NCBI GenBank assembly: GCA_965222605.1
Contig: OZ244960.1
Span: 640,001 to 704,000, forward strand
Length of the DNA: 64,000 bases
Source of the DNA: Candidatus Latescibacterota bacterium
GTDB taxonomy: Bacteria > Latescibacterota > UBA2968
Reading direction: 5' to 3'
Part shown: one piece after another, positions 1-64,000 of the stretch
Layout: every line of letters begins with the position of its first letter
Position numbering within the stretch: position 1 is the stretch's first letter
Position numbers and translations under genes: made by a program
The notes under the pieces: model-generated
The model's database searches: none
What the model was told of the DNA's origin: nothing
What the model saw: only the letters and a program-made list of their open reading frames with translations

Positions 1-1
1 C

Positions 2-781
2 AAAGCCGAGCGCATCGAGTTCGATATGCCGCAGTGTCTGCTTCGCGTAGCCCGTTTCCGCGGTCTCGACAAGATGGCGTTCCTGGACAATCGCCAGTTC
101 AATGGCAACGCTTTCGCACTGCTCGCCAGCGCAGAACGTTTCCTGCGCGACACCTTGCCAATCGCCGGTCGGTTCGAGCCGGGCCGCTTTGAGCGTATAG
201 ACGAACCACTCTATCCGCCTTTAGCCACGCGCGAAGCACTGGCAAACGCGCTGTGCCATCGCGACTATTCGATTGGCGGTGGCTCAGTAGGGGTGGCGAT
301 CTACGACGACCGCCTGGAGGTGACATCCTCTGGCTCACTCCACTTCGGGTTGACCCCAGAGAAACTGTTTGCACCACACGAATCGCGGCCCTGGAATCCA
401 CTAATCGCTGGTACTTTCTACCGTCGTGGCGTCATTGAAAGGTGGGGAAGTGGGACCCTCAAGATCGCGGAGCATGTGAGTGCAGCGGGTCTTCCGCCCC
501 CTGAGATAGAGGATGACGGAGGGTGTGTCACTGTGCGCTTCCGACACGGCCAATTCGTACCGCAACAGCCCACCGGAAGAGGAACAGTCGAACGGCAAGA
601 GGCCATTTTTGCTCTTCTGGAACGTGCGGAGGACGGTCTGATGCGCGGCGAGATTCGCGCGCAGTTGGATCCTGCTATCAGTGAGCGTCAACTACGAAGG
701 GCACTGGAAGAATTGAGAGAAAAAGGGTTGGTCGTGTCCACGGGTCGCGGACTGTCCGCACGCTGGAAACGCAAGGTATAG
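2..781 (+). CDS. ATP-binding protein, RecG-C/HATPase_c_4-like with C-terminal winged HTH (5'-partial; type often found in RM loci)
   Basis: Motifs YPPLATREALANALCHRDY, IYDDRLEVTSSG, PWNPLIA, IERWGSG and C-terminal HTH (ISERQLRRALEELREKGLV); frame is open to the window start. Confidence 0.8.
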   Translation, partial: KAERIEFDMPQCLLRVARFRGLDKMAFLDNRQFNGNAFALLASAERFLRDTLPIAGRFEPGRFERIDEPLYPPLATREALANALCHRDYSIGGGSVGVAIYDDRLEVTSSGSLHFGLTPEKLFAPHESRPWNPLIAGTFYRRGVIERWGSGTLKIAEHVSAAGLPPPEIEDDGGCVTVRFRHGQFVPQQPTGRGTVERQEAIFALLERAEDGLMRGEIRAQLDPAISERQLRRALEELREKGLVVSTGRGLSARWKRKV

Positions 782-823
782 AGTTGATGTATATTGGCCC
801 GATGTGCAGACGGTCTGGAGACA

Positions 824-878
824 GGGGCACTATTGGGGCACTATTGGGGCACTATTGGGGCACTATTGGGGCACTATT
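824..878. repeat. Perfect tandem repeat, 5 x GGGGCACTATT (11 bp)
   Basis: Read directly: units at 824, 835, 846, 857, 868. Confidence 0.95.
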
Positions 879-961
879 CCGAACTCACGACTTTCGATAC
901 AAGTGCAAGGTGATCCTTACCGATTACTCGTATGCCCCAGATTTCTACATGAGGTAAACAG

Positions 962-3907
962 ATGACCGACCTAAAAATCACAGAGGCTGGCACTGTCCAA
1001 TTCCCCATGGTTCGCCACGCAGCCGAGATCAGTTGGACCGCGATATCGCCCATTGTTGCCAGACAGAAACGCGGCGATGAAACGGGGTTGCTATTTCGTG
1101 ACGAACTCGAAACAAAGCTCACCGAGTTCAATCCGTGGATGTCTTCCGATACCATACGTCAGATCATTGAGCGGATAGAGGCAATTCCACCGACGATTGA
1201 GGGAAACCGCGAGATGCTTAGTTGGCTACGCGGTGAGCGGCAATGGTACGACGAGGATGAAGAGCGTCATCCACACGTACAGTTAATCGACTTTGACACA
1301 CCAAGTGCCAACGTTTTTTACGTCACATGGGAATGGAAACTCAAACCTCCGTCCCGAAAGGGCAACCGGGCAGACGTAATGTTTGTCATCAACGGCGTGC
1401 CAGTCGCCATTGTCGAACACAAGAACCCAACAGATAGCAATGCTATTGAACGGGGTATCACCCAGTTGCGACGCTACGAAATGGAGACGCCCGAGTTGAT
1501 GGGAACCGCGCAACTTTTCAACGTCACACATCTCCTCGAATACTGGTACGGTGTCACCTGGAACGCCTCGCGCCGCTTCATGGCACGTTGGAAGGAACGC
1601 CCGGATGAGACTTATCAATTCGCTGTACAGTCCTTCTTTGAGCCAACAGATTTTCTACGCACACTGCGAGACTGGATACTTTTCTATGTCGAAGATGGCG
1701 AGACCCGGAAATCTATACTGCGCCAGCATCAACGCCGCGCAATTGACCGCATTCTCGAACGCTGTGCCGAACCATCCAGACGTCGGGGGTTAATATGGCA
1801 CACCCAGGGATCCGGTAAAACCTTTACACTACTCACCGCCGCACGGCTGATTCTGGAACACAAGGATCGATTCCACACGCCGACCGTGGTGGTAGTCGTA
1901 GATCGCAGAGAACTCGAAGGACAGCTCAAGGAATGGGTTGAACGCCTGCTCGGTGAGATGCAACAACAGGACATCGCGGTATGGCGAGCAAACTCCAGGG
2001 ACGACCTTCGGGACATGCTCAAAACCGACAAACGCGGCTTGATCCTATCCATGATCCACAAGTTTGAGGGCATTGAACAAAACGCCAACATCCGCGACAA
2101 TATCTATGTTTTCATAGACGAGGCGCACCGCTCAGTCGCCAAAGACCTGGGCACTTATCTGATGGCGGCGGTCCCAAATGCTACCATCATCGGTTTTACC
2201 GGCACACCGATCGCTCAGACAGAGCAGGGGAAAGGCACTTTCAAAATTTTTGGCGTTGAAGACGAGCAAGGTTATCTCGATAAGTATTCGATCAGTGAGT
2301 CTATAGAAGACGAAACAACGCTACCGATCCGCCATACTATGGCACCGAGTGAAATGACTGTGCCAACTGAGCAACTCGATAAAGAATTCTTTGAACTTGC
2401 TCAAGCCGAAGGTGTTACCGATGTCGATGAACTCAATAAGGTCCTCGACCAGGCCGTGGGCTTACGCACCTTTCTGACTGCTGATGATCGCATTGAAAAG
2501 ATCGCCAAATACCTAGCTGAGCACTTTGTGGAAAACGTGGCTCCACTCGGCTACAAGGCATTCATCGTGGGTGTGAACCGCGAAGCCTGCGCCAAATACA
2601 AACGCGCACTCGACAAACTCCTGCCATCCGACTGGACAGCACCTGTCTATACAGAGAATACTTCCGACATCATCGACCGCCCCCTCGTTGCGGAACTCCA
2701 ACTCACTGAGGACCAGGAGGCGGACACGCGCCGTCTGTTTAAGAAGGCGGATGAGAACCCAAAGATCCTCATTGTAACCGACAAATTGCTGACGGGCTAC
2801 GACGCGCCGCTTCTCTATTGCATGTATCTCGACAAGCCAATGCGCGATCACGTCCTCTTACAGGCTATTGCGCGCGTGAACCGCCCGCATGTGGACGCGA
2901 ACGGCACCCGCAAGCCCATCGGCCTCATTGTCGATTTCGTCGGCGTGCTCCGCGAACTGAGAAAAGCATTGCGATTCGACTCATCCGACGTCAGCGGTGT
3001 GATTGAGGATATCGGTCTGCTGTTAAATGACTTTCTGAACAAGATAGAAAAGGCAAAAACGGACTACCTCACTATTTGGGGAAACAGCGGTGCAGACGAG
3101 AGTCTCGAAAGGATTGTCTATGGACGCTTCTTCGACGCGGAATCGCGCAAAGCGTTTTTCGAAGCCTACAAGGATATTGAGGCACTTTGGGAGATTTTAT
3201 CGCCCTCGCCGGACCTGCGCGACCACATTGAGACCTACAAGCGACTCGCCCATCTTTATTTTGCTGTTCGGAATGCCTATGCTACCAGCACTAACCCCGT
3301 GATAGACTTAGCCAACAAGACGCGCTCCCTGGTCCAGGAGAGCGCTACCCAGGAAGGTCTCGGCTACCTGACGAAAACAGCGACATTCGACGTAAACACT
3401 CTCGAAACACTCCGAAACGAGTCTGGCTCACAAGAGGCCAACGTGTTCAACCTCGTGCGCGGCTTGCGGCAGGAAGTTGAACAAGAATCGGAAATGGCGT
3501 CTGTACTGCTGCCTTTGAAAGAACGCGCTGAACGCATTTTGAAGGACTTGGAGGATCGCAAAATAACCGCACTCCAGGCAATGGATCAGTTAGATATCCT
3601 TGCTAGAGAAAAAGAGGAAGCTGTCGAGGCTGCAGAGAACAGCGGACTTTCGCCGCGTGCATTTGGTATTCATTTGGCACTGAAGGACGATCCGAATATG
3701 GAGGCTATCGGCATATCGACATTGAACGTGGCGCAGGAAGTGGAAACGCTTCTCAACCGCTTTCCCAATGCGGCTGTCAACGCCGACGAACAACGGCGGC
3801 TACGTGCGGCTCTCTATCTCCCGCTTCTGCGACTGGACAAGGATGAACGCAGCCGCGTCGTGGATCGCGTCCTTTCAATTCTTCTGGACACAGATACCGA
3901 TGAGTAG
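962..3907 (+). CDS. hsdR: Type I restriction endonuclease subunit R
   Basis: Nuclease motif [20 protein letters not shown]; helicase motifs [36 protein letters not shown]; 981 aa. Confidence 0.95.
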
Positions 3908-4193
3908 CGATCAACGCAAGGTCATCCGCACCCGCGTCGAATACTGGACGCGGCGATTGAACGTCCGTCCCCGGCAGATTCGCGTTCAACACATGACCCG
4001 GAAGTGGGGTTCTTGCTCAACATCCGGGATTATCACACTCGCCATTGATCTGGCTGATCGGGAAGTGGGATTTCAAGACTTCGTCATCGCACACGAGTTG
4101 TTGCATCTTCGCGTTCCCAACCATGGAAGATTATTTAAGGCATTGATGACCGTTCATGTGCCTGAGTGGAAGAAATACAACATCACAAAATAG
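3900..4193 (+). CDS. M48/YgjP-like (DUF45) metallopeptidase, short form
   Basis: MTRKWGSCS and [15 protein letters not shown] (HExxH); ATG at 3900 overlaps the hsdR end; common position downstream of hsdR. Confidence 0.85.
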
Positions 4194-4478
4194 AGCACTG
4201 TTTACGGTTCAATTTTCCAATCTCATCGCTCGTTGCTGTATAAAAAAAGGCAACCGATTAGTGTGCTCTTTGGTGCCATCGATTGGCTACTCAAAGAATG
4301 GTCCAATCATATCTTGCTGATCCCAACATCTCGTGCTCTCGCTACGCTGACGGCGTCATCGCGCAGAGAGAGAATTTGGAGTTGCGAAGGTATTACAGAA
4401 TTTCAAATGGTCCCTATATCTCCCATATTCGCATACATCAAGAGATCACTATCAAATCCCGAGAGGTGACAAACAACC

Positions 4479-5657
4479 ATGTCCAATATTCTGAAAAAAC
4501 TCCGGCTTGACTTTAATCCCTTCGAGCCAGCGGCAACAGGTGCGCCCCTACATGCCAAATTGCCGCCCCCAAAAGAATTGGAATATCGAGTGAAAGAACT
4601 CCTCGACTTACATCAATCAGGAGCCGGTGGTGTAAACGCCATCGTCATCGTTGGAGAGTATGGAGCCGGAAAGACCTGCTTCCTGCAATGGCTCCATAGC
4701 GAGGTCTTTCCAAGCCGTCACATCAAATCCTTCTACTTCGATAACTCTGGAGTGCAATTTTACGACCTCGCCAATAGGTTGTTGAGTACTATCGGTCGCA
4801 AGGACTTCGCCAAATTTATCTGGGAGCTTGCTGGTGCGTATGTGACCGTTCCATATCAGGGAAGGCTTTTCCAAAAGGGCTATGAGGAATATTTGTCGAC
4901 CTGGTTTCGTCCGGGTCGCCAACAGGACTTGACGAGCCCCCTCCAAGAGGCCATCAAAAGTGCAAATGTGACCACTAACGAACAGATCGCTCACTGTCTT
5001 GCCCGGATCGTTACCGAGATTGTGAAAAAACCATATTTCGAATATCGGGACTTCATACCGAGACAGAGCGGCAGCATGGTTCCGGAAGGAGAGGAAGCAC
5101 CTTACTTCCGCGCAATATTGAAAACGATCTTACAAGGAACGAGTGCCAAAGCCATTGCATTCCTCATTGACGAATTCGAGGAAATAGGTCTTCAAAAAAG
5201 GCTCACCAGACGTGCTGCACATGATTACTTGGCAACGCTGAAACGTTTGATAAACCTCGCTCAAAGCGAACAGGTTGACTTCTGGATTGTCTTTTCAATG
5301 ACACCTGATGCTTATGAGATCACTAAGGAGCTTGAACCTTCGCTGATTGAGCGCATTTCTGACCAAATATTAAATATCGATCTCTTAACGAGTTCAGAAG
5401 CACTGGCCTTAATGAGATCACGGATAGAGGCTGCTCGATCAAGCGAGACAGACGAATCAATAGGAGATATTTTCCCGTTTCCTGATGATATTGGCTTCCG
5501 ATTCAACACCTACTCGAATCCCAGACGGCTGATAAAGACATGTTTTCGGGCAATTGCACAGGCGGATGCAGATGTTCAGCTACCATTTACTGAAGACTAT
5601 CTTCACAAAATTGAAGACGAACTTTATCCCCAATTGACTAATAACCTTTGGTGCTAG
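4479..5657 (+). CDS. P-loop ATPase, putative defence-associated; native C-terminus replaced by IS982 sequence
   Basis: Walker A GEYGAGKT, Walker B FLIDEFEE, N-terminal NPF and NPR motifs; SD GAGGTG upstream; last codons lie inside the IS left end. Confidence 0.75.
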   Translation: MSNILKKLRLDFNPFEPAATGAPLHAKLPPPKELEYRVKELLDLHQSGAGGVNAIVIVGEYGAGKTCFLQWLHSEVFPSRHIKSFYFDNSGVQFYDLANRLLSTIGRKDFAKFIWELAGAYVTVPYQGRLFQKGYEEYLSTWFRPGRQQDLTSPLQEAIKSANVTTNEQIAHCLARIVTEIVKKPYFEYRDFIPRQSGSMVPEGEEAPYFRAILKTILQGTSAKAIAFLIDEFEEIGLQKRLTRRAAHDYLATLKRLINLAQSEQVDFWIVFSMTPDAYEITKELEPSLIERISDQILNIDLLTSSEALALMRSRIEAARSSETDESIGDIFPFPDDIGFRFNTYSNPRRLIKTCFRAIAQADADVQLPFTEDYLHKIEDELYPQLTNNLWC

Positions 5658-6544
5658 TAGATAAGAAGTTGTAAGTCGCCAGAAGTTTACCTATGCTGAA
5701 TGAGTTAGCACCTCATTCATTCACAGCAGGGAGGTAAACTTCATGACGACTGAAATGCTGATCATTGACCTGTTCTGTCGGGTAGATGATCAAACGCAAG
5801 ACCTTGAGAAACATCCTCAAGCCAAGCTCTATCCCAGCGAAGTCATCACGTTGGCCTTGCTTTTTGCGATTAAAGGGGTGGGCAATCGCGCCTATTATGA
5901 TTGGCTGATAAACGATTGGCAGCACCTGTTTCCTAACTTACCTCATCGCACGCGCTTGTTTCGCCTCTTTTTAAGGCATCAACACGCCACAAGCCGATTT
6001 TTAGCCGAAAAGAGCGTGTTGGGCATCATTGATAGCTATGGCATTGAGTTGATTCATCCGATCCGAGAAGGCAGAAGTCCTGCTCAGATCGGGAAGAAAG
6101 GCAAATCGAATTATCGCTGGATTGTCGGTGGCAAGCTCTGTCTGTTGATCAATCAATGGGGTCTCATCGTGGATTGGGACTGTCAGACAGCTAATGTTCA
6201 CGATACCACCTTCCACCATCTCATCAAGCAGGTGCAATCAGACATGGTCGTCTTTGCCGATGTCGGCTTTCAAAAAGCGCAAGACAACCCAGAAAACTTA
6301 AAAATCTGTCCGCGTGGCACTTGGAATGAGCGCATGGTGGTTGAAACCATCTTATCTATGATGACGCTCGTGTGGCATTTTAAGAAAGTCATGCATCGGG
6401 TCTGGAGCTATTTTGCAATGCGATTGGCTTTTACCATGGCCGCCTTCAATATCTTGGTACAATGGCAGGGCTTTAAACCCGATGAAGATGGGTTCATTAA
6501 CCTTGCCATCGCACACTTCAGAATATAACACTAGCACCAAAGGT
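5644..6544 (+). mobile_element. IS982-family insertion sequence, 901 bp
   Basis: 15-bp perfect TIRs ACCTTTGGTGCTAGT (5644-5658) and ACTAGCACCAAAGGT (6530-6544); TAATA direct repeats at 5639-5643 and 6545-6549. Confidence 0.9.
5743..6528 (+). CDS. IS982-family DDE transposase
   Basis: KLYPSEVITL, FPNLPHRTRLFR, IIDSYGI, GGKLCLLIN, ANVHD, FADVGF, RMVVET; SD GGAGGT. Confidence 0.9.
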   Translation: MTTEMLIIDLFCRVDDQTQDLEKHPQAKLYPSEVITLALLFAIKGVGNRAYYDWLINDWQHLFPNLPHRTRLFRLFLRHQHATSRFLAEKSVLGIIDSYGIELIHPIREGRSPAQIGKKGKSNYRWIVGGKLCLLINQWGLIVDWDCQTANVHDTTFHHLIKQVQSDMVVFADVGFQKAQDNPENLKICPRGTWNERMVVETILSMMTLVWHFKKVMHRVWSYFAMRLAFTMAAFNILVQWQGFKPDEDGFINLAIAHFRI

Positions 6545-6642
6545 TAATAGCGAGAATGGGCAACCAGGAAAGAAGAGCAAAACTTCAGGAAAGTAGTGTT
6601 TCTGGACACAATGACACTATATTCGGCTTTGTCTGGAGTACG

Positions 6643-6799
6643 CTAAGTGCTCTGTCAAAAAAATTAGCTGATATATTTCTTAATAGACTGGATTGCGGCT
6701 AAAACCATGCCGCAATGACAACCGTCGTTCGTCACGCCTGCATGTTTTAAGCAGGCGTCCAGTGGATTTATGCAGAAACTTATTTGACAGACCACTCAG
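6643..6799. mobile_element. MITE-like element with imperfect TIRs enclosing an inverted REP doublet
   Basis: Left CTAAGTGCTCTGTCAAAAAA vs reverse complement of right end CTGAGTGGTCTGTCAAATAA; inside are two related palindromes (about 6688-6720 and 6731-6762) in opposite orientation. Confidence 0.55.
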
Positions 6800-6943
6800 G
6801 AGCTATGACAAGCTGTGACAGGCCATCACAGAATCGCGGGAAAAAAATGACCCCCCCGACTACTCCGTAATGGAGAGAGCCCGCCTGGAGCTCTTGTCAT
6901 CGGGAGGGAACCTTTTATTTATCGGGCTGGATGAACCAAATAT

Positions 6944-7690
6944 CTAAACCGCCATCGCCTCTTCTTGCAGCTGCGCCATCCCTTCAAACTCGCGCCAGAT
7001 ATCGGCCATAGCATCCGTGCTATTTTCGCCGGCATCGACGTGTCTGGGTCTAAAAATCACGGCATAACGGATATCGGGCGAATGATTTGGACCCCCATTG
7101 TGATACATCTGGTGATGGCAGATCACGGCATCGCCCGCTTCGCCCATAAACTGAATCGGCCCATGCGGCAAATCGACATCGGGAATCCGGCGATTGGCCT
7201 TTGCCGTCTCCACGTAATTGGGATCTTTCTGAAACGCCGCTTCAAAAACGCGATGGGACCCCGGCCAAAAACAGAAATTGCCCATAAACGGTCGCGGAAC
7301 ATCGTGAACCAGAACCACGACAAGCAGCGTCATACCGCGATTCAGCAACCCATCCTTCAACTTCCCACCCAAATCCAGATGCCCACCCCTCAGCGGACGC
7401 TCCTCTGCATCGGGAAAATTGAGCTTCACACTGCCCCCTCGCGGCGGGATCAACTTCCCCTCTCCCACAACTGACTCGCACAGACCCCATAGCGGCGATT
7501 TATTAAACAAATCTGTAATCACCGGCTCACTGCTCAACCCAGGGTTCCGCCCTTGCGCCATCACTTTGAAACGCATGTGCCGATTAATGGCCTTGCGCGC
7601 CTGATCGGCCATCAACTTTGGCACAGCACCTCGAACAAGCACATATCCATTTTCGTAAAACTGTCGCTTTTGCGCTTTGGTCATTTGCAT
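6944..7690 (-). CDS. Phytanoyl-CoA dioxygenase (PhyH) family protein
   Basis: FYENGYVLV, HLD, WPGSH, GEAGDAVICHHQMYHNGGPN, IRYAVIFR. Confidence 0.85.
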   Translation of the reverse strand: MQMTKAQKRQFYENGYVLVRGAVPKLMADQARKAINRHMRFKVMAQGRNPGLSSEPVITDLFNKSPLWGLCESVVGEGKLIPPRGGSVKLNFPDAEERPLRGGHLDLGGKLKDGLLNRGMTLLVVVLVHDVPRPFMGNFCFWPGSHRVFEAAFQKDPNYVETAKANRRIPDVDLPHGPIQFMGEAGDAVICHHQMYHNGGPNHSPDIRYAVIFRPRHVDAGENSTDAMADIWREFEGMAQLQEEAMAV

Positions 7691-7709
7691 GGGAACCTCC
7701 TATTAGTTA

Positions 7710-8678
7710 TCAATCATAATCCAGCACAACCTTAATCGCCTCATCTCGATGATCCACAAACAATTCAAAACCCTTTTGCACCTCTGTAAACGGCAAATGG
7801 TGTGTAATAATTGGCGAGACATCAATGCGTCCCTGCGCGATCATACCCATAGCCAGGGGATAATCATTCAACGAATCTGGCCCCACAGAGCCGACCAGCG
7901 TCACATTCTTTCCGAAAAACTCGCGATAATTAAACGCATACACATCGTCATCGGGCACGCCAAACGCCAGTACCGTACCCAGACGCCTGGTTAAATTCAG
8001 ACACAAATTGACCGTATCCTGATTGTGTCCCACAATCTCCACCACCAGATCGGCCATCCGCCCATCCGTAATATTTCTAACTGCAGCTACCACATCTTCC
8101 CTATCGGGATTCACCACATGGGTTGCCCGCATCTTTTTGGCCGCCTCGAGACGAAAATCGACCGTATCGACAGCAACAACGGTCTTCGCCCCCAAATTGC
8201 TCAGCAAATGCGTCATCAACAAACCCATTGGTCCCTGCCCCACCACCACGGCGTCCTGATTGATAATATTGCCCAATTTGCGACACGCCCAGATCACCGT
8301 CCCCAGAGGCTGAGACATCAACAATTCATCGAGCGGTTCATAATCTGCGAGATGCACCCCCACATTCTCGCTCGAAATATAATACTCAGCCAACCCACCA
8401 ATACCCGCCGTGGGTCGCGCCTGCACAAAATCCCCTGGCTGAAACCTATCCGACGCCGACGCAACCACCGTTCCAATACACTCGTGAATTGAAGTCCCGA
8501 TATTCATCGGATACACCGCGGCCGGTTGTTTCAACACAAACTTTGGCGAATCCGACCCACAAATCGCGGTCATATGCGCCTTAACCTTTATCGACCCTCT
8601 TGGAAAATCTTCAATATTCGGCTCATCGGCCTCAAACATCTCAATCTGCCGATGAGCGACGACGTGTGCTGCTTTCAC
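7710..8678 (-). CDS. Zn-binding medium-chain dehydrogenase/reductase
   Basis: ICGSD, HECIG, GQGPMG Rossmann motif, ITHHLPF..IKVVL; GTG start with SD AAGGAGG. Confidence 0.85.
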   Translation of the reverse strand: MKAAHVVAHRQIEMFEADEPNIEDFPRGSIKVKAHMTAICGSDSPKFVLKQPAAVYPMNIGTSIHECIGTVVASASDRFQPGDFVQARPTAGIGGLAEYYISSENVGVHLADYEPLDELLMSQPLGTVIWACRKLGNIINQDAVVVGQGPMGLLMTHLLSNLGAKTVVAVDTVDFRLEAAKKMRATHVVNPDREDVVAAVRNITDGRMADLVVEIVGHNQDTVNLCLNLTRRLGTVLAFGVPDDDVYAFNYREFFGKNVTLVGSVGPDSLNDYPLAMGMIAQGRIDVSPIITHHLPFTEVQKGFELFVDHRDEAIKVVLDYD

Positions 8679-8709
8679 CCATTCCTCCTTTAGAAACTGT
8701 CAAACCAAC

Positions 8710-8736
8710 GGGCGGGCACAGGGGCACCGCCCCTAC
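8710..8736 (-). repeat. GTAG-type REP palindrome
   Basis: Minus strand GTAGGGGCGGTGCCCCTGTGCCCGCCC, intergenic. Confidence 0.65.
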
Positions 8737-8774
8737 ATTGCTCAGATGAATTGCTGCTGAGTCACTCTATCGCA

Positions 8775-10535
8775 TCAATCCGCCGCCTCAATCCGCGAGG
8801 TCTCTAACTCGCTGCGCTGTCCCAACCATATAAACACACCGCCAACGCCCAGCACAAAACCGCCCACAAACAGAATCCCCAGACGTCCAATCAGGGGATT
8901 GGGCAACAAGACAAGTGTGCAAATCAACCCACCAATAATCGCAGCAAAACTACCGATAATTTTGAGCTGGCGCAAATCATTTGGCACGCCGATCTCTTTT
9001 TCAAAATCAACCGGCATCAGCATGCGATCAAAAAAGCCCTGCGCCTGCCTCTTATAAAATTCGGGTGCGCGATTCCAGAACGGCACTGTCAACAAATAAG
9101 CCACCACCCCCACTGAAAGATTGATAAACACCTTCTGTTGAAATGACCAGGTCTCGCCAAAAATTTCCGCACTAAAAAACCCAATTGCAGATGGGATCAA
9201 CGTAACACTCACCGTCACAATCGCCGCCCAACTCGGCGACGTGCGAATAAACAGCCCCAGCAGCGCAGGTACAGCCATCGGCAACGCCAGCAATGCGCCG
9301 ATATTCAACATATGCTCGAACACCCCCCGGCCCTCAGTATTTGCAAAATACGTGGCAATGCTCACAATGAACACCCCAAACACCGCTGAAAACACCTGCC
9401 CCAACCGCATCAGGCTTTTGCCCTGCATAGTCGCCCGCCCAAACAACCGGCACAGCGTCGGATAAATATCATTGGTAAAAATCGCTGCATTGCGGTTCAA
9501 CCCCGAATCCATCGAACTCATCGTCGCCGCAAACATCGCCACCACCATCAGCCCCGTCATGCCCAGCGGCAACACATTCAAACTCGCAATTGCATACGCC
9601 GCTTCCGCAGCCTTGGGAATATCGATCGCCATCACCTCGGCGTGAAACAAAAGTCGCGCAGTCATCGGCGGAATAAACCACAGGAACGCACCCGCGGTCA
9701 TCAGCACAAAGCCCAACCACGCCGCCTTTTGCGCCTCGCGTCCATCCTTCACCAAAAAATACCTCTGTGCCGACGTAAGCGTATTGTATCCAATCACATT
9801 CTTCAGCAACATCGCTATAGCCCACGCATAGGTATAGGCCCGCAGCGGAAACTGGTCAGGCGTATTAAACACGCCATAAGCCGACGACAGCCCCATATCC
9901 TGAATCCCCTGAAACAGAGCGCCCACGCCGCCGATCTTCACCAGACACAACACCCCCACCAGAATGGTAATGGGAATGAGGATAAGCGTTTGTAGAAAAT
10001 CTGTAGCCGTCACAGCCCAGCTACCGCCAATCAGCGAATAGAGCAACACCACCGCGCCCACCACCACGATCACCTGCTCGATTTTATATCCAAACACCGC
10101 CGAACAGAAAATCGCCAAACCCAGAAGATGTAGCGATGAATACAGGGTCTGCATGACAAATGACATCCACGCGTAAAATTGTTGCGTTGGAATGCCAAAG
10201 CGCAGGCGAATCACTTCGGGGCCTGTAATGGCCCGGGTCTGTCGAAACCATTTGGCGAGAAACAAACCGTTAATAGCAAAACCCACGGAATTTGCCAGAT
10301 AAATCACCAGCACACTCCAGCCGGCTTCATAAGCCGCACCCGCCGCGCCTGAAAAAGTCCACGCACTAAACGCCGTCATAAACGCACTCGACCCCACCAG
10401 CCACCAGGTGCCCTTGCAACCGTTTCGAAAATAGTCGCTCACATTTTCATTAAAACGGCGAAACACCATGCCCACCCCAACCAGCACGGCCAAATAACAT
10501 CCGATCACAACATATTCAACCGATGTTTCACTCAT
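8775..10535 (-). CDS. Sodium:solute symporter (SSS) family transporter
   Basis: DYFRNG..WWLVGSS, GGSWAVTATDFLQ, AQRY, FAATMSSMDSGLN; many TM helices; start set to MSETSVEY at 10535. Confidence 0.9.
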   Translation of the reverse strand: MSETSVEYVVIGCYLAVLVGVGMVFRRFNENVSDYFRNGCKGTWWLVGSSAFMTAFSAWTFSGAAGAAYEAGWSVLVIYLANSVGFAINGLFLAKWFRQTRAITGPEVIRLRFGIPTQQFYAWMSFVMQTLYSSLHLLGLAIFCSAVFGYKIEQVIVVVGAVVLLYSLIGGSWAVTATDFLQTLILIPITILVGVLCLVKIGGVGALFQGIQDMGLSSAYGVFNTPDQFPLRAYTYAWAIAMLLKNVIGYNTLTSAQRYFLVKDGREAQKAAWLGFVLMTAGAFLWFIPPMTARLLFHAEVMAIDIPKAAEAAYAIASLNVLPLGMTGLMVVAMFAATMSSMDSGLNRNAAIFTNDIYPTLCRLFGRATMQGKSLMRLGQVFSAVFGVFIVSIATYFANTEGRGVFEHMLNIGALLALPMAVPALLGLFIRTSPSWAAIVTVSVTLIPSAIGFFSAEIFGETWSFQQKVFINLSVGVVAYLLTVPFWNRAPEFYKRQAQGFFDRMLMPVDFEKEIGVPNDLRQLKIIGSFAAIIGGLICTLVLLPNPLIGRLGILFVGGFVLGVGGVFIWLGQRSELETSRIEAAD

Positions 10536-10557
10536 AGAGAAATTCTCCGTTTGGCCA

Positions 10558-12534
10558 TTACCAATGATGCACCAGATGCCCTTGCCCAAAGAAAAACAAC
10601 ACATCGACGAGAAAAATCAATCCAATGCCCAGAACATAACCGAGCATCAGCCCCATAAACAAAGGCAGAGATTGGCGATAAAGTCCGATACCGCCAATTT
10701 TTAACAAAACGGACTTGACCATCCACGCCACAAAAACCGTAAACACTTGCCGCTGCAAAATACCCGTTGTAAACACCGTCAACCCAATGGGACTCAACGG
10801 CCACCACAAAAAACGATAGCGCAGAAAACTACACACAGACGCGATACTCGCACCAATACCAAAAAACATCAGCCTATCCAGACTGATGCCAAAGGGATTT
10901 TGCAATTTTTTCACCACATTGCTAAAAATCACCACATTCCCTGAATTGAACGTATAAACATTAAAATTATACGCCCCATACATATAGCCCAAATAGAGCG
11001 TGAACACCGCCGAAATAACCAGCGACAATACAAGGGCACACATCGTTGTCCAGAATAATGACCGGGTCTTGAGCTTGAGCCTTGCGCCCATCTGCGCGAT
11101 ATGTGCCAGCGTAGAAGCACCAAAAGTATTGCCCAGGCCAAATGTCGAATAAGACAGCGCCAAAGATGCGGCACTATTGGTATCCATCTGCCGAATACCA
11201 ATCGTATAAAACGCAAAACTCTGCGGCGTAATGGGCATCCGCGCATAAGCCAAACCCGACTCGGCCACAAACCGCGTCACCCCCACCGTCATCAAAATCA
11301 GCGCAAAAAGAAAAACGCCGGACACGAGCGCAGACATGCCCGAGTGCCACAACCAGAAAAAGAGAAATGCAGACCCCACAATAATACCCCATACAGCCGC
11401 CCGATAAGACAACAGTTCATCCGAATCATCCACGGCATCATCGCCGCGCATCGCCTTGCGCCACACATCCCGCAAATGCGCGCGCGCCATCCACACACTC
11501 AACGCCGTAAATGCAAAAAAAGCCCCCATCGCCTGCCAGCCCAATGCAGCACCGCCGCGAGACCCCCAGATATCCGACGCGCCAATAGAATATCCCAAAC
11601 GGTCAAAAACACCGGTTTGCACAATACCCAGCGCGTAAAAAAACCATAGACTGAACAACACATCGAGATTGGTAAAAAAGGCGAAGCCCAGCACAAAAAA
11701 ATTCAATTTGATCGTAACACTCGGAAACCCGCGCCCAAGTGGCAAAGCCCATCTATCCATCAACGGAATAGATGGAAATGTGTGCCAAAAATAGCCCACG
11801 ATATTCCACACCATCACAACCACGGGAATTGTCAATCCAACCCAAAACAGCCGGGAATGCAGAAGCCTGTATTTTCCAACCTCAACCTCTTCCAACATCG
11901 TCAACGGCACTTCCGCCAGGGGAAAAGGCAGGCGTTCTCGATCCACCCACTGCCGCCGCAACACGGCCATCAGCGCCACGCTCACCAGCGCCAGTGCAAT
12001 GAGAAAAACACCCCACCACACAAGCGGCGTCATCCACGCATCCCAGGGAATATCAACGCCAGGGGGTTTGCCCTCAAAAAAATACGTCATCTGCTTTGCC
12101 TGATTGGGCGGCGCGGCCCACTTTGGCAATCCATCCAACAAATAATCGCCCCACTGATTCTCGGGCGATGCATAATAATAAGGCGCGGCAATCCCCCCAA
12201 TGAACAAACCCATAAAATTCGCCGCCGGCACAGCCCCTGCAATCCACCCCATCGAAAAGACCACTACCATTTCGCCCTGCGACAGCGCCCATCGCGGCGT
12301 TACCCGCGCAAGCAGAACATTTAACGGCCACGCTATTACCGTAAAAACCACCATAGTCGCCATGGGCAAATGGGCAAAAACCATACGCGACGAATGCACG
12401 ATATAGGCCGAATAAGCGGGCAAAAAATTCACCAAAAACGTCACACCAATCCCGACCCAAAAGGCACGTGCAGTTACACTCAGGTGCTTGCTCTCCGGGT
12501 ACAAATCCCGATCCATCGCTTTCAACTCAGCCAT
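10558..12534 (-). CDS. DUF6785/DUF6784-type polytopic membrane protein (putative transporter), copy A
   Basis: YYYASPENQW, LRRQWVDRERLPFPL, RFVAESG, RYRFLWWPLSPIG, PLFMGLMLG; paralog of 51078-53063. Confidence 0.75.
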   Translation of the reverse strand: MAELKAMDRDLYPESKHLSVTARAFWVGIGVTFLVNFLPAYSAYIVHSSRMVFAHLPMATMVVFTVIAWPLNVLLARVTPRWALSQGEMVVVFSMGWIAGAVPAANFMGLFIGGIAAPYYYASPENQWGDYLLDGLPKWAAPPNQAKQMTYFFEGKPPGVDIPWDAWMTPLVWWGVFLIALALVSVALMAVLRRQWVDRERLPFPLAEVPLTMLEEVEVGKYRLLHSRLFWVGLTIPVVVMVWNIVGYFWHTFPSIPLMDRWALPLGRGFPSVTIKLNFFVLGFAFFTNLDVLFSLWFFYALGIVQTGVFDRLGYSIGASDIWGSRGGAALGWQAMGAFFAFTALSVWMARAHLRDVWRKAMRGDDAVDDSDELLSYRAAVWGIIVGSAFLFFWLWHSGMSALVSGVFLFALILMTVGVTRFVAESGLAYARMPITPQSFAFYTIGIRQMDTNSAASLALSYSTFGLGNTFGASTLAHIAQMGARLKLKTRSLFWTTMCALVLSLVISAVFTLYLGYMYGAYNFNVYTFNSGNVVIFSNVVKKLQNPFGISLDRLMFFGIGASIASVCSFLRYRFLWWPLSPIGLTVFTTGILQRQVFTVFVAWMVKSVLLKIGGIGLYRQSLPLFMGLMLGYVLGIGLIFLVDVLFFFGQGHLVHHW

Positions 12535-12663
12535 CGCAATCTCTCAAAAACTTAGAAGTGCCCACTCGCAGAATTTCCCGCGCAATGTACCTCAAAAAGA
12601 AAGTGTGTGCAAGGAATCCATCCCCTGCACACACCTGGATTAGCGATCAATCACAGACAGCTA

Positions 12664-13635
12664 TTAGAACGCCCCACTCACAGCAACGCGCAGCGGTGCA
12701 TCGAAATACACACCGCCATCGCTATACGACACATCCACGCGGATATCGCGTTCGCCAAAAGCGTACTTCAGACCAACGCCCAGACTGTAATCCTCCACGT
12801 CGTAGTTGACCTTATACCCACCGCGCAATGCGAGCGTATTGGCAATCCATAGCTCACCGCCAAAATTCCACCGCTGACCGTAATCAGTTGCCATAATGGT
12901 CTCACCCGCAAGCGTCAAATACGTCGGGTCGCCCTGCTCGCCATAGATTTCACCTGCCAGCCCAAAATTGAAATTGATCGGCGGTGAAAACTGCTCGGTT
13001 TCCACAGTAATACCGGAACCCACATTGCGCGCTGCGGCGGCGATTCGCAAACTGCGATAGCCCGTATATGCCGAAATACCCAGGTCAAACTGAAATGTAC
13101 TCGTCGTTTTGAGCACCAGATCTTCCTGAACCCACCGCGCTTGCGCCCCCCAGGACACTTTATCGGTCATCTGACGCGCAAACATAAACCCAATGGCCGT
13201 ATCGCCGCCCTGAATCATGCGCCCGGTGCCTGTGGCCTGAAAAATCGTCGTTTCTTCCACTTCTTCGGGCGTGAAGCTCACAATTGAAACGCCAAACGTA
13301 TTGCCGCCCCATTTGTAGGCCAATGTCCCCGAATACAATCCCGAATTGACCAGCCAGCGCGTGTAGGACAGCGCGTACTCGCCGCCTGAAACAAATCCCA
13401 ATGCGCCGGGATTGTAAAAAAACGCATCAATACCGCCGTTCATCGCAACAAAGGCTTCGCCCATAGCCACGGCCCGGGGCGACGCGCCGATTTTGAGAAA
13501 TGCCAGCGACGACTGGCCCTTCACCGGCAAAATCGTACTGTATTCGCCAAAATCCGACTGTGCAAAGGCCGGCCCCATCATCAGCCCGACACCTAGCAGA
13601 AGTGCCAGGGCCGTTGTCAACATTCGTTTGTTCAT
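12664..13635 (-). CDS. PorV/PorQ-family (UPF0164-like) outer-membrane barrel, copy A
   Basis: Signal peptide; FLKIGASPRAVAMGEAFVA, FYNPGAL, LALRGGY; C-terminal Phe. Confidence 0.85.
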   Translation of the reverse strand: MNKRMLTTALALLLGVGLMMGPAFAQSDFGEYSTILPVKGQSSLAFLKIGASPRAVAMGEAFVAMNGGIDAFFYNPGALGFVSGGEYALSYTRWLVNSGLYSGTLAYKWGGNTFGVSIVSFTPEEVEETTIFQATGTGRMIQGGDTAIGFMFARQMTDKVSWGAQARWVQEDLVLKTTSTFQFDLGISAYTGYRSLRIAAAARNVGSGITVETEQFSPPINFNFGLAGEIYGEQGDPTYLTLAGETIMATDYGQRWNFGGELWIANTLALRGGYKVNYDVEDYSLGVGLKYAFGERDIRVDVSYSDGGVYFDAPLRVAVSGAF

Positions 13636-13645
13636 GTCACGCTCC

Positions 13646-16021
13646 TTATCTCAGAATGTAAAACGTCCCCATCACCTTTTGCCCCATACTTTCGGGTGTC
13701 AGTGATTCTACGACGTAAAAGTAGATGCCGCTGGCCACATCCGGCGCAGTCTCGTTGCGTTCAATTTGGAACCACGATGCCTCACCTGCGTTGGGGTCGT
13801 CGTGCAGGATTTCACCCACGATTTCGCCGGCCACATTGTAGATCAGCACGCGGCTTTTGGGGGGCAATCCCAGGAAGCGGATCTTTTTTGAACTCTGGTA
13901 ATTATAACCCGATTCCGACAAACTGAATGGATTGGGCACCACGCGCACGCGCTTTTCCGGCCAGGACGGCGCCAGACCCGGCTGAAACGGGCTGAGGTCC
14001 AGGTTCACGCGCTGCTCGGGGGCAGAATATCCACCTTCGAGTCCAGCCTGTAAATGACTCTGCACTTCTGCGGGCAAATCGCCAATGCTCGACATGCCAT
14101 TGCTCCACGAATCGCGCGGTTTGGCAAAAGCCCGCACATTGTAAAAGTATCGGAACCCGGCAACCGCCGTATTATCGCGCCACACGTATTGGCCGCCCGA
14201 ATAGTCCCAGGTAGATCCGGAGGTACCTGCAGTGACTGTACCGATGTGCTCCCATGGCCCAAATTCCTGATAGGCAGATCGGAACACGCGATATCCCACC
14301 ACATCGGCATCGCCAAAATCGGGATGCACCGACGATTCGGCGGCATCGTTCCATGTCAACGTAATCTCTGCATCCTGATTGACCCCCGGCGCGAACTTCA
14401 CATCGGGTGGATAATCGGGCAGATCGTACATATTGTCGTACGCGAATTGTGCGGCATTCAAATGCGCCACAAGAGCGGCTTCTCCCTTGCTCAACCGCGC
14501 CAATCGTTCTTCTTCGGGCAGTGGAATGTCTTTCAAACAAAATGTCTGTATATCCACTGCATACGCCGACTGGCCTTCGCGGGATATCGCCTGCGCGCCT
14601 GTCCCGGCGACATAAGCCACCACGATCTTGGCCTTCTCGCCCACAGCCAGATTATACGGCCCAAAAGTGAGTGCATTGGCCATAGCGTTGACAGTGGATG
14701 GGTTATCATCGGTTGTTCCTGAAAACGTTTCGTAAATACCCTGCTCAGAATCGCTCTGCAAATTCGGCAAATCCGTGCTCAAACCCCAGAAATCGCGCGT
14801 TTCCCACCATTTTGACGTCCTGGGTTGATCGCCTTGCGGATTGACGTATTTGCCCTGGTCGCTGGCATTGAATACATGCGACGGCCCGCTATCGCGATAG
14901 GCCAATGGAGCAACGCTCACATATTGCGGCGATCTCATTTGCCCGTCAAACACGCCACCCGGCAGTCTTTTCGCATTGCCGTGTACGCTTTCGATATAAA
15001 CGGGTTGCCCGGTGTCTTCTTCCGAGCGCTGGATACTGTCGCCATCCCACTGATAGTTCATCTTCAAATCGACATATTCAGCAGGTCCGTCGTAATTCGG
15101 CGCACCCGTATAGCGATACTCATCGTCTTGCGGCTGATACGATCCGGGCATACCAGATCCAAGACCGTTCCAATTGCCCTCGCCCGACATGCTCACCGTA
15201 AAGCCCTGAACAAATGAGAAATACGCCCCCGTTAGATTATGTCCAGCACCGCCATTCACATCGGCAACACCATCGCCATCAGAGTCACCCGTGTTCTCAA
15301 ATTCCACTTCTAAAATGAAGAAATCGTCAAAGCCCTGATAACTCCATGCCATAGCCTTGCGCGTAATCGTAACACCGTGTTTGGTCGTCCACCTGCTAAA
15401 AACGATATCTTCCGCGCGGTCGTCCTTATCGGCGTCCATGTACTGGCCCCACCGATGATTGAGGACTTCATAGGGCACGCCCGTTCTCGGCGCATCGGTT
15501 TGCAATGCAGCACCGGGATACCAGTTGGGCATAATTGCTCCCGTCCCCAATCCATGGGGTGGCACTTCGACCTGGTATCCCCAGTTGGCTTCGGGACTAT
15601 TGGCAATATCGTAATACATCGGTGAGATATCCGCCGAAGGCGTCCACGGTCCCGAATACGACACCCCGTATTCGCCACCGACATTGGTCAACACCCATAT
15701 ACCTTCTCCTCCCGACAAATTTTGCGCCTCATTTTTTTGCTCGGCCCAGCTAAAACCGTTCTTTTTGCCGAAATACTCAATGTAGTCTGCACCGGCCATG
15801 TTGAGCATAAGGCCATTGCCCATGCCCGGATACGTCAAGCGGGGCGCGCCGCGAGAACTTCGGTCGTCCCAGACGCCGCCCTGAGTCCCCTCATTGCGGA
15901 ACCCGGTCCAGAGTTGCCCGCGCGTGAGTTGTCGCATATTCTGCGTGTCCAGGGAATAGACCTCAAACGCCCACCCCACAACCACTATCATCAGGACAGC
16001 AGCGAGAAATTTCCTGTTCAT
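13646..16021 (-). CDS. Secreted protein with FN3-like region and T9SS-CTD/FlgD-Ig-like C-terminal domain, copy A
   Basis: Signal peptide MNRKFLAA; C-terminus VRVVPNPF..IRFLGLP..IYNVAGEIV..W..ASGIYFYVVES..GTFYILR; paralog of 46388-48697. Confidence 0.75.
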   Translation of the reverse strand: MNRKFLAAVLMIVVVGWAFEVYSLDTQNMRQLTRGQLWTGFRNEGTQGGVWDDRSSRGAPRLTYPGMGNGLMLNMAGADYIEYFGKKNGFSWAEQKNEAQNLSGGEGIWVLTNVGGEYGVSYSGPWTPSADISPMYYDIANSPEANWGYQVEVPPHGLGTGAIMPNWYPGAALQTDAPRTGVPYEVLNHRWGQYMDADKDDRAEDIVFSRWTTKHGVTITRKAMAWSYQGFDDFFILEVEFENTGDSDGDGVADVNGGAGHNLTGAYFSFVQGFTVSMSGEGNWNGLGSGMPGSYQPQDDEYRYTGAPNYDGPAEYVDLKMNYQWDGDSIQRSEEDTGQPVYIESVHGNAKRLPGGVFDGQMRSPQYVSVAPLAYRDSGPSHVFNASDQGKYVNPQGDQPRTSKWWETRDFWGLSTDLPNLQSDSEQGIYETFSGTTDDNPSTVNAMANALTFGPYNLAVGEKAKIVVAYVAGTGAQAISREGQSAYAVDIQTFCLKDIPLPEEERLARLSKGEAALVAHLNAAQFAYDNMYDLPDYPPDVKFAPGVNQDAEITLTWNDAAESSVHPDFGDADVVGYRVFRSAYQEFGPWEHIGTVTAGTSGSTWDYSGGQYVWRDNTAVAGFRYFYNVRAFAKPRDSWSNGMSSIGDLPAEVQSHLQAGLEGGYSAPEQRVNLDLSPFQPGLAPSWPEKRVRVVPNPFSLSESGYNYQSSKKIRFLGLPPKSRVLIYNVAGEIVGEILHDDPNAGEASWFQIERNETAPDVASGIYFYVVESLTPESMGQKVMGTFYILR

Positions 16022-16039
16022 ATCACTATCCTCCAATTT

Positions 16040-19000
16040 TCAAAACTGAATTTCCAGACCGATTTCCACTTTGCGCGGATTGTACCTGTAGCGCGTGGAT
16101 TCTCTTGGGTCGCCATAAAGCAAATACCCGGTATCATCTGGCGGGGGTAGCCGCAGCCCGTACTGCACATAAGTAAAATCCGAATTTCGGATCTCGGAGC
16201 TCTTTTCATTGAACAAATTGCTCACTTCCAAAAATAGCGTGGGACGCAATTTGCCAATAGCTCGAAAATCTTTGGCCGCGTACAGATCCGTCTTCATCGT
16301 CGATGCTCCTGTGCGAAATTCGCGCGGGCCAATCGGGGGGACATACTCAAACGGCTGGCCGCTGAAAATGCGGTAGATCATGCTCACGCGCAGACCCCCA
16401 AATGGATTGATCGCGCCCATTTTGGGACCATAAGCCATCGGCGTGGCATAATACAACTGAAGCGACAACTGATTCCTGCGCTGCCCGCTGATAGGCTCTG
16501 CCGAAAAGACATTTCCGTTTGCGGCTGTCCAGATACCGTTGTCATTGGTTTTGATGGGTGGCTGCCAGACCCCTGCACCAGGGCCTTGTGACCCGGCCTG
16601 CCCGATCCACGCCACGATATTTGCCTCGGCTCTGGCACTGATGTCGGCCACTTGCTCAGACGTGAGCGGCACGGGTCTTTCCGAACCGTCGGATTGCACT
16701 TCCCAATCAGTCCAGTAGTGCCCAGCCGCAATAAAATCGGCATTGGGAAGCACATACCAGTTTGACGAATGTTTTCCGTAGTGAACGCCGCCCGGATCGC
16801 GCACCCATTCGGCATTGTAGGACAAATGGAACTGGAAATTGTTGCTAAACGTCTTTTTCAGCGACAGTTCGATCCCGCGCGCTGTTTGCCATCGGGTATT
16901 GCGTATTGCGTTGACCTGTGCGGACTGGCCTTTGAGCGGATCTACCCAATAGGAAATATTGTTTCTGGCGTACAACCCCTCGTCGCGCCGATAGTGTGCC
17001 GTAATACTGGCCGTATAATCAGCTACAAAGTTCCAGTCCACCCCCATTTCCATACTCGTCGTGCGCTGGGGGTTCATGCCTTCGGACGGCTGCCGCGCCG
17101 TGGTATGCACTTCCATAGCATTCCACTTTTCGGTCTCGTCAATTACGCCATTGCCGTTGAGGTCATTGTCTGGCGCCTCGCTTGAAAACTGTCTGCGATG
17201 GGTTTCGAGGAGCACGGGAAAGACGTTCGCTCGACCAATGAAATAGTGCGCTGCCAACTGGTCTGTAATCGGATGCGACAGGCCCAAGCGCGGACTCAGC
17301 GCCGTCATCGTTGGCGTCGAACTATCGAGATGGTCCATTTCATACCGCGCCCGCGTAAACGTGCTGTACATCGGCGATTTGCCCAGCGCCTCTCCCATTG
17401 AGCCGTTGCGCCCAAAATTGTAATAATCCCAGCGTAAGCCCAGATTGGCAATCAGGCCGCCGTACTCGATCTTGTCCTGCACATACAGGTTCAGCGTCCA
17501 GGGTTTCACATTTTCGCCCAGGTTAAACCCATCGGCCACAAATTCGAGAAAGCGGCTCTTGGTATTGTCAAAATCTTCTCGCGTGCGGTGATAGGCCCGC
17601 TGCGTGAGCACCAACCCCGTCTGAATCAAGTGCGACCGATTGACCTGACTCACGAAATCGTATTTGATGCCGTATTTCGTATCTTCCTCTTCGGTATATT
17701 CGCGCACCAGCGTGGGCAAATTGAAAAAACCCGCCTTATCTTTGCGCACTGCTTCGGTGGCAGCCGGCACATCGAACGCATCGCGATCGTATTTGTTGTA
17801 GAAAAATTTCAGATCGTAATACGTGTTTTTGCCCAATGTATGTGTCAACGTCAACACCTCGAGCTGCCGCGACAATGTGTAAGTACCCGAAGCTGAAAAA
17901 TCCTCGAGGAAGAAAATATTTTGCGTATTGTTGCGCGTTGATCCCTGAAACTGATCCGACCTTTGATACATGCCCAGTGCCTTAATCTTGATATTTGCGC
18001 TGGGGCGATACGTCAACGTGGCCTGCATGCGCGGCGGATTATCCGATATCTGCTCAACTGCGGGAAACCTGGCCGGGTCGCGGGAATAACTCACGCTGGC
18101 AAAATACGAAAAATCGCGTGTGAGCGGCCCGCCCAGCGTGCCTTCTAAGCGGTGCCCACGCTTGTCCGTATATTCGACGCGTTCGTGCGCCATACGCTCG
18201 ACATCGTCAGACGTTCCCAGCGTGCGATCAGGTCCTGGATCCATATATGTTTCGTTCACCCAATCGGGATTGTTCCACTGCACATTGTCTTCAAATCCAG
18301 GGCTTTCATGCACATCTCTGCCCCAGTGTTTTTTGCCCGCTGGTGTGAACTTATACTCCACCCGACCAGAGAAATTGCCCCGGCCTTCTTTTGTCACCAG
18401 GCTCACAATGCCCGCACCCGCATTGCCAAATTCCGCATTCATACCACCGGTTAGCACACTCAGTTCCTGAATGGCCGTAGTGTTCACGCCTGTGAGCAGA
18501 CTCCGATCGACCTCAATCCCATCGATATAATAGCCCACCTGCGTCCCCGCTTGCACCTGCGTTGTGCTTCCGCGAATGCGATTGCTACCATCCAGTGCCA
18601 TACCCGGTTGCAATGCGATCAATTGCGATGTCGATCTCACCTGCGGCACGGCCTGAATATCTGCCGAAGAAACCACGTATTTGCTCGTGGTTTTGTCTGG
18701 CTCAACAGGTGGCCGCTCCGCAATAACAATCAGTTCGGCCAATTCGAGACTGGATTCTTTCAGTGCAAAATTCACTGTGGATGTATAATCCACAATCACC
18801 TGCACTTCTTCTTTCTTTTCTGTGCCATAGCCCACTATCGTCGCCGTCAGGGTGTACATTCCGGGATCCACGGCCAGAATTAAATAGCGACCCTCTGTAT
18901 CGGTGGTGGCTCCTTTGCGGGTACCTTCAAGCACCACATTCGCGCCCGGCAAAGACTCACCCGTGGCGGCATCTGTGATGACACCCGTGATCTTTCCCGC

Positions 19001-19066
19001 TGTTGCTGCCATTGCCGACGTATCCATCAGCAAGAACAAAATAAATCCCAATATTAACCGCTTCAT
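16040..19066 (-). CDS. TonB-dependent receptor with N-terminal carboxypeptidase-regulatory-like domain, copy A
   Basis: GKITGVITDAATGESLPGANV, plug TGGMNAEFGNA, LYVQDK, LSPRLGLSHP, PRKVEIGLEIQF. Confidence 0.92.
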   Translation of the reverse strand: MKRLILGFILFLLMDTSAMAATAGKITGVITDAATGESLPGANVVLEGTRKGATTDTEGRYLILAVDPGMYTLTATIVGYGTEKKEEVQVIVDYTSTVNFALKESSLELAELIVIAERPPVEPDKTTSKYVVSSADIQAVPQVRSTSQLIALQPGMALDGSNRIRGSTTQVQAGTQVGYYIDGIEVDRSLLTGVNTTAIQELSVLTGGMNAEFGNAGAGIVSLVTKEGRGNFSGRVEYKFTPAGKKHWGRDVHESPGFEDNVQWNNPDWVNETYMDPGPDRTLGTSDDVERMAHERVEYTDKRGHRLEGTLGGPLTRDFSYFASVSYSRDPARFPAVEQISDNPPRMQATLTYRPSANIKIKALGMYQRSDQFQGSTRNNTQNIFFLEDFSASGTYTLSRQLEVLTLTHTLGKNTYYDLKFFYNKYDRDAFDVPAATEAVRKDKAGFFNLPTLVREYTEEEDTKYGIKYDFVSQVNRSHLIQTGLVLTQRAYHRTREDFDNTKSRFLEFVADGFNLGENVKPWTLNLYVQDKIEYGGLIANLGLRWDYYNFGRNGSMGEALGKSPMYSTFTRARYEMDHLDSSTPTMTALSPRLGLSHPITDQLAAHYFIGRANVFPVLLETHRRQFSSEAPDNDLNGNGVIDETEKWNAMEVHTTARQPSEGMNPQRTTSMEMGVDWNFVADYTASITAHYRRDEGLYARNNISYWVDPLKGQSAQVNAIRNTRWQTARGIELSLKKTFSNNFQFHLSYNAEWVRDPGGVHYGKHSSNWYVLPNADFIAAGHYWTDWEVQSDGSERPVPLTSEQVADISARAEANIVAWIGQAGSQGPGAGVWQPPIKTNDNGIWTAANGNVFSAEPISGQRRNQLSLQLYYATPMAYGPKMGAINPFGGLRVSMIYRIFSGQPFEYVPPIGPREFRTGASTMKTDLYAAKDFRAIGKLRPTLFLEVSNLFNEKSSEIRNSDFTYVQYGLRLPPPDDTGYLLYGDPRESTRYRYNPRKVEIGLEIQF

Positions 19067-19080
19067 AGACCTCCTCCTAT

Positions 19081-19165
19081 GTGAAGTGTGAAGTGTGATG
19101 AAGCACCCGCCTTCTGGGTGGTGTGGGGTGGCCTTCTCACTTCTTACTTCTCACTTCTTACTTCA
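19081..19165. repeat. Inverted array of heptamer repeats (GTGAAGT / ACTTCTY) in the intergenic spacer
   Basis: gtgaagt-gtgaagt-gtga ... cttctca-cttctta-cttctca-cttctta-cttc; can form a long imperfect hairpin. Confidence 0.65.
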
Positions 19166-19858
19166 TTACCAGTACAGTTTGAACGCCGTCCTGAAATCGA
19201 ACATGGCAAGTGGAAATACGCCGGGCAGATCCCACGACTCCATCGGACGCAAATCACCCAAAATCATGTGATAACGCCCGCGGATATCCAGCCCGAATCG
19301 CCCCTGCACCACCGTCATGCCCAACCCCAAATTTGCCCCCAGAGCTGTATGTTCATCCTCTCGGTCATCCAGCATCAGATCCTGATTCAAAGGCTCCTCT
19401 TTTTGTCCCGGATAAATCAGACCAGTGATCCTATCCTGATAATCGTAGAACCCCGCACCCACAGCGATATAGGGCAAAAGCTGCAAATCGCCACCGGACT
19501 TTCGGGGATTGAGATACGCCAGAGCATTGATCAAAAAGCTATTGAGGTTAAACCGAGAGTTGGCATCTGGACTCAAATATTTTTGTTTGTCAATGGGCCA
19601 CGTAAACGCCAGAGCTTCGATTTTTCCGTCATCCATTGTCATATGGTGGTATTCAAACTCCATCGTGGCGCGCGAACTGACCTGATAATCGAGCACCGCA
19701 CCATATACCTGAGAAGCCGAATACCGGTCGTGAAACCCCAGCACGGGCACGCTGCGGTTAAAAAACACGCCAGCACCGTACCGGGTCTCCTGGGCAGAGA
19801 CCGGCACCGCGATAAACAATGCCAGCAGCCACACCTTCAACATCAAATATCTATTCAT
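19166..19858 (-). CDS. Small outer-membrane beta-barrel protein, copy A
   Basis: Signal peptide, amphipathic strands (PYIAVGAGFY, LGANLGLG), C-terminal aromatic; paralog of 42426-43127. Confidence 0.75.
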   Translation of the reverse strand: MNRYLMLKVWLLALFIAVPVSAQETRYGAGVFFNRSVPVLGFHDRYSASQVYGAVLDYQVSSRATMEFEYHHMTMDDGKIEALAFTWPIDKQKYLSPDANSRFNLNSFLINALAYLNPRKSGGDLQLLPYIAVGAGFYDYQDRITGLIYPGQKEEPLNQDLMLDDREDEHTALGANLGLGMTVVQGRFGLDIRGRYHMILGDLRPMESWDLPGVFPLAMFDFRTAFKLYW

Positions 19859-20002
19859 AGATATGTCTCCTTTTAACAGTCAACGGTTGTATAACATTCT
19901 ACATCTCATGTCATATCTCCTCCTTTCCCAATAGCACAACGTATTGTCGCCATTGAAGCAATGTACAAGTTCAATCGTCAGTTTTTTCCTCCTTTCTCAA
20001 TC

Positions 20003-20031
20003 TTGACAAAACCATTTAAAATTGTTAAAGT
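20003..20031 (+). promoter_or_regulatory. Sigma70-type promoter
   Basis: TTGACA-17 nt-TAAAGT. Confidence 0.65.
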
Positions 20032-20036
20032 CTCTG

Positions 20037-20132
20037 CCTTTTGTCGTATGATGGGTTTCTAAATCCTTCATACGGCTACCTGGTCGTTAGCCCGATCTCG
20101 CCAAAGTTCGAAGGCTAACGGGCCTTTTTTTT
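20037..20132 (+). ncRNA. Candidate ~95-nt small RNA (two hairpins plus U-tract)
   Basis: Follows the promoter; hairpin GTCGTATGA/TCATACGGC, hairpin CGTTAGCC/GGCTAACG with CTCGCCAAAG in the loop, then T8. Confidence 0.5.
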
Positions 20133-20169
20133 ATGACCACACCGACACTCCTAATGTTCCAACCCTTGC

Positions 20170-20940
20170 TCAAATCCCCAGCTTTTTGATAAACGCCAGA
20201 TTCTTTGCGTGATCGGCATTGGGGTCGTCGCCCGAAGGCGTCTCCAGAACAATATACCCATCATAACCGATCTCGCGCATCGCCGCATCTACCGAATCAA
20301 AATCCACGCGCCCATCCCCCAACGCCTGCCGGTCCGTATCCTTGGCGTGAATCATCCCCACACCATCGTGTCCCAACTTCAAAATTTCTTCAGCAGGATC
20401 CTGTCCGCGCGACATCGTATTGCCCGTATCGTGATACACCTTCACCGCGCAAGACCCCACGCGGTCTAAAATCATCACCAGTTGATCCGCGCTAAATGTC
20501 GTCTCCAGATCCAAAATCACGTCGTGTTTTTCCGCAACTTCGCCCAGTGCTTTGAACCCATCCACCAGTTGATCCCATGTCGAACTCGGCCACTCATCCA
20601 TATCTCGCGGAAACATCGGCACCAGAATATGCCGCGTATCAACCGCCGCACACGCCCCAATCACATGCGTCAAAATCTCAACGCCCTCGGCGCGCTTTTC
20701 CGCTTCTGGCAAGGCGGGATGAAATTGTGAAAATACCCCCGGCGACAGAGAAGAAATCTCAACACCCGCTGCATCTGCCAATCCCTTCAACTTCTCTGCT
20801 CCCCCATCTTCCCACAAAATATTCTCCCCATAGTCTCGCCCAACACAAAACTCCACCCCATCAAATCCAATATCTTTCGCCACCGAAAACAACGTTTCCA
20901 TCGGTGCTTTTAACATATTATCTCGAATACCGTATTTCAC
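20170..20940 (-). CDS. Sugar phosphate isomerase/epimerase (xylose-isomerase-like TIM barrel)
   Basis: GFDGVE, LDLET, YHDTGN, IHAKD, LGDGRVDF, GYDGYIVLE. Confidence 0.88.
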   Translation of the reverse strand: MKYGIRDNMLKAPMETLFSVAKDIGFDGVEFCVGRDYGENILWEDGGAEKLKGLADAAGVEISSLSPGVFSQFHPALPEAEKRAEGVEILTHVIGACAAVDTRHILVPMFPRDMDEWPSSTWDQLVDGFKALGEVAEKHDVILDLETTFSADQLVMILDRVGSCAVKVYHDTGNTMSRGQDPAEEILKLGHDGVGMIHAKDTDRQALGDGRVDFDSVDAAMREIGYDGYIVLETPSGDDPNADHAKNLAFIKKLGI

Positions 20941-20990
20941 AACAGATCTCCTTTATCGTGTAAATGTGCGGAAGAACCCTTGAAACGCTG

Positions 20991-22106
20991 TCAACAGAAG
21001 ATTTCGTCTCCAATATCTAATTGCGGCGACACCGCACACAACACCTTCGCAAAGGCTTGCCGCTCGGCGGATGGCCCCACGGTCACGCGAATGCAGCGGG
21101 CGAGCGGAGCCACGCCCGGCATCCGCACGAAGACCCCGTGCTGCAAAAGCATCTGCATCAGCCGCCGCGCTCGTTCGCCACTACCCACGTCGAGGGCCAC
21201 AAAATTAGTCGCCGAAGGCACCGTTTGCAGCCCAAATTCCGCCGCCAGCACCGCGTATTCCCGTCGGCCTTCCTCTACTTGCCGCACCACCGAGCGCACG
21301 AACGCATCGTCGCCCAGCGAAGCAAGTGCCCCGGCTTGGGCGATGCGATTGACGCCAAAGTGATTGCGCACCTTGTCGAGCGCGGCCACCACATCGCGGT
21401 GTGCCAGCGCGTAGCCGACCCTAGCCCCAGCCATGCCGTGCACCTTGGAAAACGTCCGCAACCGCACCACCTGTGCCCGTTCCACTTCCAGCGGCAACAG
21501 GGCATCCTCCGGCGCGAAGTCGATATATGCCTCGTCGAGCAGCAACACACAATCCGGCGGCAACACCGCGATAAAATCCCGCAACTCGTCGGCTCGCTGA
21601 TAGGTGCCCATGGGGTTGTCGGGATTGGCCACGTAGATCAGCTTGGGGCGCACTTGCCGCGCCTTGTCCAACAGGGCCGGCAAGTCCTCCCGATCCGCGC
21701 GATAGGGCACCTTGTGCAACACCGCCCCGTGCCCCTCGACGTGGTAGTTAAACGTGGGATAGGCCCCCAGCGACGTCACCACCGCGTCGCCCGGCTCGGC
21801 AAAAAGGCGCACCAAAAGCCCCAACAGCTCGTCAATCCCCGCACCCAAGACGACCTCTTCCCGCGCCACCCCGTGCCGCACCGCCAACGCCGAGCGCAGC
21901 TCGTATCCCTCTGGATCGTTGTACCAATGCACTTGCTCCACCGCCTCTACCATGGCCTGCCGCGCCCGTGGCGAGATACCAAAATTGCTCTCGTTAGCCC
22001 CAACTCGCAGGGCGAGCGGCTGCCCTTGCTCCCGCTCCAATGCCTCGGGCGGCACAAAGGGAACGGTCGCTGGCAGGGCGCGGACGATGTGCGTAAACGG
22101 CAACAC
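20991..22106 (-). CDS. PLP-dependent class I/II aminotransferase, HisC-like
   Basis: GANES, NPDNPMG, LDEAYIDF, RTFSKVHGMAGARVGY, PSATNFV. Confidence 0.88.
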   Translation of the reverse strand: MLPFTHIVRALPATVPFVPPEALEREQGQPLALRVGANESNFGISPRARQAMVEAVEQVHWYNDPEGYELRSALAVRHGVAREEVVLGAGIDELLGLLVRLFAEPGDAVVTSLGAYPTFNYHVEGHGAVLHKVPYRADREDLPALLDKARQVRPKLIYVANPDNPMGTYQRADELRDFIAVLPPDCVLLLDEAYIDFAPEDALLPLEVERAQVVRLRTFSKVHGMAGARVGYALAHRDVVAALDKVRNHFGVNRIAQAGALASLGDDAFVRSVVRQVEEGRREYAVLAAEFGLQTVPSATNFVALDVGSGERARRLMQMLLQHGVFVRMPGVAPLARCIRVTVGPSAERQAFAKVLCAVSPQLDIGDEIFC

Positions 22107-22109
22107 GGG

Positions 22110-22928
22110 TTAAGACCACACGTAGATTTCGTCGTCGTCTTCGGCATAACCAATGAAGACGGCGAGCACCACCCGCGGATCGTCCCCCTGCACCGCAGGG
22201 ACCTCGTGGATGCAGCGCGTATTGAAGAAATACAAATCGCCCGGCTCGAGCGCGACCTCGCAGTGCGCCACGCCATGCGCGGCCGCATATTCGTGAAAAC
22301 GGCCCTCGGCGATATACGGCTGTATCTCCTCGGTCCACAGACAGCGATGCAACACAGCCTGCACCCCAGGCCCTGCGGAATCCGCGTTCTGCACGCACAG
22401 CACACCGGCAAATTGGTGGGTAAAGCGCGCCACCTCGTAGTTGAACCGCTTTTCGCGCAGAACGACGTGGTCGATGTGCGGACTATAGGCGTGGGTCTCG
22501 TAGTGGATGCGAAAGATGGCCGGGCCGTACAAGCGCCCGTCGCGCTCGCGCGCCGTCTTAACCTCCTTATTGGAAGCCAACGCCTGCAAGTGCCGATAGA
22601 GCAGTTGCATCGGGTCGAGCAAACCCGCAAAAAGGGTAGCAAAAAGCGCGTGCGTCTCCTCCGCATCTGCTAAGAACGCCTCTTGGTCGCCGCCCAAATT
22701 GCCGAGGCTGGTGCCAATGTCGATGCGCGTGCGCTCGTCGCCCGCAGCGCGCAGCAACCCGCGCTCGGCAAAGCGTTCCATCAGCCGCTGGCAATCGGCT
22801 GGCGTACAGACCTGGGGCAACAGAATCGCCGGTATCTCCGCCCGAGCCAAGGCGCCGAGCGGATCGGCGCACTCGTCCGGCCCCACAGGCCGCCAAGCGG
22901 CTCTTGTGTGACCCTGTGGATACTTCAA
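22110..22928 (-). CDS. 2OG-Fe(II) dioxygenase superfamily protein
   Basis: PHID, LEPGDLYFFNTRCIHEV, RVVLAVF; TTG start at 22928 after AAGGAAGG (ATG at 22973 is an alternative). Confidence 0.7.
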   Translation of the reverse strand: MKYPQGHTRAAWRPVGPDECADPLGALARAEIPAILLPQVCTPADCQRLMERFAERGLLRAAGDERTRIDIGTSLGNLGGDQEAFLADAEETHALFATLFAGLLDPMQLLYRHLQALASNKEVKTARERDGRLYGPAIFRIHYETHAYSPHIDHVVLREKRFNYEVARFTHQFAGVLCVQNADSAGPGVQAVLHRCLWTEEIQPYIAEGRFHEYAAAHGVAHCEVALEPGDLYFFNTRCIHEVPAVQGDDPRVVLAVFIGYAEDDDEIYVWS

Positions 22929-22960
22929 TGCGGATCCTTCCTTTTGCACGTTGACAAGAA

Positions 22961-23130
22961 TCACATCCCCCATACCACAACCGCCCCCCTTCGGTTGCCT
23001 CGCGGCGATACACCTTGTCGTCCCACGACGCGTCCTCACTGCGGTCAAAGAGTACCAAGTGCCCTTCTGCCACCGTGCAGCGGTCCAGGTAGGCGCGTGT
23101 CTGCGCCAGTCCTTCGCGCAGCGTCCGCTT
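22961..23130 (-). pseudogene. Orphan C-terminal fragment of an AAA-ATPase/PD-(D/E)XK-type gene
   Basis: EGLAQTRAYLDRCTVAEGHLVLFDRSEDASWDDKVYRRE, then after a frameshift GAVVVWGM*; no N-terminal part. Confidence 0.6.
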
Positions 23131-23146
23131 AGCCTTTGCAGATGCC

Positions 23147-24520
23147 CTACGCCCAATTCTTCGGCCAGTCAAAATGCGCGTTGATATCTTCCACGTATTT
23201 CATCGGCTCATTGGGTTCAATATTAAACAGCGCGTCCAGCGTCTCCAACCCGTGCTGGTATGATTTTGTCTCTTTGCTTTCGAGCACGCCAAACAGCATC
23301 ATTGATTTATCCCCCGACAAAACCGCTTCGAGCGTGCGCTCCATATTGAGCCAATCGGGATAAATGCATTCCAGCATAATCTTCTTCGGCAACGGCGGCA
23401 CGCGCAAAGGCTGAATACCCTTCTTATTTACAATTGCGGGAACTTCCACCGCCACATCGTCGGGAATGCCCGGCAGCGCACCGCAATTGGGCATATTCAC
23501 CTGAAACTGACCTTCTATATTGTTGACCAGCCCATTCATAATCGGAATATGCTGCTCGTGTGTCATCTGATCGCCAAACAAATCAACCGGCCGAATTTTC
23601 TCATCATAAGCCGCCGCCTTCATCTGCTCGTATTTTTTTGCCTTGCCCGCCAGCACCGCATCGCGTCCGGCTGGCGTGTCTTTACCCCCATTGGGATCGT
23701 ACCAGTACTTCCGCGCATCCAAATCCGTGTGATACCACCAACCGCCCCGCCGAGGCGCATCGCCAATAGGCATCAAGCCATACATCTTGTATTGATGAAT
23801 CGCCGCGCGCGACATCTGCGTGGGAATAGCCTTGCCCCCTCGGGTCAACCGCTCCCAATACGCCTCGCTCTCCTCGGCAATCCACCGATCCAACTCTGGA
23901 TACATATCTTCGTTTTCATAGATAAAATCCGTCAGCCAAATATTGTGATTCAACCCCGGAGCCTGCCACGTTACCTCATCCGGATCCAACCCCAATGTAC
24001 TCGCCACCCCCGCATAGCCATAGTGCCCGTGACACAACCCGCACACCTTGATCCCCGTCTCCCGCGTCATCAATGTCGTTCCGGCAAATACCGGATTGCC
24101 CGCCAGCAAAATCCACGCATCGGGACACAGCTTCTCCATATCCCTCGCCACATCCAGCATCAGTTGCAAATTGTGATACTCAGGCATCCCGGTTTTATCG
24201 TAAAAATAACCGCGCTTCGCCGTCATCTTGCGCCGGCGCTGCATAAAATACTCATTGTGTGTCACCGTTGCCGTATTGATCACAAAATCGGCATCTTTTA
24301 ATGCGGCCTCCCTGCTCGTCGTTTTCTCAAACGTCATATTCGCGCTCAAATCCTCGGCATACCGCCGCCCGAGTTCGTAAATCGCATCGAGCACTTCCTC
24401 ATTGATATCCATAAAACAAACGTGGCTGCCATTCAACGCCTTTGTCAGACACAAATCCTTCACCAGACCGAGCGAAAATACCACGCTACCCGCACCAAAA
24501 ATCGTCACCTTATTTGCCAT
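23147..24520 (-). CDS. Glycoside hydrolase family 4 (NAD-dependent alpha-glycosidase)
   Basis: KVTIFGAGSVVF, ALKDADFVIN, GNP, GLCHG, GLNHNIW, VEVPAIVN. Confidence 0.92.
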   Translation of the reverse strand: MANKVTIFGAGSVVFSLGLVKDLCLTKALNGSHVCFMDINEEVLDAIYELGRRYAEDLSANMTFEKTTSREAALKDADFVINTATVTHNEYFMQRRRKMTAKRGYFYDKTGMPEYHNLQLMLDVARDMEKLCPDAWILLAGNPVFAGTTLMTRETGIKVCGLCHGHYGYAGVASTLGLDPDEVTWQAPGLNHNIWLTDFIYENEDMYPELDRWIAEESEAYWERLTRGGKAIPTQMSRAAIHQYKMYGLMPIGDAPRRGGWWYHTDLDARKYWYDPNGGKDTPAGRDAVLAGKAKKYEQMKAAAYDEKIRPVDLFGDQMTHEQHIPIMNGLVNNIEGQFQVNMPNCGALPGIPDDVAVEVPAIVNKKGIQPLRVPPLPKKIMLECIYPDWLNMERTLEAVLSGDKSMMLFGVLESKETKSYQHGLETLDALFNIEPNEPMKYVEDINAHFDWPKNWA

Positions 24521-24637
24521 TGCACACTCCTTAAAAAATTAGAAAGATCAAAACGACTCAAGCAATTTACGACATAGCATCTTAACCCGCCAGTCATTCA
24601 GAAACAGGTGTCATCCTGAAAAAATAGCACAAAGACC

Positions 24638-24666
24638 TTGACGTGGGATTATATTATATGTATAAA
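24638..24666 (+). promoter_or_regulatory. Sigma70-type promoter of the TA module
   Basis: TTGACG-17 nt-TATAAA. Confidence 0.55.
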
Positions 24667-24709
24667 TATATGTATCAAAATATGCCAACTAATGTGAAAC
24701 TGTGTGAAC

Positions 24710-24985
24710 ATGAACTTTGAGTGGGATTCTCAAAAAGACCTTATCAACCAGTCCAAACACCATGTCTCATTTTCTGAAGCTCAGCTTGCGTTTATGGATT
24801 CTCATCGCATTATTGCCGTTGACCATAAACACAGCACATCTGAAGAAACGCGATATTTTTGTTTTGGAAAGGTTGGAGAGCGCGTATTGACAGTCCGTTT
24901 TACTTATCGGGCAGACAAAATTCGCATATTTGGTGCCGGTTATTGGCGCGAAGGAAGGGAGCGTTATGAGCAAGAAAAAATATGA
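24710..24985 (+). CDS. BrnT-family toxin
   Basis: FEWDSQKDLINQSKHHVSFSEA, E.RYFCFG, LTVRFTYR..KIRI. Confidence 0.88.
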   Translation: MNFEWDSQKDLINQSKHHVSFSEAQLAFMDSHRIIAVDHKHSTSEETRYFCFGKVGERVLTVRFTYRADKIRIFGAGYWREGRERYEQEKI

Positions 24986-25211
24986 GAAAGCACCTTCTGG
25001 TATTGCGGAAGCAATCGAACAGGCAGAAGTGATTTCAGATTTTCTGCCGCCACCCGATCAACTCGTCCTGAAAGAAGAGACCGTGCGGATCACGCTAAAC
25101 CTCAACAAAAAGAGTGTCGATTTCTTCAAGCTAAGAGCTAGAGAAAATGGTATTCCCTATCAGCGTATGATCCGCAAAGTGCTCGATATTTACGCCGAGC
25201 GATTCTTATAA
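24966..25211 (+). CDS. BrnA/CopG-family antitoxin
   Basis: DFLPPP, VRITLNL..SVDFFK..A..GIPYQRMIR; overlaps the toxin gene. Confidence 0.85.
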   Translation: MSKKKYEKAPSGIAEAIEQAEVISDFLPPPDQLVLKEETVRITLNLNKKSVDFFKLRARENGIPYQRMIRKVLDIYAERFL

Positions 25212-25259
25212 ACCGCTCGAGTTGTGATCTCTCCTCACCAATGCTTTCTCTGTACAGAC

Positions 25260-26048
25260 TCAACGATTCAGACGCCTTTTCCACTCATCGCCATCAAATT
25301 GCGGGTGATACACTTCGCTGAAAAACCGACGGTGCTCTGGCGAGAGTGAACTGAGCATCTCGTCTGTAAATCCGGGTTTGTGATGGCGCACATTGATGTG
25401 ATTATAAGCAAAAAACAGAGCCATCCGCGGCTCGTCCTGTGTCCAAACACAAGACGTATGGCGCACCGCCTCAGAAAAAACCAACAGAGATCCCGGTGGA
25501 CAGCCATAAGTATCCCACACATCCGAATCGGAATCGTCTAACAAAGGCAGCTTTTTTCTGTAATTGGACTTGTGACTCCCCGGAATAAACGCCGTCCCCC
25601 CTTTCCCCTTCTCCACGCCATTTAATTCCCAAACCACCCTCGTCATCCCGGAGTAAATCCGCCCATCGTGATACTGATAGCTATAATTGGGATTCACGGA
25701 CTTACCGCCGGCATGCGGCGTCCATCCCCTGTGATTATCTCCCTTAAAACGATAAGACAAAAACGCGCCTTCCAGGCGGATCTTCTCAGTCTCATCGTCA
25801 ATAACCGTATGCAACACCCGCATAATCGCCGGATGATCGATTAATACCGATGCGGCCCCCCCCGGCAAACAACACGCTTCGGGCGGCAGAGAATCTCTAT
25901 CGGTACGCAATTTCTCACACTGCGCCTTAATCGGCGCTATCTCATCCTCGCTCAAAACAGCCGGAAAAAGAATATATCCCTTCAGGTCAAACAGCACGGT
26001 TTCTTTCTCCGTCAAAGTTGGCGTCCATTCTTTTGCCGAAATACCCAT
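25260..26048 (-). CDS. PhyH family dioxygenase
   Basis: FDLKGYI, PHAGG, IPGSHKSNY, PPGSLLVFSEAVRH; SD GGAGG before MGISAKEW. Confidence 0.85.
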   Translation of the reverse strand: MGISAKEWTPTLTEKETVLFDLKGYILFPAVLSEDEIAPIKAQCEKLRTDRDSLPPEACCLPGGAASVLIDHPAIMRVLHTVIDDETEKIRLEGAFLSYRFKGDNHRGWTPHAGGKSVNPNYSYQYHDGRIYSGMTRVVWELNGVEKGKGGTAFIPGSHKSNYRKKLPLLDDSDSDVWDTYGCPPGSLLVFSEAVRHTSCVWTQDEPRMALFFAYNHINVRHHKPGFTDEMLSSLSPEHRRFFSEVYHPQFDGDEWKRRLNR

Positions 26049-26064
26049 CTCAAAACCTCCTATT

Positions 26065-27372
26065 TTAATTCTTTTCCACCCACCACATGTCCCGATGCTT
26101 TTCGGCCAAAGCCTGAAGTTCCTGCGCCACCTCGGGATACTCATCAATCACATTGGTCGTCTCGTAGGGATCGTTTTCCATATCAAAAAGCGACAACTCG
26201 ATATACGCCGTATCGTATCGCCCTGGCTCTCCGCCGTTGCCCGCTTCCGCAAGCGTGCGGTAACCGTGTGGCAAATGCAACTTCCACTTGCCATTCCCAC
26301 TGACCACCCCATCGAAATTTCGCGCAGTTGACACCGGATAATACACATGGGAATTGGTCGCATCTGGCTGGCACGTCACAATATCCCAAACATCGACCCC
26401 ATCAATCGGATAATCCGGCGAATCTGCCCCCGCCAACTTAGCAAACGTCGGCAAAAAATCCACCGAACAAAATGCCTGATGCGATATCTCCCCCGCGGGA
26501 ATACCATTGGGATAGCGCATCACACACGCCGAGCGCGTACCCCCGTCAAAACCCGTCCCCTTCGCCTCGCGATAAGGCGTCTTCCCAGCGTGATTGCCAT
26601 AAGAAATCCACGGACCGTTATCCGACGTAAAAACCATGATCGTATCATCCGCCACGCCCGCTTTTTCGAGCGCGTTCATAATCTCACCCACCGACCAATC
26701 GATCTCCATCATCACATCGGCATACAAACCTTTACCCGATTTGCCGTCAAATTTATCGCTGCAAAACAGCGGCACATGCGGCATATTGTGGGGCACGTAC
26801 AGAAAAAACGGCTCATCGGCATGACGCGCGATAAAATCGACCGCGTGCTCTGTGTACCAGGTCGTCAGCATCTTCTGCTGCTCTGGTGACACATCGTCAA
26901 TAACGATCTCCCCATTTTTCCAGAACTGCAATTCCATAGTATCAAAATGCCTGCTCTGCGGATGGTATTTCCACATATCGTTGGAATACATCAAACCCGA
27001 CGACTCATCAAACCCCCGAGCGGGCGGGCGCGTATCCTCGTGATCGCCAATATGCCACTTGCCAAACACCCCTGTTGCATAACCCGCGGGCTTGAGCACC
27101 TCGGCAATTGTAGCAAAACTCGGATCCAGGCCCCGCGCCCGGGGCGGAATCGCGCCATAAACCTTATGCCTGCCTGGATAACATCCCGTCAACAATGACG
27201 CCCGCGACGCCGAACAAATCGCCTGAGGCACGTAAAACTGGTGATAACAACATCCGCCTGCTGCCAATTTTTCCACATTGGGCGTCGGATACGCCGTCTC
27301 TCCAAATGGCCGAAAATCTGCCCATCCGGAATCATCTAAAAAAATCACCACAAAATTTGGCCTTCGGTTCAA
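26065..27372 (-). CDS. Cys-type S1 sulfatase (arylsulfatase-like)
   Basis: RPNFVVIFLDD, CSASRASLLTG, GKWHIG, SDNG; TTG start after GGAGG. Confidence 0.92.
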   Translation of the reverse strand: MNRRPNFVVIFLDDSGWADFRPFGETAYPTPNVEKLAAGGCCYHQFYVPQAICSASRASLLTGCYPGRHKVYGAIPPRARGLDPSFATIAEVLKPAGYATGVFGKWHIGDHEDTRPPARGFDESSGLMYSNDMWKYHPQSRHFDTMELQFWKNGEIVIDDVSPEQQKMLTTWYTEHAVDFIARHADEPFFLYVPHNMPHVPLFCSDKFDGKSGKGLYADVMMEIDWSVGEIMNALEKAGVADDTIMVFTSDNGPWISYGNHAGKTPYREAKGTGFDGGTRSACVMRYPNGIPAGEISHQAFCSVDFLPTFAKLAGADSPDYPIDGVDVWDIVTCQPDATNSHVYYPVSTARNFDGVVSGNGKWKLHLPHGYRTLAEAGNGGEPGRYDTAYIELSLFDMENDPYETTNVIDEYPEVAQELQALAEKHRDMWWVEKN

Positions 27373-27509
27373 GATAGAATCCTCCTTAAATACAAACTCA
27401 GCTATCTGTTTTGCAGTATGCATTGTTCTTGACGACAACACCATACTGCCCGATTATTATTGGAATGCACAATCCGCTATATCAAACGCCAATCTCTATG
27501 GAGTTTTCA

Positions 27510-28412
27510 ATGGCAACCATCTCCAAAGAAGCCACCTCTCGCGTTACCGAAGGCGATGTGGCCTTTTACCGCGAAAATGGATACCTCGTAATCCCCGATG
27601 CACTCACCCCCGAAGAAGTCCAAATCCTGCGCGACGAAACCACAGCCCTGTGCCGCGGGGAGCGCGGCGACATAGGCAATTTGCCCGCCTCTTTGCCCGA
27701 CGATACCGACGACGATGTGATCAAACACATCTTGTGTATCCACCACGTTCACAGAACCTCGCCCATCATGTACGACGCGCTATCCCATCCCGTGATGGTC
27801 GATGGCCTCACAAGCCTCATCGGTCCCAATGTCAAATGCATGCAATCGATGCTCTTCATCAAAAGCGCGGGAAAACCCGGACAAGCATGGCACCAGGATG
27901 AAATCTACATCCCCACCCGCGACCAATCACTCACTGGCGGCTGGTTTGCCCTGGACGATGCCACCACTGAAAACGGCTGCTTGTGGGTCATTCCCGGCTC
28001 GCACAAGCGCGGAATCTTATGGCCCCAACACGTACAGCACGACAAGCGTTTTGACTGCGCCCATGAAACCTTCCGATTTCCCTACACAGATGACGACGCC
28101 ATCCCCGTCGAAGTCAAAACCGGTGCCCTCGTCTTCTTTCACGGCTATCTGCTCCATCGCTCGTTCCCCAACCGCGCCAAGTCCGGCTTCCGCCGCGTAC
28201 TCGTCAATCACTACATGAGCGCGGAATCCCTCCTCCCCTGGCGCAACCTGAAACCCGGCGAACGCATGGCAACGGCAGACATACGAGAAATCATCATGAT
28301 CGCCGGCGACGACCCTTATGCGTACAAAGGCACCGAAATAACGGGACAACCGCATGTGCGATCTGCCGGCGATGGCGGATGCGGCGACGGCAGACAAGAT
28401 GTGCGATCATAA
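27510..28412 (+). CDS. PhyH family dioxygenase
   Basis: FYRENGYL, WHQD, LDDATTENGCLWVIPGSH, FFHGYLLHRS. Confidence 0.92.
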   Translation: MATISKEATSRVTEGDVAFYRENGYLVIPDALTPEEVQILRDETTALCRGERGDIGNLPASLPDDTDDDVIKHILCIHHVHRTSPIMYDALSHPVMVDGLTSLIGPNVKCMQSMLFIKSAGKPGQAWHQDEIYIPTRDQSLTGGWFALDDATTENGCLWVIPGSHKRGILWPQHVQHDKRFDCAHETFRFPYTDDDAIPVEVKTGALVFFHGYLLHRSFPNRAKSGFRRVLVNHYMSAESLLPWRNLKPGERMATADIREIIMIAGDDPYAYKGTEITGQPHVRSAGDGGCGDGRQDVRS

Positions 28413-28417
28413 AAATC

Positions 28418-29833
28418 TTACTGATACTGATCGCCCGGTGCGGGCAAGTACGTTTTCGCAATTTCCGGATCGGTCTCTGTATCCTCAATCAACTGTCTGA
28501 GCGCGTCGTGCAACCGCCTTGCTTCTTCGGGATGGTCTGCAATCACATTTTTCTTTTGACCGGGATCTTCCGGCATATAAAACAACTCATCCACGCGGCG
28601 CTCTGGCATATTGCGACAATCGTATCGCTCAATGCGAATCGGTTTGGGACCTTTGTATTTCAGATCTTTATTGGGCCAATACACCAGTGTCCATGTGCCA
28701 TCAGTAATTGTCGCAGGCACAGTGCCCCAGCTATCATTCAAATTGCGCCCGCTAATTGCAAAATCCCGATGCATCACCGTCTTGCCCTGCAAAACATCGG
28801 CAAATGCTTTCCCCTGCACGCCATTGGGCACATCCAATCCCGCCAGATCGCAAAGCGTGGGAAACACATCTACCGGCTGCACCAGACTATCCACCTGTTT
28901 GCCCGCCATCATCCCATCCGGATGATACACCATAAACGGAATGTGAATCATGGGATCGTAAAGCTGCCCCCAATCTCCCCAGGGCTTGCCCTGTAATCCG
29001 TGGTCGCCAAAATAGTGCCCGTGATCTGCCATCAGCACAAAAATCGTATTCTCCTTTAGACCCAACACACCTATCGTATCCCACAACATACCCAACCACC
29101 GATCCGTCATCGTCACCTCAGCGGCATATAACGCGCGCACGTGGTTGAGTTCCTCATCCGTCATATAATTGCTAAATCCATAACACGGATAAATAAGCTC
29201 ATCGCCTTCATAACCCGGATCGTACATATCCACATAATACTGCGGCGGATCCCACGGCTCGTGCGGATCCCACGAATCAATCCACAGAAAAAACCCATCC
29301 TTCACATAATTCCGCTCCAGCCAGTGCATCGCCTCGGTAAACACGCGCGGACCCAAATAATCCGATTCAAACAAACGCCCGCGCTGGTTAGCCAGATAGC
29401 GCATCACCCCGGATTTTACTTTATCCTCACTGGCCGGCCATGCGATCTCCTCTAATTCATCGCTAATCCACGGCTCACCCCCCTGCCCGCGAATCCATGA
29501 AATAGAACCAAATCCGCGATCCAGAAAATTGCCCTGAGTCATAAACATCGGCGTATCAAAAATCAGCCCGGTTGTATATCCCGCGCGGCGAAAACGCTCG
29601 GCCATCGTGGGCAAATTACCTTCCATTTTATCCCATGTATTAAACGGATGCCCCCAACGTCCCGTAAACAAATCGCGCCGACACGGCAGGGTCGGAAACG
29701 ATCCTGAATACGCCTTTGAAAACACCAGCGACTCACGCGCGATGCGATCCATATTCGGCGTCCTTGCCCGGTCGCCATAAGCACCCACGTGGTCTGTCCG
29801 CAACGAATCCAGCATCACACAAATAATATTCAT
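28418..29833 (-). CDS. Sulfatase-like alkaline-phosphatase-superfamily hydrolase with a T-x-P-x-R active-site motif
   Basis: MLDSLRTDH, TPNMD, SFPTLPCRRDLFTG, DPHEPW, ADHG. Confidence 0.85.
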   Translation of the reverse strand: MNIICVMLDSLRTDHVGAYGDRARTPNMDRIARESLVFSKAYSGSFPTLPCRRDLFTGRWGHPFNTWDKMEGNLPTMAERFRRAGYTTGLIFDTPMFMTQGNFLDRGFGSISWIRGQGGEPWISDELEEIAWPASEDKVKSGVMRYLANQRGRLFESDYLGPRVFTEAMHWLERNYVKDGFFLWIDSWDPHEPWDPPQYYVDMYDPGYEGDELIYPCYGFSNYMTDEELNHVRALYAAEVTMTDRWLGMLWDTIGVLGLKENTIFVLMADHGHYFGDHGLQGKPWGDWGQLYDPMIHIPFMVYHPDGMMAGKQVDSLVQPVDVFPTLCDLAGLDVPNGVQGKAFADVLQGKTVMHRDFAISGRNLNDSWGTVPATITDGTWTLVYWPNKDLKYKGPKPIRIERYDCRNMPERRVDELFYMPEDPGQKKNVIADHPEEARRLHDALRQLIEDTETDPEIAKTYLPAPGDQYQ

Positions 29834-29843
29834 ACATTTCTCC

Positions 29844-30833
29844 TCATCCTGAAAGACGCCCAACTCCCCTCAACACAGTCTCCTGAACCAGCAACTCGTG
29901 TTCGTATGAGCGGTCCGGCGCGCGCGTACCTCGAATAGCCGCCAAAAACGCCTCCAATTCCAAATCGTACAAACCCTGCCGCGATTGCTGTGCCACATCG
30001 ACAAATTGCACACCCGCTTCAAACCCATCGCGCGCCTCGTCCAAACACAGGCGGATTTTCTCCGCAGGCTCCATCGGCTCCATAATCGCGCTACCCTTTG
30101 TGCCATATACCTCAAACCTGCGCGCATTGGGACGCGGCTCCAATGCCGCAATATCGACAATGGCAATCGCCCGCTCAAATTCAAAAATGCCCACCCCATT
30201 ATCCGTAAATCCCTCAACCTCGCGCATATCATCGCGCAAAAACGGCGTCACGCGCTCGGGCCTTCCCAACAGATGGACAATCTGATCGAGCTGATGCCCG
30301 CTCAAATCAAAAAACACTCCCCCCTGATGCACAGAGACAGTTTCTTTCTGCGCTTTCCCCAAAAACGTGGACATATGCGCCCGAACCGCAAACACATCGC
30401 CCAAAAAACCCGAATGCACCCACTCTGCGATCTTGCAATACCCATCGTGATACCGAAACATGTATCCCATCTGAATCAGCAAATCTTGCGCCTGTGCCTG
30501 TGCAATGATCTCCTGCCACTGATCCCAACTCTCACCAGCGGGCTTGTCATACCACGCATGCTTCCCCGCCCGAATGATAGCCTCTGTCTGATCTAAACTC
30601 TCGGCATTTGCACCCTCTGATGCAACAGCCACAATCTCATCATCGCCCAGCATTTCCGCTTCGGACTCAAACCAATAAACGCCTTCGTAACTGCCCGATT
30701 GCGCCATCTCATCGCGGCGTCTCACATCGGGTTCAAACACGCCAACCACCTCAACCTCTGCATTGGTTTGCATCGACCGCACTTTCCCGGCTGCGTGACC
30801 GTGTTTTGTACCGTATTGCGCCATTTTAACCAT
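29844..30833 (-). CDS. Gfo/Idh/MocA family oxidoreductase
   Basis: AGKHAWYDKP, GYMFRY, GGVFFDLSGHQLD, EVYGTKG. Confidence 0.88.
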   Translation of the reverse strand: MVKMAQYGTKHGHAAGKVRSMQTNAEVEVVGVFEPDVRRRDEMAQSGSYEGVYWFESEAEMLGDDEIVAVASEGANAESLDQTEAIIRAGKHAWYDKPAGESWDQWQEIIAQAQAQDLLIQMGYMFRYHDGYCKIAEWVHSGFLGDVFAVRAHMSTFLGKAQKETVSVHQGGVFFDLSGHQLDQIVHLLGRPERVTPFLRDDMREVEGFTDNGVGIFEFERAIAIVDIAALEPRPNARRFEVYGTKGSAIMEPMEPAEKIRLCLDEARDGFEAGVQFVDVAQQSRQGLYDLELEAFLAAIRGTRAPDRSYEHELLVQETVLRGVGRLSG

Positions 30834-30844
30834 TGCTCGCTCTC

Positions 30845-31681
30845 CTAAATGTCAACAAACCCTCGTTGTGCCCGTTCTTGTTCCGCCACATCCAGAATGC
30901 GTCGAATCAGCAAGCTCTCCAGACGCGGAATATTTGCCTTACCACTTTCAAAAAGGTCCATAATCGCCTCGGTAGAACGCGGAAAAATCACCACTCGATC
31001 CACCTCCATATACCGCGTTTCTTCTGTCGTTGTCACAACAGCAGCCTGCGGCGTCCTGTGTTTTTCATACAGATTGATCACCGCCGTTCGGTTGCCCGTA
31101 AAATCGATCAAAATCTGATTGTACTTCCCGGTCCCCCGGCGCATCAGCCGTTTAGCCCCCGTACCCATACAACTCACCACAATTTCTGTCGGGTGAATAC
31201 CATACTCATCAAAAGACCGCCCACTCTGCCAGACAACCAGATGTTTCACCTTGCGAGGACCGACTTCCCGCACAAAATCCTGCACATTGCTATACCGCAG
31301 TGCGGACGAAGTCTGTATTGGAACGCGGTACTTATCTGCAAGCGCGAATATCTGTTGCGCCGTATCGAGATCGGGCGCAAATGTCTTATCCACATAAGTA
31401 GCTTTGCCAAATGGAAAAACCACCTCACACATTGCCAGATGGCGCTCCGGATTCCTCGGCGCCAGAATGAGATAATAATCAACCGCATCGTTCAACGCCT
31501 GAACATCTCGAAAATAGGGCACCCCATTTTCCTCTGCCCATGCGAGACTCGATTTCTGGCGAATACCCGTACAACCCGTCACCACAAACCCCCGATGCTT
31601 CAATTCATTTCTGAACGCACTCAAATACACATTTGCGTGAAAATTATTTAGATCGAGATCGTAAAAACCGACGCGTTTCAA
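30845..31681 (-). CDS. Gfo/Idh/MocA-like oxidoreductase
   Basis: GKATYVDKTFA, SSALRY, YGIH. Confidence 0.75.
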   Translation of the reverse strand: MKRVGFYDLDLNNFHANVYLSAFRNELKHRGFVVTGCTGIRQKSSLAWAEENGVPYFRDVQALNDAVDYYLILAPRNPERHLAMCEVVFPFGKATYVDKTFAPDLDTAQQIFALADKYRVPIQTSSALRYSNVQDFVREVGPRKVKHLVVWQSGRSFDEYGIHPTEIVVSCMGTGAKRLMRRGTGKYNQILIDFTGNRTAVINLYEKHRTPQAAVVTTTEETRYMEVDRVVIFPRSTEAIMDLFESGKANIPRLESLLIRRILDVAEQERAQRGFVDI

Positions 31682-31716
31682 GTAGCAAACTCCTTATCTA
31701 AATAGAGGTTAAAAGA

Positions 31717-31881
31717 TTATCTCAAACCCAGCCGTTCATACTGTTCCGGGGGCGCATCACATGCTTCCATCCCCGTGCGCTCTGCCAGCCGTTTAAAATT
31801 TGGCGTATGCGTCCACTCACACCCATAGGGCGACAACAGATGTCGATTTAAAGAATCAAACATCACCACAACTGCTTTCAT
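31717..31881 (-). pseudogene. Sulfatase gene reduced to 54 codons by an in-frame internal deletion
   Basis: N-terminus MKAVVVMFDSLNRHLLSPYG..HTPNFKRLAERT joined directly to C-terminus ME.CDAPPEQYERLGLR*; intact SD GGAGGAG. Confidence 0.75.
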
Positions 31882-31897
31882 ATCTCCTCCTGTTTGT

Positions 31898-32716
31898 TCA
31901 AATCCCCACTTCCAACCGATGGGTTGTATCCACAACCGGATCATCTCCTTCAATAAACCGCGCCATAGTATTGTGTGTCGCCGGTCGGGTTTTAAAATCC
32001 GCAATCCACGGCTGCCTGAAATAAGCCTGTTTTTCGCGGGGTAAATTTTCCAGCACCACTGGCGGAATATTCAACCGATGCCAATGCGTCGCCAAATGCG
32101 AATACGCGTGCAAAATCGTCACCCGGGGCGTATCCCGTTGCCACACAGGACCTGCGTGACACACATTTTCCGTAAAAAATAGTGCGCTGCCCGGCGGGCA
32201 CTCATACGTCATCAAAAACGGGCTGCGCCTCCCTTCCTTCAACGACAAATGCGCCTCGTGCATTGGAAAATTAGCTTTGTGACTCCCCACAATAAAATGG
32301 GTGCCCCCATCCCCTTTATTCACCCCCGACAGTTCAAAAATCACCCGAACCATCCCCGCATGGATGCGTCCATTTTGAACCCGATACCCAAAAATCGGAT
32401 CGATCTGCCTCGGTCCCCCTCCGTGCAATTCACCATGTGATTGCCCCTTCTTTCTCCAAACGCACCCTGCCGCCTCCAACCGAATCTCAGGCCCGATAAT
32501 CTCGTGCAAAACATCGATCACCTTAGGATGATCGATCAACACACTCGCCGGTCCACCGGGAACGGCGCGATGTTCGGGAGGCAAAGATTCGGGATTGTGC
32601 TTAATCCGATCAATCTGATCCACAATCGCCGCCACTTCATCTTTCGATAAAATCGCCGGTCGCACCATAAACCCCGTCAAATCAAATCTAAATCGTTCTT
32701 CTTCGGTCAAACCCAT
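31898..32716 (-). CDS. PhyH family dioxygenase (paralog of 25260-26048)
   Basis: FDLTGFM, LHGGG, VGSHKANF, CPPGSALFFTENVCH. Confidence 0.85.
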   Translation of the reverse strand: MGLTEEERFRFDLTGFMVRPAILSKDEVAAIVDQIDRIKHNPESLPPEHRAVPGGPASVLIDHPKVIDVLHEIIGPEIRLEAAGCVWRKKGQSHGELHGGGPRQIDPIFGYRVQNGRIHAGMVRVIFELSGVNKGDGGTHFIVGSHKANFPMHEAHLSLKEGRRSPFLMTYECPPGSALFFTENVCHAGPVWQRDTPRVTILHAYSHLATHWHRLNIPPVVLENLPREKQAYFRQPWIADFKTRPATHNTMARFIEGDDPVVDTTHRLEVGI

Positions 32717-32813
32717 AGCGGATTCCTCCCTCACAATAGCAATATCTCTGTTTTGATATATCACCATTAGAATATAACGCCATCCAACCGAAGTCAAACG
32801 AGATAACTCTGCC

Positions 32814-32842
32814 TTGACTTCCCAATTACAAATCCCTAATAT
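32814..32842 (+). promoter_or_regulatory. Sigma70-type promoter of the methyltransferase operon
   Basis: TTGACT-17 nt-TAATAT. Confidence 0.55.
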
Positions 32843-32879
32843 GCAATTGCTTTTGATCCATCATAGTAAAGGACAACCA

Positions 32880-33932
32880 ATGGATAAACAAATTCCAAAA
32901 CGCGGGCTGGTGCAGCGCCTGAATGAAAACGGTGTAATATGCGCCGAAGGGTATCTGTTTGAACTCGAGCGCAGGGGATATCTCCAGGCAGGTGCTTATG
33001 TGCCCGAAGTCGTCTTAGAACACCCCGAAGCAGTCGCTGCTTTACACCGCGAATTTTTGCGGGCCGGCTCAGATGTTATCGAAGCCCTCACGTATTATGC
33101 CCACCGCGAAAAATTGCGTCTAATCGGCAAAGAAGAACTGCTCGAACCCCTTCAAAAAAACGCCTTATCAATTGCCCACGCCATAGCGCGAGAAGCTACC
33201 GCAGAGCCACCTCTGGTCGCAGGCAATATTTGCAACACAAATATCTGGCATCCCGATGACAAAGCATCCGACGCACTTGTTCGCGGCATGTTCGAAGAAC
33301 AAATTAACTGGGCAACCGACGCAAATGTCGATTTTATAATCGCCGAAACCTTCTCCTTTTTTGGCGAAGCGCGAATCGCTCTCAAAGCCATCAAAGAATC
33401 CGGCCTGCCCGCTGTCGTCACCCTCACCCCGCACAGGGAAGGCGACCTCAGAGATGAAATTACCCTCGAAGTTGCAGCCAAACAATTAGAGCAAGATGGC
33501 GCGACCGTCGTCGGTATTAATTGCGCGCGAGGCCCTCAGACCATGATGCCTGCTGTCGTGCGCATCCGACAGGCTGTATCGTGCCATGTTGCGGCTTTGC
33601 CCGTGCCCTACCGCACGACCGCTGATCACCCCACCATGCAGTCCCTTCGCGATCCGCGCTTGCCCAAAGATCGTCCCTTTCCCACTGCGCTTGATCCTTT
33701 TACCTGCAATCGATACGAAATGGCAGAATTTGCCAGAGAAGCATACAGCGCGGATATCCGTTACCTCGGCGTCTGCTGCGGTGGTGCGCCTCACCATGTT
33801 CGGGCCATTGCAGAAGCACTCGGACGCAAGCCAGAAGCCAGTCGCTATTCGCCAGACATGTCCAGGCACTATGCTTTTGGCACCCACGAAAGCCTGAAAA
33901 AATACAATCTGGACAACGCAAAAAATCTCTAA
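32880..33932 (+). CDS. Homocysteine S-methyltransferase family (BHMT-like)
   Basis: LHREFLRAGSDVI, IIAETF, GINCARGP, GVCCG Zn ligands. Confidence 0.9.
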   Translation: MDKQIPKRGLVQRLNENGVICAEGYLFELERRGYLQAGAYVPEVVLEHPEAVAALHREFLRAGSDVIEALTYYAHREKLRLIGKEELLEPLQKNALSIAHAIAREATAEPPLVAGNICNTNIWHPDDKASDALVRGMFEEQINWATDANVDFIIAETFSFFGEARIALKAIKESGLPAVVTLTPHREGDLRDEITLEVAAKQLEQDGATVVGINCARGPQTMMPAVVRIRQAVSCHVAALPVPYRTTADHPTMQSLRDPRLPKDRPFPTALDPFTCNRYEMAEFAREAYSADIRYLGVCCGGAPHHVRAIAEALGRKPEASRYSPDMSRHYAFGTHESLKKYNLDNAKNL

Positions 33933-33948
33933 TACAAGCGAAAAGACC

Positions 33949-35121
33949 ATGAAAACAGATTGCGAATACATCGTCCTCGGTTGTGGAGGCATCGGTAGTG
34001 CCACAGCGTATTGGCTCTCGCGCCGAAAAAGCAAAGACGTCCTGGGCATAGAACAATTTGCACATGGTCACCACCACGGCGGCTCTCAGGATCACTCGCG
34101 CATCATCCGCCTGACCTATTACTACCCCCAATATATCCGCCTGGCACCTGCCTCTTACGCCGCCTGGCATACGCTCGAAGAGGAATCCGGCGTCCAGATG
34201 GTCTTCAAAACGGGCAGCATCCAATTTTCACCCGTCGATCACCCCTACCGATATGAAATCGACAAATACACGGGCGCAATGGACGAAACAGGCGTTCCCT
34301 ACGATCGCGTTGACGCCGATGAAATAGTGAAACGCTTTCCGCAATTCCGTCTAAAATACGAAGTCGATGGCATATACCAGGCCGATACCGGATTGGTAGA
34401 TGCAAGCCGGGGAAATGCCACCCACATAGCCATGGCGCGTTATCGCGGTGCCACTATGTTGGACAACTGTGAAGCCACACGCATTCGTCCAACCGACATC
34501 GGCGTCGAAATCGAAACCAAACAGGGCAATTTCTCATGCCGCAAACTCATCGTCACAGCCGGTGCATGGACAGATCGCCTGCTCGCCAGCGTAAATATGA
34601 ATCTGTCTCTCACCGTAACCCAGGAACAAATCACATACTACGCCACGCCAAACCTGCCGGACTTTGCCATTGGGAAATTTCCCATTTTCATCTCCCATGC
34701 CGACGAATCCATCTACGGATTCCCCATCTATGGCGAAATCGCCACCAAAGTTGGCATTGATGCATCCGGTCCCGCAGTAACAACCGATACGCGCACCTAT
34801 GAACCCGATGCCGAACGCGAACATCGCCAGGAAGCCTGGCTAAAAGAAAACATCCCCGGCTTTCTCGGCCCAAAACTCTACACCAAAACCTGTCTTTACA
34901 CAATGCCCAAAGACCGCCACTTCGCGATAGACACACTCCCCGAATATCCCCAAATCATCGTCTGCGTAGGCGCCGGGCACGCGTACAAATTCGCTGGCAT
35001 CCTGGGCAAAATCCTCAGCGAACTCGCCATTGATGGGCACACAAATTATCCGATAGAACCCTTTTCACTACAACGCGACGCCATCACCGATCCCAATTTT
35101 AACCCCGTCTTCCGAATGTAA
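33949..35121 (+). CDS. solA: Monomeric sarcosine oxidase / N-methyltryptophan oxidase family flavoprotein
   Basis: GCGGIG, GGSQDHSRIIR, TCLYT (covalent FAD Cys), GHAYKF. Confidence 0.8.
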   Translation: MKTDCEYIVLGCGGIGSATAYWLSRRKSKDVLGIEQFAHGHHHGGSQDHSRIIRLTYYYPQYIRLAPASYAAWHTLEEESGVQMVFKTGSIQFSPVDHPYRYEIDKYTGAMDETGVPYDRVDADEIVKRFPQFRLKYEVDGIYQADTGLVDASRGNATHIAMARYRGATMLDNCEATRIRPTDIGVEIETKQGNFSCRKLIVTAGAWTDRLLASVNMNLSLTVTQEQITYYATPNLPDFAIGKFPIFISHADESIYGFPIYGEIATKVGIDASGPAVTTDTRTYEPDAEREHRQEAWLKENIPGFLGPKLYTKTCLYTMPKDRHFAIDTLPEYPQIIVCVGAGHAYKFAGILGKILSELAIDGHTNYPIEPFSLQRDAITDPNFNPVFRM

Positions 35122-35122
35122 T

Positions 35123-35854
35123 ATGTCTGCCGATATCCTGCGTCTAAACATGTGGTCCGGTCCCCGCAATGTCTCAACTGCCCTCATGTACTCATTCGCG
35201 CAGCGGTCAGACACCCGCGTGATTGACGAACCCCTCTACGGTCATTATTTACGCGTGTCTGCTGCCAAACACCCGGGTGCAAACGAAGTCATGGCCGCTA
35301 TGGAATGCAATGCCGAAAACGTCATTCGCGATGTCATTCTCGGCCCGTGTGATCGCCCCGTGCTCTTTATGAAACAGATGGCTCATCACCTCGTCGAAAT
35401 CAGTCGCGACTTTTTCAAACACACCCACAATGTCCTGCTCACGCGCGACCCCGTTGACATGCTGCCCTCACTCATCAATCAACTCAAAACACCCACCTTG
35501 CGCGATACGGGCTACAAAATACAAGCCCAGCTTTTACATGAATTTCACGCCATAGGTCAAAGATTCCCTGTGCTCGATTCTCGAGAACTCCTCAAAAATC
35601 CACGACATGTCCTCACAAAACTCTGCGACGCCCTCAACATACCCTTTGACCCCGCAATGCTCACATGGAAAGCCAAGCCCCGACCCGAAGACGGAATATG
35701 GGCGAAACACTGGTATCACAACGTCCACAAATCCACTGGCTTTCAACCCTATCGTCCCAAAACCGAACCCTTTCCCGATCACTTGCGCCCGCTCCTCGAA
35801 AAATGTCAACCCTATTACGACCAGCTTTATGCTCATGCCATCAAAGCTGAGTAA
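35123..35854 (+). CDS. Sulfotransferase-like P-loop protein
   Basis: WSGPRNVSTALMYSF, DEPLY, FMKQMAHH, WAKHWY..V..STGF. Confidence 0.85.
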   Translation: MSADILRLNMWSGPRNVSTALMYSFAQRSDTRVIDEPLYGHYLRVSAAKHPGANEVMAAMECNAENVIRDVILGPCDRPVLFMKQMAHHLVEISRDFFKHTHNVLLTRDPVDMLPSLINQLKTPTLRDTGYKIQAQLLHEFHAIGQRFPVLDSRELLKNPRHVLTKLCDALNIPFDPAMLTWKAKPRPEDGIWAKHWYHNVHKSTGFQPYRPKTEPFPDHLRPLLEKCQPYYDQLYAHAIKAE

Positions 35855-35865
35855 ACGGAGTACCC

Positions 35866-36768
35866 GTGTCTATCCAATTACCCGATCCTCGAAACGAAAA
35901 CATCCTCATCTATGTCGGCGGCGAATTGCTCCCGCGCGAAGACGCCAAAATATCGGTCTTTGACAGCGCGGTTCAAGGCGGCGATGCCGTATGGGAGGGC
36001 CTGCGCGTGTACAACGGCAAAATCTTTCAACTCGACGCGCACCTCGACCGCCTCTTCGACTCTGCCAAAGCCATGGCTTTTGCGGATATCCCCTCTCGTG
36101 AAGCAATCAAAACCGCAATCTTTGAAACGCTCAAAGCCAACAACATGCGCGATGAAGTACATATCCGGCTCACGCTCACGCGGGGAAAAAAAACCTCATC
36201 GGGCATGAGTCCGCACTTTAATCAATACGGCTCCTGCCTCATTGTACTACCAGAATGGAAACCTCCCGTTTATTCTTCTCACGGCATCCGCCTGATCACC
36301 GCCTCGGTTCGCCGCAATCCGGCCATGTGCATCGACTCCAAAATCCATCACAACAATTTGATCAACAATATCCTCGCCAAAATCGAGGCCAATGTCGCAG
36401 GCGTTGATGACGCGATCATGCTCGACATCTTCGGCTATGTTTCCGAAACCAATGCCACCAATATCTTCATCATAAAAAAAGGGGCGCTTATCACGCCCCA
36501 CGCGGATTCCTGCTTGCCCGGCATTACAAGAGGTGTTGTAATTGATTGCGCGCGCGACCTGGGCATCGCAGTGACCGAGCGCAACATATCGCTTACCGAA
36601 GTCTATACAGCAGACGAAGGCTTCACCACCGGCACCATGGGCGAACTCTCACCCATCCTCGAAGTGGATGGCCGCACCATCGGCAACGGCAACCCCGGCA
36701 CCATCACCAACCACCTGCGCCAACAATACGCCCAACACACCGCCGAACAAGGCGACCCCATTCCTTAG
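35866..36768 (+). CDS. Class IV PLP aminotransferase (BCAT-like)
   Basis: GDAVWEGLR, HLDRL, SETNATNIF, LPGITR, GTMGE. Confidence 0.9.
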   Translation: MSIQLPDPRNENILIYVGGELLPREDAKISVFDSAVQGGDAVWEGLRVYNGKIFQLDAHLDRLFDSAKAMAFADIPSREAIKTAIFETLKANNMRDEVHIRLTLTRGKKTSSGMSPHFNQYGSCLIVLPEWKPPVYSSHGIRLITASVRRNPAMCIDSKIHHNNLINNILAKIEANVAGVDDAIMLDIFGYVSETNATNIFIIKKGALITPHADSCLPGITRGVVIDCARDLGIAVTERNISLTEVYTADEGFTTGTMGELSPILEVDGRTIGNGNPGTITNHLRQQYAQHTAEQGDPIP

Positions 36769-36795
36769 CCCATCAGACCAGGCCGAAAAAAAATA

Positions 36796-36823
36796 AAAAG
36801 CCGACGCACAAACGTCGGCTTTT
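36796..36823. terminator. Bidirectional intrinsic terminator
   Basis: AAAAGCCGACG-caca-aaCGTCGGCTTTT between convergent genes. Confidence 0.75.
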
Positions 36824-36897
36824 GTGATACCCTCTTTTCTTGACCTCATCCACACTTTTGAATATACCTCTCGACGGATCGCAACGCTCGCTGTGTA

Positions 36898-37260
36898 CTA
36901 CTTATAGACCAGATGGTCAGAAGTACGATCATGATCTATTTGTACATGAAGTCTTCCCGGTCGATGGGATCTAGGCTCCCTGATAACGATTTCCACATCG
37001 CGCCCGAGTGCTGTCAACAGACGCAGAAGACGCTCCATGGAATACTCCCGAAAGTCCCCTCTCAGGAGACGCGAAACATCAGGTTGGGACAGACCGAGCA
37101 ATTTCGCCGCCTCGACCTGCTTGAGTCCTCTCTGACGAATAATCTTGTCAATGCGGGTGACGAGTTCTGCCTTTAACAAGTGAGCTTCGGCGTCAGGTCG
37201 CCCCAGGTCGGCAAACACGTTACCACTTCCACGTTCGATTTTGATCTCTTTTGTCTTCAT
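36898..37260 (-). CDS. XRE-family HTH antitoxin (HigA-like)
   Basis: GSGNVFADLG, GLKQVEAAKLLGLSQPDVSRLLRG, SMERLLRLL. Confidence 0.88.
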   Translation of the reverse strand: MKTKEIKIERGSGNVFADLGRPDAEAHLLKAELVTRIDKIIRQRGLKQVEAAKLLGLSQPDVSRLLRGDFREYSMERLLRLLTALGRDVEIVIREPRSHRPGRLHVQIDHDRTSDHLVYK

Positions 37261-37264
37261 TGCT

Positions 37265-37633
37265 CTACCTTTCGCCATAGACGTCCTTGTAGTGTTGTTC
37301 CGCTGTCCTAAGCCTGCGTTTGACCAGATCAATCTCCTGCTTTGGCGTCACAATGCCCCGCCTGGCTTTCTTCTGGAAGGCATGCAGGACATAAACGGCC
37401 AACTTGAATCGGACTGTGTAAACCGCCCGGTAGGTGTCGCCGTCATGACGGGAAACGACCTCTAAAACATGGGGTCCCAACCCCTTGAGCAGTTTAGCAT
37501 CGCGGTGTCTAAGTCTGATCTGGGCCTGATACAGGGCAAAGCCGATCCGATCCTGTACGGCAGCAGGAAACTTCTTCAAGTCCCCTTTACTCGATCCGAC
37601 CCATTCGACGGGCTTAAGCATCTCACTGGTCAT
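37265..37633 (-). CDS. RelE/ParE-family toxin (HigB/Gp49-like)
   Basis: WVGSSKGDL, TYRAVY, VYVLHAFQKK..TPKQEIDL; upstream of the HTH antitoxin. Confidence 0.88.
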   Translation of the reverse strand: MTSEMLKPVEWVGSSKGDLKKFPAAVQDRIGFALYQAQIRLRHRDAKLLKGLGPHVLEVVSRHDGDTYRAVYTVRFKLAVYVLHAFQKKARRGIVTPKQEIDLVKRRLRTAEQHYKDVYGER

Positions 37634-37716
37634 ATCTAAATATAGTGGTTTCACCATATTTACACAAGCACCATTTTGTAAACGTCGGCTTTTTGTATGA
37701 GTCTTTGGCAGCGACC

Positions 37717-38538
37717 TCAACCATGAAAAACCTGCACCTGATCAGACGCTTTTCCCGACACAGTCGCTGGGTCGAGTGCGCCCTCCCCGAAGAGTCGAGG
37801 AAACGTCTGACCTGTCTTCAAAGAACGCGTTCGCGCATCCATGTAAGTCGCGCTGAAAGCTCGCCGGGGTGACGGGGTCGAATTGAGGGCCGATCGGTGG
37901 AGCAAAAAATTGTGCAACAAAACAGCCTCTCCTGCCTCGGTCTCCAGATCGATCACATCCTGGGACCGGGCGTACCTGGCTTGATCCTCTTCAGAAGTAT
38001 AGTGCCGCTCATTGAGAATACCCAGATTATTGCTACCCGGCACGATCTGCATACAACCGCTGGCAACAGTAGCAGCGTCCAGACCCATCCACACCGTGAT
38101 AATCGGATTGGTATCAATCCCCCAACCCACACCGATATCCTGATGCCAGGGCAAAATCGTGCCACTTTCAGCGGGTTTATTCATAAACATAGAGCGAAAA
38201 ACCGAAACATTTTCGCCGATATAGCGACGGGTAATCTGGCGGATGAGAGGGTGCTGCATATAGGTAAGGAAGAGCGGATCTTGTTCCAGATCATCGATAC
38301 GCCGATAATGGAGCGTCGGCTCCTGATTCCCCAGAGTGCGCTCTATTCTGACATCCGGCGTTTTGGAATTGAGTTGAAAGCGCATATTTTCGTAGCGGAC
38401 GCGGCCCAGCATAATATCGTCAATGCGCTGCTGCAGAGCGGCCAGTTCCTCAGGCGACAAGAGATGCCCCAGACGCAGGTACCCCTCAGCCATAAACTGT
38501 TCGTGGTGCGAGTCGCCAAACGAAGTGAGAGGATTCAC
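37717..38538 (-). CDS. PhyH family dioxygenase
   Basis: FMNKP, PWHQD, GCMQIVPGS, AGEAVLLHNFLLHRS. Confidence 0.9.
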   Translation of the reverse strand: MNPLTSFGDSHHEQFMAEGYLRLGHLLSPEELAALQQRIDDIMLGRVRYENMRFQLNSKTPDVRIERTLGNQEPTLHYRRIDDLEQDPLFLTYMQHPLIRQITRRYIGENVSVFRSMFMNKPAESGTILPWHQDIGVGWGIDTNPIITVWMGLDAATVASGCMQIVPGSNNLGILNERHYTSEEDQARYARSQDVIDLETEAGEAVLLHNFLLHRSALNSTPSPRRAFSATYMDARTRSLKTGQTFPRLFGEGALDPATVSGKASDQVQVFHG

Positions 38539-38651
38539 GGTGTGACCTCCTCGAAAATTGAACTGCTTGTGTGATTTAATTGACTTTCAAACTATCACAG
38601 GGATTCGCCAGAAGCAACCGAAAAACGCCCAGTTCCGCGAAACGGCTCCGC

Positions 38652-38680
38652 TTGACAGAGAATAATTCTCTATATATGAT
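38652..38680 (+). promoter_or_regulatory. Sigma70-type promoter with a palindrome in the spacer
   Basis: TTGACA-17 nt-TATGAT; overlapping inverted repeat AGAGAAT-A-ATTCTCT. Confidence 0.65.
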
Positions 38681-38728
38681 GCCTGTCCTAATACGACAAA
38701 TCGCCAGTCACCAGAAAGGTGGGAAACC

Positions 38729-40108
38729 ATGAGCAATGTACGAGATTTCGGAGCCAGAGGGGACGGCATCACCGATGATACGAAAGCGATAGAGGATGCC
38801 CTGGCAAAAGGAGATGGAACGCTGCAATTTCCAAAAGGCGACTATCTCATTACGCACCCCATTAAAATAAAATTGGCCGACAGCGGGCGGGTAAGCATAG
38901 ATGGATCAGGAGGCACGGCAAAAATTCTCATGAACGGTGCAGGACCCGCATTTCAAATCGCAGGCACACATGAGCGCTCGGCCGATCCCAAAACCTTTGA
39001 ACCCGGCGTCTGGACCCATGAAAGAATGCCCACAATATCAAATTTAGAGATTGAAGGCAAACACCCCAAAGCAGATGGCTTCACGCTAACAGGCACCATG
39101 CAGGCAACCTTTGAAGGCGTACTATTGCGGAAGCTAAACCACGCCATCCACATACGCGATCGCGCCCGAAATGTCCTTATCTCCCACTGTCACCTGCACG
39201 ACAACCGCGGCGCAGGCATCTTTCTCGATCATGTAGATCTACATCAAATCATCGTAACCGCCTCCCACATAAGCTATTGCAAACGCGGGGGTATCAGAAT
39301 CATCGGCTCGCAAATCCGCAACTTACAAATCACCGGCAACGACATCGAATACAACTACGACGAAAATGCAGACCGCTCCGCAGATATCTGGATCGACACC
39401 AGCGACGGATCCGCCACCGTCCGCGAAGGCACCATATCGGGCAATACCATCCAGGCACTACCTTCGCCTGGAGGCGTAAATATATTGATGATCGGCCACT
39501 CTCCTCAAACGAATAACAAGGTGGGCCTGTTCACCATTGCGGGAAATTTGATCGGCACACAGGAAAATAACATCCACCTCATCGCGGCCAGAGGCGTCAC
39601 CATCTCGGGAAACGCGATCTACAATGGATTCAACCGAAACCTCCTGGTAGAACACGCGCAAAATATCGTGGTTGGGGGCAACAGCTTTGACCACAACCCC
39701 GATTATGGCCCCTCGCGCCGTACTGGCATTCAATTTATAAACAGCACAGATTGTATCCTCAGCGGATCAACGCTTCACGAGTTCCAAAGCGGACGAGATG
39801 AAAACGCGGATGATCGCCAGGGCCTTTTGGAAATCATCCGTTGCGCCCGGCTCACCGTAAACGGCTGCCAGATATTGGACGGCTATCCAGGCGCGATATA
39901 TATATCCGACTCCGACGACATCAGCATCACCGGATGTACCTTATTGGAGAGACGAAAACAAAAAGAAACCGTTTCAACGGTTCGCTGGAAAGGCATAGGC
40001 CGTGGTAATTTATTGAGCAACAACCGAATCGGAAACGGAATAGCAGGTGCATTATCCATAGACGAAACTGCTGACGTTCAAATCAGTCACAACCGGATGG
40101 ATATCTAA
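38729..40108 (+). CDS. Right-handed parallel beta-helix protein (pectin-lyase fold)
   Basis: NVRDFGARGDGITDDTKAI, FPKGDY, repeated I(S/T)GN.I turns. Confidence 0.85.
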   Translation: MSNVRDFGARGDGITDDTKAIEDALAKGDGTLQFPKGDYLITHPIKIKLADSGRVSIDGSGGTAKILMNGAGPAFQIAGTHERSADPKTFEPGVWTHERMPTISNLEIEGKHPKADGFTLTGTMQATFEGVLLRKLNHAIHIRDRARNVLISHCHLHDNRGAGIFLDHVDLHQIIVTASHISYCKRGGIRIIGSQIRNLQITGNDIEYNYDENADRSADIWIDTSDGSATVREGTISGNTIQALPSPGGVNILMIGHSPQTNNKVGLFTIAGNLIGTQENNIHLIAARGVTISGNAIYNGFNRNLLVEHAQNIVVGGNSFDHNPDYGPSRRTGIQFINSTDCILSGSTLHEFQSGRDENADDRQGLLEIIRCARLTVNGCQILDGYPGAIYISDSDDISITGCTLLERRKQKETVSTVRWKGIGRGNLLSNNRIGNGIAGALSIDETADVQISHNRMDI

Positions 40109-40118
40109 GGAGGTAAAT

Positions 40119-41210
40119 TTGTCTTTAAAACCCGACCTCTCAAAAGTACCTGGCGTCGTGATTGATCACAGCCCCGCCAGCACAAAACAATACCTGGGTA
40201 GCCCGAGCATCGTCATCATGCCCAATGGAGACTACATAACATCCCGTGACTTTTTTGGACCGGGCACAAATTACGACCGCATGGCCGTATTTCGTTCGCG
40301 CGACAAAGGGGAAACCTGGACCCAAATATCCGAACTGATCGGTCAGTGGTGGTCCAATCTGTTTTTGCACAAAGGCGACCTCTATCTACTCGGCACAAGC
40401 CGCGAATATGGCTATGCCGTAATTCGGCGATCTACAGACGCGGGTAAAACATGGACCGTACCAAAAGACAAACACACCGGACAAATCTCTGCTGAGGATC
40501 GCTATCACTGTGCCCCAATGCCCGTCGTCGCCCACAATGGATATCTCTGGCGCGCATTTGAATTGGCCTATGGTCCGCGAGAAGAGTGGAAAGCGCTGGT
40601 TCTTTCCGTACCCGAAGATGCAGATTTGCTTCGGGCAGAGAACTGGCGATTTAGCGAAGCGTATCAACACCTCTGGTCAAGTTCACAGTGGATTGAAGGC
40701 AATATCGTGATCACGCCAGATAACAAACTGGTAAACATCTTGCGTTCAAACCTGAGAAATGTCTCTCCCGAAGAGATACAGGCAAAAAGCGATAAAGCGG
40801 CTATTTTGCATATCTCAGAAGACGGAAAGACATTGACGCATGATCGGGATAGAGACCTGATCGATTTTCCGGGTGGCGGCGTAAAATTCACAATTCGATT
40901 TGACGATCAAACACAGCGCTATTGGTCATTGGGATGCAAACAAACCGATCCGCCAGCATACCGAAATACATTGGTCTTGACATCATCTACAGATTTGCAA
41001 ACCTGGCGAATCGAATCCGTAATCCTGCACCATCCCGATCCAGAAAAACACGCATTTCAATACGTTGACTGGCAATTTGAAGGCACTGATCTAATAGTGG
41101 CATCGCGCACAGCCTATGACGATGGCCTGGGCGGCGCGCACAACGGGCATGATGCGAACTATTTGACATTTCATCGAATTGAAAATTTCAGAGATCGAAT
41201 GGATGATTAA
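40119..41210 (+). CDS. BNR/Asp-box sialidase-like beta-propeller protein
   Basis: Asp boxes SRDKGETW, STDAGKTW, SSTDLQTW; FQYVDW; HDANY. Confidence 0.8.
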   Translation: MSLKPDLSKVPGVVIDHSPASTKQYLGSPSIVIMPNGDYITSRDFFGPGTNYDRMAVFRSRDKGETWTQISELIGQWWSNLFLHKGDLYLLGTSREYGYAVIRRSTDAGKTWTVPKDKHTGQISAEDRYHCAPMPVVAHNGYLWRAFELAYGPREEWKALVLSVPEDADLLRAENWRFSEAYQHLWSSSQWIEGNIVITPDNKLVNILRSNLRNVSPEEIQAKSDKAAILHISEDGKTLTHDRDRDLIDFPGGGVKFTIRFDDQTQRYWSLGCKQTDPPAYRNTLVLTSSTDLQTWRIESVILHHPDPEKHAFQYVDWQFEGTDLIVASRTAYDDGLGGAHNGHDANYLTFHRIENFRDRMDD

Positions 41211-41234
41211 AGAATAGGACTCGGGGAGGATATA

Positions 41235-42148
41235 ATGAGACCAATTCACAGCCTTCAGCCAGACAGGATATTTTGCAATGGGAACCTGATCACCATGGCC
41301 GACCACAGCGGGACTGCGGTTGCCGTGTTGAATGGATCCATTTGCGCTGTGGGATCTGATCGTGAAATTATCGGTCTTGCAGGACCCGACACCGAGCGCG
41401 CCGACCTGGCGGGAAAAACCATGCTACCCGGATTTTACGACACACATGGACATTTCCCGAGCGCAGGACTCGTGGCTATTTCTTCAGTGAATTGCAATTC
41501 CCCGCCGATGGGACCTGTGGAAAAGATCGATGATATTGTTCAGCTCTTGGCAGAACAAGCCAAAGGCATCCCAGAGGGTCAGTGGGTATTGGGCAGGGGC
41601 TATGACGATACACTACTGGCAGAAAAACGGCACCCGACACGGGCAGATTTAGATCGGGCTTCGCAGACCCACCCGATATGCATCGTCCACACCTCGGGCC
41701 ATTTTGCATCGGCAAATACACGCGCATTGGAACGCGCCGGAATCCATTCTGACACGCCCAATCCAACAGGCGGAGTAATTCGCAAGGACCTCATCACGGG
41801 AGAGCCGGACGGTGTTTTGGAAGAGACCGCAATGCGTCCAGTGAGAAATTTGATTCCACCATTGGACGAAGCCCAGTGGTTTGAAGGGTTGGAGATCGCA
41901 GTAGATGAATATGTCCGCGAGGGCGTAACCTCAATAGTAATCGCCGGCTGCAACCGCCGCGACATTGCGCGACTGATGCCGCCTGGCAAAATTTTGAAGA
42001 AGATGCGAAAGGATCCATTGAGGTGGGCAAACTGGCGGACTTTGTGGTTTTAGAATCAGACCCATTTGCAGGGGATGTGTTGGCAATAAAGGATATCGAT
42101 ATTCTGGAAACAATTGTGGGCGGGAAGACAGTCTATCGCAAAGCGTGA
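41235..42148 (+). pseudogene. YtcJ-like amidohydrolase with a large out-of-frame internal deletion
   Basis: N-half PGFYDTHGH..SGH..ANT.AL..GVTS; at about 41975 it jumps into another frame carrying the family C-terminus AAWQNFEEDAKGSIEVGKLADFVVL..TIVGGKTVY*. Confidence 0.8.
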
Positions 42149-42180
42149 TAACAGCCGCAAAATATAATCATTTACAAAGG

Positions 42181-42216
42181 AAAAGAACGGCAACGATTGA
42201 GCATTGCCGTTCTTTT
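42181..42216 (+). terminator. Intrinsic terminator
   Basis: AAAAGAACGGCAA...TTGCCGTTCTTTT. Confidence 0.7.
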
Positions 42217-42328
42217 CTTTCTTATTACAGGACAAATTCATTTTGCTTGCATTCACAATTCAAGTGCGTTAATATATCGAAGTAAATTATTTTAATGAAT
42301 AAGTTTTCGAATAACATGATAAAACCAG

Positions 42329-42342
42329 ACCTGATATCAGGT
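42329..42342. promoter_or_regulatory. Perfect 14-bp palindrome, candidate operator upstream of operon B
   Basis: ACCTGATATCAGGT. Confidence 0.45.
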
Positions 42343-42425
42343 AAGGAGGTCAAATGATCTGATGCAATTGCGTTTGGGAAATCTCTTTAATACAACATAT
42401 CAATACGCAGTCGAGAAAGGAGTCT

Positions 42426-43127
42426 TTGTTGAAAAAATTACTCTTGATTTTATGCATTGTCGTGCTGTTGCCGAATGCACAGGCGACCGCACAAGAAGGT
42501 GCTTTTGGCGCTGGCGGCTTTTTTGACTTCTACATTCCCGTCTTCAACTTCAAAGACATGTACGATAGTGGTACAAAATTTGGAGGCACAGCGCATTATA
42601 TCTATCACAAGCGCAAGATGGTCGAAGTAGAATTTCACCATGCCCGCTTTAACGATGGCAGCCTTGAAACACGCACCTTCAGCTTCAGCGACGGTAATGA
42701 ATACACCAGCCCACAGGCCGAAGCCAACATGACCATTAACAGCATCAATGCCAACTGGCTATTTGCATTGCGAGAACAAGGGTTTGGCCAGGGCACAACG
42801 CTCTATCTCACATTTGGCGCGGGCCTTCACGATTATTCCAGCAAAGTCAGCGGTCTGATCTTTCCCGGTCAAATACCTTCGGGTGCCGGTGCGCCTCCCG
42901 ACCCAACCATCCTCCTGGAACCCATTGACGACACGCGCACAGCCTTTAGTGCCAGCTTTGGCGGCGGGGTTCAAATCGGTATGGGAGACAAAGCCGCGTT
43001 AGATGTGCGTGTACGCTATAATATTGTGATGGGAGAGTTGCGTCCCTTCCTAATTTGGGGCATTGAAAAAACATATCCCTTTAACCTCATTGATATCGGT
43101 GTTGGTATCAAATTCAACTTGAATTAA
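42426..43127 (+). CDS. Small outer-membrane beta-barrel protein, copy B
   Basis: Signal peptide; EVEFHH, SGLIFPGQ, RYNIVMGELRP match copy A. Confidence 0.75.
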   Translation: MLKKLLLILCIVVLLPNAQATAQEGAFGAGGFFDFYIPVFNFKDMYDSGTKFGGTAHYIYHKRKMVEVEFHHARFNDGSLETRTFSFSDGNEYTSPQAEANMTINSINANWLFALREQGFGQGTTLYLTFGAGLHDYSSKVSGLIFPGQIPSGAGAPPDPTILLEPIDDTRTAFSASFGGGVQIGMGDKAALDVRVRYNIVMGELRPFLIWGIEKTYPFNLIDIGVGIKFNLN

Positions 43128-43141
43128 AAGGAGAGCCGCGA

Positions 43142-46100
43142 ATGAAACGAATCGTTATGATTTTCATACTTTTGGGTTTTGCCCACCCCCTATATGCAGG
43201 CACCACGGGTAAAATCTCTGGTATCATCAAAGACGATCAGGGCAGCCCGCTTCCCGGCGCCAATGTGATCGTAGAAGACACGCGACTCGGCGCTGTGGCA
43301 GACGCCGATGGCAGCTATTTTATCATCAATATCCTGCCGGGACGATACACGCTCACGGCCTCGCTTATCGGATACACCAATCAGACCCAGAGCGATGTGT
43401 CGGTCAAAACGGATTTCACCACGCCACTCAATTTTCAACTCAAAGAAACCACAGTCGAATTGGCTGAACTCACGGTAGTGGCCGAACGCCCGCCCGTGGA
43501 AAAAGACAAAACCACGAGCAAATACATCATGGGCGGCGATGCGATTGATCGGCTATCTACAGTGGCAAATACGTCAGAACTCATGAGCCTTCAGGCCGGT
43601 GTCTCTCTCGACAACAACGAACCTGCCATTCGAGGCAGCTACCAGGGCAACCGGGGCAACTCGGAAACACTCGTCTATGTGGATGGCGTCGTCATGGATG
43701 CGGGCACTGCCCGGGGCGATGTTCAGTTTGTCGGTGTCAACAGCGCCGCCGTACAAGAAATTACCGTCATCACCGGCGGGATGGAAGCCGAATACGGCAA
43801 TGCCACATCTGGCGCCATTAACATCATCACCCGCGAAGGCGGCAAAAACTTTCACGGCAAAGGTCGCCTCGCCTATATTCCCCCCGGCAAAAAACACTGG
43901 GGGGGCAATGTCTATGACAGCCCCATCCACAAAGGCAGAATGAAATGGGGCGACGCGGCATGGGAAAATGAAACATACGCAGATCCCGGCCCAGATCGCC
44001 AGATGGGAACGGGCGACGACATCACCCGCATGGCCCATGAGCGCACGGACTACACGGGCATTCACGGTTATGAAGTCGATGGCTCAATCTCGGGTCCATT
44101 GCTGGGCAATGCCTCCTTTTTTGTCACCGCACAACACGAGGGACAAGCCTCACACTTTCCCTCCCCCACCAAACGCGGCATCTTCCATCAGGCCGTCTCA
44201 ACATCACCACAAACCGCCCGCTGGATCGAATCGCCCGCCAACATCAAAGGCACCTACAAACTGGCCTGGGATGTGCAATCCAACATAAAGGTTAAAGTCG
44301 GCGGGGTTTACTCCCGCCACGAAGCCTATCAGGTCGGCGAAGGCGAAAGCTGGGTGCAGGGGGTCAAGCGCACCGTTGGCCGAGAACTTCAGGGCATTGA
44401 CGTTTTCCTGCCCGCAGACGAAGCTGGCGCAGGCATCGCCAACGTCAAACACGACCTGGCATACATATCCCTCACGCACACCCTGAGCAACAAAACCTTT
44501 TACGAAGCACGGTTATCCTATTACCGCGATGCCACAGACACGACCAACGTGCCGGGCGTCACCAGCCAATTTGGCGGCGGCATTACAGAACCACTCAGAA
44601 AAGATCAGGATGGGGTATTCACCATTGGCCCCAGACGGGTCTCCATCTGGATCAACGACCATCGCGCCCGCCTCAATTTCAAACTCGATTATTCCAGCCA
44701 GATCAACAAGAACCACTTCATCAAAACGGGGATTGACCTGACGCGACACACCTACTGGTGGAACCAGATCAACTGGCCGCAGGCGGGCAAATCGCGCTAT
44801 CAACTCGCGGGCGTGCCCTATGAAATGGGCGAACCCATAAATCCCATACAGTCCGCCTTCTACCTCCAGGACAAAATGGAATTTGAAGGCATCATTGTCA
44901 ACTTGGGCGTCCGCTACGACAGGCACGACCACAATGGCGATTTTTACTCCCCACTTGCCAACAATGCCTGGGCCGGAGCACCTATGACCAACTCGTGGTC
45001 CCGGCAGCGCAAGTTTATGCCGCGCACCTCTGTATCGACCAAATCCGCATGGAGTCCTCGTCTCGGCGTTTCGCACCCCATTACGGCCAATGCTATCATT
45101 CGATTTTCCTATGGTATCTTTCATCAAATGCCCGGGTTCTGGCACCTCTATTCCTACGAATGGCGCGGTGTTGCTCCCCCCGAAGACTTCAATAACAACG
45201 GACAAATCGACGACACCGAATGGCTCAATAAAAACAACCAGCCAGCCACCACGGGCAACCCCCACCTCGACTACAAACGCTCCACCAATTTCGAGGTAGG
45301 CACAGATTGGAACTTTTACCAGGACTATGTCCTGAGCTTTACGACTTATCAGCAAAGCGTAGATGGGCAGGTTCGATTCGGCAATGCCCGGTGGCGGGAT
45401 CCCAGTCGCAAAAGTCAAAGGGGACGCAATACACCGCTCGGTTATGTCTTTACAGACAATCGGGGTTTTGAAATGAGTCTGAGAAAGGACTTCAGCCAGA
45501 ACTTCTCCTTCCAGGTCGCGTACAACCACCAGTGGCAGTCGGGAGGCAATGCGGGAATCAACCGCATTATTTACTTCCCCACCTCGCAATTTATCGCCTC
45601 CGATCTCTATTTCATCCAGCACACCAAAGACACCAATGGCGATGGCGTAGTCAATGCCAGCGACGACGGCTCAGAGGCAAAAGTATCGCTCACCCCGCAA
45701 CAGATTCAGGAAATCGGCGCCGAAGCAGACCGCTATATCCAGACCATACGAGAGGGCACCAACCCCGACTGGAACCCGCTGACCGACAGCGAAATACAGG
45801 AAGTGGAAAATCTTCCCGGTGTCTTCTTTTTCACCCGCAACACCACCTCTGACCGAAGTGCTGGCCGCGGGGGCCGTGCCGAAACCGCTGGTTTTGGCGA
45901 CCGACGCGGCACCATGAAAATCGCGTTTACGTATGAAACGCCCATGCATTACGGTCCAGCCCTCGGCGGCTTCAGGCTCAATGTGATCAACACCTTGAAA
46001 ACGGGACGCCGAATCAGCATCCCGCATCCCACACAGGGTAATGTCGAGCGATTTGGGCCTATGGAAACCAAGACCAACCTGTCTCTGGAAAAACGCATTC

Positions 46101-46363
46101 GGACAGGTAAAACAGAAGCCGTTCTATTTATGAACGTGTACAACTTCTTCAACCAGCGCGATCCAGCCACCGAGTATTTCTGGCGCGGTCCCTGGTTTGA
46201 CCGACATAGACAGGGTCCGCAGTCCGAACTCTGGTATCTCTATGGCATGGACATGCCCAAACCCACGGACAAAAATTATATCAACTACGGCGACACCAAA
46301 GAATACCACCGCTGGGCCGGACGGCCCCGAGAGATCAGCATAGGTCTCCAGCTCGGATTCTAA
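43142..46363 (+). CDS. TonB-dependent receptor, copy B
   Basis: GKISGII..LPGANV, TGGMEAEYGNA, YLQDKME, SPRLGVSHP, PREISIGLQLGF. Confidence 0.92.
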   Translation: MKRIVMIFILLGFAHPLYAGTTGKISGIIKDDQGSPLPGANVIVEDTRLGAVADADGSYFIINILPGRYTLTASLIGYTNQTQSDVSVKTDFTTPLNFQLKETTVELAELTVVAERPPVEKDKTTSKYIMGGDAIDRLSTVANTSELMSLQAGVSLDNNEPAIRGSYQGNRGNSETLVYVDGVVMDAGTARGDVQFVGVNSAAVQEITVITGGMEAEYGNATSGAINIITREGGKNFHGKGRLAYIPPGKKHWGGNVYDSPIHKGRMKWGDAAWENETYADPGPDRQMGTGDDITRMAHERTDYTGIHGYEVDGSISGPLLGNASFFVTAQHEGQASHFPSPTKRGIFHQAVSTSPQTARWIESPANIKGTYKLAWDVQSNIKVKVGGVYSRHEAYQVGEGESWVQGVKRTVGRELQGIDVFLPADEAGAGIANVKHDLAYISLTHTLSNKTFYEARLSYYRDATDTTNVPGVTSQFGGGITEPLRKDQDGVFTIGPRRVSIWINDHRARLNFKLDYSSQINKNHFIKTGIDLTRHTYWWNQINWPQAGKSRYQLAGVPYEMGEPINPIQSAFYLQDKMEFEGIIVNLGVRYDRHDHNGDFYSPLANNAWAGAPMTNSWSRQRKFMPRTSVSTKSAWSPRLGVSHPITANAIIRFSYGIFHQMPGFWHLYSYEWRGVAPPEDFNNNGQIDDTEWLNKNNQPATTGNPHLDYKRSTNFEVGTDWNFYQDYVLSFTTYQQSVDGQVRFGNARWRDPSRKSQRGRNTPLGYVFTDNRGFEMSLRKDFSQNFSFQVAYNHQWQSGGNAGINRIIYFPTSQFIASDLYFIQHTKDTNGDGVVNASDDGSEAKVSLTPQQIQEIGAEADRYIQTIREGTNPDWNPLTDSEIQEVENLPGVFFFTRNTTSDRSAGRGGRAETAGFGDRRGTMKIAFTYETPMHYGPALGGFRLNVINTLKTGRRISIPHPTQGNVERFGPMETKTNLSLEKRIRTGKTEAVLFMNVYNFFNQRDPATEYFWRGPWFDRHRQGPQSELWYLYGMDMPKPTDKNYINYGDTKEYHRWAGRPREISIGLQLGF

Positions 46364-46387
46364 TTTCGTTATCTAAGGAGCAATAGC

Positions 46388-48697
46388 ATGTATCCATTGA
46401 AATACATCGGATGGATGGGCGTTCTATCTGTGCTGGTACTTACATCCGAAATCTGTGCCCAGCAACCCGAACTTCAACGCCACCTCACCCGGGGCAAGCT
46501 CTGGGCCACTTTTCGCAACACCGGCACCCAGGGCCTGCGCGACGACAGCCGCCTGGGCGCAGATGCCGGATTGATGTATCCCGGCTGGGGCATTGGCGAG
46601 CGCGACTTTACAGAATACTGGATCATTGGACAGGACAGCGACCACCGCTATCACACCAGCCAGGGCGAGGGTTTTTGGGTTTTCACCAAAGAAGGCGGGT
46701 CATACAATGTATCTACCTCCAATCCGCGCTACAATACCGACGACATCTTTGAAATGATCTACGATGCCGCTTCGGGTCCAGAGCGCGATTTGGGTGTTGA
46801 AACCCGATCAGCTCTCACGGGCAATACCACGGCCAATTACTGGCCCGGATCACCTGCACTGGTGGCCGACGAACCCATCGAAATCCACAACTACGATTAC
46901 GGACGCTATATTCCCAACGACAACGAGGCCGAAGAAATCATCATCTCCAAATGGACGACAGAACGCGGCCTCACCATTACCCGCAAAGCCAGAGCGTGGA
47001 GCTATCCGGACTACGACGACTTCTTCATTCTGGAAGTCATCATCGAAAACACCGGCGATAACAACGGAGACGGCACACCCGATGAAGGGCTACCCGTTGA
47101 TCACAAGGATGTCTATTTCGCCTTTGTGAACAACCTGGCCCCGTCGTGGGCCGGACACCGATGGCAGAACCAAACCGCACCGTGGGCGTATTCCGACCCG
47201 ATCATCCTGGACGACTGGTACAAATACAGTGAAGCGTCCAATTTCGACGGCCTGGCCGATCTCCGCGGCAAGAAAATCTCTTATGTCTATGACAGCGATC
47301 TGCTCTCTTCCGCTGGAGACGACACGGGTCAGCCTTTCGATAAGAACAACGCCCAGTCAGCCTATATCAACCGGGGCCAGCTCAACAACGGCGAACTCAC
47401 GGCTTTTCAGTACATCGGCCTGGCGCCCCTGGATTATGACCCTACAGACGGATTCTCCAACGACACCGAGACCTACGTGGCCCCCAAAACAATGAACCAG
47501 CCCGCCTATGTCAACTGGTGGGAGATCTACGGGCGCTTCGATTGGGACACGCCAGATATTACCAATCTGAATAGCGACCGGAATCTCTACAATGAATTTA
47601 TTGGTTCAGGTAGAGTACCAGCCGATCAACCCAACCCCGACCATCTCAGCCGCGTAACCTTCGCACACACCTACGGCCCTTACGATCTGGCCCCCGGTGA
47701 AAAAGCCAAAGTCGTAGTCGCCTGGGTAGCCGGATCGGGTGCCGAATTTGCCGGCCCCGGCGGCAGTCCCATGGATGTTTATGAATGGGCGCGTCAGGGC
47801 AATCAAAATCAAGTCGCCGATGGAGAACGCGCACTGGCACAGCATTTGGAACGGGCACAATTTGCCTATGACAACGGTTATGACCTGCCCGACGCGCCTC
47901 CCGATGTTGCCATATTCGTAGATAGCGATGAAAATGGGAACAACGCCATCACATGGTCTGACCGAGTCGAAAAATCGCCCGACCCGGATTATACGGGCGA
48001 CGAAGCCCTGGATGTGCAGGGCTACCGGGTTTATCGCACTCAAAACAACCACCTGGGTCCCTGGGAACTTGTGGCCGATATCCCAAAGGGAGCTACCCCG
48101 ACCAACACGGAGTATGCCCCCGGCACACCCTGGACTTCCCCCACGATTTCGTACTCCGATGGGGGAACCTACACCTATCGGGACGTAGAATCAGTGCCCG
48201 GTTTCAGGTACTGGTATTCGGTGCACACGTACGATTCCGGGCACAGCGACTGGAACGGCACAGGCCGATCCATTCCATCCCTGGAATCTGGGCACAGCGC
48301 ACCCGAACAGCGCATGAATGTTTCCAGAAGCCCCATTGTGATTGCAACCGCTGAAAAAGACGCGCTGGCCGAACAGGTGCGCGTAGTCCCCAATCCCTTT
48401 CGGGACGATCCGGGAGACGTCGATCACCGGTATCCACCTGCCAGCAACAATATTCGCTTTGTCAATATTCCCCGAAAAGCCAAAATCTCCATCTTTTCTA
48501 TCTCCGGAGATCTAATCGCCGTCATCAACCACCCGCAACGCACCACCGATCCCGACCGAGGCGAAGCCACCTGGGGCCAGCGCACGCGCACATTTTCCGG
48601 GCGCGTCGCTGCCGGACGCTACTACTATGTGGTAGAATCTCTGGTTGCTGGAGAAACGGGCAAAAAACAGACCGGGATGTTTATGATCATCAAATAG
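46388..48697 (+). CDS. Secreted protein with FN3-like region and T9SS-CTD-like C-terminus, copy B
   Basis: Signal peptide; VRVVPNPF..IRFVNIP..IFSISGDLI..W..AAGRYYYVVES..GMFMIIK. Confidence 0.75.
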   Translation: MYPLKYIGWMGVLSVLVLTSEICAQQPELQRHLTRGKLWATFRNTGTQGLRDDSRLGADAGLMYPGWGIGERDFTEYWIIGQDSDHRYHTSQGEGFWVFTKEGGSYNVSTSNPRYNTDDIFEMIYDAASGPERDLGVETRSALTGNTTANYWPGSPALVADEPIEIHNYDYGRYIPNDNEAEEIIISKWTTERGLTITRKARAWSYPDYDDFFILEVIIENTGDNNGDGTPDEGLPVDHKDVYFAFVNNLAPSWAGHRWQNQTAPWAYSDPIILDDWYKYSEASNFDGLADLRGKKISYVYDSDLLSSAGDDTGQPFDKNNAQSAYINRGQLNNGELTAFQYIGLAPLDYDPTDGFSNDTETYVAPKTMNQPAYVNWWEIYGRFDWDTPDITNLNSDRNLYNEFIGSGRVPADQPNPDHLSRVTFAHTYGPYDLAPGEKAKVVVAWVAGSGAEFAGPGGSPMDVYEWARQGNQNQVADGERALAQHLERAQFAYDNGYDLPDAPPDVAIFVDSDENGNNAITWSDRVEKSPDPDYTGDEALDVQGYRVYRTQNNHLGPWELVADIPKGATPTNTEYAPGTPWTSPTISYSDGGTYTYRDVESVPGFRYWYSVHTYDSGHSDWNGTGRSIPSLESGHSAPEQRMNVSRSPIVIATAEKDALAEQVRVVPNPFRDDPGDVDHRYPPASNNIRFVNIPRKAKISIFSISGDLIAVINHPQRTTDPDRGEATWGQRTRTFSGRVAAGRYYYVVESLVAGETGKKQTGMFMIIK

Positions 48698-48713
48698 TAC
48701 AAAGGAGATACAC

Positions 48714-49655
48714 GTGAAACGCTTGCAAATAACACTCATCCTGGTCTTCACTGCCTTTGTCCTATCGGCAACAGGCGCAGAAGCCGGACTAAAAAAACTC
48801 GGCAATGCCGGGTTCACCTTCCTCAAAGTCTCTCAAAGCGCACGCGCCGTTGCTATGGGCGATGCGTACACCGCAGTAGGCACAGGTGTGGATGCCATGT
48901 TCTGGAATCCAGCGGGCATCACGCACATTGACCGCGCCGCTTTTAGCCTGGGCTACAACAACTGGATGGTCAACTCCCAATTTTATTCCGGTGCTTTTGC
49001 CTACAACCTGGGCACACAGGCCATAGGCATCACGGTCTTGTCTTTCACACCCGATGAATTTGAAGAAACCACCATTTTCCAGCCCAATGGCACGGGCAAT
49101 ATCATTAAAGACAGCGACTTTGCCATTGGCCTAACCTATGCCATCAAATTCACCGACAGATTGTCATTTGGCGCTCAGGGCAGGTATATTCGGGAAACGC
49201 TCTACACCGATATCAACAGCGGTCTGGACATCTCGATAGGTACGCTCTTTTACACCGGATTCCGCTCTTTGCGTTTGGCCATGACGCTGAAAAATTTCGG
49301 ACAGGATATCGTCATCATCGACGATACGGCCTTCCGTCCCCTCATCTACAGCATCGCGGCTTCCATGGAACTCTACGGCAATCTGGGCGATCCGGTTTCT
49401 CTCACCGTAGCTGCGGAAAATGCCTTCTTTGTCGATTTTGAAGGCCGCATTCACACGGGCGCCGAACTCTGGCTGCACAATATTCTCGCACTGCGCGGTG
49501 GCTGGAAATTCAACAACGATACCGAGAGTTTTGCCCTTGGCTTTGGCCTCAAATACGCGCTCAATGAGCGTCCCTTCACCCTGGACTTTGCATATAGCGA
49601 TATGGGCGAGCTATTGGACCCCACCTATCGGATAACCATTGGCGGTTCTTTCTAA
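48714..49655 (+). CDS. PorV/PorQ-family outer-membrane barrel, copy B
   Basis: FLKVSQSARAVAMGDAY, FWNPAGI, LALRGG, C-terminal Phe. Confidence 0.85.
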   Translation: MKRLQITLILVFTAFVLSATGAEAGLKKLGNAGFTFLKVSQSARAVAMGDAYTAVGTGVDAMFWNPAGITHIDRAAFSLGYNNWMVNSQFYSGAFAYNLGTQAIGITVLSFTPDEFEETTIFQPNGTGNIIKDSDFAIGLTYAIKFTDRLSFGAQGRYIRETLYTDINSGLDISIGTLFYTGFRSLRLAMTLKNFGQDIVIIDDTAFRPLIYSIAASMELYGNLGDPVSLTVAAENAFFVDFEGRIHTGAELWLHNILALRGGWKFNNDTESFALGFGLKYALNERPFTLDFAYSDMGELLDPTYRITIGGSF

Positions 49656-49677
49656 AACACCTCTTATGGAATCTGGT

Positions 49678-51054
49678 ATGAAACGGATCATTTTGCTACT
49701 GTGCCTCACGCGGGGGTTCATCTCGCCAGTCACGGGAGAAGATATCCCCGTTATGGGGCAGGGTGCCATCCCATTTTGGGTCGATAGTGCCGGGTTTTAT
49801 ACGCCAGACAGCCTGAACTATGGCGAACTGTATCTCCAATGCCTTTGCCAGCACCTCACATTTAGAAAATCAAATGACCGCCAGCGGGCTATCTACCGCG
49901 TAGAAGCCACCTTTTTTTCCGAGCGCGATACCATTCCCTTCAAATGGGAAAAACAGATCATCGCAGACAAGAAAACAGACCTGCGCGATCAAATGATTAC
50001 AGAGGCATTGAGCTTTAAAATAGCCCCCGGCACCTACGGGGTTCACATGCGCCTGAAAGATTTGCAGGCCAACGCCGAAGGCAACTGTGAACTTGTCTTT
50101 ACAATGCCCGAATTTGGCAACGCTGCCTTGACCATGAGCGACATCCAGTTTGCCCATCGGATTGACGCCGCGAACACACAGACCAGCAGCAGGCTGGTCA
50201 AAAATGGGTTCAAAATCGTCCCCAATACGCGCAGGTCAATAGAGACGACCTTAAACATCTACTTTGAACTGTACGGCCTTACCACAGGCGAGGGACGCGC
50301 TGGAACTTTCGACCTCGCCTATACCCTCCTGGATACCGCGGGACAGCGGATCAGAAACTTTCCCTCGCGCTATCGCAAACCCGGCACAACCGCAATTAAA
50401 ACCGAATCTCTCGACCTCAAAGGTGTACCGCCAGGGCAGTATGTACTGGAAATTACTGCCCGCGACAATGGCACGCGAAAAATCACCACGCGCCAAAGGG
50501 TCTTTTCAATTGCAGACGTACAAAAACCCGCACTGGCAACAGACCCCGCCTCCTTAAAACGCTATTACAACCAAATCCGCTACATCGCCACAAAAGCTGA
50601 ACGTGAAGCTTATACCTCCTTAAGCACCAATGAGAAAGTGAAATTTATTCTCTCTTTCTGGAAAAAACGCGACCCAACGCCTCTAACGCCCGAAAATGAG
50701 TTTGCCACCGAACATTTCAGGCGCATGCGCTATGCAGACGAACGCTTCTCTGCACGCCCCGGGCAAAAGGGATCGGATACCGACCAGGGACGCATCCACA
50801 TCAAATATGGCCTGCCAACAGATATTGAGCGCAGTCCGTTTAGTGCCACCGGCAAAGCTTTTGAAATTTGGACCTACGAACACCTCAATTACTACGAGTT
50901 TGTATTTTTGGATCGCCTCGGAGACGGCGTTTATGAAATGATCCACGCCACTATGCCAGGAGAACGCTACAACCCCAACTGGCGAGACGAACAAGCCATC
51001 GGTGACCAAACTGACCCCACATCACTGCCATCTGAGGCATTTTCTCCGCCATAA
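49678..51054 (+). CDS. GWxTD-domain protein
   Basis: FWKKRDPTP.TPENE, RMRYADERF, GSDTDQGRIHIKYGLP, EIWTY; signal peptide. Confidence 0.85.
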   Translation: MKRIILLLCLTRGFISPVTGEDIPVMGQGAIPFWVDSAGFYTPDSLNYGELYLQCLCQHLTFRKSNDRQRAIYRVEATFFSERDTIPFKWEKQIIADKKTDLRDQMITEALSFKIAPGTYGVHMRLKDLQANAEGNCELVFTMPEFGNAALTMSDIQFAHRIDAANTQTSSRLVKNGFKIVPNTRRSIETTLNIYFELYGLTTGEGRAGTFDLAYTLLDTAGQRIRNFPSRYRKPGTTAIKTESLDLKGVPPGQYVLEITARDNGTRKITTRQRVFSIADVQKPALATDPASLKRYYNQIRYIATKAEREAYTSLSTNEKVKFILSFWKKRDPTPLTPENEFATEHFRRMRYADERFSARPGQKGSDTDQGRIHIKYGLPTDIERSPFSATGKAFEIWTYEHLNYYEFVFLDRLGDGVYEMIHATMPGERYNPNWRDEQAIGDQTDPTSLPSEAFSPP

Positions 51055-51077
51055 AACCGCGAGAAGCCACAAAACCT

Positions 51078-53063
51078 ATGGCAAAAACGCCATGCCCACA
51101 ATATAGGTCAGCATCCTTGCCCGAACCCAAAACAAGTGGTGTAAGCCTTCGCGCTATTGTATTGGGGCTCGCGCTCGTTGTCCTGATCAATCTCTGGATG
51201 CCCTATTCAGAGTACATCGTGCGGGCATCGCGCATGAACCTCAGCCACTTTCCGGTCGCAGTATTCATCCTCTTTCTCCTCATACGCTACCTGCTCACCC
51301 CTCTACTATCAGCCTGGAACCCCACCCTCCTTTTAACCCCTTCTGAACAGTTCGTCATCATTGCAATGGGACTCGCAGGCGGTGTGGTGCCCGGATCAGG
51401 TGTCCTCGGTTTTCTCTTTGGCACCATTGCTACCCCGTATTATTTTGCCACGCCAGAAAACCGCTGGGCGGACTTCTTCCACGCCCACCTTCCCACCTAT
51501 TTGGTACCGCCCAATACCAACGGCGCAATGCGCGATTTTTACGAAGGTGCGCTACCCGGCACTCCAATCCCCTGGTCTATATGGGGCGCGCCCCTTTTTT
51601 GGTGGCTTGTTTTCATCGCTGCCATTGTCTTTGTTTCGGCCTGTATTGCAGTCATCTTGCGCCGCCAGTGGTCTGAAAATGAGCGTTTGGCATTTCCCCT
51701 ATTAAGCCCGACCCTGCATATTGTTTCTCCAGAACAAACACGCGATAATCCCTTGCAGTACAGAGGTCTCTACTGGGCGGGATTCGCTCTCTCCTCTGGC
51801 ATTCTCTCCTGGAATATTCTCCATTTCTTCTGGCCTATCGTGCCCGATATTAAACTGACACTTCCCTTTTTTTATTTTGCCAAAGGTTATCCCCCCATCT
51901 TTCCCCGGTTCAATATTTACGTCATGGGATTTGCCTATTTTGCCAACCTCGATGTGCTGTTCAGCATGTGGTTCTTCCATCTCCTTTTTTACCAAATCCC
52001 AGGTGGCCTCTTAAATCGCATTGGATTTGACATGCCCGGCCGCGGTGACCCCTATGGTGCGCTTCACTTTTCCGGCGCGGGCTGGTTGTGTTTTGGCGCT
52101 CTGTGTTTTTTCGTTTTTTGGGGATTGTACATCTCTCGCCATCACCTCAAAGCGGTCCTTCTCAAAGCCATCAACCCGCAACACCCCATTGACGACACTC
52201 GGGAACTCCTATCTTACCGCACCGCTGTTTCGGGGCTACTTATTGGAACGCTTTTTATTTTTATCTGGTTATATCAATCCGGCATGGGGCCCTCAGCGAT
52301 CGCCTTTTACATTGCGGCTACCTTTGTCATTTACATGGGCGTGGCGCGTATCGTCGCTCAAACCGGCATTCTTTTCGTGCAAGCCCCAATCAGCGCACAG
52401 GTTTTCACCATTTATTCTCTCGGTACACACGCCCTTTCGATGCCCACCATGACATCGCTCGCCCTCTCCTACGCGCTCACCAACTATATTCGCGGTCTGT
52501 TTATGCCCGCATTAATCCATATCGCCAAACTATCCGAATGGATCAAAGCTGACCACCGCAAACTTTTAGGCGCGGTCTTTTTGGGATTAGTCGTCGGCTG
52601 TCTGACGTTTATTTTATATGTCATTCCCCTGGGTTATGAAAGGGGGGCTTTCAATTTTAACGACATTCCGCTCAAATCGGGTATCAATCGGATCTATCCG
52701 GTGATCCTCAGCAAAATTGTCAATCCCTTTGGTCCCGACTGGCAAAGGCTGGGATTTTTTGGCGGCGGCGCAACATTGATGGGATTGCTCACATTCTTAC
52801 AATATCGCTTCCCCTGGTGGCCCCTGCATCCCATTGGCCTGACTGTTTGCAGCACCAATGTCGCCCGCAGCAATCAGGTTTCTATTTTTATAATTTGGGC
52901 ATTCAAATTGTTCGTACTGCATTTTGGCGGTGTTTCTGCTTATCGTCGTTTCCAGCCCTTCTTCATTGGCCTACTTACCGGTTATGGCCTGGGAGTCGCG
53001 CTGTCTTTTATTGTCGATGCCCTGTGGTTTTCCGGTCAGGGACATTACGTACACAGGTGGTAA
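51078..53063 (+). CDS. DUF6785/DUF6784-type polytopic membrane protein, copy B
   Basis: YYFATPENRW, LRRQWSENERLAFPL, RIVAQTG, YRFPWWPLHPIG, PFFIGLLTG. Confidence 0.75.
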   Translation: MAKTPCPQYRSASLPEPKTSGVSLRAIVLGLALVVLINLWMPYSEYIVRASRMNLSHFPVAVFILFLLIRYLLTPLLSAWNPTLLLTPSEQFVIIAMGLAGGVVPGSGVLGFLFGTIATPYYFATPENRWADFFHAHLPTYLVPPNTNGAMRDFYEGALPGTPIPWSIWGAPLFWWLVFIAAIVFVSACIAVILRRQWSENERLAFPLLSPTLHIVSPEQTRDNPLQYRGLYWAGFALSSGILSWNILHFFWPIVPDIKLTLPFFYFAKGYPPIFPRFNIYVMGFAYFANLDVLFSMWFFHLLFYQIPGGLLNRIGFDMPGRGDPYGALHFSGAGWLCFGALCFFVFWGLYISRHHLKAVLLKAINPQHPIDDTRELLSYRTAVSGLLIGTLFIFIWLYQSGMGPSAIAFYIAATFVIYMGVARIVAQTGILFVQAPISAQVFTIYSLGTHALSMPTMTSLALSYALTNYIRGLFMPALIHIAKLSEWIKADHRKLLGAVFLGLVVGCLTFILYVIPLGYERGAFNFNDIPLKSGINRIYPVILSKIVNPFGPDWQRLGFFGGGATLMGLLTFLQYRFPWWPLHPIGLTVCSTNVARSNQVSIFIIWAFKLFVLHFGGVSAYRRFQPFFIGLLTGYGLGVALSFIVDALWFSGQGHYVHRW

Positions 53064-53094
53064 GCAAACGCACGAAAAACAGTTCCGAATATTA

Positions 53095-53122
53095 AAAAGC
53101 CGACGTAAAAACATCGGCTTTT
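53095..53122. terminator. Bidirectional intrinsic terminator (same family as 36796-36823)
   Basis: AAAAGCCGACG-taaaaa-CATCGGCTTTT between convergent operons. Confidence 0.7.
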
Positions 53123-53144
53123 CTTGAAAATCGCCCTATCTACC

Positions 53145-53906
53145 TCAAAAGGCGACTGTCAAACTCATGGGCGCAGGCGCAAAAACCACGCTATCAAACA
53201 AATTCAGAACCCAAATCGCACTGAGGACACCGATCAGAATATTCACCCGCTTTTCCTGAGGCTTAACCTCTCGATGGCGCGCCTCCCACTCGGTATAGCG
53301 CGTCCCATCGTCATTTGGATATCGCTGGTTTACATGGTGAAATATAGTTGTCTGATTGTAGTGATTGCGGGCACTTCTAAAATTCTGATACTGAAACCTC
53401 AGCGCGACAGACGTCGCAACCACTGCGCCGAGAAACGCATATCCCTTTTTCTTATGACCCCGGTAATACTGACCCCATCCGGGAACGACCAAAGACCGCA
53501 TCGCAGCAGACAAGCGTTTGGTCTTCATGCGGCGTGCCTCCTCCTCACCGTGCAACAAAGCCCACCAGAACGCGCCGGAATCTGCATTTTCAAGATAGCC
53601 CCGATCCAATCGGTTATTCAAAGCAAAAGCCTCTCGAAATGCCCAATCGGCCTGCAGAGAATCCCCCGCCGCGAGATAACAACACCCAAGATCAAAAAAC
53701 AGACGCGCACGCGAATCTCGATTCATCGGCGTCAGCTTCGGCGAGAGTTGCGCCACACCCGGTACAGCCAACAAATACCCTATCGCACCCTCATAATCAC
53801 CCTGTTTGTAGCGCACCTCGGCCTCTCGAACATAAGGCGGAACATCCTCAGCACCTGCAAAACCAAAAGCGCCGATAAGCGCGACAAAAATAAAAAATCT
53901 CATCAT
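53145..53906 (-). CDS. TPR plus DUF5683-like membrane-associated protein
   Basis: Signal peptide, TPR-like helices, AAMRSLVVPGWGQYY..KKKG, WVLNLFD. Confidence 0.65.
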   Translation of the reverse strand: MMRFFIFVALIGAFGFAGAEDVPPYVREAEVRYKQGDYEGAIGYLLAVPGVAQLSPKLTPMNRDSRARLFFDLGCCYLAAGDSLQADWAFREAFALNNRLDRGYLENADSGAFWWALLHGEEEARRMKTKRLSAAMRSLVVPGWGQYYRGHKKKGYAFLGAVVATSVALRFQYQNFRSARNHYNQTTIFHHVNQRYPNDDGTRYTEWEARHREVKPQEKRVNILIGVLSAIWVLNLFDSVVFAPAPMSLTVAF

Positions 53907-53916
53907 ATCCCCTCAA

Positions 53917-55479
53917 TCAATCCGGATCGGCCTGGACAAAAGGCACCAGGAACGGAGGTGCACTCACAAACACAACTACACGATTTTGGGCATCCCATAC
54001 ATAAACACCGCCATACTGAGAGGCAACCAAACCCACAGGATCTAAAACCAAATCATCCAGAACACGCCACCGCAATACAGGCTGCCCGTCAGCATTAAAA
54101 ACCATAACTCGATCGCGAGCCAGTACAAATACAGCCCTGGGACCACTGCCAACCCATACGGGAAAAACACCAGCGGGCAACACAACCTCCTCCCAAACAG
54201 GCTGTGACCCCAGGTGGCTTGTATCCGTTCGAAACACCTCTCCCAATGTCGTCACCATCCAGATATCAGGCCCCAAAACCGCAAGACTTTGGATCGCGCC
54301 TTCAATGCCCGTATCATAAGACCCACGTTCAACAATGGTATTTACATTAAATGAGAATGTCTTTAACCTTTGTCCAACACCCACCCAAATCGTGCCATCG
54401 GGTGCAACCGTCATCGCAGTAGGCAACTCAGAATCCGCAATGCGCCAGTCCTCGTATTGCCAGGGAATCTCAGAGATTCTCCACTGAGACGAAGTAAGCT
54501 GCACCTCCTGAAACGCAGAAAGTTGCACCTCTCTGGTCTCTGACAAAATGCCGCCAAGCAATACAGTGGGAATAGCACCGATTCCAGTAGAGACCGCGGC
54601 AACAGAAAGAGATGCTAATCGCAACCCTTCGCGGTTGGGCACGGGCAGTACGCGCGTCCTATACGTAGAATTGGTCTCGCGTATGGAAATGGCATCGGAT
54701 GTCGCGAGTAATACCAGCGCGGGACTTCTTACAAAACCTGCAGCAGGCGCCAAAGCCACAAACACATTTGTGGCTTCGGCAATATTAAAATTGAATCGCC
54801 GTTGATACGGGTATATAAACATATCGCGGCTTTCGAGAACCACATCGCGATCCATCGTATTCCGCAAGCGATACGTATATTTGCGATTGCCCTCTATGAG
54901 CACATCGGTAAAACTCGCAACTTCGGGATCTTCAGACTGGAAAATCACCTGCGCCGCCGCATCATCCACAGAACGCAACAACTCATAGCGACGGGGAACA
55001 CCTGCCGACAAATGCCAAGTGACAGTCGCTGTACCCTTTTCGGGCAAAAACTGGATATTTTCCAATAGCGCCCCGGGAATCTGCACCGCGCCTAAAAGTG
55101 CTCTTGCTGGTCGTTTTCCGGCGGTTTCTGTATGCAGGCTATAACCGTACCTTTCACCAGCCTGGATATCAAAATGCGCTATCGGCATCATCTCCCACAC
55201 ATCTGCACGGCGGTTCACTTCTCGCAACGGTGCAGGCAAATCCTGCCACGGAAACCTGCGCCATCCATCGCGCTCACTGCGCCAAAATCGATAGCGCGTC
55301 GCAGGTTCAATACCCAGATATTCCCAATCAATTATAACGGCATTCTGCCCCTCGTCATATCTCAGATCAAAAGGGACCACAACCGGCGAATTGGCCGGAT
55401 CAGTAGCGAGGTCGCGCCGGGAATCACACCCGGCGAACAACAAAAGACAAAACAAAAAATATGTGGCACTATTTCCCAT
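53917..55479 (-). CDS. Putative lipoprotein with FN3-like and beta-propeller (NHL-like) regions
   Basis: Lipobox LFAG-C; YTYRL; C-terminal PVGL..GGVYVWDAQNRV. Confidence 0.55.
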   Translation of the reverse strand: MGNSATYFLFCLLLFAGCDSRRDLATDPANSPVVVPFDLRYDEGQNAVIIDWEYLGIEPATRYRFWRSERDGWRRFPWQDLPAPLREVNRRADVWEMMPIAHFDIQAGERYGYSLHTETAGKRPARALLGAVQIPGALLENIQFLPEKGTATVTWHLSAGVPRRYELLRSVDDAAAQVIFQSEDPEVASFTDVLIEGNRKYTYRLRNTMDRDVVLESRDMFIYPYQRRFNFNIAEATNVFVALAPAAGFVRSPALVLLATSDAISIRETNSTYRTRVLPVPNREGLRLASLSVAAVSTGIGAIPTVLLGGILSETREVQLSAFQEVQLTSSQWRISEIPWQYEDWRIADSELPTAMTVAPDGTIWVGVGQRLKTFSFNVNTIVERGSYDTGIEGAIQSLAVLGPDIWMVTTLGEVFRTDTSHLGSQPVWEEVVLPAGVFPVWVGSGPRAVFVLARDRVMVFNADGQPVLRWRVLDDLVLDPVGLVASQYGGVYVWDAQNRVVVFVSAPPFLVPFVQADPD

Positions 55480-58400
55480 ATCGAAACACAATTTCCTTTG
55501 AAACACGACGTTGCGCATTTAAGTCTTCCACGATAATTTTTAACCGATTGCGCCCCTGTTTGGCCTTTGCCAGATCGACAAACTGATAGACCTGCACGCT
55601 CGGCTGTGTATCCACCTGTTCAAACGACATCGACACTTCGGGATTGACCTCCTGCCCAGTCAACAGCTTTCGCAAACCCTCTACCTGTTCCAAAGCCGCA
55701 ATCTGAATCGTAACGCGATAGCGCGTCTGTCCAAACTCGTCTGCCATTAGATTATAAACCTCAAAATACAAACCCATCTCCTGCCCAACGAGAAACGCGC
55801 GCGTGGGCAAAGGCAGCACGCGCAAATTTTTTCGGCGAAAAGAATCATCCACATCCGTCTCATCAATCTGCGCGGCCAGTACCGGATCGCTAATCTGCAA
55901 TTCCGAATCGCCATAAGGCTCAACCGCAATAACTTGCCGCAACAAACTGACGCGATTGGCACTGACATTCTCCGCCTTCACCGTCAAATAATAAGAGCCA
56001 GGCGGCACAGGCAAGGTCAACAAATCGGTCAGCATAGCATTCGAATCAGATGGTATGTCTTTCCGCGCAACCGTTCGACTCGTGCGAAACGCGCGGTTCG
56101 CAACCGAATCGTACAGCGCCATAGCCAGCGTCAAATCGCCTCTGCCGATCTTCTCCACATCCAGCGGCAAACCATAAACCACATCCACCCGTGTCATGAA
56201 ATACCCCCCTCGCGCATCGGCCACATCGTAATAAAATTCCAACTCGCGCGTTTGCCACCACGGTCGGTATTGCTCTGGCATCTCGCTCACGGCCTGTCTA
56301 TAAGCCGTTTCCGGCGCATTTTCATGAATCCGCGCTATGGACCGCATCCCCAGCGGCTGGCGCAGCGGAATCGGCGCGAAATTAAAATGCCCCGATCCCA
56401 TCTCATCCGTAAATGTAATCTCCATCCCCCCGCCAACCGTCACATACACCCACGATTCCCAGGGTACGAGGCTATTATCTTCCGCAGATGTGACGGGCAA
56501 ATAACCATCGCCCATCGTGTGGGTATCCGCGTCATTTCTTCCCATCAGATCAAACGAATCTGCGAACATCGCACGCGAACTCCGCACCGGAAACACCGTG
56601 CCCACCAGCGCGCCCTCTTGCGGACGAGTGTACAACTGCGCGTACAACTCGTCTTTCACCTGCTGCACCGCAACACTCATCACCCCTGGCGCGCGACCAG
56701 AGCGCGCGCGATAATCCGGCTCTCCATAGCGCAAACACACCTCACCTCGCCGATCCCATGGATATGCAGACCCGGCAAAATATTGCCGCGCCATCCACAC
56801 GCGCTGATAGTGTTCTTGCAACCGCTCATTCACTGCCGTAGTAGGGTCCAGATCCTTTTGCATCCAGAATCGATCGATAAAATCTTGCTTCTCCGCATCG
56901 GAAAGTGCGTTGTAGATCGCGCGCTGTTCATCTGACAAAATAGGGCCTGGATCGACGTACAACGCCAGCGTCTGGGCATCAATCCGTTCTAAGAACTGAT
57001 TCCAATACACCGAAGCGCGTTCGTAATCCCCCGCCCGATAAGCCCATTGTGCCGCAACAGGCAACAAATTGGGCGCCTCGGGATGGCGTTCGATAAATGG
57101 CAAAATCTGTCGCGCTATCGCCTGCTGGTCTTCCATGCGCAACAACACAGCACCCAGCTTTGTAACCGCATCAACATCATCCGGCTCCAATGACAAATAG
57201 CGCGTATAATATGCAGCGGCTGTTGCATTGCGCTGGGACAAAGCGTAAAAATCATCGCGCGCAAACCAGTCACCCAACAACTGATATGGCGCGCTATACG
57301 TCGAATCAATCGCAATCGCCCGAGACGCCATATCCACGCACTGATCTGTCCCGATATCAAAATAAACCGACGCCATCTGGTAATACAAATCTGCGCGCGT
57401 CGTATCCACTTCCAAGGCGCGATAAAAATACGAAACAGCACGCTGCCGCAGGGCTGGGCGTCGCGCATAAACCCGCCCCAATCCTTCATAAGCCAGCACC
57501 GCGCTATCCTCAAAAGGCTCGGCTTCTAAAAATGCCTCTTCAGCATCGCTCAAAAGCCCGCGCTCCAGCGCAACCATACCCCGATTCACCCAGCCCGGCC
57601 CGTCTTGTGGCTCCGGCTGATTAGCCCAGGAATCCGTCTGAGCACCCGATTTAACCTTTGCCAATCCCGCGACCAGATCTGTGGCAATAGTCTGCGACAA
57701 ATCGTCAAACCGATCCTTGCGCCAGATGCGCCGCGCATTGGCACTGCCCGCCCACAAAATATGCCCAGAAGACGTATCAATCAGCCGCAGAGCAACCCCC
57801 ACAGCATTGATCGCATTGTCTTTGCCAGTAGCCATCAAACTACCGCATAAAACAGCATCTGCCTTATGCGCCAACAACATTCGATCCGCAGTACTCAAGC
57901 GCGCGCCTACCGGCTGTGACATATCCAATCCATCGAACAACCCATCACCCAGCATACCCTCTCTAATCAACCGCTCATACCCTCCCACCAGCGCTTTTTG
58001 CGAAGTGTGCAACGGCGCGAATACCACCTGCAACGGCCACTCACCTGACCGCATCATCTTACCATGCCGATTGGCTTTCTGAAAGCCGAGTTGCGCCATC
58101 AAATTGCCCAGTGCAATCTCTCCTATATCGCGCTGGGCATAGATCCACTGCCATTCGACATCATCCCGCGCCTTGCCCATCCAAATGGGTTCCCCAGTGT
58201 CCAAATCCACAAGCCGCACATGCAATGTGCGCGTCCCGGCATCAGAAACAAATCCGATCAACGCCTGATCTGCGCGAGCCGCTGTTTTCAACAAAAATAA
58301 ATCATAGTCTTTCAACGCTTGTTTTCTCCCCACCATCCACTTCATCTTACCCCGTGGAATCGTATCTGGCTCCACCAGTTCAAACCAGCGCCCCTGCCAG

Positions 58401-58588
58401 GCGGGGATATCCCGATGGCGCATCAACTCATCCACCAATCGGTCAGCCATAAAAACCCCGTAATCGGGATCTTTCTCCGAAAATAGTGGAAACACTGCCA
58501 GACGAGGAATCACTTCGCGCTGCGGCAAATCCTCACACTGCACCGCTGCGGAAAACACGAGCAATAATATTAGAAGTGGATATCTCAT
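55469..58588 (-). CDS. Large GWxTD-domain protein with TPR repeats and N-terminal CsgG/TolB-N-like repeats
   Basis: LRLIDTSSG.ILW, TPRs, FWMQKDLDPTTAVNERLQEHYQRV, WDRRGEVCLRYGEP. Confidence 0.75.
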   Translation of the reverse strand: MRYPLLILLLVFSAAVQCEDLPQREVIPRLAVFPLFSEKDPDYGVFMADRLVDELMRHRDIPAWQGRWFELVEPDTIPRGKMKWMVGRKQALKDYDLFLLKTAARADQALIGFVSDAGTRTLHVRLVDLDTGEPIWMGKARDDVEWQWIYAQRDIGEIALGNLMAQLGFQKANRHGKMMRSGEWPLQVVFAPLHTSQKALVGGYERLIREGMLGDGLFDGLDMSQPVGARLSTADRMLLAHKADAVLCGSLMATGKDNAINAVGVALRLIDTSSGHILWAGSANARRIWRKDRFDDLSQTIATDLVAGLAKVKSGAQTDSWANQPEPQDGPGWVNRGMVALERGLLSDAEEAFLEAEPFEDSAVLAYEGLGRVYARRPALRQRAVSYFYRALEVDTTRADLYYQMASVYFDIGTDQCVDMASRAIAIDSTYSAPYQLLGDWFARDDFYALSQRNATAAAYYTRYLSLEPDDVDAVTKLGAVLLRMEDQQAIARQILPFIERHPEAPNLLPVAAQWAYRAGDYERASVYWNQFLERIDAQTLALYVDPGPILSDEQRAIYNALSDAEKQDFIDRFWMQKDLDPTTAVNERLQEHYQRVWMARQYFAGSAYPWDRRGEVCLRYGEPDYRARSGRAPGVMSVAVQQVKDELYAQLYTRPQEGALVGTVFPVRSSRAMFADSFDLMGRNDADTHTMGDGYLPVTSAEDNSLVPWESWVYVTVGGGMEITFTDEMGSGHFNFAPIPLRQPLGMRSIARIHENAPETAYRQAVSEMPEQYRPWWQTRELEFYYDVADARGGYFMTRVDVVYGLPLDVEKIGRGDLTLAMALYDSVANRAFRTSRTVARKDIPSDSNAMLTDLLTLPVPPGSYYLTVKAENVSANRVSLLRQVIAVEPYGDSELQISDPVLAAQIDETDVDDSFRRKNLRVLPLPTRAFLVGQEMGLYFEVYNLMADEFGQTRYRVTIQIAALEQVEGLRKLLTGQEVNPEVSMSFEQVDTQPSVQVYQFVDLAKAKQGRNRLKIIVEDLNAQRRVSKEIVFRYGK

Positions 58589-58754
58589 TGAAGTTCTCTC
58601 GTTTTGGTGAAGTGTTTATGACTTGGACATCAATATACTGCCGACTGTCTCAAGGCGATACGCGAAAAGGTGAAGGAATTTGAGGTAAAAACGCATGCCA
58701 TGTTTTCTCTATAATATTCGTGCAATATCCGAATCACCATCTTGTGCCGGGCAT

Positions 58755-58779
58755 GCCCCTGCATAGTTTAAGCAGGGGC
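58755..58779. repeat. REP-like palindrome related to those at 6688-6762
   Basis: GCCCCTGC-ATAGTTTAA-GCAGGGGC vs ACGCCTGC-ATGTTTTAA-GCAGGCGT. Confidence 0.6.
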
Positions 58780-58846
58780 CACACCGCGATGACGGCTCTA
58801 CAGCGCCTGATTTGCTGACTACTGACGCTGACCGCTGATGGCTCTT

Positions 58847-59539
58847 TTAATTGTTAATCGCCTGTCGCGTTGCGTCTAAGAACGTTTCGTATCTTTGAGG
58901 ACCACCGCGCAATACGCGGACAATCTCACCTTTGGCGTCAATAAAAAATGACCTGGGAATACCAGTGTTCTCATACGCATTGTTCACTTCTCCCGCCGAG
59001 TCGAGAACAAAAGTCCAGGTGTAGCCATATCTTCTGATAAAACGTATCTCCTGGATGCGCGTGTCTCGTACGCCAATGCCGACGATCTGGATAGAGTCAC
59101 CCATAGTATTTTGTAACTTTTGCATGTCGGGCATTTCGGCAACACAGGGACCACACCAGGTTCCCCAGAAGTTGAGGAACACGGGTTTGCCGCGTTGTTC
59201 ATAGAGGTTGAACGATTCGCCAGTGAGGGTTCTCAGCGTAAAGTTGGGGGCTTGCATCCCAACTTGCATACCAACGGGAGCGTCGGTGGTTGGCGGAGGG
59301 GTTGGCGCGGTGGTTGTCTGCCCGTAGAATTGGACAAAAATGACAAAGTCCCGAAAGTTGACTGCGCCATCCCCATTCAAGTCAAACTGGGTCTGGTTTG
59401 TCCCATATCCCTGTGAAAATGCGATAAAATCGGCAAAATCCACTTTGCCGCTGTTATTGAAATCGCAATCTGATGCGGTTGGTGCTGCGTGTACATAGGC
59501 AGGTAGGAGCAGGAAAATCAATGTCATGACATACTTCAT
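58847..59539 (-). CDS. Secreted TlpA/ResA-like thiol-disulfide oxidoreductase with N-terminal dockerin-like Ca-binding pair
   Basis: DFNNSGKVDFADF / DLNGDGAVNFRDF, PT linker, LNFWGTWCGPC..EMP. Confidence 0.85.
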   Translation of the reverse strand: MKYVMTLIFLLLPAYVHAAPTASDCDFNNSGKVDFADFIAFSQGYGTNQTQFDLNGDGAVNFRDFVIFVQFYGQTTTAPTPPPTTDAPVGMQVGMQAPNFTLRTLTGESFNLYEQRGKPVFLNFWGTWCGPCVAEMPDMQKLQNTMGDSIQIVGIGVRDTRIQEIRFIRRYGYTWTFVLDSAGEVNNAYENTGIPRSFFIDAKGEIVRVLRGGPQRYETFLDATRQAINN

Positions 59540-62004
59540 GGCATACCTCCGTTCACGATGTCTTCGTTTTCTGGATGGGGCATGGGCATGCGCGGCTCTT
59601 TCTTCTTTACTGCGGGCTTTAACGCGCCAAAACGCACATCAATCCCTCTGTCCTGAAGGGCTGGAATATGCGTATTGATTGATGTATCACTCAACGGATT
59701 ATTCCGTACATCAACCCGATCTCCACTGCCCAATCCCGTATTTGCGACCAGGGGCGAAAGATCCGAGATGTTGTTACTGGAAAGAGACAGCGACCTTAGA
59801 TTGGTCAAGCCGGACAGTGCAGATATATCCGAGATGTTGTTTCTGAAAAGACTCAGCGATAGCAGGCTGTTCAAGCCGGATAGTGCAGATATATCCGAGA
59901 TGTTGTTGCCAGAAAGAGTCAGCGATGTCAGGCTGGTCAAGCCGGACAGAGGTGTGATGTTCGAGATGCTGTTGTTGTCAAGAGCCAGCGTTCTCAGACT
60001 GGTCAAGCCGGACAGTGAGGACACATCCGACATGCTGTTGCTGCGAAGAAACAGCCGTATCAGATTGGGCAAGCCGGACAGTGAGGACACATCTGAGATG
60101 CTGTTGCGGGAAAGCCACAGCCATTCCAGATTGGTTAAGCCTGACAGTGGGGACACATCCGAGATGCTGTTGTTGTCAAGATCTAGCTGTTCCAGCCTGG
60201 TCAAACCTGACAGTGCAGATATATCCGAGATGTTGTTGTTGTAAAGATACAGCCGTTCCAGATTGGTCAAGCCGGACAGGGGCGAGAGGTCGGAGATGCT
60301 GTTGCGGAAAAGCCACAGCTGTCTCAGATTGGGCAATCCTGAGAGTGCGGACACATCCGAGATGCTGTTGTTGTCAAGGTACAGCCTTTCCAGATTGGTC
60401 AAGCCTGATATAGCACCAAATAGTGCAGAAAGGTCTGAGATTGAGTTGCCGCCAAGAGCCAGCCTTCTCAGGTTGGTCAAACTCGATAGGGGCGAGAAGT
60501 CGGAAATATGGTTACTATTAACATAACCCTCACCAGACACAAACTCTGTGCCGAGGTCCAAACTCGTCAGACGGGTTGCCAACTCAAGCCCGGTCAAGTC
60601 CCTGATGTTCGAGTTCGGAACTTCAAGTTCTGACAAAAATCCCATCTCAAAATCGGTGATCGGATCACCTGATACCTTGCCCATAGCGATCTTAATCGCC
60701 GCACGCAAGTTCGCATCCGGGATATCTGCTTCTGACAGGTTGAACAGGCGCGACAGTACTGACCTGTCCCCAATCATAGTACCGTCGTAAAGACTCAGAA
60801 ATGTCAGGTTGGTTAGACTTGATAGAGGTGTGAGGTCCGAGATACTATTATAGGAAAGATTCAACGATGTCAGGTTGGTTAAGCCCGACAATGGCGAGAT
60901 ATCTGAGAATAAATTGCCGGAAAGAATCAGCAATGTCAGGTTGGTTAAGCCCGACAACGGCGAAATATCTGTGATGGTATTATAGGAAAGAATCAGCGTT
61001 GTCAGGTTGGTTAAGCCCGATAGAGGTGTGAGGTCCGAGATACTATTATAGGAAAGAATCAGCGTTGTCAGGTTGGTTAAGCCCGACAGAGGTGTGAGGT
61101 CCAGGATGATATTATCGGAAAGGTCCAGCCGTGTCAGACGGGTAGCAAATTCGAGTCCGGTTAAATCGCGAATATCCGATGCCGATGCCTCAAGGCTTGT
61201 CAAACTCGCCATCTCTGCCCTCGTGATCGGCGCATCTCTCGCCTTATCCAGTGCGGTCTCGATTGCTACACGGAGGTTCGCATCTGGAATAGTAACCTGT
61301 GTTTCCTCTCTACCACCACCGGCCTCTTTGCCAAAGTTGCTGCTAAAGATCAGAAAATCGCCAAAGCCAATCGCGCCATCGTTGTTCAGGTCGTATTTTG
61401 CTTCATATTTCCCATCGCCCTGACTGGTCCCAAACTGCCCCACAAATGCCAGGAAGTCGGTAAAATTAACCGCACCATCGCCGTTAAAGTCCAGAGTAAG
61501 GACTTGTAACTTTAACTCAACGCTCGTATTCAGGGTTATAGTCTCAAATCTCCCACCCCGACCGAGTTCTGCACGTACCAGCCGGATCGCTGTGCCAGAA
61601 AACGCGGCTGTCGTGCGAAAGCGAGCCGTGCCAACCAGACCGCTGTTGGTCGTGGCTTGACCGTCCAGAGACGCAATGCCTATTTCGACAAAAGTCGGAT
61701 TCGTGCCTTGCTCTATGAGTGCCTGGGCATTGGGCAAGACATCGCCCGGGTCGAAGCCTTCATAAGTCACTTGACTTGCGTCGTATTCAAAACGCACGGC
61801 AAGGCCGATCGCATTCTGAATATCTCGGCCAAATATCTGAATGGCGACAACTTGATCCGCGGACACGTTGCCAGATGTGATCGCTTGATCACCTGCGGCG
61901 CCATCCACATCCAGTGAAACGGAAAAGCTGTTCTGCGCCAAAAGAGACAGGGGGTGTATCAAAAGTGCGAGTGTTGATAAAGTTGACAGAATCAGGTTAC
62001 GCAT
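59536..62004 (-). CDS. Secreted cohesin-like + dockerin-like + internalin-type LRR protein
   Basis: Signal peptide; beta-rich domain (VRFEYD..G.VGTARF); DFNGDGAVNFTDF / DLNNDGAIGFGDF; two IPDANLR caps; many 22-aa LSGLTNL..L.L..N.ISD repeats. Confidence 0.85.
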   Translation of the reverse strand: MRNLILSTLSTLALLIHPLSLLAQNSFSVSLDVDGAAGDQAITSGNVSADQVVAIQIFGRDIQNAIGLAVRFEYDASQVTYEGFDPGDVLPNAQALIEQGTNPTFVEIGIASLDGQATTNSGLVGTARFRTTAAFSGTAIRLVRAELGRGGRFETITLNTSVELKLQVLTLDFNGDGAVNFTDFLAFVGQFGTSQGDGKYEAKYDLNNDGAIGFGDFLIFSSNFGKEAGGGREETQVTIPDANLRVAIETALDKARDAPITRAEMASLTSLEASASDIRDLTGLEFATRLTRLDLSDNIILDLTPLSGLTNLTTLILSYNSISDLTPLSGLTNLTTLILSYNTITDISPLSGLTNLTLLILSGNLFSDISPLSGLTNLTSLNLSYNSISDLTPLSSLTNLTFLSLYDGTMIGDRSVLSRLFNLSEADIPDANLRAAIKIAMGKVSGDPITDFEMGFLSELEVPNSNIRDLTGLELATRLTSLDLGTEFVSGEGYVNSNHISDFSPLSSLTNLRRLALGGNSISDLSALFGAISGLTNLERLYLDNNSISDVSALSGLPNLRQLWLFRNSISDLSPLSGLTNLERLYLYNNNISDISALSGLTRLEQLDLDNNSISDVSPLSGLTNLEWLWLSRNSISDVSSLSGLPNLIRLFLRSNSMSDVSSLSGLTSLRTLALDNNSISNITPLSGLTSLTSLTLSGNNISDISALSGLNSLLSLSLFRNNISDISALSGLTNLRSLSLSSNNISDLSPLVANTGLGSGDRVDVRNNPLSDTSINTHIPALQDRGIDVRFGALKPAVKKKEPRMPMPHPENEDIVNGGMP

Positions 62005-62148
62005 CGGGTTCTCCTGCTGATGGCCTTCTCACATTGGTTTCAGACGTGTCCTCTTGACAAAATATAACGGGTCAAGGTCAAGTCCAGTCACATCATCATT
62101 ATTTATTGTGAACCTCTAAAAAAATGAGACACTCCCAGTCCCTTATTT

Positions 62149-64000
62149 TCACTCATCTCGTAACGCATCCGCCGGGTTTGCGCGTACAGCTTTGAGGGTT
62201 TGGGTGGTGACAGTTGTGAGTACGATGAGGAACAGGACAAGGCTGCCGAGTAAAAATGTGCCAATACCCAGTTCAGTGCGATAGGCGAAAGTTTGTAACC
62301 ACTGATTGGTCGCGTAATAGGCGATTGGGAATGCGATAAAGCTTGATAGGGCAATGTAGAGGACAAATTCCCGTGAGAGCAGGGATAAGATTTGCGTTTG
62401 CGATGCGCCCAGGACTTTGCGAATGCCGATTTCTTTGGTGCGTCTGGCTGTGGCGAGTGCAGCGAGTCCGAATGCGCCGAGTGCGGCGATGAAGATGGCG
62501 AATCCTGTGGCGTATTGAATCATGAGGTTCCATCGTTCTTCTTTATGATATTGTCTGTCTATGTTTTCATCGACAAACGAAAATATGAATTCCAGAGCGG
62601 GTGCGATTTCTTCCCATTTTTCTTTCATAAATGCGATGGTGCCGGGCACATTTTCGGGATGGATGCGAACCAACAGGCTATGATGGCTAATTGTGGAGAG
62701 GGGCATAATGACAGGCCCAATTTCGTGATGCAAAGAGCGAAAATGAAAGTCGCCAACGACGCCAATGATTGTCCTGGTGCGTGAAATAATACGCTTTTCG
62801 TGTGGTTTATTTTTTTGCGAGACTTTTCGGACCTCTTTGATCGTTTTGCCAATCGGGTCTTCTATACCCAGTTTCTCGACCAGCGCCTCGTTGACGATGA
62901 TTGATCTTCTTTGATCGGTTGGAAATTCTTCAGAATATTCCCGACCAGCAATGAGTTTTATGTCGAATGTCTTGAACACATCGTAAGCAATAGACATCAT
63001 TTCAACCGGTTGTTCTTGAATGTCTTCATAACTCACAAAAATATTAGGAGGACGCGGAGACGCGAACATATTGCCGGATAAATCGCCACCATCAAACCAG
63101 GTTGTGCTGATCACTCCCAGATAAGACTGTAGCGCATCCCGAAAAACAGGGGGCAGGTTTCTGTATTCCGGTCTGAAGACCATATAAAAGGTCGAAATCG
63201 AGACGAGGTGTTCGGCCTGGAACCCCAGGGGTTTGGTTCGCAAATAAGCGAGTTGTTTGCCCATCATCAGGGTGGTGATGATAAAAAATATGGATAGGGC
63301 AAACTGAAAAATGACCAAAACGCTACCAAAGCGATTGCCCGTTTTGACTTTCAATCGGCTCGCTATAATTTGGGTCGGCTGCAATCGGGATAGCACAAAG
63401 GCGGGATAACCCCCTGCTGTGATGCCAGCTACAGTGATAAGTAGAACGAGAAATGTGAGTGTTGTGAGATTGAGGCCGTCGCTCATGGACAGGGATTGAC
63501 GAGATAGGGTATTGAATGTTGGCAGGGCGAGTTCTGCGATGGTGATGCCAGCAATGCACGCGATGGTAATGAGTAAGAGCGATTCGCCGATAAATTGTTT
63601 TGCGATCTGCATGCGTCCTGCGCCGACGACTTTTCGCAAGCCGACTTCTCGCGCCCGCGTTGCCTGCCGTCCGAGGGTCAGGGTAGTGAAGTTGACACAG
63701 GCGATAAATAGCACGAGTAGTGCTATGCCCGATAAGATGTACGTATAAATGGGATTGCTGGCATTCGAGGTCTGGACAATTGGATTAAAGTGCATTTGTG
63801 TGAGTGGCTGAAGTTTGAGTTGGTTTTCGTTCTTTTCTCCCCACCAGATTTTGGTCCATTTGGGAAATTGCTGTTCAAGGCTATTGGGATTTACATTTGG
63901 CGCGAGTAGCATATACGTGTCCGTCCTGAAGAAGTTATTGTCTGTTATCCCGAGTTGTTCAAAGGGCAGTAGCATGTCAAATTGAAGCGTAGAGTTTTTG
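62149..64000 (-). CDS. ABC transporter permease, MacB/FtsX family (5'-partial)
   Basis: IACVNF, RAREVGLRKVVGA, QFIGES, RRTKEIGIRKVLGAS, ANPADALRDE. Confidence 0.92.
   Translation of the reverse strand, partial: KNSTLQFDMLLPFEQLGITDNNFFRTDTYMLLAPNVNPNSLEQQFPKWTKIWWGEKNENQLKLQPLTQMHFNPIVQTSNASNPIYTYILSGIALLVLFIACVNFTTLTLGRQATRAREVGLRKVVGAGRMQIAKQFIGESLLLITIACIAGITIAELALPTFNTLSRQSLSMSDGLNLTTLTFLVLLITVAGITAGGYPAFVLSRLQPTQIIASRLKVKTGNRFGSVLVIFQFALSIFFIITTLMMGKQLAYLRTKPLGFQAEHLVSISTFYMVFRPEYRNLPPVFRDALQSYLGVISTTWFDGGDLSGNMFASPRPPNIFVSYEDIQEQPVEMMSIAYDVFKTFDIKLIAGREYSEEFPTDQRRSIIVNEALVEKLGIEDPIGKTIKEVRKVSQKNKPHEKRIISRTRTIIGVVGDFHFRSLHHEIGPVIMPLSTISHHSLLVRIHPENVPGTIAFMKEKWEEIAPALEFIFSFVDENIDRQYHKEERWNLMIQYATGFAIFIAALGAFGLAALATARRTKEIGIRKVLGASQTQILSLLSREFVLYIALSSFIAFPIAYYATNQWLQTFAYRTELGIGTFLLGSLVLFLIVLTTVTTQTLKAVRANPADALRDE

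Follow-up and report, generated by a model that had tools for sequence, protein, structure and literature searches.

Gene content of the two clusters

Two gene clusters, A and B, were found in the window, which is the whole 64,000-nucleotide stretch of Latescibacterota DNA that was analysed, and their open reading frames lie where the original prediction had placed them. Protein families were assigned with Pfam and NCBIfam. Cluster A is on the minus strand and opens with F1a (19166..19858), a small outer-membrane beta-barrel of 230 aa (Pfam OMP_b-brl, E 1.6e-6) that carries a Sec signal peptide and no lipobox. It is followed by F2a (16040..19066), a TonB-dependent receptor of 1008 aa that has a CarboxypepD_reg domain at its N-terminus as well as a plug (Pfam CarbopepD_reg_2, E 3.6e-19; Plug, E 6.4e-7), by F3a (13646..16036), a secreted partner of 796 aa that was modelled with AlphaFold and has a CHU_C match under the cut-off (E 0.0043), and by F4a (12664..13635), a PorV/PorQ-family barrel of 323 aa (NF033709, E 4.6e-42). 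Between the F4a stop and the F5a start, the top-ranked site is a terminator-like hairpin on the minus strand, with a 16-pair stem and then a T-run (12601..12636). F5a (10558..12534) is a polytopic membrane protein of 658 aa with DUF6785 and DUF6784 domains (Pfam, E 1.1e-112 and 6.8e-18), and a sodium:solute symporter gene on the same strand (8775..10604; Pfam SSF, E 2e-38; TIGR00813, E 7.5e-45) lies 3′ of it, outside the cassette.

Cluster B is on the plus strand and repeats this order with one additional gene. It consists of F1b (42426..43127), a small outer-membrane beta-barrel of 233 aa (OMP_b-brl, E 3e-11); F2b (43142..46363), a TonB-dependent receptor of 1073 aa with CarbopepD_reg_2, Plug and TonB_dep_Rec_b-barrel matches; F3b (46388..48697), a partner of 769 aa that is a paralog of F3a; F4b (48714..49655), a PorV/PorQ-family barrel of 313 aa (NF033709, E 5.4e-48; Pfam PorV, E 9e-8); a GWxTD-domain protein of 471 aa (49639..51054; TIGR04514, E 1.5e-28); and F5b (51078..53063), a DUF6785 and DUF6784 membrane protein of 661 aa (Pfam, E 1.3e-106 and 5.9e-20). 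As had been claimed, all five pairs of genes are paralogous, with BLASTP identities of 33% for F1 (E 6e-41), 33% for F2 (E 0), 36% over the whole length for F3 (E 2e-134), 42% for F4 (E 8e-86) and 38% for F5 (E 3e-160), and the three motif pairs originally quoted for F3a and F3b are all seen in the alignment.

A four-gene outer-membrane cassette

The clusters had been described as two paralogous operons, and the paralogy stands while the number does not: 25 such cassettes are present in the complete 6.34-Mb genome, along with 3 in which the partner belongs to another family (~28), and neither A nor B is the nearest paralog of the other. In this genome F2 is directly upstream of F3 in 25 of 25 F3 loci, F4 is directly downstream in 24 and ~1 kb away in the remaining one, and F1, of which the genome has 22 paralogs, is upstream in 22. 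When the tails of the 25 F3 proteins were made into an HMM, it retrieved 28 ORFs, namely those 25 and the 3 other partners, which are of 704-1045 aa, and all 28 sit between an F2 gene and an F4 gene. The survey of gene order that had been proposed thus found F2-F3-F4 retained in every locus here and contiguous in 76 of 78 loci of other genomes, KSB1 and Calditrichota records among them, although the genomes behind many of the 78 are close relatives and these loci are non-independent. This recurrence exceeds chance by far. The whole F1-F4 series is contiguous in 58 of these 78 loci and the order F4-GWxTD-F5 is found in 11 related loci of the 78; the genome encodes 45 members of the GWxTD family. 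In KSB1 and Caldithrix loci (L136, L140), 2-3 tandem F3 genes accompany each receptor.

The first four families diverge together, with Mantel r values of 0.82-0.91 that were reached by none of 2000 permutations (0.89-0.91 among F2, F3 and F4; 0.82-0.85 for F1 against these three). For F5 the correlation with F1-F4 was only 0.19-0.36, and an F5 gene lies within 3 kb downstream in 12 of the 25 cassettes, with none within 3 kb in the other 13. Because F5 does not co-diverge, is often absent and is separated from F4a by a hairpin in cluster A, the five-gene operon of the original prediction is not supported; what is conserved as a unit is the set of four outer-membrane genes, and F5 is a facultative neighbour that is only loosely linked to them. 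A hairpin with a T-run (dG <= -12 kcal/mol) occurs within 160 nt 3′ of F4 in 15 of 24 cassettes, compared with 13 of 144 intragenic control windows, which suggests that the cassette usually ends in a terminator after F4. Metatranscriptomic data had also been proposed as a check, and single contigs from RNA libraries, one of 8473 nt in run X15 and one of 7637 nt in run X16, extend from F4 to F1 of cluster A (12571/12668-19879), while a second RNA study covers 12853-14905 and 15938-19717; such contigs are not proof of one transcript, and DNA carry-over in the libraries is possible.

F5 belongs to a family with 56 full-length DUF6785/6784 copies in the genome, many of them beside catabolic genes. 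The F5a model (pLDDT 88.1) was matched by Foldseek to 7wsr/7wst (E 1.2e-7), and its comparison with barley Yellow Stripe 1 gave a Z of 23.7 (VIA), with 6.3 for the runner-up; 551 of 600 residues could be superposed at an rmsd of 3.9 A and a TM of 0.62-0.70. F5 is therefore predicted to have an OPT/Yellow-Stripe-like transporter fold, and this secondary-transporter fold is consistent with the inner-membrane step that had been assigned to DUF6785. The likeness to these transporters covers the whole protein fold, whereas sequence identity to Yellow Stripe 1 is 9-11%, Pfam OPT gave no match to F5 even at E <= 10, a PDB sequence search gave none, and the 56 copies in one genome set F5 apart from these relatives.

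The neighbourhood of the cassettes was also considered. The window holds sulfatase, GH4, BNR, beta-helix and GFO/IDH/MocA genes. The flanks of 19 other cassettes were examined: within ~6 kb, 11 of them have a gene of the sulfatase, FGE, arylsulfotransferase, lyase-like, GH-like, BNR or CBM families, 8 have no strictly glycan-linked family, and two flanks contain peptidases (L173, L174).

The partner protein, its barrel and its export

The AlphaFold model of F3a (pLDDT 81.8, pTM 0.87) consists of a supersandwich head (~28-540) and a long helix (508-534), then an Fn3 domain (~548-640) that was matched by Foldseek, a linker of roughly 55 residues, and a C-terminal beta-sandwich tail (~698-796). 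In VIA-align comparisons the head most resembles the N-domains of glucoamylase (1lf6, Z 18.2), glucodextranase (1ulv, Z 18.0) and cellobiose phosphorylase (2cqs, Z 18.0), and its modelled fold is that of a galactose-mutarotase-like supersandwich. The same fold is common to non-catalytic domains of GH15, GH94, GH65 and GH116 (Z 15.9-18.2) and is also found in mutarotases, lyase domains and a GH174 fucanase (Z 11-13.5). Because it occurs in such enzymes, F3 could be catalytic; the F3a model contains neither an (alpha/alpha)6 nor a TIM-barrel catalytic domain. Mean identity among F3 paralogs is highest in the tail (44%) and lowest in the head (27-34%), and many acidic residues, D238, D304, D331 and D341, do not vary across the family. 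The Sec signal of F3 lacks a lipobox, hence F3 has no lipoprotein signature.

F4 was called a PorV-like barrel, and its membership in the PorV/PorQ family is clear from NF033709 scores of 144.8 (F4a) and 164.2 bits (F4b) against a cut-off of 90. It is neither the PorV nor the PorQ equivalog, since those models gave 49-74 bits against cut-offs of 220-250. When F4a was modelled together with residues 686-796 of F3a, the complex reached an ipSAE of 0.91 in three of three runs, compared with 0.00 for the best of three controls; the partner had a pLDDT of 81 or more, and the runs had 90% or more of their contacts in common. When the tool was calibrated, 116 of 157 solved complexes attained this mark, as did 2 of 215 mismatched pairs. 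The only solved relatives of F4 are PorV 6h3i (E 9.1e-19) and the 8gl6-series entries, and a model that remembers solved PorV complexes could produce such a score. The F3 tail is thus predicted to dock on the F4 barrel, in line with the proposal of a CTD protein held by a dedicated PorV. PMC10202324 describes the PorU CTD as remaining bound to PorV and the PorZ CTD as kept for PorQ binding.

The coupling to T9SS that had been proposed is only partly supported. The F3 C-terminus does match T9SS CTD models, but all of these matches are below their cut-offs: CHU_C, the best Pfam match (17.6-21.5 bits, cut-off 27), which is the type B sorting domain; TIGR04183 (15.2 bits, cut-off 23); and the PorZ tail, the best NCBIfam match (E 1.7e-4), with a further weak match to the PorU tail in cluster B. 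CHU_C was found at E <= 0.01 in 16 of 27 family members; the whole F3b protein had no Pfam match, and its tail alone gave CHU_C at E 0.027. Outside the cassettes, 6 other ORFs of the genome carry ordinary Por_Secre_tail domains. Among the core genes that were to be checked, SprA is present above its cut-off, a PorU-like ORF of 1900 aa scored 237 bits against 420, GldK gave only partial matches below its cut-off, and neither GldL nor GldM was detected; the same searches gave nothing, or one sub-cut-off match, for control genomes, so that these negatives do not demonstrate absence. The export route of F3 is uncertain because GldL and GldM were undetected, GldK was partial and the PorU-like ORF was below its cut-off.

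The description of the clusters as SusD-less was borne out. No SusD Pfam family matched any protein of cluster A or B, the single SusD_RagB match of the genome lies outside the cassettes and contains an in-frame TAG, and SusD-like_3 gave no match in the whole genome. The motif E-[LI]-x-V-[VI]-A-E-R-P-P-V-E, with some substitutions, recurs among the 25 aligned F2 paralogs.

Proposed function and relation to known systems

On balance, the cassette probably captures and imports substrates, with F3 tethered to a barrel, as the front end of PUL-like catabolic loci that occur in Latescibacterota and in neighbouring phyla of the FCB group. F3 would be exported and its C-terminal beta-sandwich tail would remain docked on the cognate F4, for which there is precedent in PorZ, whose tail sits on PorQ, and in PorU, whose tail sits on PorV; with the tail docked on F4, F3 would therefore be held at the surface by a protein barrel and not by a lipid. 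The diversified supersandwich head, whose fold is characteristic of the domains by which glycoside hydrolases and phosphorylases bind carbohydrate, may capture or present a polymer or oligomer, possibly by binding glycan, and the substrate would be imported by the adjacent TonB-dependent receptor F2, with the small barrel F1 as a fourth co-evolving subunit. Inner-membrane transport would be separate and interchangeable, often through a DUF6785/6784 protein with the OPT/Yellow-Stripe fold and, in cluster A, also through a sodium:solute symporter.

The original prediction differed in that F3, held by F4, would cap the F2 barrel as an opening and closing lid in place of SusD, with the five genes including DUF6785 as one operon. 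Such a lid is a tentative possibility. F2, F3 and F4 are always neighbours and co-diverge, the cassettes are without SusD, F3 is predicted to be barrel-tethered, and F2 has the CarboxypepD_reg N-terminal domain of SusC-type receptors. SusD, however, is a compact helical cap, whereas F3 is beta-rich, multidomain and on a long linker, and the five-gene unit is at odds with the loose linkage of F5. A tentative alternative is that F3 is a barrel-tethered accessory, either a SusE/F-like binder or a SusG-like surface enzyme, that concentrates or cuts polymer near a lidless F2. The tandem F3 genes of KSB1 and Caldithrix fit this better than a 1:1 lid, and the head fold, shared with both non-catalytic domains and enzymes, and the invariant acidic residues also argue for it; against it, adjacency in this genome is strictly 1:1:1, F3 co-diverges with F2, and the F3a model is without a catalytic (alpha/alpha)6 or TIM-barrel fold.

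It is improbable that F3 and F4 are ordinary T9SS cargo and shuttle, with the tail cut by a PorU-like sortase, F3 released or attached to LPS, and the adjacency to the TonB-dependent receptor reflecting co-regulation only. SprA and the PorU-like ORF are consistent with this, and PMC8754138 describes PorV as a shuttle that takes cargo to the attachment complex. The closest sub-threshold NCBIfam matches of the F3 tail, however, are to PorZ and, for B, PorU, the two proteins that retain their tails according to PMC10202324. In addition, the F3 tail subtype is confined to the cassettes, while Por_Secre_tail is found on other ORFs, and a general shuttle would not require 28 private, co-diverging copies.

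The outer-membrane cassette appears to be undescribed: literature searches found no description of such a cassette, in agreement with the earlier statement that no characterised system of this make-up is known. SusC/SusD (RagA/RagB) are the core pairs of Bacteroidota PULs, and "utilisome" complexes are built on them. These pairs likewise have a CarboxypepD_reg TonB-dependent receptor encoded beside a surface partner, and a genome carries dozens of diverged copies, beside polymer-degrading genes. The cassette differs in that it has no SusD, F2 fails the SusC/RagA cut-off (TIGR04056, 91 bits for F2a and 70.9 against 368), F3 is beta-rich and not a lipoprotein, and two barrels, F1 and F4, are added. 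In BtuG-BtuB and TbpB-TbpA, a lipid-anchored, surface-exposed binding partner passes substrate to a TonB-dependent barrel. F3 and F2 would be a comparable pair of surface binder and TonB-dependent barrel, but F3 is predicted to be anchored through its C-terminal domain, which a beta-barrel would bind.

In the PorZ-PorQ and PorU-PorV pairs, as described in PMC10202324 and PMC8754138, a PorV/PorQ-family barrel holds a retained CTD, and F4 is predicted to do likewise with the F3 tail, which is closest, below threshold, to that of PorZ. Those are one housekeeping secretion pair, whereas the cassettes are 28 private pairs, each beside a TonB-dependent receptor. A further relative is type B CTD cargo with cognate PorP/SprF-like barrels in Flavobacteria, which PMC10202324 mentions. 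CHU_C is the best, although sub-threshold, Pfam match of the F3 tail. As F3 adjoins F4, a type B cargo gene adjoins that of its dedicated barrel. The barrels in that system are PorP/SprF-like and the cargo proteins are gliding adhesins, whereas F4 is of the PorV/PorQ family and the cassette is linked to nutrient-uptake receptors.

The two clusters and the four-gene unit

Two paralogous five-gene operons had been described in the original prediction, and both clusters were present where it placed them, as judged from the ORF list, Pfam and NCBIfam. Cluster A, on the minus strand, consists of a small OMP_b-brl barrel (F1a, 230 aa, 19858-19166), a TonB-dependent receptor with a CarboxypepD_reg domain and a plug (F2a, 1008 aa, 19066-16040), a partner protein with only a weak CHU_C match (F3a, 796 aa, 16036-13646), a PorV/PorQ-family barrel (F4a, 323 aa, 13635-12664; NF033709) and a protein with DUF6785 and DUF6784 (F5a, 12534-10558). 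Cluster B (42426-53063, plus strand) has the same gene order with a GWxTD-domain gene (TIGR04514, 49639-51054) added between F4b and F5b. Each of F1 to F4 carries a Sec signal peptide that lacks a lipobox; F5 is polytopic. Pairwise comparison confirmed that the genes of A and B are paralogous (33, 33, 36, 42 and 38% identity for F1 to F5, respectively), and the motif pairs quoted in that prediction are found in the alignment of F3a and F3b. A and B are not sister copies; phmmer searches of all ORFs placed the best paralogs of each elsewhere in the genome. Two ORFs just past cluster B, 53124-54098 (324 aa) and 53917-55518 (533 aa), gave no hit in either Pfam or NCBIfam with the threshold relaxed to E <= 10, and no paralog of the 324-aa ORF was found in the genome by phmmer against all ORFs.

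The host genome is a single contig (C1) of 6.34 Mb, 98.68% complete with 5.41% contamination. When the window proteins were searched with phmmer against all of its ORFs, 22 copies of F1, about 35 F2-type receptors, 25 copies of F3, about 35 of F4, 56 of F5 and 45 of the GWxTD protein were obtained. The two predicted copies are real, but the number was too low: the genome holds 25 cassettes with F3 and three more with another partner. These three, at G000:C1:1715865-1723112, at 2123632-2130385 and in the 3517678 region, have partner bodies of 1045, 753 and 704 aa; their receptor and tail subtype match those of the other 25, and a PorV-family barrel is likewise present.

F2 lies directly upstream of F3 in all 25 F3 loci, F4 lies directly downstream in 24 (about 1 kb away in the remaining one) and F1 is upstream in 22, while F5 is found within 3 kb in only 12 of the 25. 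Pairwise distances among the cassettes gave Mantel r values of 0.82-0.91 for each pairing within F1 to F4, with none of 2000 permutations as high; for F5 versus F1 to F4, r was 0.19-0.36, a value reached by 33-242 of 2000 permutations. Because r is high for every pair, the comparison shows that, as judged by sequence divergence, F1 to F4 duplicate and diverge jointly, although the correlation alone is no demonstration of physical contact. The 129-nt gap between F4a and F5a contains a hairpin with a 16-pair stem and a T-run (12636-12601, minus strand), which ranks first among the terminator-like sites in this part of the window. A hairpin with a T-run at dG <= -12 kcal/mol was found within 160 nt after F4 in 15/24 cassettes versus 13/144 control windows inside genes, and at dG <= -15 in 14/24 versus 4/144. 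The five-gene operon was thus not upheld: the unit has four genes, and F5, which lies within 3 kb of it in fewer than half of the cassettes, does not co-diverge with it and follows a hairpin in cluster A, is an interchangeable neighbor and no cassette subunit. No terminator-like site was found in the short gaps of cluster B, where transcription may continue through to the GWxTD gene and F5. Among the GWxTD loci of the genome, five are in tandem at C1:244003-266741, and these genes frequently lie either immediately before the F1 gene of a cassette or in its F4-F5 interval.

To survey other genomes, a degenerate-pattern scan with one genome per species was used, which found 216 relatives; 78 loci were kept, and their genes were assigned with HMMs built from the paralogs of this genome. 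The gene order proved to be conserved. F2, F3 and F4 are contiguous on one strand in 76 of the 78 loci (the exceptions being L097, at a contig end, and L144), the complete run from F1 to F4 is found in 58, F5 lies within 10 kb in 59 and the order F4-GWxTD-F5 occurs in 11, counts that are not independent as the loci include many orthologs of one genus. Loci from KSB1 (L123, L140) and Calditrichota (L136, L147) retain the order. Two or three tandem F3-family genes per receptor and PorV-family barrel were seen in L136 (a Caldithrix sp. MAG) and L140 (a KSB1 MAG), so the 1:1:1 ratio of this genome is not universal. Within the phylum, F3 matched at E <= 1e-10 in 98 of 151 sampled genomes, including every sampled genome of four families (29/29, 19/19, 5/5 and 2/2); the largest family gave weak single matches only, in 37/64 genomes. 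Searching 1.84 billion cluster representatives with the F3 profile returned 5250 proteins at E <= 1e-3, 2118 at E <= 1e-10 and 323 at E <= 1e-30. Members of the F3 family are named only "hypothetical protein", and they come from Latescibacterota, KSB1, Marinimicrobia, Fidelibacterota and MAGs labelled Gemmatimonadota.

Cluster A is present in RNA libraries. Six metatranscriptomic runs from three studies, one of which is labelled sponge metagenome, contained 37-59% of the sampled cluster A words. When contigs were placed on 6900-20200, run X15 gave one 8473-nt contig over 12571-19879, and run X16 of the same study gave one 7637-nt contig over 12668-19879; at about 98% identity, each of the two extends precisely from F4 to F1. 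In the second study, run X17 covered 12853-14905 and 15938-19717, and run X19, from the third, yielded many short pieces. These contigs neither prove a single transcript nor exclude DNA carry-over. F5a (10558-12534) had almost no contig cover in the four RNA runs, with small pieces at 10120-10346 and 11922-12163 in the cover of its region, and the contigs are uninformative on absence of expression. One X17 contig contained a 2198-nt "skip" joining 13953 to 16152; its short side has only 20 letters, and it was discounted as either a misassembly or a related cassette.

The partner tail, the PorV-family barrel and type IX secretion

In terms of family membership, F4a and F4b (144.8 and 164.2 bits) pass the 90-bit cut-off of the PorV/PorQ family model NF033709, and they fall below the equivalog models for PorV (NF033710, cut-off 250; 49.2 and 66.8 bits) and PorQ (NF033711, cut-off 220; 54.8 and 74.1 bits). 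A profile of 22 F4 sequences matched PorV 6h3i at E 9.1e-19, and the only relative with a solved structure is PorV of F. johnsoniae (6h3i and the 8gl6 series).

The F3 C-terminus had been predicted to be a T9SS CTD; it matched such profiles, but with no type A or type B model did it reach the curated cut-off. With the type B model CHU_C (PF13585, cut-off 27), F3a scored 17.6-21.5 bits and F3b 15.0 bits (tail E 2.6e-4 and 0.027, respectively); this model matched 16 of 27 F3 family members at E <= 0.01, the best at E 1.2e-5. The type A models TIGR04183 (cut-off 23) and PF18962 (cut-off 27) gave 15.2 and 13.6 bits, and for TIGR04183 the F3a tail had E 0.015 and the F3b tail was not among the matches listed. 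Below their cut-offs, the PorZ-tail model listed the F3a tail alone of the two (E 1.7e-4) and the PorU-tail model listed the F3b tail alone (E 0.14). In the F3a model, beta-strands are found at residues 698-794. An HMM built from the 25 F3 tails identified 28 ORFs in the genome, namely the 25 F3 proteins and the three partners of 704, 753 and 1045 aa, and all 28 are flanked by an F2-type receptor on one side and a PorV-family gene on the other. Ordinary Por_Secre_tail domains are found in 6 other ORFs elsewhere in the genome.

To model the pair, F4a residues 26-323 (22-row alignment) and F3a residues 686-796 (27-row alignment) were used. The predicted complex reached an ipSAE of 0.91 in 3/3 runs, and the best of three controls reached 0.00; partner pLDDT was at least 81, and at least 90% of the contacts were common to the runs. 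In the tool's calibration, 116 of 157 solved complexes attained this mark versus 2 of 215 mismatched pairs, counts that are a rough guide here as our own alignments were used. The score may be partly owed to the model's memory of solved PorV complexes, because some of the 6h3i and 8gl6-series entries contain bound substrate. Invariant residues were not convincingly over-represented at the predicted interface (7/13 invariant tail columns versus 44/111 tail residues, by hand count).

The predicted coupling to type IX secretion was borne out in part. SprA/Sov is present above cut-off (TIGR04189, 492.5 bits, or 630.3 with a neighboring match) in a 2086-aa ORF at C1:203804-208507, and a PorU-like ORF of 1900 aa at C1:741037-745227 scored 237.4 + 72.1 bits, under the 420-bit cut-off. 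On the other side, the GldL/PorL and GldM/PorM models TIGR03513, TIGR03517 and PF12081 had no match in this 98.68% complete genome, but 14 control genomes were equally blank for the first two and only one of them matched PF12081, below cut-off, so that these searches do not establish absence of the motor; the F3 tail also remains below its profile cut-offs. Matches to GldK covered only the C-terminal half of the model, all under cut-off, and were not counted as GldK. The coupling is therefore only partly supported, and the export route of F3 is an inference.

The partner head, its neighbors and the candidate transporter

The F3 model (pLDDT 81.8, pTM 0.87) consists of a head, a long helix at 508-534, an Fn3 domain at about 548-640, a linker and a beta-sandwich tail at 698-796. 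In an all-against-representatives structure search, the head (about residues 28-540/590) superposed on beta-supersandwich N-domains, with the closest matches being bacterial glucoamylase 1lf6 (Z 18.2, rmsd 3.2 Å, 242 residues aligned), glucodextranase 1ulv (Z 18.0) and cellobiose phosphorylase 2cqs (Z 18.0). GH116, GH65 and related enzymes were also matched, and galactose mutarotases and lyase domains followed at Z 11-13.5. The model contains no catalytic barrel. Foldseek with whole F3 returned only Fn3 tandems in the C-terminal half, so that the head was recognised solely by the Foldseek-independent search. Profile searches of solved structures yielded no more than a chance-level match for F3 (E 0.53) and, for F1, NspA at E 0.27. 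Conservation among the 25 F3 proteins of the genome peaks in the tail, at 44% mean identity, and is lowest in the head, at 27-34%, and this pattern fits what would be a constant anchor with a diversified working end.

The window contains two sulfatases, a GH4 gene, a BNR protein, a beta-helix protein, a sulfotransferase, GFO/IDH/MocA oxidoreductases, a xylose-isomerase-like barrel and five PhyH-type dioxygenase genes. The flanks (about 6 kb) of 19 of the 23 other F3 cassettes were compared, comprising 113 ORFs; the remaining four cassettes overlap regions that had been retrieved for other loci. Sulfatase, FGE-sulfatase or arylsulfotransferase families were found in the flanks of 7 of these 19, and lyase-like families in 3 (L162, L164, L175). 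With GH-like, BNR and CBM families added, 11 flanks were positive (strict list), and with sugar oxidoreductases, kinases and ROK proteins this rose to 13. A glycan is likely to be the substrate, though not for every cassette, since six flanks contained none of these families and two contained peptidases (L173, L174).

PhyH-type Fe/2-oxoglutarate dioxygenases are unusually common in the window (6944-7690, 25260-26147, 31898-32797, 37717-38538 and the WelO5-like 22110-23156). Their genes also occur in 6/19 of the other flanks, frequently adjoining sulfatases, and they may provide an oxidative step in degrading sulfated or modified glycans. Dockerin/EF-hand modules are fused to a redoxin (58847-59539) and to a large leucine-rich-repeat protein (59536-62004), and a dockerin is present on an arylsulfotransferase near another cassette (L163). 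Between both cassettes, a Gp49-like (HigB-type) toxin gene overlaps an HTH_37 antitoxin gene (36898-37720). Directly past the downstream neighbors of cluster A lie genes for a type I restriction R subunit (962-3907), an AAA/BrxC-like ATPase (4479-5657) and a DDE transposase (5743-6528); transposases were seen near other cassettes as well (L159, L165, L166, L167, L171).

F5a and F5b exceed the Pfam gathering cut-offs for PF20581 (377.5 and 357.5 bits) and PF20580 (65.1 and 71.8 bits). The F5 model (pLDDT 88.1, pTM 0.89) superposes over nearly its whole length on barley Yellow Stripe 1, 7wsr (VIA Z 23.7, 551 residues aligned, rmsd 3.9 Å, next match at Z 6.3; Foldseek E 1.2e-7, TM 0.62-0.70). There was no match to Pfam OPT (PF03169) even at E <= 10 and none between the F5 profile and solved structures; in one Atlas cluster of DUF6785 proteins, OPT is found on 11% of members. 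Homologs occur in Planctomycetes, Zixibacteria, Omnitrophica and others, and no paper mentioning "DUF6785" was found in a search of the open-access literature. On the basis of the predicted fold, it is plausible that F5 is an inner-membrane secondary transporter, and DUF6785/DUF6784 may now be read as a transporter family of the OPT/Yellow-Stripe fold that is strongly expanded here (56 copies).

Interpretation and comparison with known systems

Glycan uptake in the FCB superphylum is known almost entirely through SusC/SusD, and tools that predict polysaccharide utilisation loci (PULs) search for this pair. As a consequence, whole phyla of abundant marine, sediment and sponge-associated degraders seem to be without PULs. 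The cassette, with about 28 occurrences in one genome and others in several phyla and in metatranscriptomes, would offer a recognisable marker of substrate-specific loci. It would also represent a second receptor-partner construction, in which a protein barrel replaces a lipid as the anchor, and through it the PorV/PorQ family and T9SS-like tails would acquire a function other than in secretion. A literature search, covering the main texts of open-access papers, found no description of it.

A tentative reading, which we consider rather doubtful, is that F1 to F4 assemble into a single stable machine of four proteins in the outer membrane, a "barrel-anchored utilisome", which would generally take the place of SusC/SusD in FCB phyla other than Bacteroidota (Latescibacterota, KSB1, Calditrichota, Marinimicrobia/Fidelibacterota and others). 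Under this reading, the PorV-like barrel and the CTD would be a permanent cognate membrane anchor, not borrowed secretion parts. Such an anchor may work in cells without the GldLM motor, and the tail-barrel pair might therefore serve the partner's own export or assembly. A machine of this kind would connect nutrient uptake with the way in which the type IX attachment complex arose. As to what is described for known barrels, PMC8754138 presents PorV as a shuttle, and in the review PMC10202324 the PorU tail remains on PorV, the PorZ tail is retained for PorQ binding, and cognate PorV-like barrels are suggested to shield tails from cleavage.

The absence of SusD from the clusters was confirmed, with no SusD family among the 15 cluster proteins by Pfam and no SusD-like_3 match in the genome. 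The receptors F2a (91 bits) and F2b (70.9 bits) score below the 368.25-bit cut-off of the SusC/RagA model TIGR04056, and the match is confined to the N-terminal 210-375 residues. In both receptors, an N-terminal CarbopepD_reg_2 domain (E 3.6e-19 and 6.5e-20) is followed by Plug (E 6.4e-7 and 2.4e-7) in a SusC/RagA-like order. The one SusD_RagB match in the genome (C1:3841329-3841709) has an in-frame TAG and lies next to a receptor (3842662-3845574); the two may represent a susC/susD pair in decay, in a genome that relies elsewhere on the barrel-anchored cassette.

In summary, the cassette belongs among the systems that combine a receptor with a surface partner. The nearest of these in function is the SusC/SusD core of Bacteroidota PULs, from which it differs in that F2 falls under the SusC cut-off and no SusD-family gene adjoins the receptor, while the anchoring principle of F3 and F4 is closest to that of PorZ-PorQ and PorU-PorV.
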